Shown here piece after piece: positions 1 through 64,000 of a stretch of 64,000 bases of DNA. Where the stretch lies: IMG/VR virus record IMGVR_UViG_3300033155_000850; one strand, 5' to 3'. The translations under genes and the position numbers were made by a program. How positions within the stretch are numbered: position 1 is the first letter of the stretch; every line of letters starts with the position of its first letter. Under the pieces are notes generated by a model that ran no database searches, had not been told where the DNA came from, and was given only the letters and a program-made list of their open reading frames with translations. This DNA is from an uncultured virus (IMG/VR IMGVR_UViG_3300033155_000850) (taxonomy: Duplodnaviria; Heunggongvirae; Uroviricota; Caudoviricetes).

Positions 1-114
1 ACCAGCGCCTCCCGACCAGCGCCTCCCGACCAGCGCCTCCCGACCAGCGCCTCCCGACCAGCGCCTCCCGACCAGCGCCTCCCGACCAGCGCCTCCCGAC
101 CAGCGCCTCCCGAC
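1..114. repeat. Perfect tandem repeat of 14-bp unit ACCAGCGCCTCCCG (8 copies plus 2 nt; runs off the window start)
   Basis: Read directly; GC-rich and C-skewed against an AT-rich genome. Confidence 0.97.
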
Positions 115-162
115 TGGAATCGAGAATAGTTTCATTCGTAACTAATCTAAGAATTAATCGAA

Positions 163-385
163 AATAAACGTGTACATTTCTGATCAACACGGTATTATGG
201 ATCTATCAACAAGGAGATGGACATGACAATCAAATATCCCGAAACACTAGAGCAAGAGTTGAACGATCCGCATAACGAATTCGATAGCTGGACCGGCCGA
301 AAAGAAGTTTAGATTAAACGTAAATAAACGTGTACATTTCCGATCAATATGGTATTATAGATCTATCATATAGGAGATCGACATG
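163..385 (+). repeat. Two near-identical ~63-bp promoter-RBS-ATG units (163-225 and 323-385)
   Basis: AAATAAACGTGTACATTTC(T/C)GATCAA..GGTATTAT.GATCTATCA...AGGAGAT.GACATG occurs twice, 160 bp apart. Confidence 0.9.
223..312 (+). CDS. 29-aa mini-protein MTIKYPETLEQELNDPHNEFDSWTGRKEV
   Basis: AGGAG RBS, ATG and its own promoter; below the ORF-track cutoff. Confidence 0.55.
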   Translation: MTIKYPETLEQELNDPHNEFDSWTGRKEV

Positions 386-487
386 AACGAAGCAACCGCC
401 CTCATACTAGCCCCAATCGCCCTCACATGGATCTTTTTCGGTTGTCAACTACTCGAAAGTCGTATTCGATATGAAATTAAACGTTGA
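383..487 (+). CDS. 34-aa mini-protein with a hydrophobic segment (MNEATALILAPIALTWIFFGCQLLESRIRYEIKR)
   Basis: AGGAG RBS, ATG and its own promoter. Confidence 0.55.
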   Translation: MNEATALILAPIALTWIFFGCQLLESRIRYEIKR

Positions 488-660
488 TTCTAAACGACTT
501 AACGATAATGATTCAACTACGACAATCATCGTCTAACCTAACGATGGTTGTCCACCTCACCGACTCGTACACCGCTTTACTTGGGGGGCATAACCTGCCG
601 CACGCGCAGGGCCCTGTCGACTAGGTATTTTTCATTATAACACTCATAACCCATATTTAA

Positions 661-725
661 CATCTCTACTATTCTCCACTAATAACTACTAGTATATAGT
701 ATAACTAGCAGAGAATTGTAGAGAG
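661..725 (+). repeat. Dispersed intergenic hairpin element, copy 1 (core TAACTAGCAGAGAATTGTAGA)
   Basis: Core shared with copies at ~15191, 33326, 38154 and 63260; CTCTACTATTCTC pairs with GAGAATTGTAGAG. Confidence 0.75.
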
Positions 726-798
726 TCAACCATTGGCTCAAGATCACTTACAGAGGCCGTCATGCCGCTGTCCCTATATTTTTCAGCTTCACATATAG

Positions 799-831
799 TT
801 ACGAACACCTTACGAACACAGTTACGAACAC
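799..831. repeat. Three direct repeats TTACGAACAC (799, 810, 822); iteron or pac-site candidate
   Basis: Exact 10-mers at 11-12 bp spacing upstream of the packaging genes. Confidence 0.8.
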
Positions 832-897
832 TTAGTATCACAGGGCCGACATCCTCAGTGACATCAAACTATTTTTAAGGTTCCTTAAGGGGAACTG

Positions 898-926
898 TTT
901 ACATATGGGTCCTATTACAGTATAAT
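898..926 (+). promoter_or_regulatory. Phage promoter TTTACA-N17-TATAAT
   Basis: Member of the genome-wide T(G/A/T)TAC(A/T)-N17-TA(G/T)AAT family; GGAGG RBS follows. Confidence 0.75.
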
Positions 927-948
927 GTTTTAATGGAGGGTTACATTT

Positions 949-1308
949 GTGATTTCTCGTAACATAAAACAGGGCGAAAGAGTACTTCAGCTATTACAGG
1001 CCGAGTACCCTTCATATCACCCTCTTATAGCTGTTGCCAAATTAGCGCATAGCACAGATGACGAACGTCTTGAGTTCGATTGTCATAAAACATTATCTCG
1101 ATATGTAGAGCCTGAACTCAAATCTGTAGAAGTATCACAAGCCCCTCCCGATTCTGGACTGCTCAAAGTCATATTCGATGGGGAATGTGAAGACGTTACC
1201 CCGAATGACGGCGCGCCGGCCCTTGAGTCTTCGGAGAAATTGCCAGTAGAGGAGCTTCTTGAAGTAAGTTTTGAAGAGCCTGTACTACTTGAAACTAAAT
1301 CAGCGTAG
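949..1308 (+). CDS. Putative terminase small subunit
   Basis: First gene of the packaging operon; helical N-terminus with Y..P.LKSVEV motif typical of small terminases; GGAGG RBS. Confidence 0.5.
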   Translation: MISRNIKQGERVLQLLQAEYPSYHPLIAVAKLAHSTDDERLEFDCHKTLSRYVEPELKSVEVSQAPPDSGLLKVIFDGECEDVTPNDGAPALESSEKLPVEELLEVSFEEPVLLETKSA

Positions 1309-1317
1309 GAGATAGGT

Positions 1318-1581
1318 ATGGCCGCGGCTATTTGGATTGTAAGAAAGGCTACTGATGATAAGGTAGCTATAGTAGATGGTATTGAGACTGTAATCATTAA
1401 CGACGATGACCTAGATAGTGAAGCCACAGTATTGGCTGATACAGAGGCTGCAGTTATCGCTGCTGGTCACGCTATCGCATCAGGTTATTTTAGTACGGCA
1501 GTGCTTGCACTGGCCGCCGGTCAATTGGATACAGACGAAGACTTTATCGCTGTAGGTAAGCGTATAGAAGTTATTGCATAA
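1318..1581 (+). CDS. Hypothetical protein
   Basis: RBS, tight operon packing. Confidence 0.7.
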   Translation: MAAAIWIVRKATDDKVAIVDGIETVIINDDDLDSEATVLADTEAAVIAAGHAIASGYFSTAVLALAAGQLDTDEDFIAVGKRIEVIA

Positions 1582-2033
1582 TGCTCACTGATGATAAAGA
1601 TCATCCAGGTATTGATAAGCCAAAGGACGATGACCCTAGTAAGCAGAACGAAGCTTATTTAATCCTATCTGAAGAAGAGAGGGCTAAAGGGTTTGTAAGG
1701 CCTGTCCGTCTAAAATACTTACATGTAGGTATTAGGCCTAAACATCCAATAAGGGACCTTACGAATGAAGAGAAAGAACGGTTCGATGGATATGGCTATG
1801 TTAAATATGAAGAGTATCCAGATAGTGACTCGTCAGCCGTTGGTAGATACTGGTCAGAAGAGCAACTAACTAGCGGTTGTGGTGGTGCGTTAACCGTAAT
1901 GGCTCAAGAGTTAGGTGAAACTTATGCACGTGACCCTAGTTTTTACGGGGCTACGTGGTGTGTTGCATGTGAAGGGCATCATCCTGTATCAGAGTTTGTA
2001 TGGGATGGTACTGATGAAATAGTTGGGTCATAG
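1581..2033 (+). CDS. Hypothetical phage protein with possible metal-binding CxxC..H
   Basis: Overlapping TAATG start; TWCVACEGHHPVSEF. Confidence 0.7.
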   Translation: MLTDDKDHPGIDKPKDDDPSKQNEAYLILSEEERAKGFVRPVRLKYLHVGIRPKHPIRDLTNEEKERFDGYGYVKYEEYPDSDSSAVGRYWSEEQLTSGCGGALTVMAQELGETYARDPSFYGATWCVACEGHHPVSEFVWDGTDEIVGS

Positions 2034-2045
2034 ACCCGGGAGATA

Positions 2046-2252
2046 TTGATGTCAACTTTGGGTAATCATAGTACGGGTCTACCTTTGTCTAGTGACAGTA
2101 AGGTAGTAACTTCAGCAGTATCAGGTCAGGCTGGACCTTCGTCTAAGCATCATTCTGAACCTAGTGGTGCCAGTGGTGGTAGTGGAGCTAAAGCGGGTAT
2201 GGGTTCAGATCGTCTGCCTCAGGGCAAATTAGATAGTCCTAAGGTACCGTAA
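2046..2252 (+). CDS. Small Gly/Ser-rich protein
   Basis: GGAG RBS; resembles the next ORF. Confidence 0.55.
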   Translation: MMSTLGNHSTGLPLSSDSKVVTSAVSGQAGPSSKHHSEPSGASGGSGAKAGMGSDRLPQGKLDSPKVP

Positions 2253-2470
2253 TGGGTACTCTAGCCGATCATATCGTACAACACGTCCCTCTTACTATAG
2301 ACCCTAAACTGCCTGCAGTGACCTCAGGTTTAGCAGGTAGTAATAATCGAGCGGATCAACAGCATTTCGGTGGTGTTTTTGACGCACAGCAAGAAAATGG
2401 AGTGATGGGTACGCCCACAGCATCTCCAGGACGTATTAATGCGAGATTAAACGGCGTTAAAGTCGGTTAA
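2252..2470 (+). CDS. Small Gly-rich protein, probable paralogue of the preceding ORF
   Basis: TAATG coupling; M.TL..H...PL..D.K...SG.AG shared. Confidence 0.55.
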   Translation: MGTLADHIVQHVPLTIDPKLPAVTSGLAGSNNRADQQHFGGVFDAQQENGVMGTPTASPGRINARLNGVKVG

Positions 2471-2928
2471 TGTCGCAAATACTGGGTAGGAAGTTATATA
2501 CAATGCCAGATCTAGGTGAGTCACTTAGGTCTATACAGGGAGTTATAATGTCTAGAAAAGGTAAATCGACTGTAAGTGAAATTGCTAAAAAGCTAGATAT
2601 TCCTGTGCTCGATACTGAAAGTGATTCCAACGGTATTGAGGTAGACTTTGTGACTGTAGATGAAGCAGCAGAAATCGACCCAGACACATTTAATGGCTTA
2701 AGCGATAGTGATGCTAAAGCTAGTTTCTCATTTTCTTGTAATCATAGAGAATATGATGTTTTTAATGACGCACATGATTATCATGTTACTCCTGATAATG
2801 AGTATGGTGATCTTGACTTTATAGGTAAGATCGTCGTAATAAATGGTGTAGAACGATTATGTGATACTTTTACCGTGGATGATAACGGTAAAATAGTCAT
2901 TAAAGTACGCTGTCGTACTGATGACTAG
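2470..2928 (+). CDS. Hypothetical acidic protein (true start possibly 2548)
   Basis: ORF in operon; GGAG precedes ATG at 2548. Confidence 0.6.
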   Translation: MSQILGRKLYTMPDLGESLRSIQGVIMSRKGKSTVSEIAKKLDIPVLDTESDSNGIEVDFVTVDEAAEIDPDTFNGLSDSDAKASFSFSCNHREYDVFNDAHDYHVTPDNEYGDLDFIGKIVVINGVERLCDTFTVDDNGKIVIKVRCRTDD

Positions 2929-2949
2929 TAAACAGAGTTAAACTAATTA

Positions 2950-4362
2950 ATGGAATTAAGACTTTGGCCTAGACAAAAGGCAGCTTTAATGTCTAAGGCT
3001 AATGAGGTCCTGTATGGCGGTGCCGCAGGAGGAGGGAAGTCGCATTTATTACGCGCGGCTTCCATTATATATAGTATTTGGGTTCCAGGCCTAATTACTT
3101 ATATTTTTCGACGTACGTTTAAGGAGCTTGTCAGTAATCATATAAACACACCCGGAGGGTATCCGGAAATGCTCAGGGACTTTATTAGGGATAAGAAGGT
3201 CCGGTGGGATAAGTCCAATTACCTGTTTGAGTTTGAAAATGGTTCAATCATCCAGTTAGCCCATTCACAGTGGGAAACTGACATTACGACTCATCAAGGA
3301 GCGCAGATTGGATTTTTAGGCATAGATGAGGCCACCCATTTTACAGAGATGATGGTACGTTTCATTAGGTCTAGGGTTAGACTCGGTGGCCTGGAGGTTC
3401 CAGACCAATACCGTGGAATGTTTCCAAGAATTATGTACTGCAGTAACCCTGGGGGTGTTGGACATGATTATTTTAAGACTCAATTCGTTGATCACGGAGA
3501 GAAGTTTTGGCGAGCGCCACCTAGCGATGGAGGTATGACGAGAATGTATGTTCCAGCCAGACTGGCTGATAACTACACATTGACACGAGCTGACCCAGGT
3601 TATGCAGATCGTTTGAGGGGTTTGGGAGATTCAGCATTAGTTGATGCCATGTTATCGGGTGACTGGGATATCATGATGAAAGGAATGTTCAGCGACGTTT
3701 GGGCGCCGCGACTCCAAGTGATTCATCCATTCTTTATACCCAGAACGTGGAAAATCGATCGAGCTCATGACTGGGGCTCGAGTGCTCCTGGCGGAAATTT
3801 ATATTTCGCTGAGTCAAACGGTGATAAGTTTACCGATGCTCATGGCGAAGAAAGAGTCGTTCCCCGCGGTTCTCTCTTCGTTATGGGTGAGTTGTATTTT
3901 GCTAATGAAAAGAGAGAGGGTTTAAAACTATTTCCAGACGAGCAAGCTAGAAGAATGGTAGCGTATGAAAAAGAGAGATTTCCAAATCGTTATATTCGTC
4001 CTGGACCTGCAGACGCGTCTATATGGACTACAGACCAATCTTCAACCAGTATAAATGATCAATTTGTGAACGGTGGGATAATTTTTACTAAATCGGATAA
4101 GTCGCCAGGTTCTAGAGTTCATGGCTGGCAGTTAATAAGACAGATGTTACGTGCTACTATAGATAATAGTACAGAACAAAAACACTTATACATTACTACA
4201 GATTGTCCGCATTTAATAAGAACTGTACCCATGATGCAAAGAGATGATAAGAAAATAGAGGATATCGATACTAGATTAGAAGATCATTTATGTGATATTT
4301 TACGGTATCGTATTTTGAAGTTAAACCAACAAATTCAAATGCGTAAAATCATAGGATTGTAG
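2950..4362 (+). CDS. terL: Terminase large subunit
   Basis: Walker A YGGAAGGGKS, Walker B FLGIDEATHF, SNPGG coupling motif, RNase H-like DWG...DHLCDILRY. Confidence 0.95.
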   Translation: MELRLWPRQKAALMSKANEVLYGGAAGGGKSHLLRAASIIYSIWVPGLITYIFRRTFKELVSNHINTPGGYPEMLRDFIRDKKVRWDKSNYLFEFENGSIIQLAHSQWETDITTHQGAQIGFLGIDEATHFTEMMVRFIRSRVRLGGLEVPDQYRGMFPRIMYCSNPGGVGHDYFKTQFVDHGEKFWRAPPSDGGMTRMYVPARLADNYTLTRADPGYADRLRGLGDSALVDAMLSGDWDIMMKGMFSDVWAPRLQVIHPFFIPRTWKIDRAHDWGSSAPGGNLYFAESNGDKFTDAHGEERVVPRGSLFVMGELYFANEKREGLKLFPDEQARRMVAYEKERFPNRYIRPGPADASIWTTDQSSTSINDQFVNGGIIFTKSDKSPGSRVHGWQLIRQMLRATIDNSTEQKHLYITTDCPHLIRTVPMMQRDDKKIEDIDTRLEDHLCDILRYRILKLNQQIQMRKIIGL

Positions 4363-4363
4363 A

Positions 4364-5809
4364 ATGGCCATTGAGCAAAATACTCTATTAGCAATTGGTA
4401 CTCCTGGAGCTCAGATTATTCAGGAAACGTCTCTTCGTCATCCAGACTATACTAAACAAGAGAAAAAATGGAATAGAATTCGTGACTGTGTCGATGGTAG
4501 TGATGCTGTAAAAGCTAAACGAACCACGTATTTACCTAGATTAACTGGTCAAAAAAATGATGAGTATAATGCTTATTTAACTAGAGCTTTATTTGTCTCG
4601 TTTACTGATAGGACCTTGAAAGGTTTGGTCGGTCTTATGACTGAGCGAGAACCCAATATAGAAGCCCCAGAAGAAATGAGAGCGTATTTTGAAGACACTG
4701 ATAATCAAGGTACATCGTTCTTTGAACTCTTACGCTGGGTAACAGAAGAAGTAGTAGCTATGGGTCGAACTGGGTTATTGATAGACTTCCCAGTAGAAGG
4801 CGGGCGAGCATATACTGTTCCATATGCTGCAGAAAATATAATAAATTGGAATACGGATACTGTTACGCGACAACTTAACATGTTGGTACTTCAAGAGCTT
4901 AAGTACTGGCCTCAACCTAATACAATGCATTTTCTATCTCGTTTTATGGAATATAGACTTCTTAGATTATCTCAATCAACTGGGGAATATGAAGGTGAGG
5001 TCTGGAGACGGTCTACGACTGATACGTCATTAGGATCATTGAATAGGCGATCAATAATTGAACCTACCATACGTGGTGAATCCATAGATATTATTCCATT
5101 TACCTTTATCACTTCTGAAGGTATAACTACGGACCTTGTAAAGCCGCCTATGCTAGATATAGTAGATGTTAATTTATCTCATTTTAGAACTAGTGCCGAT
5201 CTAGAGCATGGTCGGCATTTTACTGCACTACCTGTTCCTGTCGTTACTGGTGTAGAGAGTGACGAACCTTTACGTGTGGGTTCTGAACAAGCTTGGGTTC
5301 TTCCGCCTCATCAAGCTAAAGCTTTTTATCTAGAATTTACAGGTCAAGGTTTACAGAGTTTAGAAACAGCTCTTAAAGAAAAATCAGACCAAATGGCTAT
5401 TTTCAGTACACGTATGATGGATAATAGCTCTAGAGGTAGTGAATCTCCTGATAATGTACGTATTAGACATTCGTCTGATGCTGCAAATATGACACGTATT
5501 GTAGAAACTATAGAAAATGCGTTTAATCGTCACTACAATCTAATTAAAGAAATGGAGGGTATTCAAGGACCTCCCGTTAAAATTACACTTAATAAGCACT
5601 TTTTAGACGCTAGGATGCCTGCTTCTGAATTAAGAGAAATTGTTAAGGCGTTTGTTGATGGCGCTATTAATGAAGAAACGCTAATATTTAACCTCACACG
5701 AGGTGATATTATGCAAACAGATACGTTGGATAGAACGGTAGATAAAGATATACCTGGTCCACGTGAAGAAAATAAAAATGACATAACACCTACTGACGAG
5801 GATGAATAG
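4364..5809 (+). CDS. Portal protein (DUF4055-like)
   Basis: Follows TerL; YLP, YL.RA.F and KPPMLDI..VNLSHFRTSAD motifs. Confidence 0.9.
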   Translation: MAIEQNTLLAIGTPGAQIIQETSLRHPDYTKQEKKWNRIRDCVDGSDAVKAKRTTYLPRLTGQKNDEYNAYLTRALFVSFTDRTLKGLVGLMTEREPNIEAPEEMRAYFEDTDNQGTSFFELLRWVTEEVVAMGRTGLLIDFPVEGGRAYTVPYAAENIINWNTDTVTRQLNMLVLQELKYWPQPNTMHFLSRFMEYRLLRLSQSTGEYEGEVWRRSTTDTSLGSLNRRSIIEPTIRGESIDIIPFTFITSEGITTDLVKPPMLDIVDVNLSHFRTSADLEHGRHFTALPVPVVTGVESDEPLRVGSEQAWVLPPHQAKAFYLEFTGQGLQSLETALKEKSDQMAIFSTRMMDNSSRGSESPDNVRIRHSSDAANMTRIVETIENAFNRHYNLIKEMEGIQGPPVKITLNKHFLDARMPASELREIVKAFVDGAINEETLIFNLTRGDIMQTDTLDRTVDKDIPGPREENKNDITPTDEDE

Positions 5810-5811
5810 TA

Positions 5812-6537
5812 ATGGCACTTAAATTTGTATTAGACAGCATTGATGATTTGGATGAAGGTATTAAAGCCTTATATTCTAAGCATACGGACGGTAAATTCTA
5901 TTTAGATGTAGAAGGCGCTGTATCTAAAACTAAGGTTGATGAATTTAGAGACAATAACGTTTCTTTAAAGCAGCAACTGGAAGATATGACTGATAAGTTT
6001 GGTAATATTGATTTAGAGAAATATACTGAGCTTATGGAAAAAGAAGCTTTAGATGACGGTAAAAAGCGCGTTACTATGGATAAAGTAGATGATATAGTAA
6101 CCGAAAGAACGAATACTATGAAAGCTGAACATCAAAATCAGATTGACGCTTTAAATACTGCCAATACCGGATTAAATGGTCAGTTAAATGGTCTTTTAAT
6201 TGATGGGGCAGTTAGAGCTGCTGCTGTAGAGGCTAAAGTACGTGGTGCTGCTTTGGAAGATGTAGTTCTTCGTGCTGGAAAGACCTTTAAAGTAGTAGAC
6301 GGTAAAGCTGTAGCTCACGATGGTGATGGTAAGGTAATGTACGGTAAAGACGGCTCTAATCCTCTTAGTACTGTAGAGTGGATAGGTGGTCTTAAAACTT
6401 CAGCGCCTCATTTGTTTGAAGGTTCTAGTGGCGGCGGAGCTGGTGGTGGACAGAAGAAGCCGGGTGATCAGCAAGTTGATACATCTACTATGTCTCCACT
6501 ACAGAAAATTTCAGCGGGAATAGCTGCTTCGGAGTAA
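5812..6537 (+). CDS. Capsid scaffolding protein
   Basis: Coiled coil, PHLFEGSSGGGA tail, position before the capsid gene. Confidence 0.8.
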   Translation: MALKFVLDSIDDLDEGIKALYSKHTDGKFYLDVEGAVSKTKVDEFRDNNVSLKQQLEDMTDKFGNIDLEKYTELMEKEALDDGKKRVTMDKVDDIVTERTNTMKAEHQNQIDALNTANTGLNGQLNGLLIDGAVRAAAVEAKVRGAALEDVVLRAGKTFKVVDGKAVAHDGDGKVMYGKDGSNPLSTVEWIGGLKTSAPHLFEGSSGGGAGGGQKKPGDQQVDTSTMSPLQKISAGIAASE

Positions 6538-6566
6538 TTATATTTAAGGAACCTTTAAGGAAAGTA

Positions 6567-6595
6567 TTTACTTTGAGGTCCAAACGTAGTAGAAT
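6567..6595 (+). promoter_or_regulatory. Phage promoter TTTACT-N17-TAGAAT upstream of the capsid gene
   Basis: Family consensus, exact 17-nt spacer. Confidence 0.7.
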
Positions 6596-6705
6596 GATAT
6601 AATAGAAGATAAATTCAAGTGCGGGGCACTGGAAAGCGATTCCTAATTGTCCTGTCCTTCGGTGAAGGGCGTAATATAAACGTATTCATTGGAGGATACA
6701 ATTAA

Positions 6706-7647
6706 ATGGCTAGTGTAACTCTTGTCGAGTCCGCCAAGCTGTCCCAAGACATGCTTATTACTGGTGTAATTGAGTCTATCGTTACAGTAGATAGGTTTTT
6801 CGAAATTCTTCCGTTTCTAGAGATTGAGGGTAATGCGCTTGCGTATAACCGTGAAGCTGCTCTAGGCGACGTCGAGAATTTGGCAGTTGGCGGTACAATC
6901 GCTGCTAAAGCAGCGGCCACGTTCACCAAAGTGACCACGTCTCTGACGACCATTATTGGTGATGCTGAAGTTAATAACCTGATCCAGAACACTCGTTCTA
7001 ATTTTACGGATCAAAAAGCTGCTCAAGTAATGTCGAAAGCTAAGAATATTGGCTTAACTTACCGTGATCAATATATTAACGGTAGTGGTGCATCTGATAC
7101 AGTTCAAGGCCTTATTTCTCTGGTCGCGGCTGCAGCTGCATCCCAAACTATCGCCGCAGTTAATGCTAACGGTGATCTTTTGACTTTCGATGTTATGGAT
7201 AATCTTATCGATCTTGTTAAAGACAAGAACGGTATTGTTGATTATTTTCAAATGAATAGTCGCACAATTCGTGAATTCTTTTCTCTCTTGAGAACTCAAG
7301 GTGGAGCAACGATTCAGGAAACTGTGACTCTCCCCTCTGGTGCTACTGTACCTGCTTATCGCAGTGTACCTATTTTCAGAAATGACAATGTACCCATTGA
7401 TTTGACTGAAGGTACGAATACCACAGCTTCACAGATCTTTTGTGGAACACTTGATGACGGTTCAAACCAGGTCGGTATTTCTGGTTTGACAGCTGTTGGT
7501 GAGTCTGGTATTCGAGTATCTGAGATTGGTGAGCATCAGACTAAAGATGAATCTATTACTCGCGTCAAATTCTATTGTGGTTTTGCACTATTTAGTGAGT
7601 TAGGTATTGCTACTGCCGTAGGTATCGGTGGTACAGGCGCTACCTAA
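6706..7647 (+). CDS. Major capsid protein (HK97 fold)
   Basis: TL.E.AKL..D....GVIE, LPF..IEGNAL.YNRE, RVKFYCGFALFS; strong GGAGG RBS; downstream terminator. Confidence 0.9.
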   Translation: MASVTLVESAKLSQDMLITGVIESIVTVDRFFEILPFLEIEGNALAYNREAALGDVENLAVGGTIAAKAAATFTKVTTSLTTIIGDAEVNNLIQNTRSNFTDQKAAQVMSKAKNIGLTYRDQYINGSGASDTVQGLISLVAAAAASQTIAAVNANGDLLTFDVMDNLIDLVKDKNGIVDYFQMNSRTIREFFSLLRTQGGATIQETVTLPSGATVPAYRSVPIFRNDNVPIDLTEGTNTTASQIFCGTLDDGSNQVGISGLTAVGESGIRVSEIGEHQTKDESITRVKFYCGFALFSELGIATAVGIGGTGAT

Positions 7648-7689
7648 GACTAGTAATTAAGAGTTTGCACGCCGTGAGTAGGCTGATTT

Positions 7690-7721
7690 AGCCCACCCTC
7701 TAGTAGGGTGGGCTCTTTTTC
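7690..7721 (+). terminator. Rho-independent terminator
   Basis: AGCCCACCCT-CTAGT-AGGGTGGGCT followed by a T tract. Confidence 0.9.
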
Positions 7722-7745
7722 ATAACTATAATTAAGGTATAAATA

Positions 7746-8096
7746 ATGTCAAACGATCCCAATAGAAGTACATTTGTATTGACAGGGCCTAGAAAAGGAT
7801 TCACGGGTATATTAGGTGGAAGATACGGATTTAGAGACGGAGAGCTAACTGTTGATCATGTTCATAAAGATAAGCTAAAACTTATTTTATGTACATCGTA
7901 CTGTTGTAATGTCAAAGGTGAAGCACCGTTGTGGAGAACTGAAGAAGGTGCTTCAGTAAAAATTACTGACTTAGAGAAACCTAAAGTTGAAACGACTACA
8001 GTTAAGTCTGCTCCAGTATCTTCAACGACCACAGATAAAGATGAAAGTCCTAAAGAACCGCCCGTAGCAGGCCCGGGCACTGCAGACAAAGGCTAA
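7746..8096 (+). CDS. Hypothetical head-module protein
   Basis: Position; low-complexity C-terminus. Confidence 0.6.
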   Translation: MSNDPNRSTFVLTGPRKGFTGILGGRYGFRDGELTVDHVHKDKLKLILCTSYCCNVKGEAPLWRTEEGASVKITDLEKPKVETTTVKSAPVSSTTTDKDESPKEPPVAGPGTADKG

Positions 8097-8099
8097 TAA

Positions 8100-8618
8100 A
8101 TGGCTATTGATGCGTCTGTAGGAGGAGTTTCTGCTAATTCATATGTAACTACAGTAGAAGCCGATGAGTATTTTGAAGGTAGACTTTCTCCAGAAGGCTA
8201 TACTTCGGCTGATGCGGGTATACAAGAAAGAGCTCTTAGAAACGCCACCAGTGTTTTAGACGCCAGAATTAGTTGGCTGGGTGATATTAAAGATCAAACT
8301 ACACCCCAAGCATTAGCTTGGCCTAGAGTATATGACTTTAATCTTACTACACCTGAAGATATTTTAGTTTTAGGCCAAGCTATTCCACAAGACCTTAAAA
8401 ACGCCCAGAGTGAAATGGCGTTATTTTTGATTAATAGTGGAGAACCGTCAGATAGTAATAGTCTAGACTCTATTAAGGTCGGTAGTTTGTCTATTGATTT
8501 TAATGAATTTAAATCTAGTCAGTTAATTCCCGATACTATATGGTCTATGATATCGTATTTAGGATATAGGTTTACTCCTAAAGACCAGATTAAATCAGTC
8601 AATGTCATTAGAAAATAG
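8100..8618 (+). CDS. Head-tail adaptor (DnaT-like family)
   Basis: ANSYVT..EAD.YF, QALAWPR, IP..LK.AQ.E.A motifs. Confidence 0.85.
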   Translation: MAIDASVGGVSANSYVTTVEADEYFEGRLSPEGYTSADAGIQERALRNATSVLDARISWLGDIKDQTTPQALAWPRVYDFNLTTPEDILVLGQAIPQDLKNAQSEMALFLINSGEPSDSNSLDSIKVGSLSIDFNEFKSSQLIPDTIWSMISYLGYRFTPKDQIKSVNVIRK

Positions 8619-8970
8619 GTTAGTACAGTCGGTAGATAGAGCATTTAATGCTCTAGAGGACCTTGCGGGCGATATGACTATAACGTCTGTATCGAATGAT
8701 TCATATGATCCTAATACAGGCGTATTAACTCAAACGTCTACACCGTATGTAGTAACAGCTGTATTTGATACATACGAAACAGATAGAGTAGATGGTACAA
8801 TTATACAGTCTGAAGATAGGTTGGTTTTAATACAACCTGTAGATACATTTAGGCCTAAGATCGGTGATACTATAACTGACCCTGACGGAATAGTGTATAA
8901 TATTTTGAATTTTAAAGACGTTAGAGCATATGATAGATCATTTTTATGGGAATTACAGGCTCGTAAATGA
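8602..8970 (+). CDS. Head closure protein
   Basis: YDP.TG, DGT.IQ..D, ELQ.RK; position. Confidence 0.75.
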   Translation: MSLENRLVQSVDRAFNALEDLAGDMTITSVSNDSYDPNTGVLTQTSTPYVVTAVFDTYETDRVDGTIIQSEDRLVLIQPVDTFRPKIGDTITDPDGIVYNILNFKDVRAYDRSFLWELQARK

Positions 8971-9350
8971 GTTTAGTGAAGATAACATGGCGAACGCCTA
9001 AACCTTCATTTTCGTTTATACCCAAGGTTAGACGGAATGTAGCGCAACGTGCATTAAATATAGCCCAATTAGTTTGGCAAGGTACTGTAGATAGAACTCC
9101 TGTAGCTTCTGGTGAATTAAGAGCTTCTTGGACTTTAAGTAAAGGTAGACCAAATTTTATCGATATTAGTGGTTCGTCTGTAGGAATACTCCCTGCACCT
9201 TCTATGCCTATAATACCTATAACTACTCTAGGTAGTGCTAAATTTTTTATATCAAACGGCAAATCTTATGTGGGGCATGTGGAATATGGATCTCCAACTA
9301 ATACACCGCGTTTAATGCTGACTAGAGCGATACAGGCAATTGACCTTTGA
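8967..9350 (+). CDS. HK97 gp10-like tail completion protein
   Basis: TPVASGELRASW, N...Y...VEYG. Confidence 0.85.
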   Translation: MSLVKITWRTPKPSFSFIPKVRRNVAQRALNIAQLVWQGTVDRTPVASGELRASWTLSKGRPNFIDISGSSVGILPAPSMPIIPITTLGSAKFFISNGKSYVGHVEYGSPTNTPRLMLTRAIQAIDL

Positions 9351-9750
9351 AACAGCGACAATAGAGTTAGAGTCCAGATTTGCGGATAACTGGCCACATA
9401 CAGTCATAAAATGGCCTAATGTACAGTTAGATACAAAGGTTTTAGATGAATGGGTTTGTTTTAATCATATACACGATAAATCTAAACTAGCTCAAATAGG
9501 TATAGTTAGTAATGTAAATAGATATTATGGAGTAATCGTAATACAAATATTTGTAAAACCTAATATAGGGCTATTGAGAGCTAAAATACTGTCAGACTAT
9601 GTATCTGATATATGGAGAACAACTCAATTTTCAGGTTTAATACTTAGTACGCCTGAAATAATTGAGGTTGGAATTTTAAAGGGTTGGTATCAATTAAACG
9701 TACAGAATAAGTACCAACGAAGTAGTTACGAAGTAATTAGTGCTACATAA
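9340..9750 (+). CDS. Tail terminator protein (DUF4128-like)
   Basis: I.WPN, G.I.IQIFV....G, GWYQ.NV. Confidence 0.75.
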   Translation: MTFETATIELESRFADNWPHTVIKWPNVQLDTKVLDEWVCFNHIHDKSKLAQIGIVSNVNRYYGVIVIQIFVKPNIGLLRAKILSDYVSDIWRTTQFSGLILSTPEIIEVGILKGWYQLNVQNKYQRSSYEVISAT

Positions 9751-9761
9751 GAGGAATACTC

Positions 9762-9950
9762 ATGGCTGATCCAGAAATGAAGACTTATACTAAAGCAGAT
9801 TTAGAGGCTATGTCGCCAGAAGCGGCTAATACTTTAATGATGCTGGCGACTAAGATAGAAGGTACAGGTGTTGTGCGCCGTGCCGACGGGTCAGTTAAAT
9901 ATGACCCTGATGCAGTACCGGGCACATATGGTGAAGAACACATTACTTAA
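9762..9950 (+). CDS. Hypothetical protein
   Basis: GAGG RBS. Confidence 0.6.
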   Translation: MADPEMKTYTKADLEAMSPEAANTLMMLATKIEGTGVVRRADGSVKYDPDAVPGTYGEEHIT

Positions 9951-9965
9951 CTAGAGGAAAGAATC

Positions 9966-10349
9966 ATGGCTTTAACATTGGAAGTTGGCTTGCAAAATGC
10001 AGTTGCCGACGCAATTGGCACCTATATTGATGCTGGAACCGCCCCAGAACTAGTTTTTGAGACCAGTGGTGATGCCGAAGTTGCTACCATTATATTAAAC
10101 GCTACAAACGCGTTTGGTGCTGCAGCAGCAGGTGTTATCACCATGACGGGTCAGCCGTTACAAGATACTAATGCCGCTGGTGGTACTACGGTACAATTTT
10201 CAATCTATCAGAATGTAGGTCAGACTAATAAAGTTTTAGAGGGTACTGTAGCTACGTCCGGTGCGGATATTAATATCAGCTCTACGGTAGTCGGTGCTAC
10301 TGATACTGTTGAACTTACAACGTTCACAATTGCCGTACCAGCTTCATAA
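9966..10349 (+). CDS. Virion structural protein (beta-rich decoration or fibre adaptor)
   Basis: GAGG RBS; Ala/Thr/Gly-rich; G.V.TSGADI.I.ST motif. Confidence 0.65.
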   Translation: MALTLEVGLQNAVADAIGTYIDAGTAPELVFETSGDAEVATIILNATNAFGAAAAGVITMTGQPLQDTNAAGGTTVQFSIYQNVGQTNKVLEGTVATSGADINISSTVVGATDTVELTTFTIAVPAS

Positions 10350-10351
10350 AT

Positions 10352-10684
10352 ATGAAAGTCATAGGTTTTAAGGTATGGTATTCTGATGGGTCTGTAGTTA
10401 AAGAAACAGACTGGGTAGCCTTACCTTCAGATAATTTGCAGGTTATCATGGTATACTATGATGAGCAATATACTGAGGGTAGACACTACCGTGAAACCAT
10501 AGATGGTTGCGATTGGTACTGGTTCGATGGTGAAAAAGTACACGGTGTTCGTTCCGAAGAAGGGATTGATGTGTGGTCTGATAAACCTGAAGTAGAAGAT
10601 GAGTTAATTAAGCAGGGTACTATGTTAGATTATGATACTTTTACATCGTTAGTTGATAACGCTATGCAAGATACGAGTTTCTAA
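10352..10684 (+). CDS. Hypothetical protein
   Basis: Operon packing. Confidence 0.65.
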   Translation: MKVIGFKVWYSDGSVVKETDWVALPSDNLQVIMVYYDEQYTEGRHYRETIDGCDWYWFDGEKVHGVRSEEGIDVWSDKPEVEDELIKQGTMLDYDTFTSLVDNAMQDTSF

Positions 10685-11283
10685 TGGCGCGTACCTTTGT
10701 ACAAACTGACGTTGCCAGTGACTCCGGATTCAATGTAGGTGACACGGGTGAGACTGCATCTATTAACCCTGCTGACTTGGAAATGCTTGAAGGAGGAACA
10801 CCCGGAACAGTAGAAGTATTACCTGATATTGATAATGACCCAGTTGATCGAGAACGTGCTACTATCATGTTTCAGTCGGATACTGGCGGTCCACAACCTA
10901 ATGATGCTTCTTGGGAAGCAGGTAACTACGTAGTTAACTTGAATGTCACTACGTCGAGAGTTGGTATCACGTGGCGAGCTTCGTATTTGATGTCTAGAAC
11001 TACAGGCGGAACATACACTACCAGAGGTAGTCTGACGGGTCAAACTACCTCGTTAGCAGCAGGTACTCAAACACAGACTATAGTGCTTGGGTCTGCTGCC
11101 TCAGTAAACGCCTCAGATACGATGGTGATTTTGACTGTGTTTGGTGGCCAGCTCACCCATGGAACATCAACATTAGGAGTTACTCCAGGGTTAAATATAG
11201 TGACCCCATTGAATGCAGTTAGTGGAGGTGTAGTTATTCCAGTAATAATGGCTTCGTACAGACGACGCCACCAGAATATATGA
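10684..11283 (+). CDS. Putative virion protein
   Basis: Thr/Gly-rich; C-terminal YRRRH. Confidence 0.6.
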   Translation: MARTFVQTDVASDSGFNVGDTGETASINPADLEMLEGGTPGTVEVLPDIDNDPVDRERATIMFQSDTGGPQPNDASWEAGNYVVNLNVTTSRVGITWRASYLMSRTTGGTYTTRGSLTGQTTSLAAGTQTQTIVLGSAASVNASDTMVILTVFGGQLTHGTSTLGVTPGLNIVTPLNAVSGGVVIPVIMASYRRRHQNI

Positions 11284-11292
11284 GGATATGAG

Positions 11293-12186
11293 ATGTTCCT
11301 AAGACAGAGCACAGCACAGACAATCCTATTCGGACCTTGCCTTGACATCACTGACGGAGTTACTGAAGAAGTAGCTTTAACACTGGCGCAAGCGGATATG
11401 CGACTGTCTAAAGACGGTGGCGCTTTTGCACAAAAAAATGCCGCCGGTAACGCAACCCATGATTCTGATGGTTGGTATAGCACTTCGCTTGATGCCACAG
11501 ATACGGCTACTGTAGGTATTCTAAGGCTCAACGTTCATCAGCCAGCGAACATGCTCCCACTTTGGGATACATTCTTTGTATTAACCCAAGAAGTTTATGA
11601 TGATATATTTGGAGCTTCTGGTATTGGTTATTTAAAAGCCACTACACCCGGTAACGACCTTGATGTAGCGGCTACGGGTGAAGCCGGTATTGATTTGGGT
11701 AATACATTGGGTAATCTAGTCGCCGCTGACTTCGGTGCTGGCTCTTTAGATGATAAAGGTAATTGGAACGTTGGCAAGTCTGGCTATGCACTTACAACGC
11801 AAAATTGGAACGTAGGTAAAACGGGGTATAGCTTAACTCAAGGCTTTCCAACTAACTTCGCTTCTATGGCGGTTACAGCTGGTGGGGTAGTTGATGCTGA
11901 TATAACAGCTATTAATGGATCAGCAACTGCGGCTGTTCAACTAGCTCTATCTGCAAATGAAATTGAAGATGGTCAATGTGAAGGAACACCTACAACTACA
12001 GTGATTCAGACGGATTTAGCTGAAACGCAAGATGACATCTATATAGGACGTACGATTATATTCACATCAGGTAATGCTAGAGGTGAGGCGTCAGATATAA
12101 CAGATTATGTGGGTTCTACAGGTACGTTAACTGTGACACTTCTTGCAAATGCTCCTGCAGCAACTGATACATTTATTATTTTGTAA
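11293..12186 (+). CDS. Putative virion fibre/structural protein
   Basis: LSK.GGAF, GWY...LDATDT.T.G.L; internal WNVGK.GY.LT repeat. Confidence 0.65.
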   Translation: MFLRQSTAQTILFGPCLDITDGVTEEVALTLAQADMRLSKDGGAFAQKNAAGNATHDSDGWYSTSLDATDTATVGILRLNVHQPANMLPLWDTFFVLTQEVYDDIFGASGIGYLKATTPGNDLDVAATGEAGIDLGNTLGNLVAADFGAGSLDDKGNWNVGKSGYALTTQNWNVGKTGYSLTQGFPTNFASMAVTAGGVVDADITAINGSATAAVQLALSANEIEDGQCEGTPTTTVIQTDLAETQDDIYIGRTIIFTSGNARGEASDITDYVGSTGTLTVTLLANAPAATDTFIIL

Positions 12187-12209
12187 TAAGTTAATAGGCT
12201 TGTAATAGC

Positions 12210-13904
12210 GTGAAGTCATATACAAAAACGTTTACTAGACACGCTTTACATGGCGCCCGTATTCTATACGGCAGTTTTGCAGGTAAATCTAGTGGGACTA
12301 AAACATCGTCTGGTAGTCCATCTATACTTCAAGCTGTAGCATCAGGTTCAGCTAAAGTATTAAGATTTGCTACAGGTATAGTAGCAATAGCAGCAATTAC
12401 TGCTACAGCTACAGCTAAGGTTATTAGTACTTCTGATGGGTCATCATCTATAACTATACCTACAGCTGCGGGTGTAGCTAAAATTATAAAGACCTCGTCA
12501 GGGTCTCCGAATATATCAATACCTACTACATCAGGTGTAGCCACAGTTACACCTATAGGTGGAAAGTCATACACTATTACGTTTACTCGTCATGCTTTAT
12601 ATGGCAGTATACGTAAACCATATGGTAGTTTTGCAGGTAAAGTTTCTGGACCTACTAATGCTAACGGTACTCCGTCTATAATACTACCTACATCTGCGGG
12701 TGTAGCGGAAATAATTAAGACAGCCGTAGGTGGACCTTCTACACTTTTACTCACATCTACAGGTGTAGCGGAAGTTATAAAGACTTCGTCAGGGTCTCCT
12801 AGTATACTAATACCTACCACTTCTGGTATTGCAGTATTAGAACATGGGGCTACAGGTTCTCCGTCTACACAATTAATTACAGCATCAGGTGTAGCGAGTG
12901 CCGAAGGCATATTTAATGCTAATGGTTCTCCGTCTATACTATTACCGACGTCATCCGGGTCTGCGGTATTAGAGCGTAGTGCCGTAGGTAACCCATCTAT
13001 ACCATTACTTACTACTTCAGGTGTGGCAGAGGTTATAAAGACCTCTTTTGGATCGCCTTCTACTAGTTTAATCACGTCTTCAGGTTTAGCTAGAATAATT
13101 AATTTAGCTACAGGTAGTCCATCTACGACGTTAATTATAGCTAGTGGTTCTGCTGATCTTATATTAGGTGCATCTGGATCACCATCTACTCAATTAATAA
13201 CGAGTTCAGGTATATCTAGAGTAATTAAAACTGCAACAGGTGCAGTTAGTACTCAGTTATTAATAGGTAGTGGTTTAGCTATAGATATACATATAGCTAC
13301 AGGTTCTCCATTAATTATATTACCTACTAGTTCAGGACTAGCGTCTATAGATAGAAATGCTAGTGGTTCACCTTTACTTACTTTACTAGTAGCTCAAGGT
13401 GTAGCCGATGTTAAAGGTCGTGTTAATGCATCAGGTTCACTTACATTAATTATACCTACTGCTCAAGGTATAGCTATTACCCAATCGTACTCTATATCAG
13501 ACTATGTTTCTGAAATTAGAGATTTACAATCTAGATTTGCGGATAACTGGGGTATAACACCTATACAGTGGAATAATATACTGATAGAAACCAGTGGTTT
13601 AACTGAGTGGGTTAGGTTTATAAATGATTCAAAATCCTCTGTACAAAAAAGTATAGGGTCTAACCCAGATATATACAGATATTTTGGCGAAATAACTATA
13701 GAGATAAACGTAAAACCGAATAGCGGGGCTAATCGAGCATTACAATTGGCGGATTCAGCAGCGGATATATGGCGTAGTGCAAATTTGACTAACATACATA
13801 TGGACGTACCTGAATTAATCATAGACGGTATCAGAAAGGGATGGTATCGAATTAATGTCGTATGCCCTTATTACAGAGACAGTATTCAATTTAGGAGTAT
13901 TTAA
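12210..13904 (+). CDS. 21-aa-repeat fibre protein fused to a second tail-terminator-like domain
   Basis: About 17 copies of xxxSGSPSIxxPTxSGVAxII; C-terminal ~130 aa resemble 9340-9750. Confidence 0.75.
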   Translation: MKSYTKTFTRHALHGARILYGSFAGKSSGTKTSSGSPSILQAVASGSAKVLRFATGIVAIAAITATATAKVISTSDGSSSITIPTAAGVAKIIKTSSGSPNISIPTTSGVATVTPIGGKSYTITFTRHALYGSIRKPYGSFAGKVSGPTNANGTPSIILPTSAGVAEIIKTAVGGPSTLLLTSTGVAEVIKTSSGSPSILIPTTSGIAVLEHGATGSPSTQLITASGVASAEGIFNANGSPSILLPTSSGSAVLERSAVGNPSIPLLTTSGVAEVIKTSFGSPSTSLITSSGLARIINLATGSPSTTLIIASGSADLILGASGSPSTQLITSSGISRVIKTATGAVSTQLLIGSGLAIDIHIATGSPLIILPTSSGLASIDRNASGSPLLTLLVAQGVADVKGRVNASGSLTLIIPTAQGIAITQSYSISDYVSEIRDLQSRFADNWGITPIQWNNILIETSGLTEWVRFINDSKSSVQKSIGSNPDIYRYFGEITIEINVKPNSGANRALQLADSAADIWRSANLTNIHMDVPELIIDGIRKGWYRINVVCPYYRDSIQFRSI

Positions 13905-13906
13905 TT

Positions 13907-15073
13907 ATGACCCTTGCAGCCAGTAATAGAGTAGGTTTGCGATTTATCAAAGAAGTTACGTTTGGTGAAACGCCAACTACGCCAGCATTTAACGAACTTC
14001 GTTATACTGGCGAGAGTTTGAATTATAATATATCTAACGTCACGTCTGATGAAATTAGATCGGATAGAATGACTGCGGATTTAGTTCAGGTTGAAGCAGA
14101 TGCTTCCGGTGATATTAGTGTGGAAGTTAGTTATGACGCGTATGACTCATTACTAGAAGGAGTAATGGCTAGTACGTGGGGTACAGTTACAGCTGTATCT
14201 GAAGTAGATATAGATGCAGCTACTACTGATGATAGTTTCAATACTGTAGCAGGTGATTTTTTAGCTGACGGTATAGTGGTAGGTAAGTGGTTTAAAGTAG
14301 ACGGATTTACAGATACTACTATCAATGGTTATTATAGAGCCGTTACAGTTACGGCAGCCAAACTCACAGTAACCCCGGCAATTCCAGCTATAGAAGCAGC
14401 TGGTAATACTATTACTATGTCTGGATCTATGTTAAGAAACGGTACTACAGAGTCTTCATTCTCAGTTCAAAAAGAGTTACAAGATATTGCACCTCCGTCA
14501 TTTTTCTTGTTTAATGGTGTAAGAATGGGTCAACTTCAACTGTCGTTTGAAACTGGGTCAATTCTTACAGGTGTATTTTCTATGATGGGTCTAGGTGCCA
14601 CTGTTAATACTACAGGCGTAGCTGGTCAGACGGAAGTACCAGCACCTACTAATGAGGTTATGAATGCAGTAAGTAATGTCCTTCAAATTGAGTTTGATGG
14701 AGTTGTTAGTACAGCATATTTCAATACTCTTAACTTGAGTATTAATAACAATCTTCGTCCTCAAGATGCTATCGGTAATTTACCACATGTAGGTATAGCA
14801 CTAAGTAGATTAGAAGTCACAGGTGAAGCGGAATTATACTTTCAAAATAACGATGAGTATACTAAATATCTAAATGCTACGGCGTTTAGTCTATCATTTA
14901 GAGTAGAGGATTCTTCTGGTCAATCGTACGTATTTACTCTTCCCAAGGTTAAGTATGAAACAGGTGAAGTAGTTGCTGGTGGTTTAGATCAAGATGTATT
15001 TCAACGATCAACTATTAGAGCGATTAGAGATCCACTCACAGATTCAATGATTCAAATCGATAAGTTTGTATGA
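13907..15073 (+). CDS. Tail tube (major tail) protein
   Basis: E.TFG.TP, LRYTGESL, S.EIRSDR, L.INNNL, TG....YF. Confidence 0.88.
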   Translation: MTLAASNRVGLRFIKEVTFGETPTTPAFNELRYTGESLNYNISNVTSDEIRSDRMTADLVQVEADASGDISVEVSYDAYDSLLEGVMASTWGTVTAVSEVDIDAATTDDSFNTVAGDFLADGIVVGKWFKVDGFTDTTINGYYRAVTVTAAKLTVTPAIPAIEAAGNTITMSGSMLRNGTTESSFSVQKELQDIAPPSFFLFNGVRMGQLQLSFETGSILTGVFSMMGLGATVNTTGVAGQTEVPAPTNEVMNAVSNVLQIEFDGVVSTAYFNTLNLSINNNLRPQDAIGNLPHVGIALSRLEVTGEAELYFQNNDEYTKYLNATAFSLSFRVEDSSGQSYVFTLPKVKYETGEVVAGGLDQDVFQRSTIRAIRDPLTDSMIQIDKFV

Positions 15074-15080
15074 TATAACT

Positions 15081-15128
15081 ATATTTGGCAGTAGTATCTA
15101 GGACCTTTAGGTATTACTGCCAACATAT
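15081..15128 (+). terminator. Long hairpin after the tail tube gene (terminator or processing site)
   Basis: TTGGCAGTAGTATCTA pairs with TAGGTATTACTGCCAA; GGACCTT sits at the loop. Confidence 0.55.
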
Positions 15129-15190
15129 AGATAATAAAAGTAGTTATACCTTGTCATTACAGACTATACTCACGGCAGAGACTATATCTT

Positions 15191-15220
15191 GTACTCTGCT
15201 ATTCTCTGCTAGTATAGAAC
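15191..15220 (-). repeat. Dispersed hairpin-element core, copy 2
   Basis: TCTGCTATTCTCTGCTAG is identical to 38161-38178. Confidence 0.7.
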
Positions 15221-15253
15221 TATACTGGTACTTTTAGATGGAGTAAAGTAGAA

Positions 15254-15694
15254 ATGTTTAATATAGAGTCGAATACTGTAGATAAAGAAGAAGCGGGTGA
15301 ATGGGCTCAATTTAAGGGCAGTGAATTTCTTATAGCTAGTAGCGGTTGTAATAAGTTTCAACGATTATTTTCTAAATTACAAATGCCTCATCGTAGAGCT
15401 TTAGATAAAAATCGTCTTGACCCTGAGATTCAACTAGATATTATGTCTAGAGCCATATCTAAAGCGCTTCTTTTGAATTGGCGCGATGTTGTAGATAGTA
15501 AAGGTGAGCTTGTCGAATTCGATAGTGATATGGCTTACAAAGCATTAAAGGGAAACAGTGAACTTAGAGAGTTTATTACTAACTACTCTACTGATCTCAG
15601 TAATTACATTGGTGAGGAGCAAGATGAGTTGGGAAAATCTGTCGAAGTATCGTCAAATGGAACATCGAGTACGGCGACAGAGAAAAGTTCCTAG
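15254..15694 (+). CDS. Tail assembly chaperone (gpG-like)
   Basis: Between tail tube and tape measure; LL.W..V..... motif; slippery site near the 3' end. Confidence 0.8.
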   Translation: MFNIESNTVDKEEAGEWAQFKGSEFLIASSGCNKFQRLFSKLQMPHRRALDKNRLDPEIQLDIMSRAISKALLLNWRDVVDSKGELVEFDSDMAYKALKGNSELREFITNYSTDLSNYIGEEQDELGKSVEVSSNGTSSTATEKSS

Positions 15695-15954
15695 AAAGTC
15701 TTGAAAATGAAGGAGTAGAACCTCAAGCATTAGAAAATAAACCAGAGGTTCCATCCTATTTATTAGAGTATATAGAGGCTTTTTACTCATTATCTACTAG
15801 ACGCACGATAGGTTTTTCATGTGAAAACCCTATTTCAATGTCTGATATAAGTTCTTATTTACAGTTGTATCCCACTGATAATATGGATTTGTTTATGTAC
15901 TTAATCAATCAGATGGATATAGAGTATATGACTACTAAATACGGTAATACATAA
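15631..15954 (+). CDS. -1 frameshift extension of the tail chaperone (gpGT-like)
   Basis: G GGA AAA slippery heptamer at 15631-15637; the -1 frame is open for ~105 codons (ICRSIVKWNIEYG...AFYSLSTRR...NPI...MDIEY) to TAA at 15952-15954, overlapping the tape-measure ATG. Confidence 0.85.
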   Translation, partial: GKICRSIVKWNIEYGDREKFLESLENEGVEPQALENKPEVPSYLLEYIEAFYSLSTRRTIGFSCENPISMSDISSYLQLYPTDNMDLFMYLINQMDIEYMTTKYGNT

Positions 15955-18602
15955 TGGCTGAAGAAACATCACGAATACAGGTCGAAGTTGATGGATCGCG
16001 TGCTGTTGGAGATATTAATAGAATATCTGCTGCCTTTCGTAGATTAGAAGGTTCTGTAGGTAGAGTTAAAGCTCAGTTTGCAGGACTTGGATCAGCTACG
16101 TCTAATGCATTTAGTCGTATGAAATCTGGTGGAGGTATAGCCTTTAGAGCATTGGGTTCTGGATTTAGAGCTGTTCGTAGATCTATGCAACTTTTTGCCA
16201 ATACATTTAAAGCCTTGTTAAAGGTATTCATAGCTGCTGGTGCAGCATTTACTCTATTTGCTAGAAGTGTATTGGACACTGGTAATAAAATTAACAAATT
16301 TGTTAATACTTTGGTTATATTAAAAGGTAGTACGGCTTCAGCTATTACAGAGCTACAGTTATTATTCGAATTATCTAATAAACTAGGTACGTCATTTACA
16401 GCTGCAGCTGCTCCGTTTGTTAAGTTCGCTGCCGCAGCAGCTGGAGCTTTAACGGATTCCGCTATTAGAGATGTATTTGAATCATTCGCTACAGTGGGTG
16501 TTGCATTACAATTAACTCAGTCAGAGGTAACAGGTGTATTTCTAGCGTTACAACAAATCGCATCTAAAGGCGTGGTTTCCATGGAAGAGTTGAGATTGCA
16601 ACTAGCTGAACGTGTTCCAGGTGCTATGAGATTAGCAGCCCAATCTATGGACATGTCAATGAAAGATTTTGAGAGAGCTGTTCAGCTAAGAACTATTAAT
16701 GCTGGGGATTTTTTAGAGAAATTCGCTAAGAAACTTAAAGATGTATATGGTGATGCAGCCTTAATTGCTTCAGAGAGACTATTTGCTGACATACAGAGAT
16801 TAGGTAATGCGTTTACAGCTTTTAAGACTGAAATATTTCAAGCTGGGTTTGAAGACGGTTTGAGAGATTTAGTTAGATCGGCTGCGGCTTTTTTAGAAAA
16901 CAATCCAGAATTATCTAATGCGTTAGGTAAGTTTTCTAAAGAAATTTTTACTAGAGTAGCGGATTTTTTAAATTCATTATCTGCAGACAGAGTTATTTCT
17001 GTATTAAATACTTTGATAGGTGTATTTGAAACTCTAGTGAATGTTATAAATACTTTAGCATTTGAAATACGTAAACTGTTTAATGATGACTTTAGTTCAG
17101 CTATTGACACAGTCTCCACTCAGACTAATAATTTGGAAGCATTGGTACGTGAAAGACAGGAGTTACGTCGTACGGCGTTAGAGGGAGTGGTACTAGAAGG
17201 TTTTGGTTCTGATATAAGTCAATTTACACCTGTTACAGCTAATGATATGCAGATAAAAAATGCTGAGATGAGATTAGTGGGCTTAGATGAAAAAATTACT
17301 CTAGCTAGAGATTTATTGATTGCGGCTAGACTTAAGGCGGAGGAATTTGGAGTTACTTTAGCAGCCCTACCTGAAAATGTATTCGATAGATTAGATACAT
17401 TTGTAGGTGTTGCTCCTATTACTCTACCTAAAATAGAACCGCTACCCGATCAACGGGGTAGTAAGGGTCTAACTATAGATGATACTGCGCCTATGTCTCC
17501 TCAAATGACGGGTGACTTACAGGATGCTTTACAGACTGCTGAAAGAATCGCTACTATGGGAATGCCTGAATTTTATGATAAATTAATATCTGGGGAAATT
17601 CGAAATGCTATGACAGATTTAGCGGCAACTACTCATGACCTTAACGTATTAAATGATTCACAAGCTTTATTACTACAGAAAATAGCTGAAAGGCATGCAG
17701 AAGTAGAGACTATGCGTAACTTACCTCAAGAGTTAATAGAATCGGCTAAACTTAATGACTTAACTAGAGATTTAACCGCTTTAACAGAAGAATACTTGGT
17801 AGCCGAGAAAAAGCGATATGAATTAAAACAAGAACAACTTAAGTTAATGGAGGAAGAAGAACGACGATTAGCTAGTTTAACATCATTCCAGAAATCTCTT
17901 GAAGAATCATTTATATCTGTACAAGATGTAGCCATTAATATGGCTAAAAAGACCGAAGATGCTATAGTAGATATGGTGACTACAGGTAAAGCTAGTTTTT
18001 CTGAACTGGCCGAATCGATTATAGCGGATTTAACTAGAATGGCTATCCAAGCATTTCTTACTAGATATGTAATAGGACCTTTATTAGGTTATGCAGCTCA
18101 ATCATTTGGAGATGCTCTTGGTGGGACCTTTAGTACTACTCAAACTTCAGGTAATGCTGTAGGTACTCCATCTGGATTAAGAAGTAGTGGAGGTAGAGGT
18201 CATTCAGGCGGAGTAGTTGGGCGATCTAATTTAAGTGAACGTAGTGGATTTAGTAAATTGAGAAATGGTGAACGGTCTATCATAGTTGAAAAAGGTGAAG
18301 GTATATTTACTCAAGATCAAATGAAAGCTTTAGCTCCTATTTCTCGATTAGGGTCTATATCTAGATCAGTTAATACTCAACCTACACTACCTGTAATTAA
18401 TGTACAACCGTCTGGTATTAAGGTAGAGGTTATAAATAATACGTCTGAAGAAGCTAATGTTGAAACAACCAGGTCTCCAGATGGAACTGAGTTAACTAGA
18501 ATTATTATAGGCACTGTTAGCTCTAATTTAGCTAAGGACGGTGATCTATCTAAATTATTACAAGGTAAATTTGGATTAAGAAATAAGACGGGGTTAAGAT
18601 AA
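15954..18602 (+). CDS. Tape measure protein
   Basis: ALQQIASKGVVSMEELRLQLAERVPGA tape-measure domain; lambda-like C-terminal F..LA.SIIADL.R. Confidence 0.93.
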   Translation: MAEETSRIQVEVDGSRAVGDINRISAAFRRLEGSVGRVKAQFAGLGSATSNAFSRMKSGGGIAFRALGSGFRAVRRSMQLFANTFKALLKVFIAAGAAFTLFARSVLDTGNKINKFVNTLVILKGSTASAITELQLLFELSNKLGTSFTAAAAPFVKFAAAAAGALTDSAIRDVFESFATVGVALQLTQSEVTGVFLALQQIASKGVVSMEELRLQLAERVPGAMRLAAQSMDMSMKDFERAVQLRTINAGDFLEKFAKKLKDVYGDAALIASERLFADIQRLGNAFTAFKTEIFQAGFEDGLRDLVRSAAAFLENNPELSNALGKFSKEIFTRVADFLNSLSADRVISVLNTLIGVFETLVNVINTLAFEIRKLFNDDFSSAIDTVSTQTNNLEALVRERQELRRTALEGVVLEGFGSDISQFTPVTANDMQIKNAEMRLVGLDEKITLARDLLIAARLKAEEFGVTLAALPENVFDRLDTFVGVAPITLPKIEPLPDQRGSKGLTIDDTAPMSPQMTGDLQDALQTAERIATMGMPEFYDKLISGEIRNAMTDLAATTHDLNVLNDSQALLLQKIAERHAEVETMRNLPQELIESAKLNDLTRDLTALTEEYLVAEKKRYELKQEQLKLMEEEERRLASLTSFQKSLEESFISVQDVAINMAKKTEDAIVDMVTTGKASFSELAESIIADLTRMAIQAFLTRYVIGPLLGYAAQSFGDALGGTFSTTQTSGNAVGTPSGLRSSGGRGHSGGVVGRSNLSERSGFSKLRNGERSIIVEKGEGIFTQDQMKALAPISRLGSISRSVNTQPTLPVINVQPSGIKVEVINNTSEEANVETTRSPDGTELTRIIIGTVSSNLAKDGDLSKLLQGKFGLRNKTGLR

Positions 18603-19018
18603 TGGCACTAGTTACTGCTACAGGTTCTCCATCAATATCTATACCTATAGCTCAAGGTGTATCAAAAATAAATTACGCATGGCCTAATACGCTACCTAAC
18701 TTTTTTCAAGTCAAGGGTTTTATAGAAACTGGGGCCGTCAATGCAATTCGCTCTACTATGGATGTAGGTCCAGATAAATTGAGACGAAGAACCACTACAG
18801 GGATTCGTAACCATGTAGGTAATATGTGGTTAACTACAACTCAATACACTACATTGAGAACGTTTTTTGAAGATACTATTTCTTTTGGAGTCATATCATT
18901 TACTATGAATGATGCCCATGGGACTAATAGGACCTTTCGATTTATACGACCACCCAGGTATACTACAATAGGACCAGATAATTGGCAAGTTAAATTAGAA
19001 TTAGAGGAGCTTCCATAA
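18602..19018 (+). CDS. Distal tail protein with an N-terminal 21-aa repeat unit
   Basis: WP.TLP, IRS.MD.GP.K.RRR.T, L.LE.LP. Confidence 0.8.
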   Translation: MALVTATGSPSISIPIAQGVSKINYAWPNTLPNFFQVKGFIETGAVNAIRSTMDVGPDKLRRRTTTGIRNHVGNMWLTTTQYTTLRTFFEDTISFGVISFTMNDAHGTNRTFRFIRPPRYTTIGPDNWQVKLELEELP

Positions 19019-19494
19019 TGCCTAGAACAGTGTCATTATCTGCAATGCAAGGAGTCATGGCTCAAGAAACAGCTGAGGTGTATTTAATATTATTGACGGT
19101 AGATCATGGTGATATACCGTCTACTATTAGATTCGTTAATAATACGGAAGATATTACTAGTAACTCTGATGTATACACTGCATTTCCGTTTGAAGTTACT
19201 ATGCCTGATGATAAAGAAGACAAGGAACCTTTAGCTGAATTACGTATTGATAATGTAAGTAGAACATTAGTAGATGAAATTAGACTTATACAGTCTCCAC
19301 CAATAATTACTTTAAGCGTTATAATAGCTTCTACACCAGATACAATAGAGTGGGGACCTTTGGAGTTTGAAACTAGAGGTGTAACCTATACAGCTACATC
19401 TATTATATTTAGATTGGGTTATAGTACGTTTATAAGTGAACCGTTTCCGTATAAGGCATTTGATACTATTGATTTCCCAGGTATGTTTCAATGA
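19018..19494 (+). CDS. Minor tail protein (DUF1833-like)
   Basis: LLT..H, RFV.N, AFPF...PDD, L.IDNV, FPG.F. Confidence 0.8.
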   Translation: MPRTVSLSAMQGVMAQETAEVYLILLTVDHGDIPSTIRFVNNTEDITSNSDVYTAFPFEVTMPDDKEDKEPLAELRIDNVSRTLVDEIRLIQSPPIITLSVIIASTPDTIEWGPLEFETRGVTYTATSIIFRLGYSTFISEPFPYKAFDTIDFPGMFQ

Positions 19495-19886
19495 TAGTTG
19501 ATTGGGCTAAAAAATATATAGGTATGGAGTATAGGTTAGGTCATACTGGGCCTAATTATTTCGACTGTTGGGGTGTAGTGGTTTGGATATACAAACAAGA
19601 ATATGGTATAAATATAAATGAAGGGATATATTATATCACTAAAGAAGACAGAGCTATACAGTTAAGAAAACACATAGGATCATGGATTAAAGTTACAAGA
19701 CCACGACCTGGTGACGGAATACTATTTATGGTAGGAGGTAAACTTCCACATTGCGGTATTTATGTTGGAGATGGTAAAATGTTACACTCATTAGACGAAC
19801 GTATGTCGTGTATTGAGCGGATTAATTCACCAAAATGGAAACCTCGTCTTGAAGGATATTATAGGTACAGCTCGAGTACTAGCTAA
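19491..19886 (+). CDS. NlpC/P60 tail-tip peptidase (gpK-like)
   Basis: FDCWG, PGD..LF, HCGIY.G.G.MLH. Confidence 0.9.
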   Translation: MIVDWAKKYIGMEYRLGHTGPNYFDCWGVVVWIYKQEYGININEGIYYITKEDRAIQLRKHIGSWIKVTRPRPGDGILFMVGGKLPHCGIYVGDGKMLHSLDERMSCIERINSPKWKPRLEGYYRYSSSTS

Positions 19887-22800
19887 ATCTAACTTATTTA
19901 GTGAAGATGTTATGGAGGCATTCGTTCCTTCAGGCATGTCTATACGTGAAATAATTGGAAATGAATTCGATAATTACGCTGTTACTTTAAATAGTGATAT
20001 TATTTCTGCGGATAATTGGGCTACTACGTTTGTAGATACTTTCGATGTATTGACTATAGTTAAAGTACCTGCTGGCGATGATGAAAATGCATTAAAACGT
20101 TTCATATTGGTTATAGTAGTATTGATAATTGCATACTATGCTGGACCAGCTGCCGCCGAAGTAATTGGTGGTACCGCTGAATTTTGGACGTCTGCAATAG
20201 CGTTTGTAGGTACAGTGGTAATAAATTTAGTATTACCACCTTTAATGCCAGATGTGACTGATGGAGCCAGTAAAAGATTAAATTCATTAACAGGTACTAG
20301 AAACTCATTCGCTCCATTTGAACCCATACCTATTTTATACGGTAAACATAGACTGTATCCACCTATAGCCGCATTTCCATATACAGAAGTTATAGGTACG
20401 GATCAATATTTACACATGTTATACTGTGTAGGTTTGGGTACGTATGCTATAGATTCCACTACTATGAAGATAGGGGATACTCCAGCGTCTGAATTTGAAG
20501 GTGTAGATATAGAAATTACTGATCAACCACTTCAGCCAGATATATTCGAGTTACAACAGGCTTTAGTATTTAATCAAGATGCTACACCTGGAGATGAGTT
20601 TACTCGTACCACTGCAGCAGATACAGATACTATAGGGGTTGATTTTGTATTTCCGGGCGGACTAGTAAAAATAGATCAAGAAGATGGCGAAGAAAAACAT
20701 GTACAAATACATTTCAGTGTAGATTTTAGAATATCCGGAAGTGCAGATCCATGGGTTAGTGTTAATACTCTTGACTGGGAAGAAGATACGAACGGCAGGC
20801 TATTAATTGTTGGAGGGTTAAATAATATAACCACTACAGGTAATCCACCTATTAAATCGTCTTCTTACGGTTCTTTACGTGTATCTGGAGTAAATTCTGA
20901 TTGGATCGCAGTAACTAGTAGAAGTAGAGACCCATTGAGATCCGGTTTTACGTTTAGTCCAGCAACTAGGGATACTTGGGACATACGAATAATTCGTCAA
21001 CAGACTAATATAATGGGTGGAGCCGCTGTTACTAGTCTTGACGATATATGGATAGAGATAGCTTCATCTGTAGCATGGACAGCCTTACGAAGTACTAAAT
21101 ATGAAGTAGGTGTATCTATTGGGCCGAATATAGCTACTTTTATAAAGGTACGTATTAGGGCTACTGATCAATTGAACGGTATTATAGATTCATTTAATCT
21201 TATTGCTGAAAAAGAGTTACGTACTTGGGATAAAACAGGTCAAACATTTACTGCGCCCGCAGCTACTAGGGATCCAGCGTGGGCTTATTTAGATATATTA
21301 ACTGGTTTAGGCAACGCTCGTCCTATCACTAACGAGAGTAAATACATATGGCTAGATGAATTATCTGATTGGGCTACAGCTAATGCTTCAGGTGGTAGAT
21401 TCTATGATGAAGTTGTAGACTATCGTACATCTGTATTTAGTGCATTAACTATAGCTTGTGGAGTAGGTAGAGCGTCATTATCTACTAGAGATGGTAAGTG
21501 GACGGTTGTATTAGAACAAGCATCACCTACCCCTGTTCAATTTTTTACGCCAAGAAATAGTTGGAATTTTAGCTCTGTTAAACGATTTGTTAATTTTCCA
21601 CACGCATTTAAAATACGATTCAATGCTGAAGACTCTGATTATCAAGAAGATGAGGTAATAGTATATGATGATGGATTTAATGTGGGTAATGCTGTTGATT
21701 TTGAAGTTATACAATTACAAGGTATAACAGATTCAGATCAAGCTTGGCGTACAGGTAAATATACTTTAGCTGCATTAAGACTTAGACCAGAAATATATAC
21801 ATTTAATTCTGACATAGAGCATATAGTAGCTCAGCGTGGTGATCATGTATTAGCATCTCATGATATACCTCTTTGGGGTAATAGTTACGGTCGTATTAAG
21901 GACATATCTGGTAATGTGGTAACTACGGATGAATCTGTCGATTTGGATGGAGGTACTACATATGTAATGCGTATACGATTAGATGACGGTACATCAGTCA
22001 TAGAAAATCTAACTTTACAGGGCGGGACTGATATATCTAGTCATACGTTTACTCCGTCTATACCTACTGGGGTACAAATCGGTGACCTATATATGATAGG
22101 TGAAGTAGGTTCCGAAACCCAGGAGTTGGTTATAATTTCTGTAGAACCTACTAAGGACCTTTCAGCTAGAATTACGTGTGTGGACCACGACCCAGCTATA
22201 TTGACAGCGGATGATGGAACACCTCCAGTATTTAGCCCTAATATAACTTTACCTATAGATCCTACTCAATTAAGACCGGCACCACCTTTTAACATTACTG
22301 CTAATAGTGATCAAATAGTACATACAGTCGATGGAGCAGGAACATTAAATCCACGTATAGCTGTTAGTTGGGACTTACCTTCTAATTCTAGTGAACGTTG
22401 GCCTGCACTAAGAGCCGAAATTAGATGGAGAGAATATGATGTAACTGTAAACAGCGGAGATGCTGGTACATGGGTTGTAATATTTATACAAAATTCTTTT
22501 CAGGGTTTTGGCATAGTAGAAGATATAAATGTAGGGGTTGAATATGAGATTCAAGTTCGCAGTACTACAGAATATGATATACCTTCTTTATGGAGTGGCG
22601 CTATATTACACACTGTAGGTGGAGCTACTAGACTACCTCCAGCTGTGGACAGCGTAGTTACTAGTGATGAATTTGGAGGAGTAGAAGTAGATGTAGATTT
22701 TACGTCCTTAATAACTCGTACGGGTTCATATCTAGAAATAGCATATGGAACTGTAAATGATAGAAATGATGGTGGAACAGTTATACGACCATTTCCAATA

Positions 22801-25800
22801 CCTAGAAATTTAACAGATATAACCACATTAAAGTTTTTTCTTCCATTTACTAATACTACTGCTAGGTATTTTTGGGCTAGATTAGTAGATATATATGGAT
22901 CTCAATCCACATGGATTCCATCTTCTGCTACAGCGGGAATACTCGGTACTCCTAAACAAGCAGTAGCTACTTTTTACTATATAAAAGCTATAGCTGGTAC
23001 AGCCATAAAAAATGGATCCGGTCAATTAACTGTAGAAGCTCATAAAGTAGATGGAGCTAGTGATATATTACTATCTTCTGGAACTATACAACTGTTCGAT
23101 CCGGGTAATAATATAGTTAATGTGGCTAATGGCTATGTAACTGGATCAGACGGATATACTGGTATACTGGATTCTGGAGATATAACTTCTGAGATAGTTA
23201 TTACTCTTAAAGACGGTGCTGGCGGAACAGTTCTAGATACTATAACACTGGTAGATATAGATGATGGGGCTGACTCTGTTTATGGGTATATAGAAGCTGT
23301 ATCTACACTAGCTTGGGTTAGAGGTCCAAACAACGGAGCTTGGGAACCTCTAGCTACATCTACGAATCTAGATGTTACTATAGTTAAAGGTGGTACTGAT
23401 CAGGCTAGATGGTCTAGACAGATAGATAGAGCCAGTGACGGTCTATTGACGGATGGTGGAGCGACTAATCATGTTAGTACTAATTTAAATACGTCAACTA
23501 TAACACCTACAGTTACTGTATCTGGAAATATCGTAAATGTTCAGTATGACTATTTATCCGGTAGCGATGTAGTTAGTGTATCAGAATCAGTTCATTCTGT
23601 TTTAGGAGGAGCTGGGGCTCAATTTTACTATATAAAACCAATAGACGGTACGGCAATTAAGAACGGATCGGGTCAATTAACTATAGAGGCTCATAAAGTA
23701 GAGGGTTTAGTAGATACATTACTTTCTTCAGGTACAATACAGTTATTCGATCCAGGCGATAATATAGTAAATGTTGCCAATGGTTATGTAACTGGGTCAG
23801 ACGGATATACAGGTATATTAGATTCAGGTGATATTAATGGTGACATAGTAATTACTCTTAAAGATGGTGTCGCAGGTGCTGCATTAGATACTATAACGTT
23901 AGTTGATGTAACCGATGGATTAGATTCAGTTAGTGGGTATATAGAGCCGGAAAACGGTCTAGCTTGGAGACGTGAGGGTACTGATGGAGCCTGGACACCG
24001 TCTCAATTAACTACTGATCTTGATGTTACATTCGTTCAAGGGGGTTCAGATGTAGCGCGTCAAGGCTATAGACTAACCCTTAATAGTACTGATGGGATTA
24101 TAACGGGTACTGTCACAACACACCCGTTATCAGACCTTAATACGTCTCGTATAACTATAACACCTACTGGATCTGGTAGTACTACGGTTTCAGTCAAGTT
24201 TGACTATACTTTTTCCGGTGATGATGCATCGGTATCTGAAACAGTGTTTTCTGTTACAGGCGGTGGTACCGGATTACCTGGTCAATTTACATCATTAGAT
24301 TATGATGATTTAGATACTACACAACTAGCTGCTGGCCAAAGTAGATATGCTATGTTGACAGATGTAGGCGACAATACTACTGGTAGTCAAAATAATTTTC
24401 ATCTTACTGATGGTATATTGATTAATAAGAAAGATATAGATGGAATTAACTATGCTCTTTTGTTTAGTGAAGTTAGAGAAGGGGACAGAATCGTATACAA
24501 AATATCTAATACTAGATGGTTTATCTTTAGTGTAGTTACTACGTTCATTACAATTGGTACAGGTGTAACAGAGGCGTATAAATTTGGAGTAGTATTAGAT
24601 GATTCATTAGATCCAGACCCTACAGCAAATATTTCTACAGCCGCTGGTACTGATGTAAAATTTGAAATATATAGATCACAGTGGGATGTAGATCAAACCG
24701 CTGTTATAGACCCAGACTTTGATCGTACTCCGATAGGTGCTAGTTCTATACCTATGCAATTTACTGATAACGGAATCGCTCCTGATATAATAGATTTCGA
24801 TCATTCTTTTCCAGGTAATAGCACATTTTGGTACGCTACACAAGAAATGGTTGCTAACGGTAGTACGGATGTTAGCCCTGTTTATACCCCAGCCACCGTG
24901 GTTGTAGAGAGTAACGGTGTAAATAGTTCAAATTCCGTAAAAATGAAACTTGGGCCTGTTAGTGCTACGGGTGCTTCAGATTATGTACAGTCTATAATAT
25001 TAACCCATCTTCACAGATTTAGGTCTAATTCAGGCGAATTTAATATAAAGATTAGAGCCAGAAACCAGTATACAGCTCTTAGTTCTGTATTTATAGAGAT
25101 ATACGGTTATTCAGAAGCTCGTAGTACTAGTATTATAGATACAGCTAGTGCAACACTCCAAATTCCAGCTAGTACTACTACTTGGACGGAATATAGTTTA
25201 AAGACCTTTAACGGTACATCAAATCCATCTGCCCAGTATTGGGAAGTTACTATTAGAATGGTCGATATAGAGAGTATACCGTATTCTTCTGGAAATGGTA
25301 ATCTATATGAAATGGAGTTTGACTCTATATTTGTAGATCAAATAATTAAAGATTTTGGTGAAACAGTCATAGCCAGTAAGGTAGAATCTGGATTAGTTCC
25401 AAAAGCTTTGTCTTCTGACGCCTCTAAATATTTACAAGGCGATGGTACGTGGAGTGATCCGCCTGGAGGTTCAGCATCAGATTCTTTCAAAACCCATACT
25501 GTTACAGATACTGATTCAGGATATTCATGGTCTGCTACAGGGTCTATTATAGCGGATTCTACTACGGATATTTTAACTTGGGTTTCTGGTAATGGTATAA
25601 ATATAGATGCTGATTCTGCTAGCGATGCTATTCGTATAACCCTTGGATCACATAATCACTCTGCTGTAGATATTACATCTGGAATTTTAGATGTAGCTAG
25701 AGGTGGTACTAATATAGGGTCATATGCTATAGGTGATATATTATATGCGTCAGCTTCAGGTGTATTATCTAAATTAGCGGTAGGTACTGATACTCACGTA

Positions 25801-28800
25801 CTAACTTTATCCAGTGGATTACCTGTATGGGTTGCACCCTCAAGTGGTTATACTCATCCTAATCATTCGGGTGATGTGACTTCTGTAGGGGACGGTGCAC
25901 AGACTATTGTTATAGATGCAGTCACTTATGCCAAAATGCAGAATGTAATTGCTGATAATAGAATTCTAGGTAATATAGCTGGAGCAGGTGGGATAGTTGC
26001 TGAATTAACCGCTACTCAAGTTCGTACTCTAATTAATGTTGAGGACGGTTCTACAGCAGATCAAACCGCTGGAGAAATCGAGGCAATTGTAAGTCACGAT
26101 AATCTAGTTGATTTTGTCTCGCAAGAACATATACGTTGGGATTTAACTGGTGCCGAAGATGTTCATGCTGATAGATTCGGTGGTGGAGCTAATTTTGCAG
26201 ATACAGTATTAGATAGACCTAGATTCAGTGATTTCGCTACTAAACACCAAGCTGTGGCTGCAATAGCTACTACAGTTATAAGTTATTCAGCAGGTCAATC
26301 AGTCGCTCTTACTATGGGCGCTGTTAATATAAGTACCTTGACCATTAATAGTTGGCCTGCTACCGGTTGGCGTGGTGACATGGAAATAGAAATAATCCAA
26401 AACACTACGCCTCGCACAATCAACTGGTCAGGAGCCAATGTTGAATGGGTAAATGGGGTTCCTCCAGATTTATCGACTGCATCCGAACGCTATATCATAC
26501 ATCTATCTACACGTGATAGTGCTACTGTAGTTATCGGTTCATATGCATCAGATAGTTCGATAGGTGTAGTATCAGTATTTGGTCGTAGCGGTGCTGTAAT
26601 TGCTTTACAAGCTGATTATGATTCATTCTTTTTAACACCCGCTGAAGGTGATGCTGCTTACTCCTTGCTTGGTCATATTCATGATGTATTCGATAGAGCA
26701 ACATCTGTTTTATCCGGTGCAAATGTATTTAGTAATATAGTTGTCACAGATGGTATAGTAACAGCTATTGCTACTCGTGCATTAACTGCTAGCGATGTAG
26801 GGGCCGCAACATCTGGACATTCTCATGTTCCTGCAGATGTAACTTTTGCAGCAACTGATCGTTTCTTAGGTAGAGATACAACTGGTGGCGGTGCTGGTGA
26901 GGAATTAACGGCTGCAGCTGCTCGTGCTATTTTAAACGTTGAAGACGGTTCTACGGCAGATCAGACTTCCATTGTTGGTATTACAGGCACTAAAGCTCAA
27001 TTCGATATTGCTGTTACGGATGGTAATATTGTGTATGTGGGTGGAGCATTCCATGATGGATTCTCAGACTTTGTGGATAATGAACATATAGATTGGACTG
27101 CTGCAGCTGCCGGTATTATACATATAGATAATTACGTTGAAAATGTACCCACGTCTTTGAGTACAGGTACACGAACTTCAATTGCTTACGGTATTACTAG
27201 CGATGGTGGTGCGGATGATATTTCTCTTTTAGAGGCTACTACTAGTCTTGCGGGTTTATTAGGTTCTGCAAAGTGGGATGAAATTGTAGCTAATACCTTA
27301 AAAATTACGAATGCAAATCATACCGGTGATGTAACTGGAGCAACTGTTTTAACTATAGGAGCCCTTAAAATATCTACGGGTATGGTTCAAATTGATGCAA
27401 TTACTTATGCCAAGATACAGAATATAGTAGACGATGATAGAATTTTAGGCAATGTGGCTGGAGCAGGTGGAATAGTAACTGAACTCACTGCTACACAAGT
27501 TCGTACTATGATCAATGTAGCAGATGGAGCTACAGTAGATCAAACCTCCATAGTCGGTATTACAGGCACTAAAGCTCAATTCGATATTGCTGTTACGGAT
27601 GGTAATATCGTGTATGTGGGTGGAGCATTCCATGATGGATTCTCAGACTTTGTATCTCAAGAACATATACGTTGGGATTTAACTGGGGCTGAAGATGTCC
27701 ATGCTGATCGTTTTGCTAACGCTCCCGTTCAGTCAGTATTCGGACGTTCATCTACTGTCATAGCTGTAATCGGTGATTATGCCGCTATAGCAGAAATTTT
27801 TACAGTAAAACAAACATTTAAAGCTAGTACAACAGGGTCGGCTAGTATTAAGATACAAGAAGGTGTCGCCCCTACTACCCCAACCAATGGTGACATGTGG
27901 GTAACCGCAGCAGGTGAATTCTTTGCACGTCTTAATGGGGTAAGTGTCGATTTATCACTTGGCGCGGTTGATTCAGTATTTGGTAGAAGTGGGGCGGTTG
28001 TTGCGACCATAGGAGATTACGCCGCTATTGCAGAAGTCTATTCAGTCTTACAAACATTTAATGCTGGAATAAGCATGGCCGATTCGTTATTGGACCGTGC
28101 GCGATTAGGTGACTTTGCAATCAAGCATCAAGTGGTTGCTGCGATTGCTACAACTGTTATTAGCTATAGTGATGGTCAATCAGTACTATTGACGATGAGC
28201 GCGGTCAACATAGATACGTTGACACTAAATAATTGGCCAGCGACTGGGTGGCTCGGGCAGTACGAAATTGAAATTGCACAGGGAGCAACGCCACGCACTA
28301 TTACATGGCCTGGTGTTATTGAATGGGTAAATGGAGTTCCTCCAGATTTATCGACCGCGAATGAGACATACATAATTCATCTGTCGACGCGGGATAATGG
28401 TACAGGAATTATCGGATCATATGCCGCTGACAGTTCGGCGGGAGTCACTTCGGTATTCGGTCGATCCGGTGCGGTCGTCGCGCTACAGGCTGATTATGAT
28501 TCGTTTTTCCTGACACCGGCAGAAGGCGACGCGGCCTATTCGATGTTGAGTCATACCCACGACAGAATTTCTGTATTTGACAACAGGGCCGCAGGAGATG
28601 TAACGCCAGACGGTCTGCCAGATAAGACTATATATGCGACGTTTACCGACGATATCGTTGGAAGTGTAAATGTATGGGATGCAGTGATTAACGTAGCAGG
28701 TTGGGCCACTGGATACTCTGCTTGGCAGTTGATGTCAAATTCCGGAAATGATGGTGACGGTACAGATAGTTTGTATTTTAGACATGGCCAGACTACAACG

Positions 28801-29427
28801 TGGGGTGCGCTCCGTAAGATTTGGGATGACTCTCACTTTGATATCGCTGACTATACTCCGACATCTGGACTGAGTATTACTAATTGGAACACAGCTTACG
28901 GTTGGGGCGACCATGCTTCCGGTGGGTACGCGGATGCCGGGGGCGCTTTCCATGATAGTTTCTCTGACTTTATATCACAAGAACATATTAGATGGGATAA
29001 TACTGGCGCTGAAGATATTCATGCGGATCGATTAAGTAGTGGCGCCAATATGGCGGATTCTATACTGGATCGTCCACATATTAGTGATTTTGCTATCGAA
29101 GATCAAGTCGTAACAGGTATAGCCAGTACGACTATCAACTACAGTTCCGGTCAATCTGTTCAATTAAATTTAAGTGCTGCAAACATAACTACGTTAACCT
29201 TAAGTAATTGGCCGGCAACAGGTCGTTTAGGGCAAATAGAGATAGAGGTTACACAAGGGTCTACTCCTCGTACTGTAGCATGGGATACAGCGTTAACAGG
29301 GACTATTGATTGGGCTGGCGGAACTGGGCCAGATCTTAGTACAGCCAATGGTAAATTTCTAGTTATGTTACGAAGTCGTGATGCTTTAACTAGTATCATA
29401 GGGACATTTACGGAGAACTGTAGCTAA
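19813..29427 (+). CDS. Giant tail-tip/central fibre protein (gpI/gpJ-like, Fn3-like region, repeated C-terminal modules); start uncertain
   Basis: PIPILYGKHR, V.IRATDQLNG, .PAWAYLD.L, FTPRNSW; 3204 aa with internal duplications. Confidence 0.88.
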   Translation: MSGLIHQNGNLVLKDIIGTARVLAKSNLFSEDVMEAFVPSGMSIREIIGNEFDNYAVTLNSDIISADNWATTFVDTFDVLTIVKVPAGDDENALKRFILVIVVLIIAYYAGPAAAEVIGGTAEFWTSAIAFVGTVVINLVLPPLMPDVTDGASKRLNSLTGTRNSFAPFEPIPILYGKHRLYPPIAAFPYTEVIGTDQYLHMLYCVGLGTYAIDSTTMKIGDTPASEFEGVDIEITDQPLQPDIFELQQALVFNQDATPGDEFTRTTAADTDTIGVDFVFPGGLVKIDQEDGEEKHVQIHFSVDFRISGSADPWVSVNTLDWEEDTNGRLLIVGGLNNITTTGNPPIKSSSYGSLRVSGVNSDWIAVTSRSRDPLRSGFTFSPATRDTWDIRIIRQQTNIMGGAAVTSLDDIWIEIASSVAWTALRSTKYEVGVSIGPNIATFIKVRIRATDQLNGIIDSFNLIAEKELRTWDKTGQTFTAPAATRDPAWAYLDILTGLGNARPITNESKYIWLDELSDWATANASGGRFYDEVVDYRTSVFSALTIACGVGRASLSTRDGKWTVVLEQASPTPVQFFTPRNSWNFSSVKRFVNFPHAFKIRFNAEDSDYQEDEVIVYDDGFNVGNAVDFEVIQLQGITDSDQAWRTGKYTLAALRLRPEIYTFNSDIEHIVAQRGDHVLASHDIPLWGNSYGRIKDISGNVVTTDESVDLDGGTTYVMRIRLDDGTSVIENLTLQGGTDISSHTFTPSIPTGVQIGDLYMIGEVGSETQELVIISVEPTKDLSARITCVDHDPAILTADDGTPPVFSPNITLPIDPTQLRPAPPFNITANSDQIVHTVDGAGTLNPRIAVSWDLPSNSSERWPALRAEIRWREYDVTVNSGDAGTWVVIFIQNSFQGFGIVEDINVGVEYEIQVRSTTEYDIPSLWSGAILHTVGGATRLPPAVDSVVTSDEFGGVEVDVDFTSLITRTGSYLEIAYGTVNDRNDGGTVIRPFPIPRNLTDITTLKFFLPFTNTTARYFWARLVDIYGSQSTWIPSSATAGILGTPKQAVATFYYIKAIAGTAIKNGSGQLTVEAHKVDGASDILLSSGTIQLFDPGNNIVNVANGYVTGSDGYTGILDSGDITSEIVITLKDGAGGTVLDTITLVDIDDGADSVYGYIEAVSTLAWVRGPNNGAWEPLATSTNLDVTIVKGGTDQARWSRQIDRASDGLLTDGGATNHVSTNLNTSTITPTVTVSGNIVNVQYDYLSGSDVVSVSESVHSVLGGAGAQFYYIKPIDGTAIKNGSGQLTIEAHKVEGLVDTLLSSGTIQLFDPGDNIVNVANGYVTGSDGYTGILDSGDINGDIVITLKDGVAGAALDTITLVDVTDGLDSVSGYIEPENGLAWRREGTDGAWTPSQLTTDLDVTFVQGGSDVARQGYRLTLNSTDGIITGTVTTHPLSDLNTSRITITPTGSGSTTVSVKFDYTFSGDDASVSETVFSVTGGGTGLPGQFTSLDYDDLDTTQLAAGQSRYAMLTDVGDNTTGSQNNFHLTDGILINKKDIDGINYALLFSEVREGDRIVYKISNTRWFIFSVVTTFITIGTGVTEAYKFGVVLDDSLDPDPTANISTAAGTDVKFEIYRSQWDVDQTAVIDPDFDRTPIGASSIPMQFTDNGIAPDIIDFDHSFPGNSTFWYATQEMVANGSTDVSPVYTPATVVVESNGVNSSNSVKMKLGPVSATGASDYVQSIILTHLHRFRSNSGEFNIKIRARNQYTALSSVFIEIYGYSEARSTSIIDTASATLQIPASTTTWTEYSLKTFNGTSNPSAQYWEVTIRMVDIESIPYSSGNGNLYEMEFDSIFVDQIIKDFGETVIASKVESGLVPKALSSDASKYLQGDGTWSDPPGGSASDSFKTHTVTDTDSGYSWSATGSIIADSTTDILTWVSGNGINIDADSASDAIRITLGSHNHSAVDITSGILDVARGGTNIGSYAIGDILYASASGVLSKLAVGTDTHVLTLSSGLPVWVAPSSGYTHPNHSGDVTSVGDGAQTIVIDAVTYAKMQNVIADNRILGNIAGAGGIVAELTATQVRTLINVEDGSTADQTAGEIEAIVSHDNLVDFVSQEHIRWDLTGAEDVHADRFGGGANFADTVLDRPRFSDFATKHQAVAAIATTVISYSAGQSVALTMGAVNISTLTINSWPATGWRGDMEIEIIQNTTPRTINWSGANVEWVNGVPPDLSTASERYIIHLSTRDSATVVIGSYASDSSIGVVSVFGRSGAVIALQADYDSFFLTPAEGDAAYSLLGHIHDVFDRATSVLSGANVFSNIVVTDGIVTAIATRALTASDVGAATSGHSHVPADVTFAATDRFLGRDTTGGGAGEELTAAAARAILNVEDGSTADQTSIVGITGTKAQFDIAVTDGNIVYVGGAFHDGFSDFVDNEHIDWTAAAAGIIHIDNYVENVPTSLSTGTRTSIAYGITSDGGADDISLLEATTSLAGLLGSAKWDEIVANTLKITNANHTGDVTGATVLTIGALKISTGMVQIDAITYAKIQNIVDDDRILGNVAGAGGIVTELTATQVRTMINVADGATVDQTSIVGITGTKAQFDIAVTDGNIVYVGGAFHDGFSDFVSQEHIRWDLTGAEDVHADRFANAPVQSVFGRSSTVIAVIGDYAAIAEIFTVKQTFKASTTGSASIKIQEGVAPTTPTNGDMWVTAAGEFFARLNGVSVDLSLGAVDSVFGRSGAVVATIGDYAAIAEVYSVLQTFNAGISMADSLLDRARLGDFAIKHQVVAAIATTVISYSDGQSVLLTMSAVNIDTLTLNNWPATGWLGQYEIEIAQGATPRTITWPGVIEWVNGVPPDLSTANETYIIHLSTRDNGTGIIGSYAADSSAGVTSVFGRSGAVVALQADYDSFFLTPAEGDAAYSMLSHTHDRISVFDNRAAGDVTPDGLPDKTIYATFTDDIVGSVNVWDAVINVAGWATGYSAWQLMSNSGNDGDGTDSLYFRHGQTTTWGALRKIWDDSHFDIADYTPTSGLSITNWNTAYGWGDHASGGYADAGGAFHDSFSDFISQEHIRWDNTGAEDIHADRLSSGANMADSILDRPHISDFAIEDQVVTGIASTTINYSSGQSVQLNLSAANITTLTLSNWPATGRLGQIEIEVTQGSTPRTVAWDTALTGTIDWAGGTGPDLSTANGKFLVMLRSRDALTSIIGTFTENCS

Positions 29428-29894
29428 TGGGCCTCTTGCTTGGTGGACATATTTATCATGTAGTAAGTTCGGCAGGAACTGTGTCACTCAGTGGTACATC
29501 GGGATCGCCGAATTTGTCGACTGATATTGAAGACACACCTACTAATGCGCTCGCCGGTTGGCGGTTCGTTAATGATGGAAAAGTACAGCGGATCGTGTCT
29601 GACAGTTGGGCTGACTTTCAGGCCGGGGTTGAATGGATCGATATTTATGATGCGAACAATTGGATTAGGGCAACTCTTTCTTCTGGAGATTCGCCGAGCA
29701 CTGGCCCCTCTCTGAATACATGGCACCAATTAGACGTTCTTCGACAATGGGAGTGGATTGAGGGCAGTGACCCTGGAGGACAGGCGACGACATCAGGTAC
29801 GATTAAGGTTGAAATTTCAAGCTCAGGATCAGGCACACCGATTCTTGCCACCGGCTACTACAAGGGAACTGCAACGCAGTTTGGAACGCTATGA
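29427..29894 (+). CDS. Tail-fibre-associated protein
   Basis: Coupled TAATG start; Ser/Gly/Thr/Trp-rich. Confidence 0.65.
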   Translation: MGLLLGGHIYHVVSSAGTVSLSGTSGSPNLSTDIEDTPTNALAGWRFVNDGKVQRIVSDSWADFQAGVEWIDIYDANNWIRATLSSGDSPSTGPSLNTWHQLDVLRQWEWIEGSDPGGQATTSGTIKVEISSSGSGTPILATGYYKGTATQFGTL

Positions 29895-30379
29895 TTGAAG
29901 CAACCGTTTTAACAATTCCGAGGTCGGGGACTCATTTCATAATGTATTTTTTGCTCGTGCAGCTCGGGATCGTCGCTAGATATGCACATATACGACCGAG
30001 GAACGAGGCTCGCATCAGTGCTTTTCTTGATGGCCCACCACAACCGATAATTGTCACAACCCCGAACGTGGATACCATAAAACAATCGATAAATTCAGGT
30101 GGCTTGCCGGAACTCGATGCATGGGTCGATGATTGCATAGCGACACAGGAACGATTGACGCAGAAGTTGCGAGCCGCGGGTGCCTTGCCGTTTAATGTCG
30201 TAAAGAATGTAAATAGTGAGAACCAATTGCGGGATATTGCTGTTGCTGTCGGTGTACCGTGGAACTCTGACCTTGATAGCTTTCTAATAGAGTGGCCTTC
30301 AATGGGAGTAACGCACACAGGGTTGCGTATGACTGCATTAAAAACTATCATCACCGACGAACATCGAGGTATTAGCTAG
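29891..30379 (+). CDS. Sulfotransferase-like P-loop protein
   Basis: N-terminal VLTIPRSGTHF resembles the 5'-PAPS-binding PRSGT loop. Confidence 0.5.
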   Translation: MIEATVLTIPRSGTHFIMYFLLVQLGIVARYAHIRPRNEARISAFLDGPPQPIIVTTPNVDTIKQSINSGGLPELDAWVDDCIATQERLTQKLRAAGALPFNVVKNVNSENQLRDIAVAVGVPWNSDLDSFLIEWPSMGVTHTGLRMTALKTIITDEHRGIS

Positions 30380-30498
30380 TGAAATAATTTGAGGTAGAAG
30401 ATGACATAACAAGTTATTAAAGTAATTACCGTTAAATTTGAATAGTGGACAAATGAAGGTTATTATATTTAAAACCGAACCTGTAAAACTAACTGATA

Positions 30499-31353
30499 TT
30501 GATAATGGAGGGAATAAAGGTGAGTCTGAAGCATAGATCGAGAAATCTATGGTTTTTAGTCGTTATAGCTATCGGCATAATGTGTTTTATGCCTGTAACT
30601 TACTCTGAAGATCATGACTGTACTCAACCTCATGAGCAGTGTGGACATGGTGATGAGGATAACGATGGTAGTATAGATGTCAACTCAAATATAATAGTGA
30701 GTCCTGAAACTACGTCTATAACAAATGAGGCTAAGCGTGCTCCTAATAACTATCTTGTAATGCAAAATCAAGTAGAGTCATGTGGTAGGACCTTCGGACT
30801 ATCTGGCTCTAACACGTCAGGTGGTTGGGCTTTAGGTATTCCTATACCTAGATCATGGACTCCTATGTGTGATCTATGGAGGGCGTCTGAAGAAGCTCAG
30901 CAGAACGGTCATATATTTACTAGTTACATGTTTCAATGTAGTATACGAGCTATTCGTAAAGTTTGGGGTCGTGATAAGTGTGCTGATTTTGAACGTAGGG
31001 CTCTTATAGAACTAGGTTTCGAAGTAGATGATTCGGATGCTACCAGTCTATATAATGAGGAGGCTCAATCTTACGGAGTATGGTTATCTAACTATAATTA
31101 TGATCAATTACTACTAGCTCAGGTTCAACAAGAAGAGTTAGATAGTGCAATTGAACAAGCTGAAAATAGATATTCTCAACAACAATCTTTAAATGATGAA
31201 TTATTGAAAGAACGTGATTCTGATGAAAATGAAATTAAGCGATTAAAAAAAGAGATTAATAAACAAGAAGAACGAAATAATAAAGAGTCCTTACGTCGTG
31301 CTGCCGCTAGAGAAGCCTTAAAAAAAGATGATTTAATTGAGGAGCAAGACTAA
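30499..31353 (+). CDS. Exported or membrane-anchored Cys-containing protein with coiled-coil tail
   Basis: N-terminal hydrophobic helix; several Cys. Confidence 0.6.
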   Translation: MIMEGIKVSLKHRSRNLWFLVVIAIGIMCFMPVTYSEDHDCTQPHEQCGHGDEDNDGSIDVNSNIIVSPETTSITNEAKRAPNNYLVMQNQVESCGRTFGLSGSNTSGGWALGIPIPRSWTPMCDLWRASEEAQQNGHIFTSYMFQCSIRAIRKVWGRDKCADFERRALIELGFEVDDSDATSLYNEEAQSYGVWLSNYNYDQLLLAQVQQEELDSAIEQAENRYSQQQSLNDELLKERDSDENEIKRLKKEINKQEERNNKESLRRAAAREALKKDDLIEEQD

Positions 31354-31643
31354 TGGATCGTAAAACAATCATAGGGAATGCTATTACTGCTGTAGTGACT
31401 GCTGTAGTGATGGGAGTTCTTGCATCTGTACTAGGAATACTGAATGCTGGTAATATAGCTTTAGATGAAGCTCAGATTGAAAAAGTTATTAATAGAATAA
31501 TGATATTAGATGATGGAGAATCATATGGAGCTACACTGTCTTCAATCAATATTCACTTAGGATCAATTGATACTAGCCTTGGACATATTCAAGGGGACAT
31601 TCAACGAATAGATAGTGCGGTAGGCGCATTGGCGACAGAATGA
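31353..31643 (+). CDS. Small membrane protein
   Basis: N-terminal TM helix; heptad repeats. Confidence 0.6.
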   Translation: MDRKTIIGNAITAVVTAVVMGVLASVLGILNAGNIALDEAQIEKVINRIMILDDGESYGATLSSINIHLGSIDTSLGHIQGDIQRIDSAVGALATE

Positions 31644-31966
31644 TGATTGAAATATCTACAGACGTTTTAATTGGAGTGGTTATAGGTATCGTCATACCGA
31701 TATTGCTTTGGGGTATGAAGATGTATTGGATGACTAAACGTAATCTCAATATGCATTTAGATCCAGAAGAATACGGATTTGGTAGTAATAGTACCAATGT
31801 TTTACTGGAAGATTTAATGGAGAAACAGGCTGTTATTCATAGAGAAAATATGGCATCAGATAAATCATCTAGATATGCTATAAGAGAACTATCTCACTAT
31901 GTGAGATGGGATACTAGACAACGTATGGGTAAAGAACCACCACCTTATGTTCGTAACGGAGATTGA
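31640..31966 (+). CDS. Small membrane protein
   Basis: N-terminal TM helix. Confidence 0.6.
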   Translation: MMIEISTDVLIGVVIGIVIPILLWGMKMYWMTKRNLNMHLDPEEYGFGSNSTNVLLEDLMEKQAVIHRENMASDKSSRYAIRELSHYVRWDTRQRMGKEPPPYVRNGD

Positions 31967-31979
31967 TGTAGGGAATTTA

Positions 31980-32006
31980 GAGCCGCCTATTTAGGCGGCT
32001 TTTTTT
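31980..32006 (+). terminator. Rho-independent terminator at the convergence of the two transcription arms
   Basis: AGCCGCCTA-TT-TAGGCGGCT then a T tract. Confidence 0.9.
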
Positions 32007-32015
32007 AAGGACCTT

Positions 32016-32156
32016 TTATTCGTCTTTACTGTCTTGAAGAAATTTAAAATATTGCTCTGCATTTTCTACGACATCTTTAGCCGTTTCATCAGCTAATCGA
32101 TGACGTGCAGCTTCATGTAGTGCATCTTGTCGATTTTCTTTTTCGTCTTTGTCCAT
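32016..32156 (-). CDS. 46-aa protein MDKDEKENRQDALHEAARHRLADETAKDVVENAEQYFKFLQDSKDE
   Basis: AAGGAG RBS; absent from the ORF track. Confidence 0.65.
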   Translation of the reverse strand: MDKDEKENRQDALHEAARHRLADETAKDVVENAEQYFKFLQDSKDE

Positions 32157-32195
32157 TTCACTTCTCCTTGCGGGATCAGCCCGCTTTAAAATTAC

Positions 32196-32231
32196 TTGGA
32201 CCTTTGGACCTTTTGGACCTTTGGACCTTTG
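32196..32231 (+). repeat. Four tandem TTGGACCTT-type units
   Basis: GGACCTT at 32198, 32206, 32215 and 32223. Confidence 0.9.
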
Positions 32232-32234
32232 AAC

Positions 32235-33317
32235 TTATATATCTTCTCGCCATCTAATAGCTACGGGGTGAAACGGTATTTTATCTTTAGTTAACTGACT
32301 ATACTCTACAGTAACCATTTTACCTATATAGTTATCCGCATTATATAAAACCTCTCTCTTCTGCTCTATAGTACCAGGTGCCGACACACCGAATTTTCTT
32401 TTTTCAGAATCTTCACACTCTAGTACAGCCCATCCATCTTTAGATTCTCTAATAGCTATACATTTAAATTCACCGTCAAACATTTCTTTGACTTTGATCA
32501 GTGATCTGGACCTTGCACCTATTTCGTATCCAGTCATTCCATGTCGTATAATTATACCTTCATACCCACGACCTATTTGATGTCTTAGATTAGGCCCTAC
32601 AAAATCCATAGAATCTATCTTACCTGTTTCAGCTATTGATATATGTGGATGACTGTCTAGTACTCTAGATTGTAATATCATACTTATAGAAGCATACCGT
32701 TCAATGAAAGGAGCGGGGTGAACAATATCAAATATGATATAAACTAGATTGGCAGACTCAGGTTGATTACGTTTAATCCAGCTGGCAATCGTTTGTAACG
32801 GAGTGCCATGATGATATAACTCACCATCCAAGATAGTACCGCTAGCAAGATTGGATAGAGGCTCTAATATATGTGGAACTGAAGTAATAGGTTTACCTTG
32901 TCTTGACCAAGCTCTAACTTGCCCATCTTGCACTTCTACCATCATACGATGACCGTCATATTTAGGTTGGCAAAATGCCGTCGACCAATCTATATGAGAT
33001 ATTCTCTTAATTGGCTGTGCTAGCATGGGTTTAAAGTTACCAGAAGCATCTCTACCTACATTGATATGAGCTTTTTCTAATGTCCTATTATAACCTTTAT
33101 CTAGCTGTTTGTTTATTCTCGATTTTACTCTAGATATTAATTGTTGATCGTGAGTACGACCACCTAAACCTAACGCTACAGACTCAGTCTGTGTCTGCAT
33201 AGCTCCACCCAACACACCATACTTGATAATGATGCTAGTGTCGTATATTTTAATAGACCAGACGCGCTCAGCGCCCGTTTTATCTACTTTATAGAGTTTA
33301 ACTGTTGTCGTGCGCAT
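32235..33317 (-). CDS. lig: ATP-dependent DNA ligase with WGR-like N-terminus
   Basis: KPMLA, QPKYDGHR, LDGELY, FDI, EGIIIR, LIKVK, PFHP. Confidence 0.93.
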   Translation of the reverse strand: MRTTTVKLYKVDKTGAERVWSIKIYDTSIIIKYGVLGGAMQTQTESVALGLGGRTHDQQLISRVKSRINKQLDKGYNRTLEKAHINVGRDASGNFKPMLAQPIKRISHIDWSTAFCQPKYDGHRMMVEVQDGQVRAWSRQGKPITSVPHILEPLSNLASGTILDGELYHHGTPLQTIASWIKRNQPESANLVYIIFDIVHPAPFIERYASISMILQSRVLDSHPHISIAETGKIDSMDFVGPNLRHQIGRGYEGIIIRHGMTGYEIGARSRSLIKVKEMFDGEFKCIAIRESKDGWAVLECEDSEKRKFGVSAPGTIEQKREVLYNADNYIGKMVTVEYSQLTKDKIPFHPVAIRWREDI

Positions 33318-33325
33318 CTGATTTA

Positions 33326-33381
33326 CTCCGTTTAAAACAATCAGTAGTAACTATAACTAGCAGAGAATAGTAGATTACTAC
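33326..33381 (+). repeat. 56-bp inverted repeat, left copy (hairpin-element copy 3)
   Basis: 54/56 identity to the reverse complement of 38154-38209. Confidence 0.93.
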
Positions 33382-33587
33382 TTATTATGAGAACAGTCCG
33401 GACAGATAGCACTAGCACCTATAGTATGGCTAGAAAAGTTCCATCCTTCTTTTTCTAATTCTGGTAGACGTTTTAAGGCATTGTATCTGCCGAACTGTTC
33501 AACTTTACCGCAGTCATCACATCTAGCTGCGCCCGGTTCTCTATTAAATGCGAACATTGATATACCGGTGACTGTAGTGGTTTTCAT
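33378..33587 (-). CDS. Small zinc-finger protein
   Basis: CDDC...GW...CPDC. Confidence 0.6.
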   Translation of the reverse strand: MKTTTVTGISMFAFNREPGAARCDDCGKVEQFGRYNALKRLPELEKEGWNFSSHTIGASAICPDCSHNK

Positions 33588-33590
33588 AAC

Positions 33591-34058
33591 TTATTCCGTT
33601 TTAGTTCTTTCTTCATCTTGCTGTACGCCTGATGGTGCCGGATACTGTGTACCCATACCTGGATCACCTGGAGTAGCCGCGTATGGAGTAAATACTCCAC
33701 GACGTACTTCTATATTTCTAAATACAACGTTAAACATTTCTTTATGGTCGTCTACTCTCTCACGTTCATACTGTGCAGTTAGCTCTAGTTTTAACATCTC
33801 TTTTTCACGAGTTTCTAGTTCATCTTCTCTATCGTTATAAGCTTTTAATGCAGCAGTTACTTTTTCTAGTTGTTCACATTTACCGTTAAAGTTTTTGTTC
33901 AAACTTTCATAGATTCTTTTCGATTCTTCTAACTCGACTTTTAATGATTTTAATTTTTCTATAGTCTTATTAAAAAATCCAACAGCTTCCTCTGTAAGAG
34001 TTCCATCTATACCCGCTTTTTGTATTATCTTTTGAATTTGATCTACTGTATTTGACAT
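33591..34058 (-). CDS. Coiled-coil hypothetical protein
   Basis: Operon packing. Confidence 0.65.
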   Translation of the reverse strand: MSNTVDQIQKIIQKAGIDGTLTEEAVGFFNKTIEKLKSLKVELEESKRIYESLNKNFNGKCEQLEKVTAALKAYNDREDELETREKEMLKLELTAQYERERVDDHKEMFNVVFRNIEVRRGVFTPYAATPGDPGMGTQYPAPSGVQQDEERTKTE

Positions 34059-34059
34059 T

Positions 34060-34680
34060 TTAGTTCCCTATTTCTTTGATTATACCACATTCATTACACA
34101 TTACTTGTTTAGTATTTTCTAATATTTTCATATCTAACCATGCAGATGTCCCGTCTTTTCGCATATGTAAACAGTTTTCAGGGTTGGAACTTGATGTTTC
34201 TATTTTACTGTCTGAAAATACTTCCATTTGTTCAGGAAATAACTCCCATCGTCTAATAAAATTAGAAGCTATCCACAGATTTTCACACGTCTTCATATGT
34301 GGATATGGATCTTGGAATACTATACGATCACACCCAGTATTCATTAACAGTTTAACGCAATGAATACATGGTGCTGTTGTACAGTATGCTACCCTTATTT
34401 CTTCAACGTCGTTACATTGGAGGAGAGCATTTGCTTCAGCATGGATAGCTTCGCATTGCTCCAAACCCAATCCTGAATCCATTTCAGAACCTTTACAAGG
34501 TGAGTCAAGGCAGTTATCAACACCCCTAGCACGGCCATTATAACCAGTAGCAACGACATGATTGAGAGAGTTAACAAGGACGCAGCCAACTTGACGACGA
34601 ACGCAAGCACCGCGTAAGGATACAAGACGAGCCATTTTAATAAAGTATTCATCACAATCCATTCGAGTATTTATTTTCAT
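34060..34680 (-). CDS. dCMP deaminase
   Basis: C.RRQVG, TGYNG, HAEANAL, PCIHC Zn-binding motifs. Confidence 0.92.
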   Translation of the reverse strand: MKINTRMDCDEYFIKMARLVSLRGACVRRQVGCVLVNSLNHVVATGYNGRARGVDNCLDSPCKGSEMDSGLGLEQCEAIHAEANALLQCNDVEEIRVAYCTTAPCIHCVKLLMNTGCDRIVFQDPYPHMKTCENLWIASNFIRRWELFPEQMEVFSDSKIETSSSNPENCLHMRKDGTSAWLDMKILENTKQVMCNECGIIKEIGN

Positions 34681-35461
34681 TTATCCAGTCCGTAAAGTGG
34701 TGGTCTACACGATGGTTTATAGAGTTGAAATCCATTAGGTTTAATACTTCTCTTTTATCGTATATTTCTGGGCAGTATACTTCATAATAACCATTTTGAC
34801 CATGTTCTATTAATTTATCTAGCATTTCAAAATGTCGTTCATATACATGAAATGAATCTACTTTATGAGTATATGAACCCATAATCAAGTCATCATAACC
34901 ACTATCTCTTAGCATTACGTATACCATCTCATGTAATACAGAGAAACAAAATGTGTCGTTAGTAAATCCCCATATAGCGTCTTGACTTCTCATATTAACA
35001 CTCATATAGAGATGATTTTCTCTAATACGAAATCCTACGCTATATGTACACACTATATCTACATTCCCTATAAACAAGTGATCTTTATTCAACATAGGAA
35101 TTATTGCTTGACGACTATCTTTATCTTTAATTAACTGGTCTACAACCCAGTTAAATCCATTGGAATTAGGACCAAACCAGTATTGACCGTAATTTGAAAA
35201 CCAAGATCCGTCAGATTGACGTAACTCGCTCCACATACTGGCCGAACTAGTTATACTATCATCCCATTTATCCCCTGTTAGATACCACAGCATTTCGAAT
35301 TTAGCGTAATCTAAATTAAATTCTCTAGCTATATATGATGTGAATTTATCACGTGGACCCATAGTCATCATATAGTTTTGTATCTCTATAATCTTCTTAC
35401 CTCTAGGAGAAGCTATTTTTCCTTTACTTCTTAAATCTTTATAGACGGATAGAAATCTCAT
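34652..35461 (-). CDS. Thymidylate synthase homologue, dCMP hydroxymethylase type
   Basis: DSRQA, catalytic VCT, MRSQDAIWGFTND (Asp as in T4 gp42 GFRND rather than the Asn of dUMP-specific TS), SFHVYERH. Confidence 0.85.
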   Translation of the reverse strand: MRFLSVYKDLRSKGKIASPRGKKIIEIQNYMMTMGPRDKFTSYIAREFNLDYAKFEMLWYLTGDKWDDSITSSASMWSELRQSDGSWFSNYGQYWFGPNSNGFNWVVDQLIKDKDSRQAIIPMLNKDHLFIGNVDIVCTYSVGFRIRENHLYMSVNMRSQDAIWGFTNDTFCFSVLHEMVYVMLRDSGYDDLIMGSYTHKVDSFHVYERHFEMLDKLIEHGQNGYYEVYCPEIYDKREVLNLMDFNSINHRVDHHFTDWINENKYSNGL

Positions 35462-35984
35462 AATCTATTTCCTCTATTAATGATTCAAATGGCCTTACTT
35501 TGAAGTCGTAACGTATTACCCCGGGTAAATCATGCGCCATCATAACATAATTATTGTGGACAATACTGTTTTCTAATTTCATTTTTTCTAAGTCTTTTTT
35601 AGACTCATGCACACCTCTAACATGGTTATCTAAATCTTGACCTGTACACACTATAACTACTGAATCTAACATAGCTACTTTAGTATAATATGCATGCATT
35701 ATCATATCATTTTCATCTAGAGGCGGCATGTTACAAGTATTACTTATTCCAGTAAATCTATCCCATACACATGACGTCATTTTTAACCATGCGCATTGGT
35801 ATATCATACATACTTCAGCATGTTCTCTATCTACGGGTTTAGGCCCTGCTCTAAAAGTGTATATACCGTAATGTTTTCCTAATCTAGTAGATAGAGTAGA
35901 TTTACCCGATGCATCAGCACCCTCTACTATTATGGACCTTTTCTTGGGTTGATCTACCTTTAATGTGGCTACTTTAGGACCCAC
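35439..35984 (-). CDS. Nucleoside monophosphate kinase-like P-loop protein
   Basis: IIVEGADASGKSTL, WDRF. Confidence 0.75.
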   Translation of the reverse strand: MGPKVATLKVDQPKKRSIIVEGADASGKSTLSTRLGKHYGIYTFRAGPKPVDREHAEVCMIYQCAWLKMTSCVWDRFTGISNTCNMPPLDENDMIMHAYYTKVAMLDSVVIVCTGQDLDNHVRGVHESKKDLEKMKLENSIVHNNYVMMAHDLPGVIRYDFKVRPFESLIEEIDYEISIRL

Positions 35985-36429
35985 GATTATTCACCTTATC
36001 TAATATTCTTGCGAATTTAAGTTCAGGGTTAGTCCATGAATCTGGCTTAATAGCATCAGCTGCATCAAACCCTTCACGACCCTCTTTAACCCCTGATTTC
36101 TTAAGTAGATTAGCTTGATGAACTGCATCAAATAAATCACGATGAATAGTTTCACTTATACCGTTTTTATAGAATATCCCTAGTAAAAAATACTCTAAAT
36201 CTATTAGACCGTCTAATATACCTATAAAATCACCTTGTTTAAATGCTAATTCGATTTCGTCTATTTCTTCTCTTAATTGATGCATAGACAGTTTAAATTC
36301 CTCTTCAGATTGAGGCCCAGGCTTACGTCTATCAATATTCAATATGGTAGAGTTAAAATTAATTACATCTAACAATTGCTTGTTTATATTGATATACTGT
36401 ATATCACTCATGTTATCACCACTGTACAA
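35974..36429 (-). CDS. All-alpha NTP pyrophosphohydrolase (MazG/PRA-PH-like; putative dCTPase)
   Basis: LREE.DE, D.L.DL.Y, VH.AN..K, IKP.SW..P. Confidence 0.82.
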   Translation of the reverse strand: MYSGDNMSDIQYININKQLLDVINFNSTILNIDRRKPGPQSEEEFKLSMHQLREEIDEIELAFKQGDFIGILDGLIDLEYFLLGIFYKNGISETIHRDLFDAVHQANLLKKSGVKEGREGFDAADAIKPDSWTNPELKFARILDKVNNRGS

Positions 36430-38069
36430 ACCCTCTGTTTAATATCATTACTAAGTTGGAACTGGTGACATCTAAGTATATCTTGCATACTATAACATAT
36501 AGGCATACCGTGTTCATTAAATGAGGTGTTTATTAACATCTCATTAGGCATGTCAGTCAATATCGGATGCAACCAGTGATGAAGACCTATTATCTGTGGA
36601 CGACCCGTATAACCTGTAGGATTATCTGGATCATATATAGGTACTCTATGAGCAGCTCCCATAAACGAGTCATCCATTACTCTGTAATCTCTAGTACATA
36701 CCATATACTCTAGAGATTGGTGTATTTTACCTACATCTTTAAATAATCTATTAGCTCCTTTACGAGTAATTATGGGTGCCATTGGCATTATAGTGGACCT
36801 TCCATTAAGGGTATTTATATACTCTACATTAGATACACTGGGTTGAGCTAACGTAGTCGTATTTCCTAATGCTCTAGAACCGTATTCCATGTGACCCTTT
36901 ATCACATTAACTATAAAGTCTTGATTTAATAGATTAGTTATAAAAGGAATATATTCTTTAGGGTCATCAGTAAACATATGAAGCCTGTCTTCTTCTATAG
37001 AGTATATTTCTCTAGGCCCCCAACAAAGTGTATCTGGCCATATGAAATCGCTTTCAATAGCTTGGTATAATCCTATAGCTGCGCCTTGATCTCCAGCTAA
37101 AGGCATTATACACATTTCACCGGGTATAGATTTGGCTAGTTCATTATTCAGTTTCACATTCATGAACAATCCACCTACGACTATCAGATTGTACACGTTT
37201 AAGTCTTTAACTATGGTTTTAACTGTGTGTTCTAATCTAGTCTGTACGTAGTACGCTATCACAGCTTTCTTACCGTCTATAGAGTACTGAGGTCCTATAT
37301 CCATTTCATTTAATATTTTTTGAAAGTGTATAGCATACTGGTATCTTAATGCCGGTAAAGCATCCATAGCTAAAAGCGGATCGAATTGATCCACTATGTC
37401 TCCACTACGAATAATATCTAAATGGACCTTTGAATTTTTTTCAGCTAACTCAGATAATTTCTCTATCTCATCATCTATTAAGAAGTCACTGATATGAGCC
37501 TCATGTCCTAATAGCTTATATTCATCTTGGTTTTCTTTTAGCTCTAGAAAAGCTGTAGCGTATTGATACATAAGCCCCAAACTAGACTCATAACCAAAGG
37601 ACCTTTGGAATATTTTGGGTTCGCCATGATCATCTAGTTTATATAGAGACATAGTTTCACCAAAATTACCAAATCCGTCTGCTACCATGACCACTGTATC
37701 TCCTCTAGGAAATAACGGTCCGGCAAATGATATGGCGGACCATGCATGAGCGTCATGATGGGTAAACTCCATAGATACTGAGTGTATTTTAGCTTCTGGA
37801 ATATTGAAATGAAAGAATAAAGGGTCAAAATATTTATCATGTATATCAGGTAATTTACCGTCTACAAACCAGTGTGATATATAGATTTTAGCGATGTTTT
37901 CAAATGTCTCTGGATACAAATGTTTCAATTGTTCTATAGAGCATCGTGGAAACGAGCTATCACTTTTTTGTTTAGTTAATCGCTCTTCTTCAAAACCTGC
38001 AACTACATGACCGTTACGTACTAATATAGCACTAGAATTGTGACCTAATGATAGTAATAATCTAGACAT
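36408..38069 (-). CDS. O-carbamoyltransferase (NodU/CmcH/TobZ family)
   Basis: GHNSSA, EEER, HH.AHA, DG.G, SLG..Y, GG..MN..LN, GD.G.AIG, EYG.RALGN, NTSFN.HG. Confidence 0.92.
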   Translation of the reverse strand: MSRLLLSLGHNSSAILVRNGHVVAGFEEERLTKQKSDSSFPRCSIEQLKHLYPETFENIAKIYISHWFVDGKLPDIHDKYFDPLFFHFNIPEAKIHSVSMEFTHHDAHAWSAISFAGPLFPRGDTVVMVADGFGNFGETMSLYKLDDHGEPKIFQRSFGYESSLGLMYQYATAFLELKENQDEYKLLGHEAHISDFLIDDEIEKLSELAEKNSKVHLDIIRSGDIVDQFDPLLAMDALPALRYQYAIHFQKILNEMDIGPQYSIDGKKAVIAYYVQTRLEHTVKTIVKDLNVYNLIVVGGLFMNVKLNNELAKSIPGEMCIMPLAGDQGAAIGLYQAIESDFIWPDTLCWGPREIYSIEEDRLHMFTDDPKEYIPFITNLLNQDFIVNVIKGHMEYGSRALGNTTTLAQPSVSNVEYINTLNGRSTIMPMAPIITRKGANRLFKDVGKIHQSLEYMVCTRDYRVMDDSFMGAAHRVPIYDPDNPTGYTGRPQIIGLHHWLHPILTDMPNEMLINTSFNEHGMPICYSMQDILRCHQFQLSNDIKQRVCTVVIT

Positions 38070-38083
38070 TATAGTTCCTTAAA

Positions 38084-38153
38084 AAATTGAGGACACCGAC
38101 TAGTTAGTAGCAACCTCTGACAGCTCCTTTAAATTTGTCAGTGTCCTCAAATT
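38084..38153 (-). promoter_or_regulatory. Structured leader or terminator upstream of the carbamoyltransferase
   Basis: TTGAGGACAC...GTGTCCTCAA closing stem, inner CTGACA/TGTCAG hairpin, U-run on the - strand. Confidence 0.5.
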
Positions 38154-38209
38154 GTAGTAGTCTGCTATTCTCTGCTAGTTATAGTTACTACTGATTGTTT
38201 TAAACGGAG
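38154..38209 (-). repeat. 56-bp inverted repeat, right copy (hairpin-element copy 4)
   Basis: Reverse complement matches 33326-33381 with 2 mismatches. Confidence 0.93.
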
Positions 38210-38220
38210 AATTGTAGATA

Positions 38221-39090
38221 TTACCAAGAGCTCAATAATTTATCCATATCTTCATTTTCAGCGGTAGCATCAGCAGTAGATACGGGTGCAGCTGCTGTCG
38301 GTGCTGGTGGTGCAGGTGCCGCTGCTTCAGGTTCAGCTTTAGCCGTAGTTTGAGATGCAGTAGCCACTGTTTGATCTGACTTAGTTTGATGTTCTATAGC
38401 CGGTACAGCATCTGAATCCCACTCACGTGATGCTGCACGTTGTAGAGCTATAGTACCTTGTGCCTCGTTTAATACTCCAGCAGCTTTAAATACTAGTTTA
38501 GAGAAATCACTATCTTCGTCTATACCTATAATAGTAATAACGGACTCCAAAGGTATACCTTGCTTAGCTAAACCTTTACCAAAATCACTTAGATTTTTAA
38601 GTGATGCTACTGTTACATTCAAAGTAAATACTGTGCCGTTATCAATATTTTTAGCGTTAACCACCATTAATCTCTTACTATCACGACAAGCTTTAGCTTT
38701 ACCACCTGACATGGATTTAGCTGAACCCCACTTATTTTGAATACACGTAGAACACGTCTCTGATACCGGCGAAGTTATCCAAGAATCAGGTCTTACTCCA
38801 TCAAACGATGAGCAGTCAGGTGGACTACTATCACCTGGCTCATAAGAACCTTCATAGTAAGTTTTAGCCATTCCGGTTCCAGGTTGAACACCTATAATGA
38901 CTACTGGAATAGGCTCTGGTGTTTTCAATATTACTTCACCATTTTCAATAAAGTTGAATCGTCGTGATTTTAAACTGATACGAGGTACTGACTCTATTAC
39001 TGATACAACTTTACTTGCATCAGCCTCTACTTCCCCTGCCTCAATCTTATCTTTTAACCAATCTGGTAATGTTAGTTCTGTGCCTGACAT
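38221..39090 (-). CDS. Putative ssDNA-binding or annealing protein
   Basis: PRIS.K..RF, P.C.S.DG..PD, C..C..N.WGS...GKAC, acidic tail ending in W; replication context. Confidence 0.6.
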   Translation of the reverse strand: MSGTELTLPDWLKDKIEAGEVEADASKVVSVIESVPRISLKSRRFNFIENGEVILKTPEPIPVVIIGVQPGTGMAKTYYEGSYEPGDSSPPDCSSFDGVRPDSWITSPVSETCSTCIQNKWGSAKSMSGGKAKACRDSKRLMVVNAKNIDNGTVFTLNVTVASLKNLSDFGKGLAKQGIPLESVITIIGIDEDSDFSKLVFKAAGVLNEAQGTIALQRAASREWDSDAVPAIEHQTKSDQTVATASQTTAKAEPEAAAPAPPAPTAAAPVSTADATAENEDMDKLLSSW

Positions 39091-39530
39091 TATGATCTCC
39101 TAACTTGAATAGCTTCTTCAATTACATATTCAACACCGATATCCTGTGGTGCTATACTTTGCTTTTCCATCACTTCTACAAAGTGAAGTTTAGCAACCCG
39201 TTTTTCTACTAAACCGAAGTCATTAGTTTCCACCATGTATCTACATAGCTTCTCCCAACCATCAGGTCCAGCTACACGAGCAAAGGTTTTATCAGTTTTA
39301 AAAGCTGTACCATGGTCTGTTTTAAAGCTGTTAACACCTAATGTACGTGATAATTCTAAAACTTCGACTTCAATTTCAATCATTTCGGCTTTCATTTTAG
39401 CTTCTATTTCTTTCCACTTTTTACGAATTACGCCTAATCTATCTCTTTTAGATACGTATTCTTTGACTAAATCATCTATATTAACAGGTTCTTCAAAAGA
39501 TTCCGCTATAGATTTAGTTAAATCAGTCAT
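39090..39530 (-). CDS. Conserved phage replication-module protein
   Basis: G..S.KT.HGT, L.EKRV; typically adjacent to the SSB-like gene. Confidence 0.6.
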   Translation of the reverse strand: MTDLTKSIAESFEEPVNIDDLVKEYVSKRDRLGVIRKKWKEIEAKMKAEMIEIEVEVLELSRTLGVNSFKTDHGTAFKTDKTFARVAGPDGWEKLCRYMVETNDFGLVEKRVAKLHFVEVMEKQSIAPQDIGVEYVIEEAIQVRRS

Positions 39531-39557
39531 TATTTACTCCTACTTATACCTGTACTT

Positions 39558-39586
39558 ATTATACCGTAAAATAACACATAAGTATA
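39558..39586 (-). promoter_or_regulatory. Phage promoter TATACT-N17-TATAAT
   Basis: Family consensus with upstream GGAACCAG. Confidence 0.75.
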
Positions 39587-39596
39587 CTGGTTCCTA

Positions 39597-40988
39597 TTAA
39601 GAAGACAGTATCTCTAGTAAAACGTTACTCATATTTTCTTTATTTCTAAGAGCTTTATAAGTACGTTTTTCTGCTGGAGAATTATGCATTTCTATAATTA
39701 TTTGGGTTCTTTCTTGACCAGGTCTTACGATTCTAGCATTAGCTTGTTTGAATATTTCATTAGAAGGTACTGGAGTAAACCATACTATATATCTAGACGC
39801 CGTCAAAGTTAACCCATGGCTAGTAGTGGCTGGTTGAGGAATTAGTACTTCTAAATCTCCATTCTGAAATTCTCGATATATTTTTGCTCGTGTTGTAGGG
39901 TTCATACCTCCATATACAGATGCACACTTAATACCTTTTTTCTTAAGAAACTCTTCAATCTGATAAATAGCTCCTCTAAACGTAGCAAATACTATCAGCT
40001 TATCTCTACCGGATTCTTCAAATATATTATACAGCTCGTTAAGTTTAGGCGAATTATCTATATAATTAATCGATTTATCTTCACCGTAAATACATCCAGA
40101 TGATATTTGTAGTAATTTTAAAGCTTTAACCCCTGCATTACTAGCGGATATTTCTCCATTTTTATACTGAACTAGGAATAACTCTTTCATTTCTTTATAG
40201 AGTCTAGTTTGTTCAGCCGACATTTTTATAGCTCTTTGTTCTACAAGAGTAGGCGGTAAATCTATACAATCTCTTAACTTATGTCGTATAGACGGAGATA
40301 ATACATTAGCTATTATATTCTGCCACCCAGTTCTAGGTATGTAATTATACATATCTAGTTGTATCATTATAGCGTCTCTAAATCTTGTCCAATAACCTTC
40401 AACAAAATTTAGAGTGTGTGGAGTAATGACTTTAGCTTGTCCAAATGCATCTAAAGGACTGTTAGCTGTGGGGGCTCCGCTCATACCCCATAAACCTCTA
40501 CGTTTATCTTCTATATGTATATGCTTAACTATTTTTTTCATAGCTCTAGTACGTTGAGACGTATTATTCTTAAACGCATAAAGCTCGTCAATAATTATAG
40601 CATCAAACTTTTTATGAACCAGTAAATTAGTTATGGTTTTAATACCGTCATGGTTTATTATGTAATAATGTACATTCGTATTCAATCTATTAATACGCTC
40701 TGCTTTAGAACCGTGTAATATTTGAAACGTACGATGAGGTAACTTGGTTCGTAATTCCTCAGCCCATACAAAATCTAGAGTAGATAAAGGAGCTACAACT
40801 AATACGTGTTTAATTTTATTATTGATAAATAGTATGTCTGTAGCCCATAATGCAGATAAAGTTTTACCTGTTCCCATTTCATCTAACACATATCCAATTG
40901 AATTACGCAGCATAAAGCTTATCGTTTCCAATTGATGGTCAAACGGAGCCTTTACTCCGTAAAATGGATATGAGTCTAGTAATTTCAT
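39597..40988 (-). CDS. SNF2-family DNA helicase
   Basis: DEMGTGKT, IIDE, SGAP, HGLTLT.S, QANARI.RPGQ. Confidence 0.92.
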   Translation of the reverse strand: MKLLDSYPFYGVKAPFDHQLETISFMLRNSIGYVLDEMGTGKTLSALWATDILFINNKIKHVLVVAPLSTLDFVWAEELRTKLPHRTFQILHGSKAERINRLNTNVHYYIINHDGIKTITNLLVHKKFDAIIIDELYAFKNNTSQRTRAMKKIVKHIHIEDKRRGLWGMSGAPTANSPLDAFGQAKVITPHTLNFVEGYWTRFRDAIMIQLDMYNYIPRTGWQNIIANVLSPSIRHKLRDCIDLPPTLVEQRAIKMSAEQTRLYKEMKELFLVQYKNGEISASNAGVKALKLLQISSGCIYGEDKSINYIDNSPKLNELYNIFEESGRDKLIVFATFRGAIYQIEEFLKKKGIKCASVYGGMNPTTRAKIYREFQNGDLEVLIPQPATTSHGLTLTASRYIVWFTPVPSNEIFKQANARIVRPGQERTQIIIEMHNSPAEKRTYKALRNKENMSNVLLEILSS

Positions 40989-41374
40989 TTTTTTATCAGT
41001 TTTCTAGCTTTTTCAAATGTAACCATACTACCATACATACGTGAAGACAATCTTTTAGATATTTGTTTAAGAAGTATTCGTCGTCTATTTCTATTAGGTT
41101 CATCGGAAATAAATACTAAATACTCTACTCTATGAGCCTCTAATTCTTGAGTAAATCTGAATTCAGTGTCTATTAAATATCTAGCCCACCAACCCTCTAT
41201 ATCATCACCTTGCTGTATTCCATGAACTCTTTCATGTGCCAATAAAGATTTAGATAGCTTATCTCCAGATGGATTATATACTATATCGCCCCAAGAAAAT
41301 GTTTCTTTTCCAGTAATAGGAAATACATTCTTAATAGCTTGTATATTAGGTGGAAATTCGTTAATTATTTTCAA
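40985..41374 (-). CDS. HExxH zincin-like protein
   Basis: LLAHERVHGIQQ...ELEAH. Confidence 0.6.
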   Translation of the reverse strand: MKIINEFPPNIQAIKNVFPITGKETFSWGDIVYNPSGDKLSKSLLAHERVHGIQQGDDIEGWWARYLIDTEFRFTQELEAHRVEYLVFISDEPNRNRRRILLKQISKRLSSRMYGSMVTFEKARKLIKK

Positions 41375-42131
41375 GTAATTTTGTCCTATTTAAATAACCG
41401 TCTAAATGCTGTGGATTACAGAAATTAACACCCATAACAACTAGCTTACGTGCTATAAATTTTTGACAGTAAATACATCTGTGATTATAATATTGTTCGG
41501 GTAAGTCATCACCATCTGCTTTTGCGGCTTGAAATATTAACCAGTTAATAAATCCTTCAATAGGGACCTTTAAGACTTGATCTTGTCTAATACCTGACGG
41601 AGCCATATCTTTAATAAAAGCTTCTAATAATTCACTAGCATTCAAGAATCGGTTAAAAGCTTGTATAGTACAGTGTTCTCTAGCTACTCGTGTATTAGAA
41701 TCATGTATGGTGTAATGATGATCATCTTCTATATCTATTATAGTGCCATCAGGTAATTCTAATAATGAATTAGGTTTAACTTTATGCCAATTTAAGCCTC
41801 GTGCTATTCTATATGCAGGAATTTCTATGGTTTTAACATCGATATTACAATGGTCTAATTCACGTTTTATAACTTCTTCTAAATGTTCATGTGGTACATT
41901 CTCTAAATACTTAGGATTTATCAACGGTACTACAGGCATTGGGGTTCTTTGTGCAATCCTAAGTGGTGGACCTTGTCCACCCCAATCTCCACCCCCAGAA
42001 AGTGGAGTCCCAGATCCAGATGCTGTACTCATAGTACTAGTGAATGCTGTAGTTGAAGTACCTCCAGAAGTACCTACATATAGGTTAGATCCAGCTACAG
42101 TAGAAACTAAAGACACTACGCTATTCCCCAT
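41361..42131 (-). CDS. Hypothetical protein with C-terminal CxxC...C..H
   Basis: ORF; low-complexity N-terminus. Confidence 0.55.
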   Translation of the reverse strand: MGNSVVSLVSTVAGSNLYVGTSGGTSTTAFTSTMSTASGSGTPLSGGGDWGGQGPPLRIAQRTPMPVVPLINPKYLENVPHEHLEEVIKRELDHCNIDVKTIEIPAYRIARGLNWHKVKPNSLLELPDGTIIDIEDDHHYTIHDSNTRVAREHCTIQAFNRFLNASELLEAFIKDMAPSGIRQDQVLKVPIEGFINWLIFQAAKADGDDLPEQYYNHRCIYCQKFIARKLVVMGVNFCNPQHLDGYLNRTKLLENN

Positions 42132-42427
42132 TTTTTACGAATATGTTCAGAAGCTGTATTAGTTTCCATAGGTAAGGTTTTATGGCTCCAAGACCTTTCA
42201 GTAGTGCAATCTACAGTACCTCCACTACCCCAACGATCGCCAGTTACTACTCCTTTCTTAATTTTACGCCAGTGTTTATGACCACAGTATGGACATATAA
42301 TTTTATGATTACCGTCTAAATCATAATCTAACTTAGCTACAAATTTATTATGACATTCGTTACAGTCTAGTGGGGTGTTTACTATACCTTCATGGTAATC
42401 AAATCCATCAGCATCAAACATACCCAC
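42116..42427 (-). CDS. Zinc-ribbon protein
   Basis: CNEC...CPYCGH.H. Confidence 0.65.
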   Translation of the reverse strand: MGMFDADGFDYHEGIVNTPLDCNECHNKFVAKLDYDLDGNHKIICPYCGHKHWRKIKKGVVTGDRWGSGGTVDCTTERSWSHKTLPMETNTASEHIRKKWGIA

Positions 42428-42911
42428 TATTTGGTCAACTGTTCAAGTGCGTTTTGAATTCCTTTCATAATTTTTATAGCTGCTTTTTCAGTTTTCGTAC
42501 CTGTTTTATGGGCATGCTCATCTGATACTATTACGTCACCCTTAAGTTTACGTGATACAGCTACTCTTTCCGCTGCGGATATAAGCCTATCTGCTGAAGG
42601 AAAACGTACACCATCTTTAGCACCAATTTCTATTATCTTTTCCCAAGGGAATGCAGTCTTGTCATGCCAAGTCCATTTATCTCTCTTACCGGGTTTCCAA
42701 GAATATGCTTTCTTGAAATCTCGTTCTTTCATAGCATCACGATATTCTAATGGATTATCTGGATCCATTAAATCAAATACTGAGTATATTACTCTACCGT
42801 TTTCAGCACCTTCAACGAATATTAATGATCCGTCTTTATGTTCGGCCCAGCAACCGGTTCCTAATGTGTCTTTATTACTGGCTCGTGCCCCCGGCACGTC
42901 TTTTGTTGACA
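42427..42911 (-). CDS. Hypothetical protein (start reassigned to MSTKDVPG)
   Basis: AGGAG RBS upstream of the ATG at 42911. Confidence 0.65.
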
Positions 42912-42925
42912 TCTTAATTCTCCTA

Positions 42926-43294
42926 CTATAAAGTGTTATGTTGTTCCAACTGGGTTTTCTTTGAAATTTCAATTCTGATACTGTGCGTTTTAGATTTTGA
43001 TAAGGTCCTAGTTTTCTGTATGTTAGTGAACCTTTTACTCTGTATGATATTACCCATTCCAGATTCGGCATTTTGTTTTTGTAAGAGCTCATCTCTGTGC
43101 GCCTTATAATATTTAAACTGTCGTGTAAACCATTTCTTAAGTCGCTTATAGGACCTTCGGATGTTTCTATTTTCAGAATCTAATTTGTAGTTAGAAGCTG
43201 TGATTTGTTCAAGTTCACAACCTAGTTCAGCTATTAGTTCGAAATTAGGACCTTCGGACTTTACTACTTCGAATGCTCTATCTATTAACTTCAT
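42926..43294 (-). CDS. Hypothetical protein
   Basis: Operon packing. Confidence 0.5.
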   Translation of the reverse strand: MKLIDRAFEVVKSEGPNFELIAELGCELEQITASNYKLDSENRNIRRSYKRLKKWFTRQFKYYKAHRDELLQKQNAESGMGNIIQSKRFTNIQKTRTLSKSKTHSIRIEISKKTQLEQHNTL

Positions 43295-43557
43295 TTCCCT
43301 GTACGATCTTTTATACCTTGTACAGTACCGGCGAGGTTCTGCACAAGTCCGCCAGTTAACATGGCTACGTATTTTTGACCGTTTTCATCTTCAAATACAA
43401 AGTCAACAGTTGGATTACCATCTACTGTACCATTACCAACTACAACCGCTGTTGTTAGATTCGCCGCTTTATATTCCGGCTGCTCGTAGTTTGGTGCCTC
43501 TTGCGGTGAGTCATGTAGTAAAATATTTAGATCATTTGTTCCTAGGTTCATTGACAT
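43291..43557 (-). CDS. Hypothetical protein
   Basis: GGAGG RBS. Confidence 0.65.
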   Translation of the reverse strand: MSMNLGTNDLNILLHDSPQEAPNYEQPEYKAANLTTAVVVGNGTVDGNPTVDFVFEDENGQKYVAMLTGGLVQNLAGTVQGIKDRTGK

Positions 43558-43717
43558 TACTAACCCTCCCTTTTTGCATCAGTATATATTATAGCACAAC
43601 CTATGCCATACATTATAAATAATATACCCAGTCCTGTTTTCCAATTGAATATTATACCGAACCCAGTACTTATAAATACTAAGGCTATTAAATCCATATA
43701 GCCTGTTTTTGATCGAC

Positions 43718-44185
43718 TCATAATGCTACCAATATAAGTACAACACCTAGTAATCCTTGATACCAACGAACTTCCATTGACTTAGCCTTACGTTCGTCAT
43801 CTATACGCTCAAGTTCATTTTGAGCGTAGTTATTATGTAATTTAGCTTTCTCTATTAATGTATTAAAGGCAGCTATAGCGTCGTCTACAGACCCAGCATT
43901 ATTCATGGCTATATCATAATTTGACTGTTCAATAACTTGACAGGACCTTTGGAGTTTCAATCCTTCAGCATCCATGTACAGTATAACTTCACCATTTAAT
44001 TGGGTCTCTTTTAATTCAGGCCAAACACATTGATCTAACGGCACTTCTGCCTTAATATCTATATTATCTTGTTCAAATAGAATTACTGTAGGTGCGGAAC
44101 TACAGCCTGTCGCGATTATAGTCGTCAAGCAAAGACTTAACGCTACCACTCCCGTCTGCGATTTTATCAAGTGTGTTAATAGCAT
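43718..44185 (-). CDS. Lipoprotein, o-spanin candidate
   Basis: Lipobox IATGC; overlaps the 3' end of the i-spanin-like gene. Confidence 0.55.
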   Translation of the reverse strand: MLLTHLIKSQTGVVALSLCLTTIIATGCSSAPTVILFEQDNIDIKAEVPLDQCVWPELKETQLNGEVILYMDAEGLKLQRSCQVIEQSNYDIAMNNAGSVDDAIAAFNTLIEKAKLHNNYAQNELERIDDERKAKSMEVRWYQGLLGVVLILVAL

Positions 44186-44411
44186 TAGTTTTAGCCTCTC
44201 TATTCTTAGTTTGTCGTTTCTTTAATGACTCAACACTAGCCTCAATTTCAGAATCTTTAACATTGATAGCATTTTGAGTTAAATCTCGTATTTCGTCATT
44301 AGCTTCACGCTCTTTCTTATTGGCTGATGATAATTTAACTGCAGCCAAACCGAAGAGCATAGCCCCAACGAATAAGAAAATGTATTTTTTCAGTAATAGT
44401 AGATACTTCAT
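44100..44411 (-). CDS. i-spanin candidate
   Basis: N-terminal TM plus coiled coil; overlapping lipoprotein gene. Confidence 0.55.
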   Translation of the reverse strand: MKYLLLLKKYIFLFVGAMLFGLAAVKLSSANKKEREANDEIRDLTQNAINVKDSEIEASVESLKKRQTKNREAKTNAINTLDKIADGSGSVKSLLDDYNRDRL

Positions 44412-44413
44412 GT

Positions 44414-44788
44414 TTATCCCTCTACATTAGGTTTAGGTATATTTGGATAAATACCCATCATTCGTTCTATTTGACAACACAAATTTTGCCTCACAGCTAC
44501 TATATCTATTCTATTGAAATTTAAGCTATATAGATCGTTCTCAGTCAAAACCCCATTTTCACCCTTATTAGCTTCATTATAACCTGCTTCATTTTGATCA
44601 AACGCTGAAAGAAAACAAGCTCTAATAAAGCAGTCAGATAAATCTCTAAATGTGATACCCTTAATTTCAGTTTTACCTCGCTCACCATGAGTAGTATGGG
44701 GTTGACCTATATAAAGCCTATTTCTATTCATGTTATGGTCATCACATTCTGGAAAAGCTTTTTCAAGAATTCGTTCAAGACTCATCAT
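44414..44788 (-). CDS. Hypothetical protein
   Basis: AGGAG RBS. Confidence 0.65.
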   Translation of the reverse strand: MMSLERILEKAFPECDDHNMNRNRLYIGQPHTTHGERGKTEIKGITFRDLSDCFIRACFLSAFDQNEAGYNEANKGENGVLTENDLYSLNFNRIDIVAVRQNLCCQIERMMGIYPNIPKPNVEG

Positions 44789-44867
44789 TCACTCCTAATT
44801 GAGGCTGTGGATTCCTACACCACTGATTAAGGTTCACTTAAAGGGTGTCCACCTCATTATGTTAACT

Positions 44868-45077
44868 CTATGTTGACTTTTTAGGTAAAGTTACACCAAA
44901 CTTATTAGCTATTATTACTTGGGCTACACCAGTAAGCCCTTGAGATACAGCCATAAGTGGTCCGGCTGACATCTTATTCTCAGGATTTAAAGCATCCCAT
45001 ATAAAAGCTAGTGCTGTCATTATTCCAAATACTATTTGTCCTACAGTAATTCTTTTTCCTATCAATAAATTGTTCAT
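44868..45077 (-). CDS. Holin candidate (two TM helices)
   Basis: 69 aa, two hydrophobic segments, basic C-terminus; GAGG RBS. Confidence 0.45.
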   Translation of the reverse strand: MNNLLIGKRITVGQIVFGIMTALAFIWDALNPENKMSAGPLMAVSQGLTGVAQVIIANKFGVTLPKKST

Positions 45078-45300
45078 GGCGGTACCTCATTTGTTTCTCA
45101 ACAGTAAGATCATCCCCTTCAAATTTTTCTTGATAGAGGCTCTCTTGCACGTCGTTATAGCCTTACTTTTATACGGACCCCCGGTTACCGTAACTATATT
45201 ATAATCTTTATACATAGTGTATTTTTCTATAACATATTCATACTCGTGATCTTCATAAGTAATCGTCTTTCTTTCTATTTCCTCTATATTAGCTGTAATA

Positions 45301-45621
45301 TCATATAAGCCTGATAGAGAGAACTTGTTCGATCGTTTCATATAGCTCTTCCAACTGGTCCTCATTACGACCATACATGGCACACCATATTCCGCCAGCT
45401 TTCTCTATACGACGGCCCTCTAGTTCTTGTAAAGCAGTTAATTTACCTTTAATAGTCTTAACTTCAATAGTTACAAATAAACCTTTAATACACATAACTA
45501 AATCAGGTACACCACGTTTACCATATTGACCTACATGAGTAACATAGATATAAGAACTTGGGTACTTCTTTAAAATCTTAGCTTTAATCCAGCTCTTAAC
45601 AGCACCCTCAGGTGTAGGCAT
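45301..45621 (-). CDS. VRR-NUC nuclease
   Basis: TPEG.VK, G.PDL, IEVK...G.LT.LQ. Confidence 0.88.
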   Translation of the reverse strand: MPTPEGAVKSWIKAKILKKYPSSYIYVTHVGQYGKRGVPDLVMCIKGLFVTIEVKTIKGKLTALQELEGRRIEKAGGIWCAMYGRNEDQLEELYETIEQVLSIRLI

Positions 45622-46001
45622 TAGTATCTACTCCTAAATTCATCGCTTTTTACTGTAGGTCCGTTAGAATCTATGAATTGCAATGTGCACTCTCCTACGA
45701 ATCTTTCAAATCTATTAATTTTACTCGGTTGAGATATTGCGTAGTGATCAGTTGAAACCTCAAGTTCTGGACTGGTTATAGACTCACGGCCTTCAATAAA
45801 TCCGACTAATCTATCACGTTGGGCATGAACAAATCTTACGTGGCGTTGTAATTTCAGTATTTCAGCATCTTTCTTAACTATAGTAGACCTTTGACCTGTT
45901 ATAATATCAGATTTATTATCTAACTCTTTATCTAGCTGTTGAATTTGGTTTATAGCTATATCGATTTCTATTTGTTTTGATTTTAATGTTTCTCTAACCA
46001 T
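45621..46001 (-). CDS. Coiled-coil hypothetical protein
   Basis: Operon packing. Confidence 0.6.
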   Translation of the reverse strand: MVRETLKSKQIEIDIAINQIQQLDKELDNKSDIITGQRSTIVKKDAEILKLQRHVRFVHAQRDRLVGFIEGRESITSPELEVSTDHYAISQPSKINRFERFVGECTLQFIDSNGPTVKSDEFRSRY

Positions 46002-46009
46002 GATTTCAC

Positions 46010-46762
46010 CTACATTTGTTTACTGAATGGACACTGTTCTTTAGTAGCAGGACACCATTTACAGTATTGGTTTATTTTTGGATCCCACTTATCTTCACTA
46101 TTTACTCTAACATGTTCACTTATAAAGTGAGCTTTAAACTCCTCATACTGATCACGTTTAAAGTGGACCTTTACAGTTTGTTTATGGTCTACAAACAAGT
46201 ACGCTACATCAATTACTTGGATTTCTGGTTCTATAGCAAATATCATAGTTGCATTGAGATGTAGTTGACCTCCATACTGATCGTAGTCTCTAACTTTACC
46301 TGTTTTATAATCTACTATTAAACCTCTACCTGGCTTAAATGCTATCAAATCTAAAATAGCTCTTAGATATGCTTTACTGCTATCGAACCAACCAGCTTTA
46401 CCCCAATTTCTATCTAAACATAGCTGTTGCTCAGGTAGTACGCTAGTATATGACTCATATATGCCGTCTATAATTGGAATAGCATTTTTAGCTTCATTAC
46501 ACATTTTAGGTTTTTCGAATGATTCTCCCGCATTTTTCCACATAACATAGTTTTCTAACTGTCCGTGTACTCTATTACCTCGGACAAAGTTAGGATTTTT
46601 ACTGTCATCTGGAAAAGCTTTATCCAAATACTGTAATCTAAATTTACGAGGGCAATTCTGATATGTACTCAGTCTGCTATATGATAATGCTATTTCTCCC
46701 ATTAACTTTCTCCGTGAGTACAGCCTTCGGCTGGACATGGGTTTATTCGTTTTATGGTCCAA
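46010..46762 (-). CDS. PD-(D/E)XK exonuclease (Cas4/RecB-like); likely start 46700
   Basis: SYS.L..Y..CP, RG..VH..LE, D..., DYKTGK, QL.L, C.WCP...C. Confidence 0.88.
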   Translation of the reverse strand: MDHKTNKPMSSRRLYSRRKLMGEIALSYSRLSTYQNCPRKFRLQYLDKAFPDDSKNPNFVRGNRVHGQLENYVMWKNAGESFEKPKMCNEAKNAIPIIDGIYESYTSVLPEQQLCLDRNWGKAGWFDSSKAYLRAILDLIAFKPGRGLIVDYKTGKVRDYDQYGGQLHLNATMIFAIEPEIQVIDVAYLFVDHKQTVKVHFKRDQYEEFKAHFISEHVRVNSEDKWDPKINQYCKWCPATKEQCPFSKQM

Positions 46763-46944
46763 CTATGACCATTACTACATGTATAACTACGTGTATGTGT
46801 ATTAGGATCGTGGTCATGATAAATACCTTCTTCATCCCAATAAGTCGTATACGCCATTAATGTGGTGGAACCTCCTTGCATATATACTTTACTAACTTGA
46901 TTGGATTCTTCACACTCAGAACATTTCATAATTTTCTTCCGCAA
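46702..46944 (-). CDS. Small zinc-binding protein
   Basis: CSEC...HDHDPN...CSNGH. Confidence 0.55.
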   Translation of the reverse strand: MRKKIMKCSECEESNQVSKVYMQGGSTTLMAYTTYWDEEGIYHDHDPNTHTRSYTCSNGHSWTIKRINPCPAEGCTHGES

Positions 46945-47035
46945 TGAGCACAGTAATATTTAGGGTGCTTATTTTTACGATATACTATACGAGTTTTAGG
47001 TTTTTTACGATCACAACCATTTGAATTACATTTTC

Positions 47036-47236
47036 TCATTTAATCATACCTACAAAATTACCGTCACGATCATAAATTCTTTTGGACCTTTCATTTATGT
47101 GTCCAGCAAAATTACCTTTACTATCATAGATTCTAAGAGTATCAGAACTACTAGATACAGTAGACGGTGTATATTCTTTATGTGAGGCGCACGCCGTGAG
47201 TAAGAGCGCCAGAATCATTACTAATATCTTATTCAT
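47036..47236 (-). CDS. Small lipoprotein
   Basis: LLTAC lipobox; duplicated RIYD..GNF.G. Confidence 0.6.
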   Translation of the reverse strand: MNKILVMILALLLTACASHKEYTPSTVSSSSDTLRIYDSKGNFAGHINERSKRIYDRDGNFVGMIK

Positions 47237-47256
47237 TACTTATCCTTTTAACCACT

Positions 47257-47817
47257 TTACACTGTATTTCCACATTTTGAGCATTTACCGTCAATGACCT
47301 TATAGAGCGACCACCAACAATTACGATGTTTTTTACAGGTCGGACACCATTCGACACGATCTTGTTTTGAATCATCTAAAACTGGAACAGGCGCACTAGG
47401 AAGCGGCATCCAGTGTGTAACATATTCTGTATCATGTCCTAACCAGCCACCATAGGCTGGAGTCCAACCATGTCTAGTAACATATTTGTGACCTGGATGT
47501 TGTACATAAACTATATAGCTTCCTATCTCCTTAGGTGGCAATCTATCTTCTACTGACACCCAACGATTATTTAATTCAGCTATCAGACATTCAATATTTG
47601 GCACAATTTCTGATGGCAGTACTCCTTTAGACCCAAGAGCAACAATGATTTCATCTTCACGTTGTTGATAGGAGTCTACATCATCAGCTAATTTATCGAT
47701 TTCGTTACAAACATCGATACAGTTAGAGCGATGTGGAGACAGTAGTCTATAACTAGCAACATGTCGTCTTAGTATTTCAGTCGATTTAGTCATCAGACTT
47801 ATTCTCTGGTCCGCCAT
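47257..47817 (-). CDS. DUF551-domain protein
   Basis: WVSVEDRLP...VTHWMPLP..P. Confidence 0.8.
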   Translation of the reverse strand: MADQRISLMTKSTEILRRHVASYRLLSPHRSNCIDVCNEIDKLADDVDSYQQREDEIIVALGSKGVLPSEIVPNIECLIAELNNRWVSVEDRLPPKEIGSYIVYVQHPGHKYVTRHGWTPAYGGWLGHDTEYVTHWMPLPSAPVPVLDDSKQDRVEWCPTCKKHRNCWWSLYKVIDGKCSKCGNTV

Positions 47818-47984
47818 GAGAGAAACATGCTAAACTAGGAACATATCCATCGTAAGCATTAAAGCGACCTTCTGGTTTACCGTAAGCAGGCTCATCACAA
47901 AATCCAGCAGGTAATCCACCCATCCACATTGGAACAGAACACTTGCCCTCACCGTCTGTCAACTCTTCATGGTGTTTTGAGCAT

Positions 47985-48257
47985 TTAGCCATTGGCTTTG
48001 TCCTTGGCAGATCCATCAACGATTATAGTTTCACGTTCACGACGGTATTCTTGAATCGATTCTCGTAACGTTTGTGCGGCAACTCGTGCTGTATCTTCTA
48101 GTGCCATTGCAGTTACATCGAAATATTTATCACAAGCTTCTGAATCAAGAGCTAAAGCTATCTTATTCTCTCCATCTACAAACTCTATACTACCCAAATA
48201 CATTCCTTTATCTGGTCCATATTGTTTGAGTTCAATTTTTAATGACGTCATTTTCAT
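47985..48257 (-). CDS. Hypothetical protein
   Basis: Operon packing. Confidence 0.6.
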   Translation of the reverse strand: MKMTSLKIELKQYGPDKGMYLGSIEFVDGENKIALALDSEACDKYFDVTAMALEDTARVAAQTLRESIQEYRRERETIIVDGSAKDKANG

Positions 48258-49048
48258 GTTAATTCAGTCTCATTTTTATCAGAACCTGTACCAGTACTAG
48301 AATTTCTCAATCTAGCAGCGCCGGTTTCTGAAGTATCAACTAATTCTCCACAATCAACACATCTAGCAGTGCCATCACTTTTACTTACGAGATCATGTCC
48401 ATCTACACATGGATTTAAAGACATTCGTAATGTTTTCAACTCTTCACCGTAATCAGGACCTTTATACTTATGACCTCGAATTTCGAATGCCATCTGAAAA
48501 GCCCCATCTATATGGGATTGACATTCATCTAATTTATCAACGAATGCCTGTGTAGATTCTGTTAAACGGTTAAAACGTTCTTGTAATTCATGAATATCGA
48601 TACTTGCTTTATTTAACGTAGCTTCATTAAGTATAGAAAGTTTCTTCCATTCTTCTAACCCCCAATCAGGGTGTCTATCAGTTAAATCACTCATTATTTG
48701 ATCCAAAAATTTCAACACTCTTCATAATACCTGATAGTATGTCTAAACAATCCGAATTCAAATACAAATCTCGATTAGTATGTTTATAAACACACTTTTT
48801 ATCCTGTGTCCACATTTCACCACACTGACATCCGTTTATAAAAACTATGGCCGTGCCACTTGTGCTATTAGGTCGAATATCTATTTTAGGAAGAGCCATC
48901 TTGTTTATCCTTTATTACTGACCTGTTTAAATGAACTATAGCTTTTCTACTAGCTTTCCAAGCATTAAATGCTGTACGTTTTGTTAATTCATTACGTGAA
49001 TATGCATAACCACTATGTTTCCAGTAATCTTCAAATGCTTGTGTGTAT

Positions 49049-49579
49049 TTAGCCATTATTTTCTATGTCCTGTGGTATGAATCGAATAACTTTCTTACCG
49101 TCTTCATTTATTTGAGCACAGTCCATATGTATTCCACCAGGGGGTCGACCGCATACTACACAACCAAAACCATAGTTTTCTAAGTTTTCAAGAGCTTTTG
49201 TTTTCATAGCGTCTACGTCAAAACCTTCACGTTCTAACGTATCACAAAGTATTTTATTTTCAATTTCAAGTTGATCAATACGTTTTTGTTTATCACTTCT
49301 AACGTTTAAAGCTAATCCACCCCATTGAAAACTGGGAGATTCTATACACGTATTACCAAATCTACTATGAATTGTTGTGCAGTAACGAATCAAATCGAGA
49401 ATAGTATTTAATTGTGGCATATTTGAACCAGCTAAAGGTTGATCATCAGAATACGGTCTATAGTCTTGGACCTTTTCTAATTCATCTGCAGCTTTCCATC
49501 TTAACTCCATTAACGGAGATCCCTGTACTCTAGGGTCTGCAGATCGATCTCTTCTTAGCTGGTCAATTAAATCACTCAC
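49049..49579 (-). CDS. Hypothetical protein
   Basis: Operon packing. Confidence 0.55.
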   Translation of the reverse strand: MSDLIDQLRRDRSADPRVQGSPLMELRWKAADELEKVQDYRPYSDDQPLAGSNMPQLNTILDLIRYCTTIHSRFGNTCIESPSFQWGGLALNVRSDKQKRIDQLEIENKILCDTLEREGFDVDAMKTKALENLENYGFGCVVCGRPPGGIHMDCAQINEDGKKVIRFIPQDIENNG

Positions 49580-49865
49580 CGTTTAATTCCTTTAAAGCCG
49601 CTCTAGCGTAATTACCTATTTTATATGTAGACATTAAATTAGTCTTATTAAACTCAATCCAAAATTCTGGTGTAAATCGTTCTTGAGAACACATCCACAT
49701 AAACACAGTATAATCATCATTAGCGTCTACATATGGATTAAATGCCCTAAATGTTCCATTAGCATTATGGTATCCAACGTCACCACCGTCATTTCTATAC
49801 GGCTCTTGATGGTAAATCTTTCTGTCAGGCCAAATAGCCTCTGCTAATTTAATTCTGTCATTCAT
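49572..49865 (-). CDS. Hypothetical protein
   Basis: FNP..DAND motif; operon packing. Confidence 0.55.
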   Translation of the reverse strand: MNDRIKLAEAIWPDRKIYHQEPYRNDGGDVGYHNANGTFRAFNPYVDANDDYTVFMWMCSQERFTPEFWIEFNKTNLMSTYKIGNYARAALKELNGE

Positions 49866-50256
49866 TATTTAAAAGCTTTATTATAGTATCTAGCCGTCTA
49901 CAGATTTCATATTCACCAAAAGTAAGACCACTCAATATCCTTTTACCACTTTGTTCGTAAATCACGTTAGGACTTAAACTAGGTGGACATGCAGAAGTGT
50001 CATGTTGTGTACCGCAAAATGTACATAGACTCATTTCAAAATCTCGGTGGACTAATGTATTTAGGTTTATAACTGTATATCCACTCTTCTATACGACGTA
50101 AACGTTCTTCTACTGTCATTGAATCAAGTTTAAAGAAGTGGTTTATTTTCTTTTCTTTTTCTACTATCTCACCACATAGATTACAATAAGTAGAATGTTC
50201 CCACACTCCTAGTTCTTTACATCTAGGGCATTCTTTTTTATGATCAAAATACGCCA

Positions 50257-52101
50257 TTATATAGATTTAACCTCCCCAAATGACGGCCCGATTTTAGCAC
50301 CAAATGGTAGTGGTAAAAGAATATCTTTATTCCAAAGCCTAGACCAGTTGGTCTTATTCAATTCATTTCTCATATCTAATGCTAACTCTTTTGCATGATC
50401 TACAGGTAGATAATACCAGATACCGTCATGCAAATCTAGAGTGAATATAGCCTCTGGAAATTTACGAGCTATGATAGAAATGGCTGCATTCTTATGGTCA
50501 CCACCACTACCTTGTATTGGAAAGTTAATTGCTGATTGCTCTGTTCCATACTCATATTTACCGGACCAGAATTTAAGATGGAATCTACGACCAGCAATTG
50601 ACTCTGCATAACCTAAATCTTTAGCAGACCATATAGCTTTATCCCAATATTTCTTTACACCTGGGTATCGACTTTTATACATACCCAAATATCTAAATGC
50701 TTCAGCCTTTAGTATGGTAATGCCGTATGTAGTGAAGAATTTATACGCTAAAGATTTAGCTCCAATACGATATTGACAACTAAGATTAAGAAGCTTACCC
50801 GCATATCTATAATTAACCGCTTCAGAGTCTTCAGCCTCTAATAATTCCAACAACTCTTCATAAGGTATTCCAGATATAAACGATGTCATAGATGAATGAA
50901 CGTCTATACCGTTATTAAAATCTTGTAATAGATTGAATTCATTTGCTATTTGACCTACAAATCTGAGTTCTTGTTGTTCTCCGTCAAGCTCACACACAAC
51001 ATATCCGTCAGGAGCTGTGAGCAATGATCTGATAGGACCTTTTCTTGGTAGTTGGTGGTTTGCGATACCACTTGCCCACTTTTTGAGGGTTTTAGCAACG
51101 TAAGTATATCGCCCTGTGTAAGTACCAAATATATTAGGCATGGCATGAGTGTAATTAGAGTTATTATATGCAACCGAATTATTGATCCCATTAATGAATT
51201 TCGATTCAATTGTTGCAAGCTTTTTGAAATTAAGGACTGTTCTGATAAATTTTGCATCTTCTGTACCCATTAATTTATCTTCTAATAGAAGTAAATTATC
51301 TTTAGCTGCACTAGCTTTACCTTTTGGTGTACGTCCTTGTACTGGAAGTCTCTTAGTCTCAAATAATAAGTGTGATAATTGTTGAGGTGAATTTAAACAT
51401 TCCACTGATTGACCTATACTCGCCGCTAATTTTTTCTTGTATGCGACAAATTTAGGTTTTAATGCTAGTGTTCTCTTACTATCTACATGTAAGCCATTTA
51501 ACCATGCATTAGCTACAGGGACTATATTAGCTTGTTCATATACATATCCGGACCTTTGCTCTTTAGGTAGTATAGCCCACATTTCTTCTACGGCTAATCT
51601 AGTAAATATAGCATCATATCCACCGCGTTTTAACCAGTAATCATAGTCTTCACCAGCTATTACAGCGGCTTTTTTAAGGTCAAGAAAATCCTCTAAATCT
51701 GGATGCTCTTTTACATACTTTTCTACTACCGCACTGAGAGATAAACTCCATCTCATCTTATCAGCTACTTGACCATTAACTATCCACTTATATAAAAGAG
51801 CTGAATCTCTCCATTTTATACCTAAAAGTAACTCATATTCGGTTTTAGCTATTAACCAACCTACATCGAATACAGCTCTATGAGCAAATACAGTTTTACC
51901 TTTAAGGTATGCTAACATACCCCATACTTCATCCATATTTTCGGATCGTTCATCGATCTGACGAAAATATCCGTCCGGTCCAGACACAGCTATGGAAGTA
52001 ATTCTAGCATCACCATCTGGTAGACGATAACATTCTAATGCGTACTCTTTACCCGGTACGTTAGATGCTGTCTCTATATCTAATGAATAAAAATCAGTCA
52101 A
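50257..52101 (-). CDS. polA: Family A DNA polymerase with 3'-5' exonuclease
   Basis: Exo DIET / FD, T.TGR, motif A DGEQQELR, motif B R..GK.LNLSCQY, NFPIQGS, motif C LHDG. Confidence 0.93.
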   Translation of the reverse strand: MTDFYSLDIETASNVPGKEYALECYRLPDGDARITSIAVSGPDGYFRQIDERSENMDEVWGMLAYLKGKTVFAHRAVFDVGWLIAKTEYELLLGIKWRDSALLYKWIVNGQVADKMRWSLSLSAVVEKYVKEHPDLEDFLDLKKAAVIAGEDYDYWLKRGGYDAIFTRLAVEEMWAILPKEQRSGYVYEQANIVPVANAWLNGLHVDSKRTLALKPKFVAYKKKLAASIGQSVECLNSPQQLSHLLFETKRLPVQGRTPKGKASAAKDNLLLLEDKLMGTEDAKFIRTVLNFKKLATIESKFINGINNSVAYNNSNYTHAMPNIFGTYTGRYTYVAKTLKKWASGIANHQLPRKGPIRSLLTAPDGYVVCELDGEQQELRFVGQIANEFNLLQDFNNGIDVHSSMTSFISGIPYEELLELLEAEDSEAVNYRYAGKLLNLSCQYRIGAKSLAYKFFTTYGITILKAEAFRYLGMYKSRYPGVKKYWDKAIWSAKDLGYAESIAGRRFHLKFWSGKYEYGTEQSAINFPIQGSGGDHKNAAISIIARKFPEAIFTLDLHDGIWYYLPVDHAKELALDMRNELNKTNWSRLWNKDILLPLPFGAKIGPSFGEVKSI

Positions 52102-52436
52102 TGTTTTGTAACCTCTTTAGGTACTTTTCCTGTACCTTTACATTCAGTACAGTCAATTCCATGTAGAGTTAACTTACCAGCTCCACCGCATCGTTTACAC
52201 GGTTCTCTATCCATAGATATGTGATCTTCTATCAACCAATCGGGTGGTACATTAACACCGTGGCCCCAACCATCTAACTCTTCAAATATGACTTTAACAG
52301 TGCTATTATCAGACGGTCTATTGATAATGACTTTTTTACAACTATCCATAGGTAGGCCACCATATTTACGAGTAGCCCCTTCATGTCTTGATAGAGAATC
52401 AATTCTAATTTTCTTGAGTACTTCTTGATCTATCAT
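52098..52436 (-). CDS. Protein with DnaJ-type CxxCxGxG zinc finger
   Basis: CKRCGGAG...CTECKGTG. Confidence 0.65.
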   Translation of the reverse strand: MIDQEVLKKIRIDSLSRHEGATRKYGGLPMDSCKKVIINRPSDNSTVKVIFEELDGWGHGVNVPPDWLIEDHISMDREPCKRCGGAGKLTLHGIDCTECKGTGKVPKEVTKH

Positions 52437-52439
52437 ACT

Positions 52440-52468
52440 ATTCTACCGTAAATTAACTTCAATGTAAA
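52440..52468 (-). promoter_or_regulatory. Phage promoter TTTACA-N17-TAGAAT
   Basis: Family consensus with upstream AAGGAACCAG. Confidence 0.75.
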
Positions 52469-52476
52469 CTGGTTCC

Positions 52477-52698
52477 TTAAATGGAAGACCTAGAACGACC
52501 AAAATCTGCATTCGGTGGCCCATCACCTTTAGAGTGTAGTTCATGATCTAGTGAGATAGCATCCGGCATCATTTTTATTAGGAATTCAATAGACCTAGCT
52601 ATAGCCGCTGCATGACCACCTTCTAAAGCTGATTCTTGATGAGTATTACCGTGTTTTTTAGGAAAACTTCCTTCCAATGTTATAGTTATTTGTCCCAT
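52477..52698 (-). CDS. Hypothetical protein
   Basis: TAATG coupling. Confidence 0.6.
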   Translation of the reverse strand: MGQITITLEGSFPKKHGNTHQESALEGGHAAAIARSIEFLIKMMPDAISLDHELHSKGDGPPNADFGRSRSSI

Positions 52699-54860
52699 TA
52701 TCTTACCACCTTGAGTGCTGTTTCAGTTTTATTAGCTTCAAATATTTTACGATATTCTAATTGTATTCGTGCTATATCTCCATCATCATATGTACCGTGA
52801 TTACGACATGTATGTAAAACCTGTTTTATTGAAGGACCTTCGACAATTATAGTTGAGTCACTGCCTTCAGCTATTTTAGGTACTATAGCTTGTCTACTTC
52901 TACGACTACCTTTAGATTTAAGAGATTGAAATGTGTTTCTCATAATCTGTTTTAAATGTCCACCACTAATTTGACCACCTCTATGTACATGTGCTCTAAG
53001 AAAGAATTCTATAGAATCCTTAGTCACTATATCAGAATTGAACACACTGTAAAAGTTTTCTACCGCTTCAAGAATCGTTCCTTCTTCATTACTTCTTCCG
53101 GCTTCGACCATGATGTCCATGGAGTCTGTATGCGGGGCTCGTCCCTTGTAGGCGAATTGAGATACATCTCTTTGTGCCATGAAGTTGAAGACTGAGCTAT
53201 AACCCCCGTCCTGCAACCAGTTGTGTAATTTAGTGTAGTATGCCTCAGATCTAGGATTTTGATGGTTGATGTGCACAAAGAAGCGGCGGCTATCAGTTTT
53301 GATATGTACTGCGTCTTCCCTATTCGAGAACAATACAAAGTTTGCGAATATTTCCGTAGCATATGCATCGACTCCTTTTGGCTCAACAGTCTGAGTACTT
53401 TCTGTTACATAACTCTTAAGTTTAGATACAATTTCATATCTTTTCCTAGAGTCTAACTCCTCAAGTTCATTCACTAAAATTAAGACTGAGGAAGTTAAGA
53501 AAGTATTGAATGTCTTATTAAATACACCTGCAGATATGTTTTTAGTATTCCAAAATCCTACTAAATGAGATATAATGTTAAAGAGAAAATTCTTACCAAG
53601 ACCTTCGTGTACTGAAACTATTATAGGAGCCCACGTCATTTTTAAGTACGGTCTTTGTACTAGATGTCCTATCCAATCCATCATTATAGATGCGTCTTCT
53701 TCCATAAGATAGTTCATAAACTCTATAAACGGATCTATGTCTACAGGATCATCAATTATCCTGTGGTCAGGTGCTCTATAGGAATTTATTACATCAGTAC
53801 CTAATACGGGATCGTAATAGGTTTCATCTTTAACAGGTTTATACCCTACAAACCCAGACATTTTTCTATCTGTATGCTTTATCCAACGATCGAATGCTGG
53901 TACAGGTTTTTGTGATCCATCGGCTTTTTCTTCCCATATCATCCAGTTAGCGAATGATGTTTTTGATTCAGTCAATCTAAGAGTAGCTATATTAGATGGT
54001 TTTGAACTATCATAAACTCTAGGTCCAGAGGATATTAATACTAGATTATCTAGCATCCAATCCAACTTATCCTCTATCATTGGCTCGAATTTAGCAAATG
54101 TTTGATCTAATCGTGGAAGATAGTCTTCCATTCTTAAATCATCTCCTTCACATCTAGAAAGAGCTACCTCTAATAATATAACCGCATTATCATATGATAT
54201 TTTACGAGCCCATGATGCCATTAATCTTATAAGGGTATCATGTCTCTCTCCTGACTCTATTATTTTAGGTATACTACCTCGTAATGACGAAATTTCGTTA
54301 TGATCTATAAGTGTTTCGGCACTTTGAGTATTTACTTTCTCTCTTACTATATTTCCTATGGGTAATTTCTCAGATAGTAATCCAATTTCAGCTAGAGTTA
54401 TGTCTTGCAGTAGTTTATAACCATTAACTTCGGTTGGACCTACTACGAAACCTCTATTTCCTCGTATATCTATACCATCTAAATCCATCCAATTAGTTAT
54501 AGATAAAATATAGCGAGAGTCTGGTATATTAGGATATTGATAGTAAAGATGCAAACCATTATTCATGGTTTTAACAGCTAGAGTTTTTATATCTAAATTA
54601 AATTTATCGCGAAGTATTTGAAGGGATTCTTTTCCGTTTTTATCTTTTTTAACATCTACGTCTATAATAAACGCGTTATTACCTGGACACACTCCAAAAC
54701 TATCACAATATTTATATTTACCTGTATACCAAGTTTCTATTTGATTTTTATCGGTGGTGGCTCTATCTGGCCATTCTTTTATTTGTGGATTTCTCTTGTG
54801 AACTGGAAATATAGGTAGTCCACGACCGGCGAAGCTTAACGCGGCATCTAATACTGTCAC
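52698..54860 (-). CDS. Bifunctional primase-polymerase fused to SF3-type helicase (DUF5906)
   Basis: IDVDVK, T...GLHLYY, IDIRG..GFVVGP, G.RHD, EGLGKN, NE, FSN..DA....DSRRF. Confidence 0.9.
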   Translation of the reverse strand: MTVLDAALSFAGRGLPIFPVHKRNPQIKEWPDRATTDKNQIETWYTGKYKYCDSFGVCPGNNAFIIDVDVKKDKNGKESLQILRDKFNLDIKTLAVKTMNNGLHLYYQYPNIPDSRYILSITNWMDLDGIDIRGNRGFVVGPTEVNGYKLLQDITLAEIGLLSEKLPIGNIVREKVNTQSAETLIDHNEISSLRGSIPKIIESGERHDTLIRLMASWARKISYDNAVILLEVALSRCEGDDLRMEDYLPRLDQTFAKFEPMIEDKLDWMLDNLVLISSGPRVYDSSKPSNIATLRLTESKTSFANWMIWEEKADGSQKPVPAFDRWIKHTDRKMSGFVGYKPVKDETYYDPVLGTDVINSYRAPDHRIIDDPVDIDPFIEFMNYLMEEDASIMMDWIGHLVQRPYLKMTWAPIIVSVHEGLGKNFLFNIISHLVGFWNTKNISAGVFNKTFNTFLTSSVLILVNELEELDSRKRYEIVSKLKSYVTESTQTVEPKGVDAYATEIFANFVLFSNREDAVHIKTDSRRFFVHINHQNPRSEAYYTKLHNWLQDGGYSSVFNFMAQRDVSQFAYKGRAPHTDSMDIMVEAGRSNEEGTILEAVENFYSVFNSDIVTKDSIEFFLRAHVHRGGQISGGHLKQIMRNTFQSLKSKGSRRSRQAIVPKIAEGSDSTIIVEGPSIKQVLHTCRNHGTYDDGDIARIQLEYRKIFEANKTETALKVVR

Positions 54861-54933
54861 GTCGAGACTCCAAGACTGGGATTGAGATATGGCATGAGTT
54901 CCCTATACTTATTATAGTTGTCCCCACTGTATA

Positions 54934-54970
54934 AAAAGGGCACCTAGCCTGTACAAGCTATGGTGCCCTT
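54934..54970 (-). terminator. Terminator hairpin inside the primase-gene leader
   Basis: On - strand AAGGGCACC...GGTGCCCTTTTT. Confidence 0.7.
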
Positions 54971-55056
54971 ACACTCGTAACGATGTAGGGAACCGCATGG
55001 GAGTGGTAGCTACAGTTTAAGTGCTTACGCGACCCATACTGTAACTACTATGATAT

Positions 55057-55153
55057 ATTCTACTGTATAAGTACACCAATGTACACAGGGTCCTTAAAGG
55101 ATGCGGATCCCCTTTAGGACCCAGTATACATAGGTGTATCTTCATAGTAGAAT
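55057..55153. promoter_or_regulatory. Divergent promoter pair: (-) TGTACA-N17-TAGAAT at 55085-55057; (+) TATACA-N17-TAGAAT at 55125-55153
   Basis: Both have exact 17-nt spacers and AGGACCC upstream elements; strand-switch point. Confidence 0.8.
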
Positions 55154-55178
55154 AGTATATTATGAGCGATAATATATC

Positions 55179-55592
55179 ATGACGGCCTATAGAACAGCTA
55201 GTTTTTTTAGAGTTACGGCCTATCTTAGATTAAACGGGGAAAAAAGGCCCCTCGGTTTTTTCTTCGTCCGCAACATAAACCCAATTAAAGAAGACCTTGT
55301 GGACCTTCGGATAGTTCCTACGTCTGATAGAAATGGTTTTTTAATTCATATAGAAGATCATGATTGCAGTAAACTCCCAATTGAACTCAAATATGTAGAC
55401 CCTATTACAGCCAAAGGTATATGTCAATTCATTATAGATCATAATGAAGGTGCTACATATGTTAAAGATGATGAGAAATCTATTTGGACTGAATTATTTG
55501 GCAAAATTAACTACGATGTATCATTTCCTAATGATATAATTAGGTTTAAAGGGTTAAATGGTTTTAATTTAAATCTACATAATAGGGCGTAA
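55179..55592 (+). CDS. Hypothetical protein
   Basis: Downstream of promoter. Confidence 0.6.
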   Translation: MTAYRTASFFRVTAYLRLNGEKRPLGFFFVRNINPIKEDLVDLRIVPTSDRNGFLIHIEDHDCSKLPIELKYVDPITAKGICQFIIDHNEGATYVKDDEKSIWTELFGKINYDVSFPNDIIRFKGLNGFNLNLHNRA

Positions 55593-55595
55593 ATT

Positions 55596-55949
55596 ATGTC
55601 TAGTTTATATGAACGGTTTAAATCATGGACAGCTGCAAGACAACGAACTGACATCTGGAGAGCTGTAATAGGGATAGTAATTGTCGCGATAATTTTATCT
55701 CTTTTAACTGGTTGTAGTACTACAGGACCTTCGATGACTGTAGCTGCGTCATATGAAGGTGATGGAGTTATTGTATTAAAACAACCAATATTTCAAAGTC
55801 AAATTGTTTGTACACCTCCTAAACATGAAGTATTTATAAACTATCTACACCATTCAGAAATATTTAAAGAGACTGATGAAGATACGTATGATGGTATTCA
55901 TTTAGGGTATACCCACAATTTCGGTAAATGGATCTGGCAAAAGGATTAA
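55596..55949 (+). CDS. Putative lipoprotein
   Basis: TM plus LLTGC lipobox. Confidence 0.6.
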   Translation: MSSLYERFKSWTAARQRTDIWRAVIGIVIVAIILSLLTGCSTTGPSMTVAASYEGDGVIVLKQPIFQSQIVCTPPKHEVFINYLHHSEIFKETDEDTYDGIHLGYTHNFGKWIWQKD

Positions 55950-55952
55950 ATC

Positions 55953-56246
55953 ATGGATAACACAATCACTTTTACTATTTCTTACTGGTCATTATTTTGG
56001 TCTATCATTATAGCGTTTATAATTATCGTAATACCTTGGTTTTGGGGTGTATCTGATATGTACGTCTGTAAACGCTGGCTAGCTGAGGGTAAAAAAGCTG
56101 TCGATCAATCAGCTGGAGCCTTACACTATTGGTTTGTAAAGTGGGCTATTGCTATGCAATCCAAGTTAGTCGCAGAAAAACTAGGGTTTCCTAGTAAAGA
56201 TTTAAATGAAATCCTTAAAATTCGTGATGACGACAATAAAATATAA
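55953..56246 (+). CDS. Membrane protein (holin candidate)
   Basis: N-terminal TM; directly upstream of the endolysin. Confidence 0.5.
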   Translation: MDNTITFTISYWSLFWSIIIAFIIIVIPWFWGVSDMYVCKRWLAEGKKAVDQSAGALHYWFVKWAIAMQSKLVAEKLGFPSKDLNEILKIRDDDNKI

Positions 56247-56258
56247 CGGAGAAATTTC

Positions 56259-56729
56259 GTGAAAATAAGTAAAAACTTTACTCTAGAAGAATTCCTTGTT
56301 TCACAGACAGCTGTTCGTCATAGTATAGACATGACTCCACCTTTGGACATTCGAAATAACATAGTACGATTTGTAGAAACTATAGCTCAACCATTAAGGG
56401 ACGAATTAGGTTCATCTATCACAATTAATTCTGGTTTTAGACCTGATAAATTAAATACTCTTATAGGTGGATCAAAAACGTCGGCCCACAGATTTGGCTG
56501 TGCTGGTGATATGAGATGCAACGCGGTATCCCCTCTTGGTTTAGCTCAAATGATTATGGATATGGACCTTTTGTACGACCAAGTTATACATGAGTTTGGA
56601 GCTTGGGTACATTGCGGTATTAGATGGGATAACCAGGATATTCGTAAAGAAGAACTTACATCATATAAGAATAAGGTCAATAAAACTATCTATGTACCAG
56701 GCTTACACTCTATAGAGAGCCTTATTTAA
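56259..56729 (+). CDS. Endolysin, peptidase M15 (Zn peptidase)
   Basis: S.NFTL.EF..S, INSGFR...LN..IGG..TSAH..G.A.D, WVH. Confidence 0.9.
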   Translation: MKISKNFTLEEFLVSQTAVRHSIDMTPPLDIRNNIVRFVETIAQPLRDELGSSITINSGFRPDKLNTLIGGSKTSAHRFGCAGDMRCNAVSPLGLAQMIMDMDLLYDQVIHEFGAWVHCGIRWDNQDIRKEELTSYKNKVNKTIYVPGLHSIESLI

Positions 56730-56823
56730 GGATTCTGTGTACATTGATGATAATCTATGATACGTACGCGCGCGCGTAAATATATAAGAGTAACCTTTAA
56801 GGAATCGTCTGTTAAGGATTCTG

Positions 56824-56852
56824 TGTACATTGCTGATTATTCGCAGTAGAAT
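56824..56852 (+). promoter_or_regulatory. Phage promoter TGTACA-N17-TAGAAT driving the small ORF and ncRNA array
   Basis: Family consensus; partial duplicate at 56727-56760. Confidence 0.8.
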
Positions 56853-56881
56853 AGTATTATCAATTAAATATAGGGATTTAA

Positions 56882-57076
56882 ATGAATACACCCAAAACAA
56901 AAATAGGAATAATCAAGGATTATTTCGGCATTATTCCAGACACTACCACAAAAGATTTTATGAATGAGATAAAAGAACTGAGTCTTGAAGAACGATTAGA
57001 ACTAGCTCAAGGCGCGGCCGCAAATATGGGTTTATCTCAGGATAAAGTAGATTTTCCGTTAACCGGAACAGGTTAA
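56882..57076 (+). CDS. Small conserved phage protein
   Basis: IKDYFG....F..EIKELS.EER.ELA. Confidence 0.7.
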   Translation: MNTPKTKIGIIKDYFGIIPDTTTKDFMNEIKELSLEERLELAQGAAANMGLSQDKVDFPLTGTG

Positions 57077-58592
57077 GGAGAGGCGACGGTAAGAATGCAC
57101 TTCCGTACTGACAATGGTAGACGTACTACTCAGTCCTCTGGTGAGTTACACTGCTTTTATCGAGGTATGTTAAAGCCAGAAAGCAGACTTAGCAATCTGC
57201 CCTCTTTTAAATGTAGTCATATCCGGGTTGACCTCCGGTAGGTCATATGACGGCTCTCAAATCAAGAGAGAGTGCATGCGAGGTTTCGCCTTTTAGGGGC
57301 CGGCTCGAATCTAGCCGTTTATAGGGTTTATATGCTCGCGATCCTGTATGAATTGATATGATTAAGAACTATATTAACAGTGTCCGGGAAGGAGCAACCG
57401 TCCGTAGGATAGACCAACTCCACATACGAGCATTTGAGCGTAGTAAGGTCGTTTGAAGATTACGGGATACATTGTTATAAAGATAGCCACTACCATCAGA
57501 TAGAGCTGTCTTCAGGGTAGGTAGACTTGCCTGTTACGAGCTACCTGAGCTTTGGTTCATAGCGATAAAAGCGAATGAACAAGAGGTGTTCTATAGAATG
57601 GCGGTTTGCTCACCCTTTCCGCTTAGTAGAAGGCCCACGCGCTACCGAGAAATGCGTTAAATCGGGAGTCGTTGACATCGACAAAAGTCCTGGTACTGGC
57701 CTAATAAGTCGGTATCAGGCAGATTTTCGTTGGTACCTTATGGCTGTATGATGTTATGTTAGTAAGTATTTCGGACGCGGGTTCGATTCCCGCCACCTCC
57801 ACCACAATGGGGGTGATCGGTTTCGACGGTGTACAGGAAGCATGATGGACAGCACGCTTGGTCTCGTAAAGACTACTAAAACAATCGCAAACGATGAAGT
57901 TTACGATCTGCCGTTGGCATTAGCTGCGTAAGCAGTTAAGCTAATAGGCCGGGTCAGGGTCGCCTGGGAACAGAAGGCCCATTGAGCACTAAAACTGCCG
58001 AAAATATCGGTGAAACTCCGATACTCTCGCAATGATGGCCTATAAGGCTAGTGGGGGTTCGTTTAATACTATAGACTTAAGCTATAGGTGAAGACACCGG
58101 CATTTATTAAAGAAATCAAACTAGGCGATTGCTTCTGCCCAGAATCACTAGAATGATAGACTAGTAGTATCCAAACAAGTACAGGGCAATGTGCATATGT
58201 GGAGAGACGCTAGCCATTCAGGAGTCGCATAGCGTCATCTGTTTGAAGACCTAGCGGCCCAGGTCTAGAGGGGCCGCCCCTATTTTCGGGGACGTTGATA
58301 ATACTTGTCAACGCCCTACTGAAAGGGTATGGTTAGCCCGAGCGCAGAAGTAACTGGCCACCATGTCGCCGGATGGATTATGGTCTTATACGGTGGAGGG
58401 GTTGTATTGCACCTGTCTTACCTGTCGTAAGAAGCAATGCCGAGGAGTGTTGGCTACTCAGCTCTTTTACTCAATGATGTAGCTGCGAAATGTGCGCTGT
58501 GGCGTATACATATATAGATCGATACTGTGATATTTTTTATTCTTTTACAGATCGGTCGACGACCCTACTAGCCACAGATAGTAGGAGTCGTT
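57077..58592 (+). ncRNA. Array of structured non-coding RNAs (about 1.5 kb, no ORF of 60 aa or more)
   Basis: Raised GC, many hairpins and pseudoknots separated by short AT linkers; includes tmRNA. Confidence 0.75.
57740..57980 (+). ncRNA. ssrA: Circularly permuted (two-piece type) tmRNA; tag ANDEVYDLPLALAA*
   Basis: T-arm GCGGG-TTCGATT-CCCGC and CACCTCC-A-CCA (ends 57804) precede the 5' end GGGGGTG (57809) with G3.U70; TTTCGAC D-region; tag ORF 57887-57931; outer boundaries approximate. Confidence 0.93.
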
Positions 58593-58605
58593 TAAAGGGG
58601 TAAGT

Positions 58606-58824
58606 ATGTCTGATGTTATTTGGAATAAAGAACCTCCAACACAATCTGGATGGTATTGGTATAAGTCTGCACACGGGCGAATATCAATGGTTTATCTTAG
58701 ACACGGAGATTTTATTACTTCTTTAGTTCAATGTACTATAAAAAATCCGGAGGGTGTATTAGCTACAGATTTTAAAGGTACTTGGTCACTTGAAATTATT
58801 CCTCCTACTGAACCGGGCTATTAA
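58606..58824 (+). CDS. Hypothetical protein
   Basis: W..EPPT.SGWYW motif; RBS. Confidence 0.65.
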   Translation: MSDVIWNKEPPTQSGWYWYKSAHGRISMVYLRHGDFITSLVQCTIKNPEGVLATDFKGTWSLEIIPPTEPGY

Positions 58825-58973
58825 ATGAAAAAAGCAATGTATGTAATATCAATACATAATAAGGGTGGAGCGTATAAAAACGTTCTTTTTGAAGGCACAC
58901 GAATTGAAGCTAGAGTTAGAGCTAAAGAAATTCGTGATAACAATGGCTCTAGAATTCACTTTGTGAGATATTT

Positions 58974-59348
58974 ATGAGGTCACCTAAACAAATCGTAAGC
59001 GAAATTCTAGATAAAGGTTTAGCAGATAGTACTTGGCGAGAACAATATCCACAAGCTTATGAAAATTTATTGACTTATAGAGAAGATTTAATTAGGTCTT
59101 TTGAATCTATTAAACCTACAGAATATCATTTTTTTACATCTAGCCAAGCTAATTGGGAGACCAGTCCTAGTCTATATACGTGTTTACGTAATCAACGAAG
59201 AGCGGATAAAAGGTTGAAGAACTTCATAATCAAGGGTTGTAACGTATTTAAAGTACCTTTACCTAATGATAAAGAACATCCATATGACATAGACAATTTT
59301 ACCCCTCAAGTGGAGGGTACAGAGTGGCTTCATTATGAGAAGTATTAG
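58974..59348 (+). CDS. Hypothetical protein
   Basis: Operon packing. Confidence 0.6.
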   Translation: MRSPKQIVSEILDKGLADSTWREQYPQAYENLLTYREDLIRSFESIKPTEYHFFTSSQANWETSPSLYTCLRNQRRADKRLKNFIIKGCNVFKVPLPNDKEHPYDIDNFTPQVEGTEWLHYEKY

Positions 59349-59733
59349 TCTCATAGCATCTATTGCCCTATGTACAGGTTGTGCTCATACAGATCAATGG
59401 ACTGATAAAGATACTAAACACTTTGCTACATACGTAGCGGCCGCATCGTTAGATACATTCAGCACAAACCGTTTAATAAACGATTTTTACTATACAGAGG
59501 AACGTAATCCTGTAATAGTAAGGACCTTTGGACAACGACCCTCTAAAAAAGAATTGATAGTTGGAACTATAGTAATCTCCATTACAAATTTCTTTATTGC
59601 TAGAGCTATTCCAGAAAAATATCGTCGCAAATATCTTTCTATATGGACCTTCGGGCATACGACTCTATCTATGTATAATTTTAATTTGTACAACAAATGC
59701 GCAGGAATATATGACTGTGGTTCTATTGACTAA
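59335..59733 (+). CDS. Lipoprotein/membrane protein (DUF5658-like E.NP motif)
   Basis: CTGC lipobox, D...T, ERNP. Confidence 0.55.
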   Translation: MRSISLIASIALCTGCAHTDQWTDKDTKHFATYVAAASLDTFSTNRLINDFYYTEERNPVIVRTFGQRPSKKELIVGTIVISITNFFIARAIPEKYRRKYLSIWTFGHTTLSMYNFNLYNKCAGIYDCGSID

Positions 59734-59917
59734 TGAACTGTGTTTATGTGGTGATCCAGATTGTCATAAATGTTTTCCTAAATATAGTGGTGAAGATGAT
59801 TATTGTTTTGATGAAGATCAATTACGACAACAGGAAGTAGATGATGAAATGATAGAACGTCATCGTCGTAAAGGTGTTGATAATCATTGATCCTACAAAA
59901 TTCCGTTAAGGACCCAG

Positions 59918-59946
59918 TATACTTTGCTGTTTATTTGTAGTACTAT
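59918..59946 (+). promoter_or_regulatory. Phage promoter TATACT-N17-TACTAT
   Basis: Family consensus with AAGGACCCAG upstream. Confidence 0.7.
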
Positions 59947-60115
59947 TTACTTGACGATTAAATTGGAGGTTAAGAAATTGAAAAGATAATCGTTGCAGTA
60001 CTAGCTCCAATAATGATTGGGCTAGCGGCCTATCTAGCGTATACGATCGGCCTACTCATGGTGGCATTTATGATGATATATGCCATATTGTATGAAGGAA
60101 ATAGAGGTAATTGAA

Positions 60116-60634
60116 ATGACTGAAGAAACAGCGGTTGAAGCCGCACCAGTACCTTCGGGTCCTGCAGATGGTATCGCTCGAGGTCGCATGCACGCAGCAT
60201 TAGTTTTTGCGATTAAGTTTAACTCAGGCGAAGCCAAAGACGGTGATCTTGCACGTAAGTATGCAACGACACCAGGTAAAATCAACGACATCCGTAAAGA
60301 TCGTAACTTCAAGTACGTAATTGCTACTATGGCATTTACGGCCGGTGAAGTTCAGGAAGCTAAAGATCGTTTTGCAGCTTCCGTCAATGCGGAAAACAGC
60401 ACGGTTGCTGAAGATCAGCGTCCTGTAGTTATCGAGGATGGTAATACCGCTCTTGATGGCGTACCTAAGACTGAGGGCGACAGTCAGTTGTCTAATGCTC
60501 GTAAGGCTGATCGCAAGCCTCGCGGCAAGTCAGGTGATGAAGCTGAATCTGAAGCAGGTGGCGAAGCCACAGCAGAAGCTGCTGAGGTAGATGCAGCCAG
60601 TGATGACGACCTCGACGGTCTATTGGACGAGTAA
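60116..60634 (+). CDS. Acidic protein with HTH-like segment
   Basis: GAGG RBS; LARKYATTPGKINDIRK; terminator follows. Confidence 0.6.
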   Translation: MTEETAVEAAPVPSGPADGIARGRMHAALVFAIKFNSGEAKDGDLARKYATTPGKINDIRKDRNFKYVIATMAFTAGEVQEAKDRFAASVNAENSTVAEDQRPVVIEDGNTALDGVPKTEGDSQLSNARKADRKPRGKSGDEAESEAGGEATAEAAEVDAASDDDLDGLLDE

Positions 60635-60684
60635 TCGTTCAGCCGCTGGTACACCGGTTAAAGTGTACTAGCATTCACCATGCA

Positions 60685-60708
60685 ACGGGGGCTTCGGCCC
60701 CCGTATTT
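60685..60708 (+). terminator. Hairpin terminator
   Basis: ACGGGGGC-TTCG-GCCCCCGT. Confidence 0.75.
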
Positions 60709-60713
60709 AACTG

Positions 60714-60799
60714 AAGTATTTTGATGGTAATCGGTTAGAGCCGCTGTACAGCATTAAAAAGTCGGGAGACGCTACTCCGATTACCTTCAAAAATACTTT
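60714..60799 (+). ncRNA. Long-stem hairpin RNA candidate
   Basis: AAGTATTTTTGA-TGGTAATCGG pairs with CCGATTACC-TTCAAAAATACTT. Confidence 0.55.
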
Positions 60800-60801
60800 A
60801 A

Positions 60802-60923
60802 CGCGGGATGGCGGAATTGGTAGACGCGCCCAAAGATCTGGGTATAGTGTATAATCCGCGGATTATATGGTTTTTCTAGATAAAACAGCTATTTTGCAGG
60901 TTCAAGTCCTGCTCCCGCTACCA
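60802..60923 (+). tRNA. Atypical 122-nt tRNA-like RNA (no canonical anticodon loop)
   Basis: Acceptor CGCGGGA/TCCCGCT-A-CCA, D-arm GGCGGAATTGGTAGACGC, T-arm GCAGG-TTCAAGT-CCTGC. Confidence 0.8.
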
Positions 60924-60936
60924 AATCGGGTGATGT

Positions 60937-61167
60937 ATGTGGACTAAAAAATCTTACGCTACTGCAGAAGATAATCATAAGGCTGGTCGTTGGACAATTA
61001 GTAATGGCCATGTGGATTTTGATATACACCTAACAATAGACGGCTCTCATGGTACAGGCTACATAGTATCACCAGCAGAAGCCGATGCTTATGCAGATCA
61101 TATCTTACGTAAGCTAAACGAACAGGACTCAATCGAGTTTCGCCCAATACTGCCCCAGGACCTATAG
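60937..61167 (+). CDS. Hypothetical protein
   Basis: ORF after the tRNA-like gene. Confidence 0.55.
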   Translation: MWTKKSYATAEDNHKAGRWTISNGHVDFDIHLTIDGSHGTGYIVSPAEADAYADHILRKLNEQDSIEFRPILPQDL

Positions 61168-61634
61168 TATGAAGATACACCCTAAAGTATATCTTTGTAT
61201 GGCTTTAATATCTCTTACAGCTGTATTTGTATTGTCTATAGTAATGTTCGACCTTATAGAAAAAGGTCGCTATGATGCACTGTTTCTATATCCTATCATT
61301 ATATGGCTTAACTGGTACCAGTATACGGATAAAATACATTTGTATAGACTTTCAAAAAATACTAAATCTCTTTACAAAGATGAATGAATCCAATAATAAT
61401 GGGTATAGACCAGGTGATTGGTCTCTTCCTAAAATGGTGGACTGAAGGACCTCCTGTGAGAAGTGGAATAGCAACTCATGAGGAGCAAGTGATTTTTTAC
61501 GATAGTAAATTCGTAAGAAAGATTTTAGGTCACGAAGGCGGTATAACCACTCTTCCTCAACCGCGTATGGAGGTGAACAGTCGGATTTAACGTCACCGAC
61601 GAAACATGATTAAAATCCTCGGTTGAGGATTCTG

Positions 61635-61663
61635 TGTACATTGCTGATCATTTACAGTAGAAT
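61635..61663 (+). promoter_or_regulatory. Phage promoter TGTACA-N17-TAGAAT, leaderless start at ATG 61670
   Basis: -10 box followed by ATAACT-ATG with no Shine-Dalgarno sequence. Confidence 0.75.
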
Positions 61664-61669
61664 ATAACT

Positions 61670-62107
61670 ATGATAGAAATCGGTTTCACAGGAACTAGGC
61701 AGGGTATGACTATACCTCAACATGCCGCCCTAGTAAAAATCATGTTATCTTATCGTAAGATGACAGAAGCTTCATTTATGTGGCATCATGGTTTATGTAT
61801 AGGCTCTGACGAACAATGCCATAATTTAGCTACGATCTTTGATTTTTACATATTCGGTCATCCACCTATTAACGAAGACCTTGTAGCCGAACTTACTGGA
61901 TTTCGTGGTTTAGCTCCAGCTAAAGGTTATATAGCTCGTAATCATACAATAGTGGACAGTACAGAGATACTTATTGCTACTCCGCATGAACTTAAAGAAC
62001 AAGTACGTAGCGGCACGTGGGCTACTATTAGATACGCTAAAAAACGCGGTAAACGTGTAACTATAATTAATCCTTACGGAAATACTTATGTGTATTCAGA
62101 TCTATGA
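61670..62107 (+). CDS. SLOG-superfamily (DprA/YspA-like) protein
   Basis: IGFTGTR.G, HG.C.G.D, RN..IVD....LIA, SGTW.TIRYA.K.GK. Confidence 0.75.
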   Translation: MIEIGFTGTRQGMTIPQHAALVKIMLSYRKMTEASFMWHHGLCIGSDEQCHNLATIFDFYIFGHPPINEDLVAELTGFRGLAPAKGYIARNHTIVDSTEILIATPHELKEQVRSGTWATIRYAKKRGKRVTIINPYGNTYVYSDL

Positions 62108-62786
62108 GTGAAGATATATTTGGCATCGGTGAACTTAGCTGGAATAATAGCAGACAAAGATGGTGTGGACTTGTAAACTTTTTTGGATCTCTATGTATAG
62201 CGGAATTTAGAGTAACGACCGATAAAGTTGAATCTCCAGTTTTATCGAAAATATCATGAAACCAAAAGATACAGGTTTAGTACATGCTATTAAAGAATTT
62301 TCAAAAGAAGCTTCAGGTATACTGTTTTGGACCGGATTTATGGCTGGCATACTATTAGGCCTTTTGGTCAGTGCAGCTGTACTCATATATTTTAATGCGA
62401 GGATGTATGTTTAAATTTACACAAACAGATGAAATGACAGAAATCATTCAAAAAATGTATTCTGATGGCGGCCTTGTTAATTTAGAAATAGAAAAAGTTA
62501 AGGGTAACCATATAAAACTCTATTGTACCTACAAAGGTATACGATTACTAGAAATGGGACCTATACCACTTAAACGTGTTGGTGACATTATCAACGTAAA
62601 TGATATGAAAATTCGATTAGAAAAATAGTGAAAATTCGAATTGAAGATCACGCTGATACAGAAGCCATGGAGTGTCCTAATTGCTCTGAAATAGCTTTAC
62701 AAGCAATGACTACAAAAACGGATAATAACGGTAAAGATTTCACTGTATACGAATGCAATGAATGCCATATGGAGCAAAATTATTAA

Positions 62787-63262
62787 TGGCTAAATTCGTC
62801 ATAGTGTGTATGAACGATTCACACGGTAAAATCCCGCTCCAACCAGATATATCGTTAGGTAATAAGATATGGGGTATGACCGGAATTACTATGATACAAT
62901 ATGCACGAGTCTTTAATCGTAAAAACTTATTTGGTATAAACGAATCTAGAAGTAAAGATAACGCTAAATTAAATGCTTATAGAATACTTAAAAACGTAAA
63001 TTCTATAGACACAGACACATTTATTATATGTCTAGGTAAAGAAGTAGCCACAGCATTTGGTCTATATACAGCTATGCCTTTAAAGTTCAAAAAAATTCAA
63101 ACAAAAACGTGGGCAGCATATCTCCCTTATGAGTCTGAGTTTAATAGACGTTCTAGTTTAAGCGAGAGGAGACTTGCAGCCACTGAATTTATGCAGAGTG
63201 TAGGTGCAGCCGCAATCGGAGAGATTAGTGAAGATGATTTACATCACCATTTCGCTCAGTAG
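62787..63262 (+). CDS. Possible uracil-DNA-glycosylase-like fold protein
   Basis: F.R.NL, IICLGK.VA.AFG, YLP.ES..NR. Confidence 0.4.
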
Positions 63263-63328
63263 CTCTCTACTTTACTCTGATATAAACGTTCAGTACTATG
63301 TATAACTAGCAGAGAATTGTAGAGAGCC
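63260..63328 (+). repeat. Dispersed hairpin element, copy 5
   Basis: GTATAACTAGCAGAGAATTGTAGAGAG is identical to the copy at ~699-725; GCTCTCTAC/GTAGAGAGC closing stem. Confidence 0.8.
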
Positions 63329-63330
63329 TA

Positions 63331-63792
63331 ATGAATAGATATAGTAGTTGGTTTGATGTAGGACCTTTAGGCTGTGGACGAACTACAGCTATAGCTAAAG
63401 CATGTAAAAGTATCAACGCTACTATGTTATGTGCAACATCTAACCATGCTAAAGAGGTTGCTAATGAACATGGTATTAAAACCGCGTCTATACAGAATGT
63501 CGACCATGGTTATAGAGGTCCATTCTTAGCAGATCATTATGCTATACAGTCTATAACTCATGATTATGAGGCTATGATAGCAGAACGAAACATAGAAATC
63601 AGTGCATTAAAACTCCGTATAAATAGACAAAGTTCATTGATAGATAGATATAGAGAACAACGAGATACTTACAAAAAAACATATTTAAAATCACTTGAAA
63701 TTAAGGATGAATACGATAAACTGAAGAAGCAAGTTTGCTGTTCATGTTGCGGTTCAATTTTAGAAACCGGTGAATGTGCTAGGTGTGAATGA
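63331..63792 (+). CDS. Degenerate P-loop/coiled-coil/Zn-ribbon protein
   Basis: GPLGCGRTT, FLADH, CSCCG...CARC. Confidence 0.5.
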   Translation: MNRYSSWFDVGPLGCGRTTAIAKACKSINATMLCATSNHAKEVANEHGIKTASIQNVDHGYRGPFLADHYAIQSITHDYEAMIAERNIEISALKLRINRQSSLIDRYREQRDTYKKTYLKSLEIKDEYDKLKKQVCCSCCGSILETGECARCE

Positions 63793-63822
63793 TATATGTC
63801 AACAATCAAAGTTAGGACCCAG

Positions 63823-63851
63823 TATACATTGCTGTTATTCTACGGTAGAAT
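63823..63851 (+). promoter_or_regulatory. Phage promoter TATACA-N17-TAGAAT, leaderless start at ATG 63858
   Basis: Same TAGAAT-ATAACT-ATG as at 61658-61672. Confidence 0.75.
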
Positions 63852-63857
63852 ATAACT

Positions 63858-64000
63858 ATGGATATATTTGCTATAAGATCTACTTCAGATGAGGCTAAAC
63901 ATAAATTACGCGTCGATGATAGTGAATTCACGATCGTAGAATGGCAGGCTATGATAGGTCGTCTATATGCTAAGGCTGCTCGTTTTAGAAAGAAGACTAA
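63858..64000 (+). CDS. Partial hypothetical protein (MDIFAIRSTSDEAKHKLRV...; runs off the window)
   Basis: Open frame to the window end. Confidence 0.55.
   Translation, partial: MDIFAIRSTSDEAKHKLRVDDSEFTIVEWQAMIGRLYAKAARFRKKT

Follow-up and report, generated by a model that had tools for sequence, protein, structure and literature searches.

A strand-polarised heptamer, GGACCTT, marks the chromosome of an uncultured tailed phage independently of its genes

What holds a seven-letter word on one strand of a phage chromosome, and what might read it there? We analysed GGACCTT in a 64-kb stretch (the window) of the roughly 78-kb chromosome of an uncultured tailed phage. An exact count found 44 copies, 42 on the + strand and 2 on the - strand (Table 1), the numbers that an earlier sequence-only reading had estimated by hand; that reading had named balance between the strands as the outcome that speaks against a signal, and the computed counts are unbalanced. 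Every position that it listed holds the word on the + strand, and its list left off the four copies of a tandem array. Base composition predicts 2.58 copies on the + strand and 2.46 on the - strand, as anticipated (two to three per strand), and dinucleotide-shuffled sequences (n = 100) hold 5.4 copies on average and at most 11, counted over the two strands. The + strand is thus enriched about 15- to 16-fold, with the - strand at chance level. GGACCTT is the most strand-asymmetric 7-mer in the window, and its one-mismatch variants are at background, with the exceptions of AGACCTT (9:0) and GGAGCTT (7:0). Copies on the + strand occur about once per 1.5 kb (42 in 64 kb), with a mean spacing of 1.6 kb that is not more even than random (coefficient of variation 1.00, compared with 0.75–1.21 for random placement) and a largest gap of 8.6 kb. 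The polarity switches nowhere in the 64-kb window, nor across 33 kb of a sister genome (G001).

This distribution does not follow the genes. The ratio is 19:1 in + genes and 21:1 in - genes, and all three reading frames hold the word in genes of both orientations, so that the sequence-only reading was right to place it on the same physical strand in both coding arms and in different frames. The enrichment also persists under the codon shuffling proposed there as a check: 500 shuffles that preserved the amino acids and the codon use of each gene gave a + strand mean of 10.9 (s.d. 1.7, maximum 18; this mean still counts 7 copies lying outside the shuffled gene set) compared with the 42 observed, and a - strand mean of 2.0. 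Coding positions at which the protein permits the word are filled in 35 of 106 cases on the + strand, compared with 2 of 85 for the complement; for 40 permuted 7-mers used as a control, occupancy averaged 2.9% and reached at most 11.6%. Because GGACCTT keeps to one strand whichever way the genes run, it marks the DNA molecule itself. It is a polar, positively selected DNA-level signal, as had been claimed.

Table 1 Copies of GGACCTT in the window and genes discussed in relation to them
Feature	Position	Strand	Context
GGACCTT	1754..1760	+	+ gene 1581-2033, frame 2
GGACCTT	2133..2139	+	+ gene, frame 0
GGACCTT	4611..4617	+	portal gene
GGACCTT	5131..5137	+	portal gene
GGACCTT	8658..8664	+	+ gene
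GGACCTT	11332..11338	+	+ gene
GGACCTT	12732..12738	+	+ gene
GGACCTT	15101..15107	+	small + ORF
GGACCTT	18075..18081	+	tape-measure gene
GGACCTT	18124..18130	+	tape-measure gene
GGACCTT	18930..18936	+	+ gene
GGACCTT	19354..19360	+	+ gene
GGACCTT	22155..22161	+	sole copy within the 9.6-kb tail-protein gene 19813-29427
GGACCTT	30788..30794	+	+ gene
GGACCTT	32009..32015	+	intergenic, directly past the hairpin and T-run terminating the + arm
GGACCTT, four in tandem	32198..32229	+	starts 32198, 32206, 32215, 32223 (spacing 8, 9, 8); spacer between ligase gene and small - gene, convergent arm junction
GGACCTT	32508..32514	+	antisense, ligase gene
GGACCTT	35934..35940	+	antisense, - gene
GGACCTT	36795..36801	+	antisense, carbamoyltransferase gene
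GGACCTT	37424..37430	+	antisense, carbamoyltransferase gene
GGACCTT	37599..37605	+	position common to L026
GGACCTT	41564..41570	+	antisense, - gene
GGACCTT	41968..41974	+	antisense, - gene
GGACCTT	43151..43157	+	ORF 42926-43294 (-), excluded from shuffled gene set
GGACCTT	43248..43254	+	ORF 42926-43294 (-), excluded from shuffled gene set
GGACCTT	43943..43949	+	position common to L026
GGACCTT	46165..46171	+	antisense, PD-(D/E)XK nuclease gene
GGACCTT	47084..47090	+	antisense, - gene
GGACCTT	48456..48462	+	antisense, - gene
GGACCTT	49468..49474	+	antisense, - gene
GGACCTT	51035..51041	+	PolA gene; position common to L026
GGACCTT	51550..51556	+	antisense, PolA gene
GGACCTT	52834..52840	+	antisense, PrimPol-helicase gene
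GGACCTT	55301..55307	+	AGACCTT 9 nt upstream; position common to L026, both copies exact there
GGACCTT	55725..55731	+	+ gene
GGACCTT	56564..56570	+	endolysin gene
GGACCTT	59522..59528	+	+ gene
GGACCTT	59645..59651	+	+ gene
GGACCTT	63361..63367	+	+ gene
GGACCTT, opposite-strand copy 1 of 2	3196..3202	-	about the chance number
GGACCTT, opposite-strand copy 2 of 2	43002..43008	-	
Large terminase (TerL) gene	2950..4362	+	word on its sense strand
ATP-dependent DNA ligase gene	32235..33317	-	adjoins tandem array
Conserved 106-aa nuclease-like protein	45301..45621	-	phrog_93 endonuclease / Holliday junction resolvase; VRR-NUC below cut-off
PrimPol + SF3 (D5-like) helicase gene	52698..54860	-	PF09250 Prim-Pol, DUF5906

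One source of strand bias can be set aside on the counts. The EcoP15I sites of phage T7 have a strand bias that evades Type III restriction, and GGACCTT is likewise asymmetric, with all but two copies pointing one way. Evasion of this kind predicts the loss of one orientation and not the gain of the other; here, the - strand holds 2 copies compared with 2.5 expected, and the + strand 42 compared with 2.6. Enrichment of one strand with the other at chance argues strongly against such evasion, which we regard as scarcely credible.

Sister genomes retain both the word and its polarity (25:2 in G001; 17:0 in L026, in both gene arms), the conservation in relatives that the earlier reading had named as a check, although positions mostly turn over: the window and L026, about 70% identical at the nucleotide level, agree in position at 4 of 13 aligned sites, above the neutral expectation, yet most differ. 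In two relatives at a greater distance, the equivalent strand holds a variant word, TCTACCTT, with CTACCTT counts of 21:1 in G002 (17 of the 21 in its right half) and 20:4 in G004. Among the relatives checked, G003, G005 and the cultured Acinetobacter phage Effie have no clear dispersed polar word.

GGACCTT is the dispersed form of a longer repeat, NNACCTTCGGGC, which is found in four lineages. Arrays of NNACCTTCGGGC occupy GC-rich non-coding DNA upstream of the terminase genes, between these and five repeated early promoters, and adjoin a conserved gene for a small helix–turn–helix (HTH) protein of the P0097 family (in G001, G002, G003 and G004). Array copies have a 10–12-nt core common to the four lineages, and only the first two letters differ. 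In G001, 12 copies of GGACCTT lie within 900 bp (2942-3821), about 3 kb upstream of the start of the window. The word lies on the sense strand of TerL in the window, G002, G003 (arrays only) and G004. Its fuller consensus, W-GGACCTT-Y, is followed at a distance of 8 nt by a weak second copy, and at isolated sites this copy is degenerate and occurs at +8 only (z = 5.2 in the window and 4.1 in L026). The degenerate partner and the longer array consensus point to a protein that would bind duplex DNA head to tail, and not to a reader of single-stranded DNA. Together with the repeat common to four lineages and the variation among lineages, they favour a phage-encoded reader that would recognise GGACCTT in the duplex, always in the same orientation along the chromosome.

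The most likely mechanism, which we propose tentatively and by analogy, is that of the one-strand nick sites of the T5, phiKMV and tf/LUZ24 types. A phage-encoded, sequence-specific activity would recognise GGACCTT and nick the word-carrying strand in mature DNA, and after cell entry the phage ligase and PolA would reseal the nicks. We infer both the nicking and the identity of the reader protein by analogy only. Phage tf carries 14 TACT/RTGMC sites in 46 kb, all on the top strand; its two transcription units converge, and its relatives retain the motif, at similar positions within the LUZ24 group (PMC3517423). In phage Rembedalsseter, strand-specific drops in read coverage coincide with all 13 WACTRTGAC sites, which lie on a single strand, and the motif is enriched in 60 related phages (PMC11780129). 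Confinement to one strand, independence of orientation and conservation are what has been described for proven nick motifs, and we count their occurrence here in favour of nicking. GGACCTT is such a short, asymmetric word, irrespective of gene direction and kept in related phages, and its genome has a ligase and transcription units that converge.

The likeness has limits. GGACCTT is a different and shorter word (7 nt) and matches none of the nick consensuses that these sources give: TACT/RTGMC and WACTRTGAC for tf/LUZ24-like phages, CGACxxxxxCCTA/CTCCGG for phiKMV-like phages and R/GCGCRGG for T5 (PMC3517423, PMC11780129). It is two to three times denser than the sites reported for tf, its positions mostly differ between relatives in contrast to those described for the LUZ24 group, some of its copies are in tandem or clustered and follow a longer consensus, and the phage, a siphovirus, belongs to an unrelated family. 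Nicking of all sites in the tandem array, which lie 8–9 nt apart, and in the G001 cluster would cut out short oligonucleotides and create gaps, and this counts against the nick reading.

The sequence-only reading had pointed to a ligase and nucleases that could act at the word, and the window does encode a ligase and a PD-(D/E)XK nuclease, along with PolA, an SNF2 helicase/translocase and many unknown proteins. The ligase could seal nicks, if GGACCTT sites are nicked; against nicking, G003 and G005 have a ligase as well, and both are relatives without the dispersed word. The conserved 106-aa nuclease-like protein is a speculative nickase candidate; the scanned proteins (Pfam, PHROGs) include no HNH enzyme, and no candidate was assigned as the nickase.

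A thymidylate-synthase homologue, dCMP deaminase, MazG-like protein and NolO-like carbamoyltransferase are also encoded in the window, a modification-type gene set that suggests that thymines are modified. GGACCTT, which contains TT, might accordingly be the target word of a thymidine-modification system, as had been proposed, or of another strand-specific DNA modification. However, the same genes occur in G003 and G005, which have no dispersed word, and being a target explains neither the 15-fold enrichment on one strand nor the arrays. Both points argue against the proposal, which we consider very improbable.

The fused PrimPol-helicase offers another candidate reader. Under a priming hypothesis, also drawn by analogy, GGACCTT would be its recognition site on the lagging-strand template during one-way replication, with the arrays as the origin. 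The genome encodes a helix-bundle-type PrimPol, the helicase part of which matches structures of the phage NrS-1 primase–polymerase (PDB 6k9c and 6k9e; E = 4 × 10^-10). Okazaki fragments span a size range that includes 1.6 kb, the mean spacing of the word, and the arrays adjoin the repeated early promoters, as in transcription-activated origins. In the part of the source used here, the NrS-1 enzyme recognises, in addition to GTG, the 8-nt sequence TTTGGTTA, a precedent for a word of 7–8 nt; the ORF904 primase of plasmid pRN1 recognises GTG, and a genome-wide one-strand distribution is not described for either enzyme (PMC8718748). Moreover, the word does not track the primase: G002 and G004 share TCTACCTT with PrimPols only 25% identical, and G003, which has the PrimPol closest to that of the window among four distant relatives (42%), has no clear dispersed word. 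The random-like spacing and the 8.6-kb gap also weigh against priming, as does its assumption of one-directional replication of the whole genome, since GC skew in the window tracks transcription instead of one single replication direction. We consider priming sites an unlikely explanation.

The word might instead be bound and not cut. By analogy with KOPS and SRS, which orient FtsK and SpoIIIE, a phage DNA-binding protein could use the arrays beside the HTH gene as its primary site (for packaging initiation, as an origin or as a regulatory hub), and the dispersed copies could orient or load a motor (terminase, SF3 helicase or SNF2 translocase) one way; we see this as possible, if doubtful. KOPS and SRS are polar words of 7–8 nt, dispersed in coding DNA and read on the duplex by a winged-helix domain, and KOPS change strand at the origin and at dif. 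GGACCTT is likewise polar, 7 nt long and dispersed through coding DNA, but it never switches strand, and the window encodes no FtsK-like motor. To our knowledge, no tailed phage requires genome-wide orienting words. Binding would suit the placement of the arrays beside the P0097-family gene in four genomes. P0097 has 157 homologues with a near-invariant core and a confident predicted model (pLDDT 88.6) in which a three-helix bundle comes after one N-terminal helix; its structural matches are to HTH DNA-binding domains only and are all weak (best E-value 1.4). The +8 partner would fit head-to-tail cooperative binding, and random spacing with positional turnover is expected if the number of sites matters and not their place. 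Yet P0097 is tied to GGACCTT by neighbourhood alone, is kept in G005 and Effie, neither of which has the dispersed word, and is 49–64% identical across lineages whose words differ in their first two letters. We hold as similarly doubtful a more specific form, in which the word would be a directional instruction for a DNA motor and not a cut site, with the NNACCTTCGGGC arrays as the loading site and the dispersed copies making the SF3 PrimPol-helicase (in priming) or another translocase travel or start one way. If so, the whole chromosome would be copied or handled in one direction only, and GGACCTT would be the phage equivalent of KOPS, or else a long primase word used genome-wide, like the one that NrS-1 PrimPol recognises.

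A Chi-like role is absent from the mechanisms of the sequence-only reading, which named nicks, a packaging or ejection pause signal, unidirectional priming and a modification target; it has a close published precedent (PMC12315714). In this case, by analogy, host RecBCD or AddAB would read the word; at copies facing the open end of a concatemer that is being replicated or packaged, the nuclease would stop degrading DNA and turn to recombination, a role put forward for LLS and MD8, two Chi-rich lambdoid phages that lack a Rec module. That study reports 23 Chi sites in Escherichia coli phage LLS, 20:3 in favour of the active orientation, at one per 1.86 kb and with a concentration towards the right end, and 32:0 in Pseudomonas aeruginosa phage MD8, in which no octamer is more frequent than the Chi word; with the terminase genes at the left, the top strand carries the active orientation (PMC12315714). 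GGACCTT resembles these sites in its single orientation, in its density (about one site per 1.2–1.9 kb across the three phages), in its place on the terminase-sense strand with TerL at the left and in being the most extreme k-mer of its genome, and perhaps in its clusters by the terminase-proximal junction (the 12 copies in G001 lie directly upstream of the terminase region). A Chi-like role would also fit the turnover of positions with number kept, and the lineage-variable words and word-less relatives would suit a host-specific signal. Among the scanned proteins, no Red-beta, RecT, Erf or other single-strand annealing protein and no Gam-type protein was recognised, as this role would allow. 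By contrast, a host Chi gives no reason for the longer core that the arrays of four phage lineages share, single-strand reading of the word would not lead one to expect the degenerate +8 partner, and base modification of the DNA is probable, with two T in the word. We regard a Chi-like role as improbable. LLS and MD8 carry the known Chi of a known host. Here, a host search with the phage tmRNA, which is of the alphaproteobacterial type, returned matches only to the universal T-arm.

The heptamer GGACCTT (the word) has 42 + strand copies and 2 − strand copies in the window, against base-composition expectations of 2.6 and 2.5, and ranks first among 7-mers for strand asymmetry; 100 dinucleotide shuffles gave a mean of 5.4 copies with both strands summed (maximum 11). 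One-letter variants occur at about background, except for AGACCTT (9:0) and GGAGCTT (7:0). Every coordinate in the sequence-only reading was correct, although its site list omitted four tandem copies (see table). That reading also held that the polarity is independent of gene orientation and belongs to the DNA, and the counts bear it out. With ORF-based gene calls made in this analysis, the +:− ratio is 19:1 within + genes and 21:1 within − genes, and all three frames carry the word in genes of either orientation. The enrichment, 42 copies observed on the + strand, outlives 500 shuffles that preserve proteins and codon use, which left a mean of 10.9 + copies (maximum 18; the mean counts in 7 copies located outside the shuffled genes) and a mean of 2.0 − copies. 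Coding positions at which the protein permits the word are filled in 35 of 106 cases on the + strand and 2 of 85 on the − strand; 40 permuted words used as a control fill 2.9% of possible positions on average and 11.6% at most. The shuffle, frame, strand and occupancy counts together establish a real and very strong signal that is carried by the DNA itself. An RNA-level signal is excluded because the word is sense in one gene arm and antisense in the other, and Rfam and ARAGORN found no RNA element in the window beyond a tmRNA.

A second, weaker one-strand word, CGTCTATA, has 13 + sites and 2 − sites in the window, within genes of both directions, where codon shuffling gives a mean of 3.0 and a maximum of 8 (n = 300). 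It is 5:1 in G001, the nearest relative record, and only 2:1 in L026, a metagenome locus of a sister phage, and its conservation among relatives is doubtful. TACTGATG, polar-looking in G001, was rejected as a further polar word: it tracks gene direction in the window.

The window is part of an uncultured siphovirus genome, on a contig of 78,072 bases. About 14 kb of the genome lies beyond the window, of which about 6.5 kb is seen solely through the near-identical record G001 (also L115; G001 coordinate = window coordinate + 6554). A + arm to about 32 kb holds the structural genes (large terminase, portal, scaffold, major head protein, tape measure and a 3204-aa tail protein), a − arm (32–55 kb) the genes for replication and nucleotide metabolism, and a second + arm, after the − arm, small genes. 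Replication genes encode an ATP-dependent ligase, PolA, a PrimPol fused to an SF3 helicase, an SNF2 helicase and a PD-(D/E)XK nuclease. The metabolism genes (dCMP deaminase, a thymidylate-synthase homologue, a MazG-like pyrophosphohydrolase and a NolO-like carbamoyltransferase), with a P-loop kinase-like protein and a conserved 289-aa protein of no recognised family, make up a set that suggests thymidine hypermodification; the set is common to four more distant relatives, G002–G005. The nearest cultured relatives are Acinetobacter phages Effie and HHU4 and Xanthomonas phage Xp15, at 35% PolA and 52% TerL identity.

Features in the window and in related records, with coordinates
Feature	Record	Coordinates	Strand	Basis or content
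Candidate thymidine-hypermodification gene set	window	34060-38069 and 38221-39090	-	gene content
P-loop kinase-like protein of that set	window	35439-35984
3204-aa tail protein gene	window	19813-29427	+	J-like N-terminus, tail-fibre-like C-terminus
Two-piece (permuted) tmRNA, alphaproteobacterial type	window	57693-58022	+	RF04321 120 bits, RF01849 85 bits
Putative small terminase gene	window	949-1308
Conserved 106-aa protein	window	45301-45621		PHROG 'endonuclease' and 'Holliday junction resolvase'; VRR-NUC below Pfam cut-off
Four tandem copies of the word	window	32198-32229
CGTCTATA sites, including	window	4016, 12673, 22055, 37274, 46465, 50901, 54659, 63485	+
Tandem array of a 14-bp unit	window (L115)	~1-120 (6517-6673)
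Array of the word	G001/L115	2942-3821		12 same-strand copies
P0097 gene	L115	3221-3490
78-nt repeats	L115 (G001)	5628-6945		five copies
Palindromes of form AATGACAATCATTATCATTA	L115	3882-3904, 5364-5383, 6160-6181
Arrays of units ATGACAATGAATGA	G005	~33800-34800
Tandem 27-bp unit	G002	51500-51643 and 1-120

In the 56 dispersed sites pooled from the window and L026, an A or T precedes the word in 48 and a T or C follows it in 47. At isolated sites a second, degenerate copy follows at exactly +8 nt, with a mean match of 2.66 of 7 in the window (z 5.2) and 3.00 in L026 (z 4.1) against 1.70 by chance; upstream or at other offsets no partner signal was seen, save a weak one at +9. The sites are spaced no more evenly than under random placement (CV 1.00, random range 0.75–1.21), and the largest gap, 8.6 kb, falls within the giant tail gene.

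Close relatives keep the word. G001, which shares 53% of sampled window 31-mers, counts 25:2 in favour of the equivalent strand. In L026, whose PolA is 78% identical to that of the window, the 21.8-kb piece counted from a 62-kb metagenome contig is 17:0 for the equivalent strand, with 12 copies in one gene direction and 5 in the other. Thirteen of these 17 sites lie within blocks alignable to the window (about 70% identity), and the word stands in both genomes at 4 of the 13; between the two phages its number and polarity are therefore kept, and its positions turn over. A further locus, L027 (PolA 62% identical), is 3:0 in 13.6 kb, and no GGACCTT excess was found in the other 23 viral loci, with PolA identity of at most 48%.

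Two of the more distant relatives, both complete, carry a variant of the word. The most asymmetric 7-mer of G002 (51.6 kb, PolA 43%) is CTACCTT, at 21:1 overall and, when genes are separated by direction, 8:0 and 13:1; its extended form there is TCTACCTTC. CTACCTT is 20:4 in G004 (59 kb, PolA 45%). Codon-possible positions for it are filled in 20 of 75 cases versus 1 of 57 on the other strand in G002, and in 17 of 100 versus 4 of 57 in G004. In the window as in G002 and G004, the strand bearing the word is the sense strand of the terminase gene and antisense to PolA. G003 shows a mild ACCTT skew only (100:63), and neither G005 nor the cultured phage Effie shows any. A wider search of viral contigs with the patterns GGACCTTN{1,2}GGACCTT and AGGACCTTCGGGCC matched at least 129 and at least 119 stretches, respectively. 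G001 itself aside, the word-rich loci inspected, L399 and L401, were rejected, since their opposite strand codes for collagen-like Gly-X-Y repeats; other word-rich loci listed (for example, L363, L056 and L062) are presumed to be the same, and the remaining loci among the matches listed are single chance matches. No unrelated phage with polar GGACCTT was found among the matches listed, a pattern scan being a weak method.

The word also occurs in arrays. The 12 copies in G001, some 3 kb before the window begins, lie within 880 bp of non-coding DNA of 57–66% G+C, compared with about 40% genome-wide; they have the longer unit (G)TAGGACCTTCGGGCC in common and flank P0097, a conserved small gene found beside such arrays upstream of terminase genes. 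A paralogue, P0098, is 1.3 kb from P0097, and its exact sequence is on record for the 78-kb contig of the window itself. In G002, GC-rich DNA with three CTACCTTCG copies is followed by a tandem palindromic repeat, a promoter-like repeat and a P0097 homologue; near the homologue in G003 there are six or seven ACCTTCGGGC copies (GAACC... and CTACC...); and in G004 three (T/C)C(T/C)ACCTTCGGGC copies immediately adjoin the homologue. No such array was found in G005. The core of the arrays of G001–G004, ACCTTCGG(GC), is thus common to four lineages of the family, which differ solely in the two letters preceding it; the dispersed word is the 5′ half of this core. The tandem in the window (copies spaced 8, 9 and 8 nt, in the spacer where two arms converge) adjoins the 3′ end of the ligase gene, and two copies 27 nt apart directly follow the ligase gene of G004.

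The 78-nt repeats just upstream of the window start each end with a ribosome-binding site and ATG (AAATAAACGTGTACA...TATTATAG...GGAGA...ATG) and resemble early promoters in multiple copies, each with a leader, that drive small ORFs; in G002 the P0097 homologue follows a promoter-like sequence of similar kind. Palindromes of the form AATGACAATCATTATCATTA near the arrays resemble the E. coli Fur box, and the long arrays of G005 are built of related units. The 27-bp unit of G002, with a palindromic core (AATCCTAATATTAGGATT), runs across the contig junction, and that array may be all that lies behind the annotation of G002 as having a 'direct terminal repeat'.

One-strand words are a known kind of feature in phages. 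By analogy, the GGACCTT sites could be nick sites, a reading that we favour tentatively. Two reports describe 14 nick-motif sites in phage tf, all on the top strand of a genome with two convergent transcription units, and a motif kept in tf relatives (PMC3517423), as well as 13 sites in phage Rembedalsseter, on one strand only and with a strand-specific coverage drop at each, and 60 relatives enriched in its motif (PMC11780129). Both give the purpose of the T5 and tf nicks as unknown (PMC3517423, PMC11780129). If nicked, the window phage would carry about 55 or more nicks per genome, among the densest known; tandem copies 8–9 nt apart are, however, awkward for a nickase. A polar binding or orienting signal, read without cutting, is a less probable account.

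The headline features of the word are common not only to the tf and Rembedalsseter motifs but also to Chi-rich lambdoid phages. In LLS (20:3, one Chi site per 1.86 kb) and MD8 (32:0), drawn so that the terminase genes are at the left, the sites are on the top strand and concentrated at the right end, and both phages are without a recombination module (PMC12315714). A Chi-like word would fit well the density of GGACCTT, its positional turnover, its strand relative to the terminase gene and the cluster near the terminase region. We nevertheless consider it rather improbable: the longer core common to the arrays, their fixed place beside a conserved phage gene, the +8 partner copy and the probable thymine modification better fit a phage-encoded duplex-binding reader than a one-strand-scanning host enzyme. 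A literature search on the AddAB Chi sequence in Alphaproteobacteria found nothing relevant. That the word is a modification target is very unlikely, restriction avoidance is scarcely credible, and something else takes the remaining probability.

Among candidate readers, P0097 has 157 database homologues, none named and many on very short contigs, with an almost invariant core. Its AlphaFold model (pLDDT 88.6) consists of one long helix and then a three-helix bundle; Foldseek against the PDB gave weak matches to HTH DNA-binding domains (for example, sigma region 4, ArdK and KorA; best E-value 1.4) and none with E ≤ 0.001, and no Pfam or PHROG family scored above threshold. G005 and Effie, both without the dispersed word, have retained the gene as well, and P0097 may serve the arrays only. 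For use of the word as a PrimPol priming site there is a true precedent among enzymes: the PrimPol–helicase matches, over its helicase part, the primase-polymerase of phage NrS-1, which recognises an 8-nt template word besides GTG (PMC8718748). The word fails to co-vary with PrimPol, however, and priming seems to us an improbable role. G002 and G004 have a common word yet PrimPols that are just 25% identical, and the PrimPol nearest that of the window among the four distant relatives (42%) belongs to G003, a genome without the dispersed word. Identity matrices for ten shared proteins contained none that pairs G002 with G004; in a presence/absence search for a reader, the recognisable core genes were all common to word-bearing and word-free relatives. 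The proteins scanned included no recognisable HNH nuclease, single-strand annealing protein or Gam.

New here are GGACCTT itself, the +8 partner and the very high density, together with the derivation of the word from an older local array common to four lineages, the replacement of two letters from one lineage to another with the strand kept, and relatives without dispersed copies. No paper on GGACCTT in a phage context was found, as judged by titles and the starts of abstracts. The window phage family adds a one-strand-word system with unusually many sites, and the contrasts of array origin, letter change and word-free relatives make the question of reader and purpose a comparison that can be run among sister genomes. 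Defined oligonucleotides, such as GGACCTTTGGACCTT, follow for tests of binding, nicking and priming.

The 9.6-kb tail gene holds a single GGACCTT and has no homologue in G002–G005; recent acquisition would fit the single copy. The phage tmRNA, with the tag peptide ANDEVYDLPLALAA, is absent from G001–G005 by family search, and its type hints at an alphaproteobacterial host. BLAST of the tmRNA against 401 genomes of one phylum matched the T-arm alone, and a 33-nt stretch of it tried as a host marker in a genome-contig scan proved universal. The tandem array at the start of the window has about 10 copies of its unit, CCGACCAGCGCCTC, and CAGCGCCTC is 9:0 across the window.

Follow-up and report, generated by a model that had tools for sequence, protein, structure and literature searches.

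A complete circularly permuted tmRNA gene on the genome of an uncultured tailed phage

The tmRNA locus and its anatomy

The stretch of viral DNA analysed here (64,000 nucleotides, referred to as the window) carries a complete and intact circularly permuted tmRNA gene on the genome of an uncultured tailed phage. The 3' half of the tRNA-like domain precedes the 5' half, and a short intervening sequence lies between them. The gene and its parts are arranged as follows:

57711..57737, plus strand: 5' hairpin before the acceptor piece (7 pairs, probability 0.89-0.99; folding and Rfam alignment)
57743-57747, 57753-57760, 57766-57769 and 57771-57773, plus strand: helix 2, strands of the acceptor piece (Rfam alignment, folding, covariation)
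57777..57793, plus strand: T-arm with a canonical TTCGATT loop (sequence by coordinate, Rfam alignment)
57794-57800, plus strand: acceptor 3' strand CACCTCC, followed at 57801-57804 by ACCA, i.e., the discriminator A and an encoded CCA (sequence, folding)
57798, plus strand: T57798, corresponding to U70, paired with G3 (G57811) (sequence)
57805..57808, plus strand: intervening sequence CAAT, 4 nt (sequence)
57809-57815, plus strand: acceptor 5' strand GGGGGTG with G3 at 57811; a D-loop-like region extends to 57826, with a 3-nt variable part
57827..57853, plus strand: helix 2, strands of the coding piece (Rfam alignment, covariation, folding)
57854..57875, plus strand: reduced pseudoknot 1 (PK1), with a 3-bp stem 57854-57856/57865-57867 and a 5-6-bp stem 57859-57864/57870-57875
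57887..57931, plus strand: tag frame ANDEVYDLPLALAA, then TAA at 57929-57931 (ARAGORN, sequence)
57914..57944, plus strand: stop-codon hairpin (H5), pair probability 0.97-1.0 (folding)
57949..57980, plus strand: 3' H-type pseudoknot (PK2), 6+5 bp, with an AACAGAA loop; stem 1 57949-57954/57962-57967, stem 2 57957-57961/57976-57980

ARAGORN calls a permuted gene (tmRNA*) at 57712-58022 with the tag ANDEVYDLPLALAA, and the Rfam model tmRNA_permuted (RF04321) is matched over its full length (1-213) with 120 bits (E 7.5e-23; gathering cut-off 47), a match far beyond chance. The only other Rfam match within the window is to alpha_tmRNA (RF01849; 84.9 bits); the beta model RF01850 is not among the reported matches for the gene, and no Rfam match to a glnA riboswitch was found in the window. 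The ARAGORN and Rfam calls rule out a standard one-piece tmRNA (RF00023), which has its 5' half first and four pseudoknots. Sequence and folding together show all parts of the tRNA-like end, i.e., a 7-bp acceptor stem with G3·U70, the discriminator A and CCA. The resume codon GCA lies at 57887, directly preceded by ACAATC, and the frame is open from there to the stop and encodes a hydrophobic C-terminus. Two pseudoknots flank the tag frame: PK2 with 6+5 bp, and PK1 reduced to 3+6 bp, of which the second stem folds at 0.85-0.93 and the first (3 bp) is read from the sequence. The initial annotation, made from the sequence alone, had described the permuted order, G3·U70, the GCA resume codon, the stop hairpin and the pseudoknot-like tail and had placed each of them correctly; H5, for which it named an 8-bp core (57920-57927/57932-57939), reaches below that core. 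The 5' hairpin, PK1 and the exact extent of PK2 are new relative to that annotation. Its proposal of a permuted tmRNA is borne out by both ARAGORN and the permuted model.

Folding and covariation

In the predicted precursor fold, the acceptor stem forms with pair probabilities of 0.99-1.0, the T-arm with 0.9, and helix 2 (57743-57773 with 57827-57853) with 0.67-0.93; the folding energy of the whole gene lies at z = -2.67 relative to 200 shuffles. Folding also predicts, with p 0.79, a pair between the discriminator A and the T directly before the putative RNase P cut (position -1). Stem 2 of the 3' pseudoknot has a pair probability of 1.0, while stem 1 is rivalled by an extension of H5, as the folding program is unable to form pseudoknots. 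The hairpin at 57711-57737, which has a counterpart at a comparable position in the alpha_tmRNA model, likely marks or protects the 5' end of the acceptor piece.

The pairing of helix 2, whose failure to covary the initial annotation had named as a ground for refutation, does covary in homologues. Across 13 family sequences, both sides change in 16 of 29 pairs, 13 of these among the 17 pairs of helix 2; 95.5% of cells pair, as against 39-52% in slid controls, not one shuffle out of 500 attains the observed value on any of the five measures used, and G3·U70 is kept in 13/13. This contrast is overstated, since the structure was derived from the same 13-sequence alignment and the sequences are kin. 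An alignment-free duplex test on 137 distinct genes points in the same direction and is weaker: helix 2 averages -15.0 kcal/mol with its own partner vs -10.0 kcal/mol with swapped partners, but the own partner is the best one in only 15/137 genes, and the window gene ranks 6th of 137. The AACAGAA loop of the 3' pseudoknot occurs in 102 distinct genes out of 194 verified genes, and in 96 of these 102 distinct homologues the pseudoknot has at least 9 bp, compared to a mean of 39 after shuffling.

Phage context and expression

Among the 71 open reading frames (ORFs) of the window, which were scanned with Pfam and PHROGs, those that received a name have functions in phage head, tail, replication, nucleotide metabolism and lysis, including terminase, portal, capsid, tail, DNA polymerase A, primase and endolysin genes; no integrase was found among the 71. 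The genome is siphophage-like, is larger than 64 kb and extends past position 64000. The capsid shares 57-61% identity with its counterparts in phages of Acinetobacter, Pseudomonas and Xanthomonas, and the polymerase 35% with those of Xp15- and Effie-like phages; judging from these relatives, the host is likely to be a gamma- or betaproteobacterium. Among virus records, G001 comes nearest, with 99.9% identity across window positions 1-26617; it carries 6.5 kb extra leftward and stops short of the tmRNA gene. Phage relatives found with the endolysin (ten loci, 34-39% identity) have neither a tmRNA nor a tRNA, and a search with the primase returned no close phage relative, so that the endolysin, primase and virus-record searches gave no close relative of the window phage that carries the tmRNA gene.

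Several other parts of the window stand out in their own right. A row of genes on the minus strand (34060-38069), which encode a dCMP deaminase, a thymidylate synthase-like protein, a kinase-like protein, a nucleotide pyrophosphohydrolase and a carbamoyltransferase, looks like a DNA base-modification cluster. A central tail fibre (J-like) of 3204 residues (19813-29427, plus strand) far exceeds the 1565 positions of its PHROG profile. At window positions 1-114 and at L463:6540-6660, a tandem 14-base repeat at the left edge is followed by repeated promoter-like units before short ORFs.

The initial annotation had seen no smpB gene, and none was detected among the 71 window ORFs or in any of five viral records, among which are G001 and a pair of complete 39-kb phages whose tmRNA genes have 4-nt spacers; as a control, the search detected SmpB in 10/14 genomes. 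As SmpB was found neither in the window nor in the five viral records, it is sensible to assume that the RNA would rely on SmpB of the host.

The tmRNA gene is located in an early-type region, in a stretch without long ORFs, about 0.9 kb downstream of one copy of a promoter-like repeat that occurs eight times. The copies contain TGTACA/GTATAC, mostly with TAGAAT 17 nt later, and the pair at 55074/55116 is divergent:

39575, minus strand: promoter-like repeat copy
55074, minus strand: promoter-like repeat copy
55116, plus strand: promoter-like repeat copy
56729, plus strand: promoter-like repeat copy
56815..56852, plus strand: promoter-like repeat copy, TGTACA-17-TAGAAT, putative nearest promoter of the tmRNA unit
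59909, plus strand: promoter-like repeat copy
61626, plus strand: promoter-like repeat copy
63814, plus strand: promoter-like repeat copy

The eight copies are probably early promoters. The pattern was built from the copies themselves and defined after they had been seen, and a generic sigma-70 scan returned 15 hits vs 13.6 expected, which is not above chance; for both reasons, early expression of the tmRNA is only something that we infer. A weak terminator-like site (57183-57200) lies between the promoter candidate and the gene. Around the gene, about 1.2 kb of extra, GC-richer DNA (57080-57700 and 57990-58600) has local hairpins and no long ORFs; the folding z-scores of the flanks (57060-57735 and 57990-58610) are mostly unremarkable. 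No other RNA family was found in these flanks, either as an Rfam match or as a match in 457 loci, and the left flank has only a 27-base chance-level match in cultured phages. The small ORFs near the tmRNA gene had no Pfam match at the curated cut-off (12/12).

A second RNA of unusual build lies about 3 kb from the tmRNA gene and is separate from it:

60802..60923, plus strand: tRNA-Leu-like RNA of 122 bases without a canonical anticodon arm

This RNA, which was missed by ARAGORN and Rfam, has a Leu-type D-arm, a canonical T-arm, a 6-bp acceptor stem and ACCA, while a 6-nt loop stands where the anticodon loop would be; it also contains a large insert. A frame pattern for it matches at least 113 viral loci; among the matches listed, 104 passed the stem tests, with 86 distinct middles, 2 of them with a canonical anticodon arm.

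Spacer and tag

The 4-nt linker had at first been regarded as special, a view that the comparison with other genes does not support. When bacterial genomes were scanned with the spacer set to 0-6 nt, at least 120 loci matched; among the matches listed, 67 passed the stem and G·U tests and 53 were dropped. The verified bacterial loci among the matches listed have spacers of 1 nt (1 locus), 2 nt (6), 3 nt (8), 4 nt (24), 5 nt (21) and 6 nt (7); in other words, 39/67 of these short-spacer loci have at most 4 nt, and 15 are shorter than 4 nt. The 4-nt class includes the complete genome of Ca. Accumulibacter phosphatis, Devosia pacifica and Nitrospirillum. A few further members of this class probably stem from phage contigs that were binned with bacteria, as two such genomes also carry a one-piece gene. 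In a Rhodocyclaceae genome with a 4-nt-spacer gene, by comparison, no one-piece match exceeds the cut-off. In viral contigs, 4 nt was found in 9/21 loci with a 0-12-nt pattern, and in 4 of the 105 verified loci among the matches listed from a 0-30-nt scan (at least 120 loci), in which 19-29 nt dominate. A metagenome pattern for the D-loop type of the window gave 4 nt in 11/11 matches. The samples are biased to short spacers; their counts establish 4 nt as a common length but give no overall frequency.

The tag, described initially as non-standard, turns out to be an ordinary viral one. It begins with AND and ends with LAA; most of the one-piece gammaproteobacterial genes sampled have tags of 10 codons, which it exceeds by four residues. 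A strict rule for AN[DE] tags recovered them from 74/126 viral loci, corresponding to 60 unique tags, among which 14 codons, the length of the window tag, is the commonest length (22/60) and an aromatic residue occupies the position of the window tag's Y in 34/60; ANDSNYDLPLAA and ANDNVYDMPMAA are near twins. Flynn et al. reportedly defined the SspB motif in 2001 as the first four tag residues and a tyrosine at position 7, and we take AND together with the aromatic residue at position 7 of the window tag to be a match to it. Hersch et al. are said to have found in 2004 that a few extra residues before LAA relieve a clash between SspB and ClpX; if this is right, the window tag should be degraded no less well than one of 10 codons, and the four extra residues between the SspB motif and ALAA would, if anything, speed up delivery by SspB to ClpXP. 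No publication on SspB tags with extended spacing was found in the literature. According to PMC3985003, a C-terminal ALAA is a signal for ClpX and ClpA, and in beta- and gammaproteobacteria tags are brought to ClpXP by SspB.

Origin of the gene

Trees were built from 120-171 columns with a one-piece sample from gamma- and betaproteobacteria only; 7 permuted and all 14 one-piece genes were left out of the first tree, and 3 rows out of the second. In all trees, the window gene falls outside the alphaproteobacterial clade (support 99-100), although AU tests do not reject its being joined to that clade (p 0.19-0.46). The window gene is nearest to T4-like phage genes (L007, 72%; L013, 69%); the trees contain no supported sister relation to the genes of the cultured phages QDWS359, Rb1, JGB6 and DLP_6. 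The 16 one-piece genes group together without the window gene (99-100 support), and one tree places it with three T4-like phage genes beside them (99/96). With one alignment, the AU test rejected a grouping with the Rhodocyclaceae beta genes (p 0.007), whereas a segment-wise alignment left it acceptable (p 0.32, 0.51). A recent independent permutation from a one-piece gammaproteobacterial gene was considered but not upheld: the one-piece clade never included the window gene, and the rejection of a beta grouping vanished on the segment-wise alignment. Among the best 150 matches in 400 gammaproteobacterial genomes, the sole match that crosses the spacer into the 5' half is the known Rhodocyclaceae gene, and the remaining ones are T-arm matches of 33-47 bases. 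Transfer among phages is the simplest reading of the gene's origin.

A separate observation concerns gammaproteobacterial genomes at or near Nevskiaceae, which carry two-piece tmRNA genes with an alpha-like T-loop and a 4-5-nt spacer. In the five genomes concerned (G003, G013, G025, G035, G041), which may be incomplete, the search found no one-piece match above its cut-off; a permuted gene is present in 6/41 relatives, and one of these six (G018) carries both forms. It is possible that the one-piece gene has been replaced in this group.

Possible roles in infection

The best explanation, to which we assign a probability of about 0.8, is that the gene encodes a working two-piece tmRNA of a tailed phage that probably infects a gamma- or betaproteobacterial host. 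The precursor would be transcribed early from the phage promoter repeat about 0.9 kb upstream. RNase P of the host might then cut between 57808 and 57809, and 3' exonucleases would trim CAAT back to CCA; as the initial annotation had suggested, both ends could reasonably arise from a single cleavage by RNase P followed by trimming at the 3' side. The two pieces, presumably held together by the acceptor stem and helix 2, could be charged by AlaRS of the host via G3·U70 and, together with SmpB and EF-Tu of the host, would enter stalled ribosomes, add (A)ANDEVYDLPLALAA and release them, after which ClpXP would destroy the tagged fragment via its C-terminal LAA. The cellular genes with a 4-nt spacer (Ca. 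Accumulibacter phosphatis, Devosia pacifica, Nitrospirillum) imply that the same spacer length is compatible with function. The most likely purpose would be to add to the cell's ability to rescue ribosomes while infection proceeds and truncated mRNAs accumulate or the tmRNA of the host is lost.

It is possible, though on balance doubtful, that such a trans-translating RNA is kept specifically as a counter-defence, since toxins or RNases of abortive infection systems cut the one-piece tmRNA of the host or fill the cell with cleaved mRNAs; a diverged two-piece copy would escape or buffer the damage. This would add a purpose to the best explanation and leave its chemistry unchanged. Related two-piece genes in five of five cultured phages, together with a one-piece gene (198 bits) in an Alcaligenes genome, are consistent with it, as are the early-type region and the anticodon-less tRNA look-alike nearby. 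However, no family known from defence or anti-defence was found among the ORFs with Pfam and PHROGs, and the literature from 2020 on yielded no published test of such a role for a phage tmRNA. A broader scenario, which we consider a long shot, is that a pool of two-piece genes circulates among unrelated phages (siphophages, temperate phages and T4-like myophages) and is used in one-piece-only hosts as a nuclease-resistant replacement during RNA-cutting defence, with a '+4'-spaced tag for faster clearance by SspB and ClpXP; in some gammaproteobacteria near the Nevskiaceae, genes from such a pool may have taken the place of the one-piece form, and the pool might go back to a permutation event of its own, distinct from the alphaproteobacterial, betaproteobacterial and cyanobacterial ones.

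Instead of rescuing ribosomes, the tRNA-like domain might act as a decoy or competitor that binds SmpB, AlaRS or a nuclease and thereby damps trans-translation of the host. A precedent is described in PMC11915505, where phage DS6A has a tmRNA that lacks a tag and interferes with the endogenous tmRNA when present in E. coli, and the short first stem of PK1 in the window gene would fit as well. We regard this as quite unlikely, because a decoy would need neither an open tag that starts with AND and ends with LAA, nor the stop hairpin, nor the conserved pseudoknot, and because homologues keep such tags (AN[DE] in 74/126 viral loci).

Very unlikely, too, is a neutral passenger or integration-site remnant that was picked up from a host chromosome and is unused. 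Phages often carry ssrA fragments derived from integration (PMC9004378), many of the phage BLAST matches span the 3' end only, and no close relative of the window phage with the gene was found; the window gene, however, is whole and not a 3' fragment, there is no integrase among the 71 ORFs, the nearest sequences are phage genes (72% to L007) and not a cellular gene, and only the Rhodocyclaceae gene crosses the spacer among the best 150 gammaproteobacterial matches. Least probable of all is the idea, raised in the initial annotation, that the tag redirects proteolysis by stabilising rescued proteins or sending them to another protease, for which its four additional residues might speak, but which finds no support in a tag that ends in a normal LAA, with ALAA being a ClpX/ClpA signal (PMC3985003) and 14 codons the modal viral length.

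The locus touches on the question of what phage tmRNAs do, for which PMC9004378 and PMC7162821, as far as these sources bear on it, offer hypotheses only. Structural relatives in cultured phages (vB_Sm_QDWS359, vB_Af_QDWS595) make processing, tagging and benefit testable, and since these carriers have hosts with probably one-piece tmRNAs, so is the function of a phage tmRNA as such. If the counter-defence role were true, ribosome rescue would join the known phage answers to translation-targeting immunity.

Comparison with known systems

Keiler, Shapiro and Williams reportedly described a two-piece tmRNA in Caulobacter crescentus in 2000. This RNA is an experimentally working model (PMC3985003), but it is cellular and has an alpha-type T-loop, unlike the window gene. 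The same source states that two-piece tmRNAs have only PK1 and PK2, are probably matured by RNase P and work in Caulobacter, and their independent origins are summarised in PMC3978253. With the permuted family RF04321, the window gene shares the gene order, the acceptor stem with G3·U70, helix 2, a reduced PK1, the tag and a single 3' pseudoknot, and with the Rhodocyclaceae genes it shares the 4-nt spacer; it differs from cellular permuted tmRNAs in being located on a phage. In subtype, the gene looks mixed: beta-type genes have the canonical T-loop and the GGCTGTA/ACAGC helix of the window gene, but its AACAGAA pseudoknot scores on the alpha model RF01849 (84.9 bits). The alphaproteobacterial loci compared have a T-loop of the GGCAGTA type, in contrast to the canonical TTCGATT loop found here. 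Given this canonical T-loop and a place in the trees that lies beyond the alpha clade (support 99-100), the gene was not assigned to the alphaproteobacterial subtype, with which it has just the 3' pseudoknot in common.

Carriage of such genes by phages, which the initial annotation did not mention as known, is already published. Buchholz et al. (2022) describe the two-piece ssrA of phage Melnitz, and two-piece calls by ARAGORN make up 53 of the 133 unique phage tmRNAs in their compilation, including Melnitz, Mosig, HTVC008M, S-CAM1, the phiCbK group, Mendera and PHB04; the table also covers siphophages as well as Stenotrophomonas and Bordetella phages (PMC9004378). There, too, ssrA fragments are reported as a frequent trace of integration, and a role in ribosome upkeep or protein recycling is proposed without a test. 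These genes resemble the window gene in that a complete permuted ssrA is found on a phage, and the role is hypothetical in both cases; the window phage stands apart as an uncultured, siphophage-like genome of more than 64 kb without a glnA riboswitch match. The compilation by Nawrocki et al. contains 11,946 sequences of the permuted type and 79 from phages (PMC11915505), and Al-Shayeb et al. report tmRNA and SmpB in huge phages (PMC7162821). A published test of a phage two-piece tmRNA was not found in the literature. The window gene adds one phage two-piece tmRNA to this published class, and its spacer and tag are ordinary for the group.

Among phages with 4-nt spacers, a subfamily of tmRNAs with an insertion of about 30 nt in the PK1 region was observed (L004, L011, L017, L273, L275, L279-L281), and several of its genes adjoin SNF2 helicase, repressor or terminase genes. 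In the GenBank stretches examined, the tmRNAs of JGB6, vB_Sm_QDWS359, vB_Af_QDWS595, Rb1, PHB04, DLP_6 and XacN1 are unannotated or lie under a hypothetical CDS.

The cultured phages provide the closest material for comparison. Full permuted genes (RF04321, 103-114 bits) are present in five of five cultured phages that were picked from BLAST matches and checked, i.e., Xanthomonas phages JGB6 and Rb1, Stenotrophomonas phage vB_Sm_QDWS359, Alcaligenes phage vB_Af_QDWS595 and Bordetella phage PHB04. An Alcaligenes genome has a one-piece gene, the Xanthomonas, Stenotrophomonas and Bordetella hosts presumably have one as well, and the hosts of these phages thus probably use a one-piece tmRNA; a two-piece gene on a phage accordingly does not imply a two-piece host. 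The helix-2 signature of the window gene, TATGG[CT]TGTATGA ... GGACA[GA]C, recurs in vB_Sm_QDWS359 (Mesyanzhinovviridae), Rb1, JGB6 and DLP_6, and also in Mendera; the spacers of these five lie between 31 and 110 nt. The first four share further features with the window gene, namely a canonical T-loop, an AND..Y/F tag that ends in AA, and a location in a non-coding island. They differ from it in the type of the 3' pseudoknot and in the spacer, which measures 110, 107, 86 and 31 nt, respectively, compared to 4 nt in the window, and which forms hairpins in the two cases that were folded; across the cultured phages measured, spacers range from 31 to 114 nt.

Follow-up and report, generated by a model that had tools for sequence, protein, structure and literature searches.

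Few phages encode a tmRNA, and there is no agreement on what it does during infection; it has been proposed that phage tmRNAs keep hijacked ribosomes running, tag host proteins or titrate SmpB. Phages also carry large non-coding RNAs beside their tRNA genes, such as GOLLD and ROOL, which have Rfam families, and the tRNA gene cluster of phage T4 reportedly includes two stable RNAs, C and D, which were seen as RNA species. Phage-borne two-piece (circularly permuted) tmRNAs have already been described: they are known from the OM43 phage Melnitz and from pelagimyophages, and of the 133 unique phage tmRNA structures considered in PMC9004378, 53 are two-piece. For the two-piece tmRNA of the Rhodocyclaceae and Azonexaceae, a betaproteobacterial lineage, which is represented by the models RF04321 and RF01849, see PMC11915505.

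We analysed a 64,000-nt stretch of DNA from an uncultured virus of the class Caudoviricetes (hereafter the window), which belongs to a siphovirus-like relative of Acinetobacter phage Effie and Xanthomonas phage Xp15 (terminase identity 52%). No tmRNA is annotated in Effie (bases 1-50,000 of 53,598 inspected). An initial annotation of the window had described an operon of unexplained structured RNAs around a tmRNA. The presence of the tmRNA was confirmed: ARAGORN found a permuted tmRNA whose tag frame is intact, RF04321 matched at 120 bits (cut-off 47) over the full model (positions 1-213) and RF01849 matched at 84.9 bits (cut-off 50) over model positions 1-355, with the Rfam alpha model covering 57693-57983. 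The gene has the permuted order, in which the T arm (57777-57793), the 3' acceptor strand and an encoded CCA (57802-57804) precede both the 5' acceptor strand and the tag frame. The acceptor piece is separated by a linker of 4 nt (CAAT, 57805-57808) from the coding piece, which starts at G57809 (GGGGGTG). In the 7-bp acceptor stem this 5' GGGGGTG pairs with the CACCTCC which precedes ACCA, and the third pair is G.T, corresponding to G3.U70, the identity element for alanine. The tag frame (57887-57931) encodes ANDEVYDLPLALAA, which has the hydrophobic ...LAA end, with TAA as the stop codon and GCA (alanine) as the resume codon. No member of the SmpB family was found among the 84 ORFs of the window which were scanned. 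This intact two-piece tmRNA is the sole identifiable gene of the 1.5-kb stretch. A candidate partial duplicate of its acceptor region at 58600-58652 was rejected as a chance match, having a score of 22.4 which was reached by 9 of 1000 shuffles and exceeded at eight other places in the window (22.8-25.0).

Pattern scans anchored on the tmRNA returned 1 viral locus and 109 metagenome stretches, and then 0 and 66 bacterial loci. Exact copies of the T arm, of the 3' strand of the acceptor and of the beginning of the coding piece were found in the 66 bacterial loci, mostly from Rhodocyclaceae and Azonexaceae, and also in the 109 metagenome stretches; in an alignment of 13 sequences (the window and 12 relatives) the T arm and acceptor were invariant. 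As well as having a T arm and acceptor strand identical to those of the phage gene, the Rhodocyclaceae and Azonexaceae genes share its 4-nt linker in most loci and the ANDE... start of the tag in the relatives which were checked. However, the tag of the phage tmRNA is longer, and while a terminator hairpin lies ~100 nt past the tag in the 7 named bacterial loci which were aligned, the phage gene is without a terminator for ~270 nt. The phage gene also has a 3' motif, CCTGGGAACAGAA, which is common to the viral/metagenomic loci L029 and L011 and to the alpha-type Rfam consensus. The closest relative of the tmRNA is that of L029, with the tag ANDEVYDNRLAA, and weak similarity to this locus continues to ~58060.

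In L029 and in other low-GC, phage-like loci, the tmRNA sits in an ORF-free gap of 108-450 nt, compared to 1,530 nt here. This gap was measurable at 24 of the 110 viral and metagenomic loci, 7 of which were cut by the end of the contig, and was zero at the other 86, where the DNA is GC-rich and the anchor position fell within an ORF. On these comparisons, the flanks lie outside the conserved tmRNA unit. As in Melnitz, a complete permuted ssrA is found behind a phage promoter in a lytic-type phage where no integrase is seen, but the ssrA of Melnitz has a glutamine riboswitch in its 3' part (PMC9004378), whereas here no riboswitch family was matched.

The stretch at 57077-58605 is non-coding. 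It had been claimed that 1.5 kb here contain no ORF of at least 60 aa, and this was borne out: none with a start codon exists in the interval 57076-58606, and the longest stop-to-stop frames in the stretch are of 72 aa (on the minus strand, within the tmRNA) and 60 aa. The 3-base periodicity of the stretch was 0.99 compared to 1.01-37.5 across 42 tiles of 1516 nt, with a median of 5.6 for 600-nt tiles. The six read-through frames of the stretch gave no match to Pfam and, using tblastn, none to 50,697 phage genomes, and frame 1 compared with 5.8 billion proteins (shorter proteins only) produced 549 candidates, 0 of them at E ≤ 0.01. Reassignment of one or two stop codons was rejected as it opens at most 251 codons, on the wrong strand. 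The first protein gene past the gap encodes 72 aa and had no match in PHROG and Pfam searches (Table 1).

The GC content of the stretch is 43-54.5% (200-nt windows; ~45-47% in the flanks) compared to 31-39% in its neighbours and 38.3% in the whole window, with sharp shifts at 57077 and ~58540. The GC enrichment which the initial annotation described is therefore present, but it is not unique, since 12% of all 200-nt windows have a GC content of at least 45%, among them the coding regions 28061-29110 and 29361-30370. Likewise, the motif GGACCTT is truly absent as claimed, but the 2,952-nt gap which spans the stretch is an ordinary one for a motif with 44 sites in 64 kb and other gaps of 8.6, 4.0, 3.7 and 3.4 kb.

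The promoter which had been placed at 56824 was identified as a sigma-70-like site, TGTACA-17-TAGAAT (-35-like TGTACA at 56824-56829, -10 TAGAAT at 56847-56852), inside a 45-nt motif which has one partial copy and six full copies in the window (56812+, 61623+, 59906+, 55113+, 55097- and 52480-). A scan of viral contigs with this motif gave 7 single matches, 0 of which were related to the window. The 64-aa ORF said to lie behind the promoter is present; it had no PHROG match, and its sole Pfam-type signal was a sub-threshold match to HTH_38 (E 0.03). Because the stretch is on the same strand and the next copy of the motif downstream of the 56812 unit is that at 59906, co-transcription of the stretch from this promoter is plausible.

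Table 1 Features of the tmRNA locus, with positions given in the 64,000-nt window.
Feature	Position	Strand	Basis and description
Partial promoter-motif copy	56726..56754	+	upstream element and -35-like part, without the TAGAAT -10
Promoter of the unit, member of the 45-nt motif family	56812..56853	+	consensus scan and motif copies
64-aa ORF, first gene after the promoter	56882..57076	+	GC phage-typical
Upstream flank	57077..57688	+	non-coding, ~45% GC; no family, homologue or folding signal
Hairpin of 12 bp bordering the tmRNA gene on its 5' side	57689..57719	+	57689-57700 pairs with 57708-57719
Circularly permuted (two-piece) tmRNA gene	57712..58022	+	ARAGORN, Rfam RF04321 and RF01849
Trailer behind the tmRNA	58023..58253	+	non-coding; without family or homologue
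Terminator-like element	58254..58287	+	all-GC 7-bp hairpin (58254-58260 pairs with 58271-58277), then CCCTATTTTC
Second hairpin and sigma-70-like site	58288..58333	+	58293-58300 pairs with 58306-58313
Two adjacent strong hairpins	58517..58592 (58517-58557, 58558-58592)	+	immediately upstream of the ribosome-binding site of the following gene
72-aa ORF, first protein gene past the gap	58606..58824	+	AGGGG ribosome-binding site 7 nt upstream

We searched the stretch, and each flank alone, against Rfam 15 (4227 models, among them those for riboswitches, ribozymes, introns and large ncRNAs) at E ≤ 10. There were 0 matches in 57060-57715 and a single snoRNA match at 17.6 bits in 57990-58610, which was judged to be chance; the earlier statement that no block other than the tmRNA resembles a known family was thus upheld even at this threshold. 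ARAGORN found no tRNA in the flanks at default or 90% thresholds, and the ‘tRNAs’ and extra ‘tmRNAs’ which appeared when it was relaxed to 70-80% were rejected as poor folds. Canonical GC-rich T arms were found only at 57777, in the tmRNA, and at 60896, with none in the flanks.

The flanks were also compared to other genomes. Distant-mode blastn against the 50,697 phage genomes returned 9 records, which matched the T-arm part of the tmRNA alone, and blastn, nhmmer and tblastx against the 66 bacterial and 110 viral/metagenomic tmRNA loci (~176) matched the tmRNA only; one tblastx run gave 351 matches of which 8 lay outside the tmRNA, and all 8 (22-28 bits) were judged to be chance. No relatives of the flanks were present in the whole records of L001, L002 and L011. 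Ten loci around relatives of the endolysin (34-39% identity) had neither a tmRNA nor any similarity, scans anchored on the primase and on a neighbouring 124-aa protein yielded no locus, and the terminase relatives at 80-91% identity (L202-L204) are fragments without the region. The nearest record, G001, lacks the part corresponding to 44001-64000. By sequence comparison, the flanks (~57077-57690 and 58023-58592) are therefore orphan among phage genomes, ~176 tmRNA loci, related-phage records and 5.8 billion proteins (frame 1).

The initial annotation had divided the region into foldable blocks separated by AT-rich linkers, and this description was not sustained. The blocks have z-scores of -1.9, +0.3, -0.9, -1.5, -2.75, -1.65 and -2.96, and unbiased windows do not differ from the coding background: 150-nt windows had a mean z of -0.17 in the upstream flank and -1.26 in the downstream flank, compared to -0.45 (sd 1.11) for 112 coding windows from the same phage (Mann-Whitney: P = 0.71 upstream, P = 0.17 downstream), and 80-nt windows gave -0.64 in the flanks vs -0.16 in the background. 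Of 1000 shuffled sequences, 334 had a local AT variance at least as large, and 67 had at least as many AT-rich windows. The block drawn at 57996-58102 overlaps the 3' part of the ARAGORN tmRNA gene (to 58022). It should be noted that the minimum free energy (MFE) z-score is a weak test, because the real tmRNA itself scores just -2.0 and the tRNA-like gene at 60802 just -2.3, and so an ordinary score is compatible with a functional RNA in the flanks. A processing stem around the tmRNA (57294-57316 with 58262-58282), which was suggested by the global MFE with a pair probability of ~0.67, was rejected since the best inverted repeat between the flanks was matched by 218 of 300 shuffles; the whole-flank duplex energy was reached by 42 of 200 shuffles, so there is no long-range pairing above chance. 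The hexamer CTTTTA was counted 5 times where 0.44 would be expected, an excess without significance when all 6-mers are taken into account.

Three hairpin clusters, at the positions expected for a border hairpin, a terminator and a 5' UTR, are exceptions to the background-like folding of the flanks. The border hairpin has a pair probability of >0.7, and the 80-nt windows at 57640 and 57660 give z-scores of -2.7 and -2.6. The second is at the terminator-like element, where 58236-58325 has z = -2.95 with 0 of 200 shuffles folding as well, and the 80-nt window at 58240 has z = -3.6. A broken T-run, TATTTT, begins 3 nt past the stem, and the element was missed by the consensus scan because its loop is 10 nt long. 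We infer that the tmRNA transcript would end here. The hairpin which follows is overlapped by a sigma-70-like sequence, TTGTCA-17-TATGGT (58305-58333), which is a possible promoter for the downstream genes. The third cluster lies in 58500-58605 (z = -3.87; 80-nt window 58520, z = -7.1), and its two hairpins are probably 5'-UTR elements.

The explanation which we favour, at about an even chance of being right, is that the stretch is a non-coding cassette with one demonstrable product, the complete two-piece tmRNA, and that the flanks are its lineage-specific leader and trailer. We infer its transcription, RNA ends, processing and termination as follows. Rightward transcription would start from the promoter at 56812-56853 and pass through the 64-aa ORF into the upstream flank, which would be the leader of the tmRNA precursor and comprises ~610 nt without detectable structure. 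Host tRNA-processing enzymes would then cut the transcript at the tRNA-like domain, RNase P cutting at G57809 and the 3' end being trimmed at the CCA which the gene encodes (57802-57804), and with the 4-nt linker lost the acceptor and coding pieces would remain base-paired together. The tmRNA could be charged with alanine via G3.U70 and, together with host SmpB, would rescue stalled ribosomes and add the tag ANDEVYDLPLALAA. The trailer would extend for ~230 nt to the terminator-like GC hairpin, and the last ~300 nt would be a promoter followed by the hairpin-rich 5' UTR of the next gene. The flanks themselves probably have no independent product. It counts against the cassette that 1.2 kb without a product is unusual in a tightly packed phage genome, and the GC content of the flanks compared to that of the neighbouring genes argues for recent acquisition or for selection, e.g. 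for RNA structure. As it stands, the surrounding 1.2 kb is unexplained yet unremarkable-looking.

A possible if unlikely reading is that the flanks encode stable ncRNAs of an undescribed kind (at least one, or else a single large multi-domain RNA), which would be transcribed together with the tmRNA and released from the same precursor. RNA genes in AT-rich genomes classically stand out as ORF-free regions with a GC content above that of the surrounding genes, as the flanks do, the flanks share a strand and promoter with a real RNA gene, and the downstream flank is slightly stabler than the background. Another RNA gene of this phage is non-standard too: it is tRNA-Leu-like, lies at 60802-60923 and was missed by default finders. 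The idea is modelled on T4 RNAs C and D, unexplained stable RNAs which are reportedly transcribed and processed along with tRNA-type genes, but those were seen as RNA species whereas the flanks are known as DNA sequence. GOLLD and ROOL are alike in being hundreds of ORF-free, GC-richer nucleotides adjoining a tRNA-type gene in a phage; however, the flanks match 0 of 4227 Rfam families at E ≤ 10 and are therefore not a member of any curated large-RNA family. Against a stable RNA there are also the lack of any homologue, and hence of covariation support, folding no better than that of coding sequence, a block and linker pattern which is not significant, and flanks without a T arm or tRNA-like fold. 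Nor is there a repeated binding motif such as a Csr/Rsm-type sponge would have: GGA occurs 14 times compared to 20.6 ± 3.1 in shuffles and ANGGA 2 times compared to 5.4. In its fullest form, in which a ~610-nt leader and a 570-nt trailer are undescribed stable RNAs or a multi-domain RNA embedding the tmRNA, released by tRNA-processing enzymes, restricted to this poorly sampled phage lineage and serving translation takeover or counter-defence, the proposal is rather unlikely.

It is quite improbable that the flanks are functionless, decaying remnants of a former tRNA array, of protein genes or of donor DNA which arrived with the tmRNA. Their GC content, which is unlike that of the host phage and changes sharply at both ends, would fit such an origin, as would the absence of any relatives; the promoter fragment duplicated at the left border (positions 56726 and 56812) may be the scar of a recombination, and the degenerate-looking tRNA-Leu-like gene suggests that RNA genes may decay in this phage. 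However, no trace of a remnant was found: the flanks gave no Pfam or tblastn match, no residual 3-base periodicity, no T arm or tRNA match at relaxed thresholds and no similarity to the flanks of the 66 bacterial and 110 viral/metagenomic tmRNA loci; old junk should also have drifted to the GC content of the phage or been lost. Several very small protein genes (<50 aa) missed by ORF lists are very improbable: there are ORFs of 48 aa (57095-57241) and 58 aa (57575-57751), and a few small ORFs have Shine-Dalgarno-like motifs, but there is neither 3-base periodicity nor a Pfam match, frame 1 matched no small protein among the 5.8 billion, the ribosome-binding site of the 48-aa ORF is poorly spaced, the peptides look un-protein-like and the 58-aa ORF overlaps the tmRNA gene. 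That the stretch acts as DNA, as a replication origin, packaging site or recombination site, is similarly improbable, since, although ORF-free regions of phages often hold such sites and this one is 2 kb from a divergent promoter region adjoining the primase gene, it is GC-rich rather than AT-rich and contains no iterons or significant direct or inverted repeats, and a better candidate for an origin is the divergent region at 55000-55200, which is strongly palindromic (z to -6.5).

For the tmRNA cassette, this example adds a siphovirus-like lineage to the phages with a complete two-piece tmRNA gene, and in this gene the T arm and acceptor match the Rhodocyclaceae and Azonexaceae type while the 3' motif matches the alpha-type consensus. 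If the flanks were expressed as stable RNAs, they would represent a new class of phage RNA without relatives in current collections, and the tRNA-Leu-like gene at 60802-60923 would join the same toolkit.

The initial observation holds in part. We found that the 1.5-kb gap in coding sequence reported by the initial annotation is real: a 64-aa ORF stops at 57076, a 72-aa ORF starts at 58606, and no ORF of at least 60 aa lies between them. The longest stop-to-stop frames inside it were 72 and 60 aa, it had no 3-base periodicity (0.99, vs 1.01–37.5 in 42 equal-length tiles) and it stayed closed when one or two stop codons were reassigned. Its six read-through frames gave no matches to Pfam or, by tblastn, to 50,697 phage genomes, and frame 1 matched no small protein among 5.8 billion; that the stretch encodes small proteins is very improbable. 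GC content was higher (43–54.5%) than in the flanking genes (31–39%), but similar stretches lie within coding sequence elsewhere in the window, and the absence of GGACCTT from the gap, although true, is ordinary spacing for a motif that occurs 44 times in 64 kb. The expected number for the window is 5.4, and the + strand carries 42 of the 44 sites, whatever the gene direction. The motif looks like a strand-specific DNA signal, e.g. nick sites or a packaging/recombination signal.

The sole identifiable gene in the gap is a circularly permuted tmRNA. ARAGORN placed it at 57712–58022 with the tag ANDEVYDLPLALAA, and Rfam matched tmRNA_permuted (RF04321; 120 bits) and alpha_tmRNA (RF01849; 84.9 bits) over 57693–57983. 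The acceptor part has a canonical T arm and an acceptor stem with G.T as its third pair, and CCA is encoded at 57802–57804; a linker of 4 nt separates it from the coding piece, which begins at 57809. The exact T arm, acceptor strand and coding-piece start were also found in 109 metagenome stretches and 66 reference-genome loci, nearly all of the latter from Accumulibacter, Dechloromonas, Azonexus and other Rhodocyclaceae or Azonexaceae. Among full-length relatives, a metagenome contig of 2.2 kb (L029, tag ANDEVYDNRLAA) is the closest. In a 13-gene alignment, the phage-like copies (window, L029 and a further locus, L011) and the alpha-type consensus had a 3' motif in common, while the bacterial genes had a terminator approximately 100 nt past the tag.

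Two-piece tmRNAs are already known from phages: the Melnitz paper (PMC9004378) gives 53 among phage isolates, and the one describing the current tmRNA database (PMC11915505) gives 79 phage sequences. Among the papers listed on two-piece tmRNA and phages, only the Melnitz work and its preprint treat such a phage gene. The identifiable part of the gap is a further example of an already described gene type, the phage two-piece tmRNA.

No family besides the tmRNA had been recognised initially, and we agree: Rfam gave no other matches at E ≤ 10, including for each flank alone (approximately 57077–57690 and 58023–58592). ARAGORN found no tRNAs in the flanks at default and moderately relaxed settings and only poor folds at 70–80% settings, and a scan for canonical T arms returned only the tmRNA's own and one at 60896. 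No search route yielded homologues of the flanks: none of approximately 176 loci with a like tmRNA shares flank sequence, and in the low-GC loci of that set the tmRNA gap is just 108–450 nt. Relatives of the phage in the viral collection searched (terminase 80–91% identical) are present only as fragments without the tmRNA region, and the nearest database record (G001) is a 33-kb fragment without that end of the window.

The foldable blocks described initially, with borders set by eye, did not stand out. The seven non-tmRNA blocks had z from +0.3 to −3.0, and unbiased 150-nt windows resembled 112 coding windows from the same phage (upstream mean z −0.17, P = 0.71; downstream −1.26, P = 0.17; coding −0.45 ± 1.11). 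In 80-nt windows mean z was −0.64 in the flanks vs −0.16 in the background, with z ≤ −2.5 in 8.5% vs 5.8%. GC-rich blocks and AT-rich linkers alternated no more strongly than in shuffles, and long-range pairing between the two flanks was at chance level. A weak thermodynamic signal is compatible with function: the true tmRNA itself reached a z of only −2.0. Three hairpin clusters (57689–57719, 58254–58287 with the hairpin after it, and 58517–58592) do exceed the rest, at the places expected of a terminator and a 5' UTR.

Features of the window by coordinate
Feature	Coordinates	Strand	Remarks
3204-aa ORF	19813–29427	+	tail module
Four tandem GGACCTT	32198–32229		junction of rightward and leftward gene blocks
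Promoter motif, full	52480	-	
Promoter motif, full	55097	-	
Promoter motif, full	55113	+	
Promoter motif, partial	56726	+	
Promoter motif, full	56812	+	
12-bp hairpin	57689–57719		tmRNA 5' border
All-GC hairpin and T-run	58254–58287		then second hairpin overlapping sigma-70-like site
Two strong hairpins	58517–58592		directly upstream of next gene's ribosome-binding site
Promoter motif, full	59906	+	
Acidic 184-aa ORF	60080–60634		GC-rich (~50%)
GC hairpin terminator	near 60686–60701	+	3' of 184-aa ORF
~21-bp hairpin	60712–60800	+	z −4.1; immediately 5' of tRNA-Leu-like gene
tRNA-Leu-like gene	60802–60923	+	missed by ARAGORN (default) and Rfam (gathering score)
Promoter motif, full	61623	+	

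The promoter proposed upstream of the gap belongs to a conserved 45-nt motif and is real in that sense. Its copies, six full and one partial, each lie ahead of a gene block. The motif has three parts: an upstream element TTAAGGAyyC, then GTrTACATTG and AGTAGAAT. One divergent, back-to-back pair (55056–55158) has strongly palindromic surroundings (z to −6.5). The 184-aa ORF and its hairpins form a second GC-rich stretch downstream of a promoter copy, the one at 59906. The tRNA-Leu-like gene beyond has a 6-bp acceptor stem with a C/T mismatch on top, a 5' part including the D arm 91–94% identical to cyanophage tRNA-Leu genes, a canonical T arm (60896–60912) and ACCA encoded at its end. The centre (~66 nt) is some 30–40 nt over length; one reading places a two-hairpin insertion of 40 nt here and, after it, an anticodon arm whose loop contains TAG. 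The gene may be an expanded tRNA, a decoy or a pseudogene.

The phage is of lytic type and siphovirus-like, with an overall GC of 38.3%, and encodes a terminase (52% identity to its counterparts in Acinetobacter phage Effie and Xanthomonas phage Xp15), scaffold, tail tube, tape measure and the 3204-aa tail ORF. It also has genes for DNA polymerase, primase, helicase, ligase and nucleotide modification. The final 1.4 kb of the tail ORF and the next two ORFs (GC 47–48%) equal the tmRNA region in GC richness. Genes for a dCMP deaminase, thymidylate-synthase-like and kinase-like proteins, a PRA-PH-like pyrophosphohydrolase and a Nol-like carbamoyltransferase (34060–38069, - strand) suggest that the phage DNA contains a modified base.

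The best-supported reading of the stretch, to which we give about even weight, takes it as a tmRNA cassette whose leader and trailer are unusually long. Against it, phages rarely carry 1.2 kb that lacks a product, and flank GC shows no drift toward that of the neighbouring genes. For these two reasons we retain, as unlikely, the initial proposal that the flanks are novel stable RNAs, although the tests applied lend no support to structured RNAs. Decayed remnants or donor DNA are somewhat more doubtful still, and a DNA-level site is barely plausible. The tmRNA cassette would start with the promoter (56812–56853), the 64-aa ORF and a leader of ~610 nt, continue through the two-piece tmRNA, a ~230-nt trailer and the terminator-like hairpin, and be followed by a possible promoter, a ~270-nt hairpin-rich 5' UTR and the downstream genes. 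From knowledge of the family, the tmRNA would be processed by host tRNA enzymes and charged with alanine, and its tagging would be SmpB-dependent.

Follow-up and report, generated by a model that had tools for sequence, protein, structure and literature searches.

A 122-base tRNA-shaped element at positions 60802–60923 (+ strand) of the window, the 64 000-nt stretch of phage DNA analysed here, belongs, on sequence comparison, to a family of phage RNAs that is widespread and uncatalogued and that takes its frame from a class II tRNA-Leu. Members have the Leu-type D arm, U48, the T arm and an acceptor stem of 7 bp in common, and the middles of 33–119 nt that lie within this frame are unrelated. 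The element is no isolated chimera; pattern searches gave 75 distinct relatives.

The element lies on the coding strand, inside a 302-nt gap between ORFs at 60080–60634 and 60937–61167. Its 5′ acceptor strand, CGCGGGA (60802–60808), pairs with TCCCGCT (60913–60919) except at 1:72, where C1 stands opposite U72. It is followed by U8, G9 and the Leu-type D arm GCGGAATTGGTAGACGC (60809–60827, the arm itself occupying 60811–60827), with A14, A15, G18G19 and A20a. Downstream are an anticodon-arm-like hairpin, GCCCA-AAGATC-TGGGT (60828–60843), with a 6-nt loop and no U33; a variable insert of 52 nt (60844–60895), the last base of which is U48 (60895); the T arm GCAGG-TTCAAGT-CCTGC (60896–60912); and, after the 3′ acceptor strand, A73 (60920) and an encoded CCA (60921–60923). 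Within the insert, ATAG (60844–60847) and CTAT (60889–60892) stand on either side of a palindromic hairpin TATAATCCG/CGGATTATA (60850–60867) and a second hairpin, GTTTT-TCTAGAT-AAAAC (60870–60886). All of these features are on the + strand. The acceptor with its 1:72 mismatch, A73 and CCA, the 6-nt loop AAGATC without U33 and the perfect T arm are present by sequence, just as the initial annotation had listed them.

The window is a segment of a tailed phage, encoding terminase, portal, major head protein, tape measure, DNA polymerase, primase and ligase, as well as genes related to dCMP deaminase, thymidylate synthase and carbamoyltransferase. Its tail module contains a single ORF of 3204 aa (19813–29427), for which there was only a weak Phage-tail_3 match. 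Another record (G001) represents the same phage (portal 100% identical) and does not include the element region. ARAGORN, run on the whole 64 kb, predicts no tRNA and one tmRNA only; the element is the sole tRNA-like gene, and the phage has no tRNA cluster in this window. The tmRNA is permuted (two-piece, alpha-type), encodes the tag ANDEVYDLPLALAA and is located at 57693–57983, 2.8 kb upstream of the element. Rfam confirms the ARAGORN prediction (120 bits on RF04321 and 84.9 bits on RF01849). The sequence of about 1.5 kb around the tmRNA (57080–58600) contains no convincing ORF and gave no Rfam match; the 577 nt on its 3′ side (58024–58600) are more stably folded than shuffled sequence (z −3.35, 0/100 shuffles as good), and the 611 nt on its 5′ side are not (z −1.25).

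A strongly structured leader predicted by folding (60645–60800, + strand) precedes the element. It comprises a hairpin at 60645–60672, a GC hairpin at 60685–60704 and a long hairpin at 60712–60800, which stops one base short of the 5′ end of the element. The leader region 60636–60801 has an MFE of −65.9 kcal/mol (z −5.98), which none of 200 shuffles equalled. On the other side, the next ORF (60937–61167, + strand, 76 aa) starts 16 nt past the discriminator. Neither of the two neighbouring proteins (60080–60634 and 60937–61167) has relatives in viral contigs or a family in PHROG or Pfam.

Tests against tRNA models indicate that the element is not a decoding tRNA. The Rfam tRNA model (RF00005) gives 13.4 bits (E 9.1) over 60867–60913 only, below the gathering score of 29 bits, and ARAGORN at a lowered threshold is forced into a His(ATG) call with a 28-nt intron. 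A decoding tRNA would have a 5-bp anticodon stem and a 7-nt loop containing U33; the AAGATC loop is of 6 nt and lacks U33. The proposal that this is a non-decoding, tRNA-shaped RNA therefore agrees with the absence of an ARAGORN call, of a 7-nt loop and of U33. Initiator tRNA-fMet is characterized by a CAU anticodon and by three G-C pairs closing the anticodon stem. The element has the unpaired 1:72 (C1·U72) together with G2-C71 and C3-G70 as in an initiator, but not the CAU anticodon with the three G-C pairs, its stem being GCCCA/TGGGT with a 6-nt loop. The LeuRS identity set, A73, A15:U48, G18G19 and A20a, is present in full by sequence. According to PMC9976931, these determinants suffice for the E. 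coli LeuRS, which does not require the anticodon and continues to charge a tRNA-Leu from which the anticodon and variable arms have both been removed.

The 28-mer at the 3′ end of the element (T arm to ACCA) is identical in three viral contigs, where it forms part of ordinary tRNA-Met(CAT) genes, and one of these genes (L001) also has the 5′ strand CGCGGGA. The resemblance to an initiator acceptor is therefore genuine, since a phage tRNA-Met(CAT) gene has the identical acceptor, T arm and ACCA. The label 'initiator-type' nevertheless holds only in part, because C1·U72 is not kept in the four nearest relatives (L004, L009, L010 and L015, among which 1:72 is C-G in two, U-A in one and A-U in one), and because genuine tRNA-Leu(CAA) likewise carries GGCGGGA/TCCCGCT. 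A degenerate pattern for the 3′ end matched 95 loci, by eye almost all Met(CAT)-type tRNAs, and only one of these loci has a Leu-type D arm.

The 26-mer at the 5′ end (acceptor and D arm) was found in one viral contig (L004), where it forms the start of an element of 147 nt that has the same frame, C1 paired with G72 and a middle different from, and longer than, that of the window element. The phage carrying it and the window have neither portal nor polymerase in common, so unrelated phages carry this frame. When metagenome contigs were scanned with a 23-mer, 11 loci were obtained. These include normal tRNA-Leu(CAA) genes with the acceptor GGCGGGA/TCCCGCT, a tRNA-Leu(UAA) with a 213-nt group I intron (L008) and three aberrant elements (L009, L010 and L015), none of which has a proper anticodon loop. 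The D arm is identical in the ARAGORN-called tRNA-Leu(CAA) genes L005, L006 and L011–L014, which bears out its initial assignment as Leu-type, and its sequence also matches within annotated cyanophage tRNA-Leu genes. BLAST of the region against 50 697 phage records returned no long match, only D-arm or T-arm pieces of 21–30 nt. One metagenome contig (L007) contains two tandem partial 5′ halves of tRNA-Leu(CAA) followed by a complete copy; in each partial copy, foreign sequence of about 65 nt interrupts the anticodon loop, which looks like repeated integration at this site.

A gapped pattern (D-arm 15-mer, 42–72 nt, T-arm 13-mer) matched 85 loci in viral contigs, corresponding to 69 distinct sequences. 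With the elements found earlier, the family comprises 75 distinct sequences, mostly from viral contigs. When the same pattern was applied to one genome each of 185 579 prokaryotic species, only 13 loci were found, of which about 10 are real members, nearly all in Bacteroidota. A cultured phage, Sulfitobacter phage phiCB2047-B, also carries a member, which is unannotated; it is located at about 28.5 kb (L197:1496–1589) and scores 57.9 bits with the covariance model R1 described below. Of 13 near-complete phage genomes of 41–121 kb, nine carry a single copy, as the window does, and the other four carry two, so one copy is the norm. In three contig fragments, six or seven members are arrayed within 1.5–2.7 kb. 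The acceptor AGTCAGG/CCTGACT is common to the members of these arrays, their middles differ, and in some of them the D loop contains an additional hairpin. None of the titles and abstracts returned by literature searches describes the family; PMC10690425 (2023), on viral structured RNAs from IMG/VR, gives generic tRNA-like candidates, which may include members.

The D stem and most of the T arm, including the T loop, were fixed by the search pattern, so their invariance is no evidence of conservation. Most of the 75 sequences were found with the gapped pattern, which did not include the acceptor stem; this stem is fully paired in 69 of the 75, with many different sequences. In an alignment of 73 rows, all seven acceptor pairs covary, with changes in both strands, and paired cells make up 98.8% of the total. 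The first stem pair of the T arm also covaries. Over the whole structure there are 199 double-sided cells, against a shuffled mean of 42, and sliding the partner strand by 1–3 columns lowers the pairing from 99.5% to 34–40%. U48, the partner of A15, is conserved in more than 90% of the family and A73 is present in 58/75, while an encoded CCA is found in 4/75.

A covariance model (R1) was built from the 73-row alignment, in which the window sequence is itself a training row. R1 gives the window element, as one of its own training rows, 76 bits (E 3.6e-19) over the full length of the model, within the range of 53–90 bits of other members. In the 64 kb the element is the only strong match, the next (17 bits) being the acceptor piece of the tmRNA. 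In total, R1 gave 155 matches over 96 loci, the lower-scoring ones including ordinary tRNAs.

A canonical 5-bp/7-nt arm at the anticodon position is present in only two of the 75 sequences. One of these (L169:1355–1459) has the loop CTGTTTA and the anticodon GTT, corresponding to Asn; the ORF that adjoins it (L169:531–1349) matches class II D/K/N aminoacyl-tRNA synthetases (PF00152, E 2.6e-14). Genes of class I size that resemble tRNAs were also seen beside long family members, at L126:34–102 and L116:870–939 (the latter also in L145, L155 and L185), with the tetraloop TTGG or the 6-nt loop GAAATA as 'anticodon' loop. ARAGORN labels such genes tRNA-??? with two-letter anticodons, and in one case the acceptor stem is common to both neighbours. 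In Pseudomonas phage vB_PF_Y1-MI, a gene annotated as 'tRNA-Gln' (L198:1500–1582) combines G73 and the anticodon TTG with a Leu-type class II body, in which the variable arm is long and the D arm differs from the Leu motif by one base.

Six pairs of elements have inserts that are 79–97% identical, beside 300-nt flanks at shuffle level (55–63% vs 56–61%). The acceptors of the same pairs differ at up to 10 of 14 positions and are still paired. In one pair there is a compensatory change in the main stem of the insert (GTGTGA/TCACAC vs GAGTGA/TCACTC). Identity of inserts between flanks at shuffle level suggests that the insert is the selected part of the family RNAs, the basis for this being the six other pairs, since the insert of the window is without a relative. 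Together with the compensatory change, this conservation argues against a pure spacer and against pure decay. The initial view that simple decay does not account for the element gains from these inserts, which are conserved between otherwise unrelated contexts, and from the covarying acceptor stems. The inserts may be conserved units that have passed from one frame to another, the probable route being recombination in the D and T arms, which do not vary.

Most inserts have nothing in common with one another, which fits a spacer role as well as a diverse cargo. Most end in a hairpin closing 2–3 nt before U48, the site of the long variable arm in class II tRNAs. Sequence motifs show only moderate enrichment (GTAAG in 14 of 66 inserts, GTGAG in 11 and GTGGT in 10). 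By inspection, the inserts are short and rich in stop triplets, and their conservation is not that of coding sequence. The insert of the window (60844–60895) has no match beyond chance in the window or in any of the fetched loci, and a 22-mer from it has no exact match in viral contigs. It is shared by no relative, so its junction has to be judged from folding.

The proposed three-way junction, one possible fold of the element, has a free energy of −34.1 kcal/mol vs an MFE of −39.3 kcal/mol. In the thermodynamic ensemble, the ATAG/CTAT helix has a probability of about 0 and the two insert hairpins 0.13–0.16, whereas the anticodon-like hairpin (0.77–0.88) and the T arm (0.98–0.99) are both robust. 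The branched variable arm of the initial annotation is thus present as hairpin and ATAG/CTAT sequences, but it is not the fold favoured thermodynamically. In a competing fold the palindrome is paired with the strand of the D stem, a stem whose probability is 0.03. The 68-nt middle (60828–60895) folds somewhat better than its shuffles (z −2.2). By sequence, all four frame helices of the window element are intact. The element is among five of 73 aligned elements with an unpaired 1:72; this mismatch, the competing fold and the low probability of the D stem leave room for decay of this particular copy.

Across the family, an ORF of at least 50 aa on the same strand starts no more than 40 nt downstream in 32/80 elements, and an upstream ORF ends no more than 40 nt away in 21/80. 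The 45 nt upstream of the elements are more structured than control sequence (mean −8.9 vs −6.1 kcal/mol; Wilcoxon P=6e-5). Clustering of the flanking ORFs revealed no gene family that recurs beside the elements across the family, and no transferase, SmpB-like or synthetase gene recurs there. In a Pfam search, 108 representative neighbour proteins included products of replication, recombination and terminase genes, as well as an RNA ligase and a fragment of a class II synthetase, each seen once. No integrase was found among these 108 proteins or among the scanned proteins of the window.

The element resembles class II tRNA-Leu (RF00005) in its 7-bp acceptor, A73, identical D arm, A15:U48 and T arm. 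It differs in the lack of a 5-bp/7-nt anticodon arm and of an anticodon, and in its variable region of 52 nt. Rfam scores many family members as long tRNAs above its gathering threshold (33–42 bits); apart from these generic tRNA matches, no other Rfam family was matched at the elements. YrlA RNA (RF02553), as described in PMC4201824, is similarly non-decoding, keeps the D/T elbow and is handled by tRNA enzymes, and in both RNAs another helix takes the place of the anticodon arm. Unlike the element, YrlA is circularly permuted, has an acceptor closed by a loop, has both ends within a Ro-binding stem and is adjoined by the Ro60 gene (PMC4201824). A permuted module, running from a T arm through a short loop-closed acceptor to a Leu-type D arm, was observed in Caulobacter phage CcrColossus (L196:1468–1527); it lies just upstream of the 'RNA-binding protein' gene gp139, and there are three weak YrlA matches further upstream.

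The species 1 and 2 RNAs of phage T4 (rnaC and rnaD; NC_000866) are stable phage RNAs of 120–140 nt, as the product of the element may be, and are sited with tRNA genes. Homology to them was considered and rejected: R1 scores 21.5 bits at the T-arm end of rnaC, the level of an ordinary tRNA, and does not match rnaD, and neither RNA has a Leu-type D arm. tmRNA similarly combines a tRNA-like domain without an anticodon, which is chargeable as that of the element may be, with a middle that is not tRNA; it differs from the element in its alanine identity, its lack of a D stem, its pseudoknots and its tag reading frame. In the t-elements of plant mitochondria the tRNA shape is a processing signal and is not used in decoding, and in the engineered 'tRNA scaffold' it is a display frame. 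In these two systems, as may be the case in the family RNAs, the tRNA shape is a handle for processing or stability. The t-elements come from different organisms and the scaffold is artificial; no sequence relation to the element is claimed.

The explanation that we prefer, and to which we give roughly an even chance, is that the element encodes a non-decoding RNA on a tRNA frame, which would be matured and stabilized by host tRNA enzymes, could probably be leucylated, and has the insert as its working part. The frame would consist of the 7-bp acceptor, the Leu-type D arm, A15:U48 and the T arm, with a lineage-specific insert replacing the anticodon and variable arms. We infer from these features that RNase P and the 3′ end/CCA machinery of the host would cut the RNA from the phage transcript and that the tRNA elbow would stabilize the excised product. 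Such an RNA would be unable to read codons, and may display the insert, as its working part, on the tRNA frame. Leucylation by LeuRS is probable as well, since none of the known determinants of the bacterial enzyme is missing. The conserved parts correspond to the needs of RNase P and the 3′-end machinery together with the LeuRS identity set, and it is for this reason that the explanation is favoured.

The match to the LeuRS identity set (A73 in 58/75, U48 in more than 90%) would also suit an RNA that acts through its leucyl ester as a non-decoding mimic of Leu-tRNA, be it a decoy, a LeuRS/EF-Tu sink, an aminoacyl donor or a minimal tmRNA-like rescuer. The resemblance of C1·U72, with G2-C71 and C3-G70, to an initiator acceptor points in the same direction, as does the permuted tmRNA 2.8 kb upstream in the same phage; a tmRNA is also found beside a member in L150. 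However, A73 is absent in 17/75, the 1:72 mismatch is absent from the four nearest relatives, and no gene for a transferase, an SmpB-like protein or a synthetase recurs beside the elements. A role in charging only would also leave the conservation of the inserts as units unexplained, and we regard it as possible, if on balance unlikely. Alternatively, the tRNA shape might serve only as a cleavage signal for RNase P and RNase Z, between mRNAs or in trimming them, the excised RNA itself being functionless. The window element occupies the space between two genes on the coding strand, and the next start codon follows after 16 nt, as would be expected of such punctuation. Also consistent with it are the proximity of downstream ORF starts (32/80) vs upstream ORF ends (21/80), the structured 45 nt upstream (P=6e-5) and the restriction of family-wide conservation to parts that RNase P needs. 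The asymmetry between upstream and downstream is modest, however, and could reflect compact genomes. RNase P is not known to need the Leu-specific features of the D loop, which are strictly retained, and inserts that are 79–97% conserved beside flanks at shuffle level, with a compensatory change in an insert stem, speak against a functionless product. We consider a role confined to cleavage distinctly unlikely.

Decay of a tRNA gene in this one copy, for example a functionless tRNA-Leu with an insertion and a damaged anticodon loop, would explain the 1:72 mismatch, the 6-nt loop, the insert without a relative and the 13.4 bits on the Rfam tRNA model, and clearly truncated tRNA-like genes do exist in phage contigs (L024, L106 and L110). 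Yet the four frame helices are intact, the R1 score of 76 bits is within the range of other members, the element is the sole tRNA-like gene in 64 kb of a phage with no tRNA cluster in this window, and the same design recurs in 75 distinct elements with covarying acceptor stems; we consider decay highly improbable. Three further proposals are, even taken together, scarcely credible: a Y-RNA-like partner of Ro60, an intron-containing tRNA that is spliced to a decoder, and an attP site for a host tRNA-Leu. YrlA RNAs, according to PMC4201824, are present in phages and imitate tRNA in their D and T arms; there is a weak YrlA-like match beside a member in L179, and the permuted Leu-D-arm module of CcrColossus adjoins its 'RNA-binding protein' gene. 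The element, however, is not permuted, Rfam YrlA (RF02553) has no match in the window, and TROVE was above cut-off in 0/50 carrier records, including 0/13 near-complete genomes, and in none of the Pfam-scanned window proteins. An intron is suggested by L008, whose tRNA-Leu(UAA) has the same 5′ exon, but ARAGORN with introns allowed makes 51 calls on 73 elements with 34 different anticodons, and this candidate was rejected. Group I introns are of about 200 nt or more, and inserts of 33–119 nt are too short for them; the 52-nt insert of the window matched no intron family, and the intron of L008 is of 213 nt. The attP proposal was likewise set aside, there being no integrase among the scanned window proteins or the 108 representative neighbour proteins.

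Returning to the non-decoding RNA on a tRNA frame, it can be extended to a more ambitious model, in which the family consists of modular, aminoacylatable phage effector RNAs. The frame would be chargeable by LeuRS, the exchangeable cargo would be swapped by recombination at the D and T arms, and the cargo would target the leucyl-RNA, or the host tRNA-binding machinery that it recruits. This model is speculative, and in our estimate quite improbable; if it were true, members might act, for example, as a minimal trans-translation-like rescuer, a targeted aminoacyl donor or a decoy.

The usual explanations for tRNA genes in phages are codon usage and the evasion of anticodon nucleases, and the RNAs of this family can serve neither purpose. 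That the family is kept, mostly as single copies, in many unrelated phages indicates that the tRNA shape is used outside decoding. In standard annotation, members are either overlooked or wrongly entered as unusual tRNAs to which arbitrary anticodons are assigned. Should the inserts prove to be cargo, nature would have in this family its own version of the engineered tRNA scaffold, and the family would be a source of small structured RNA domains.
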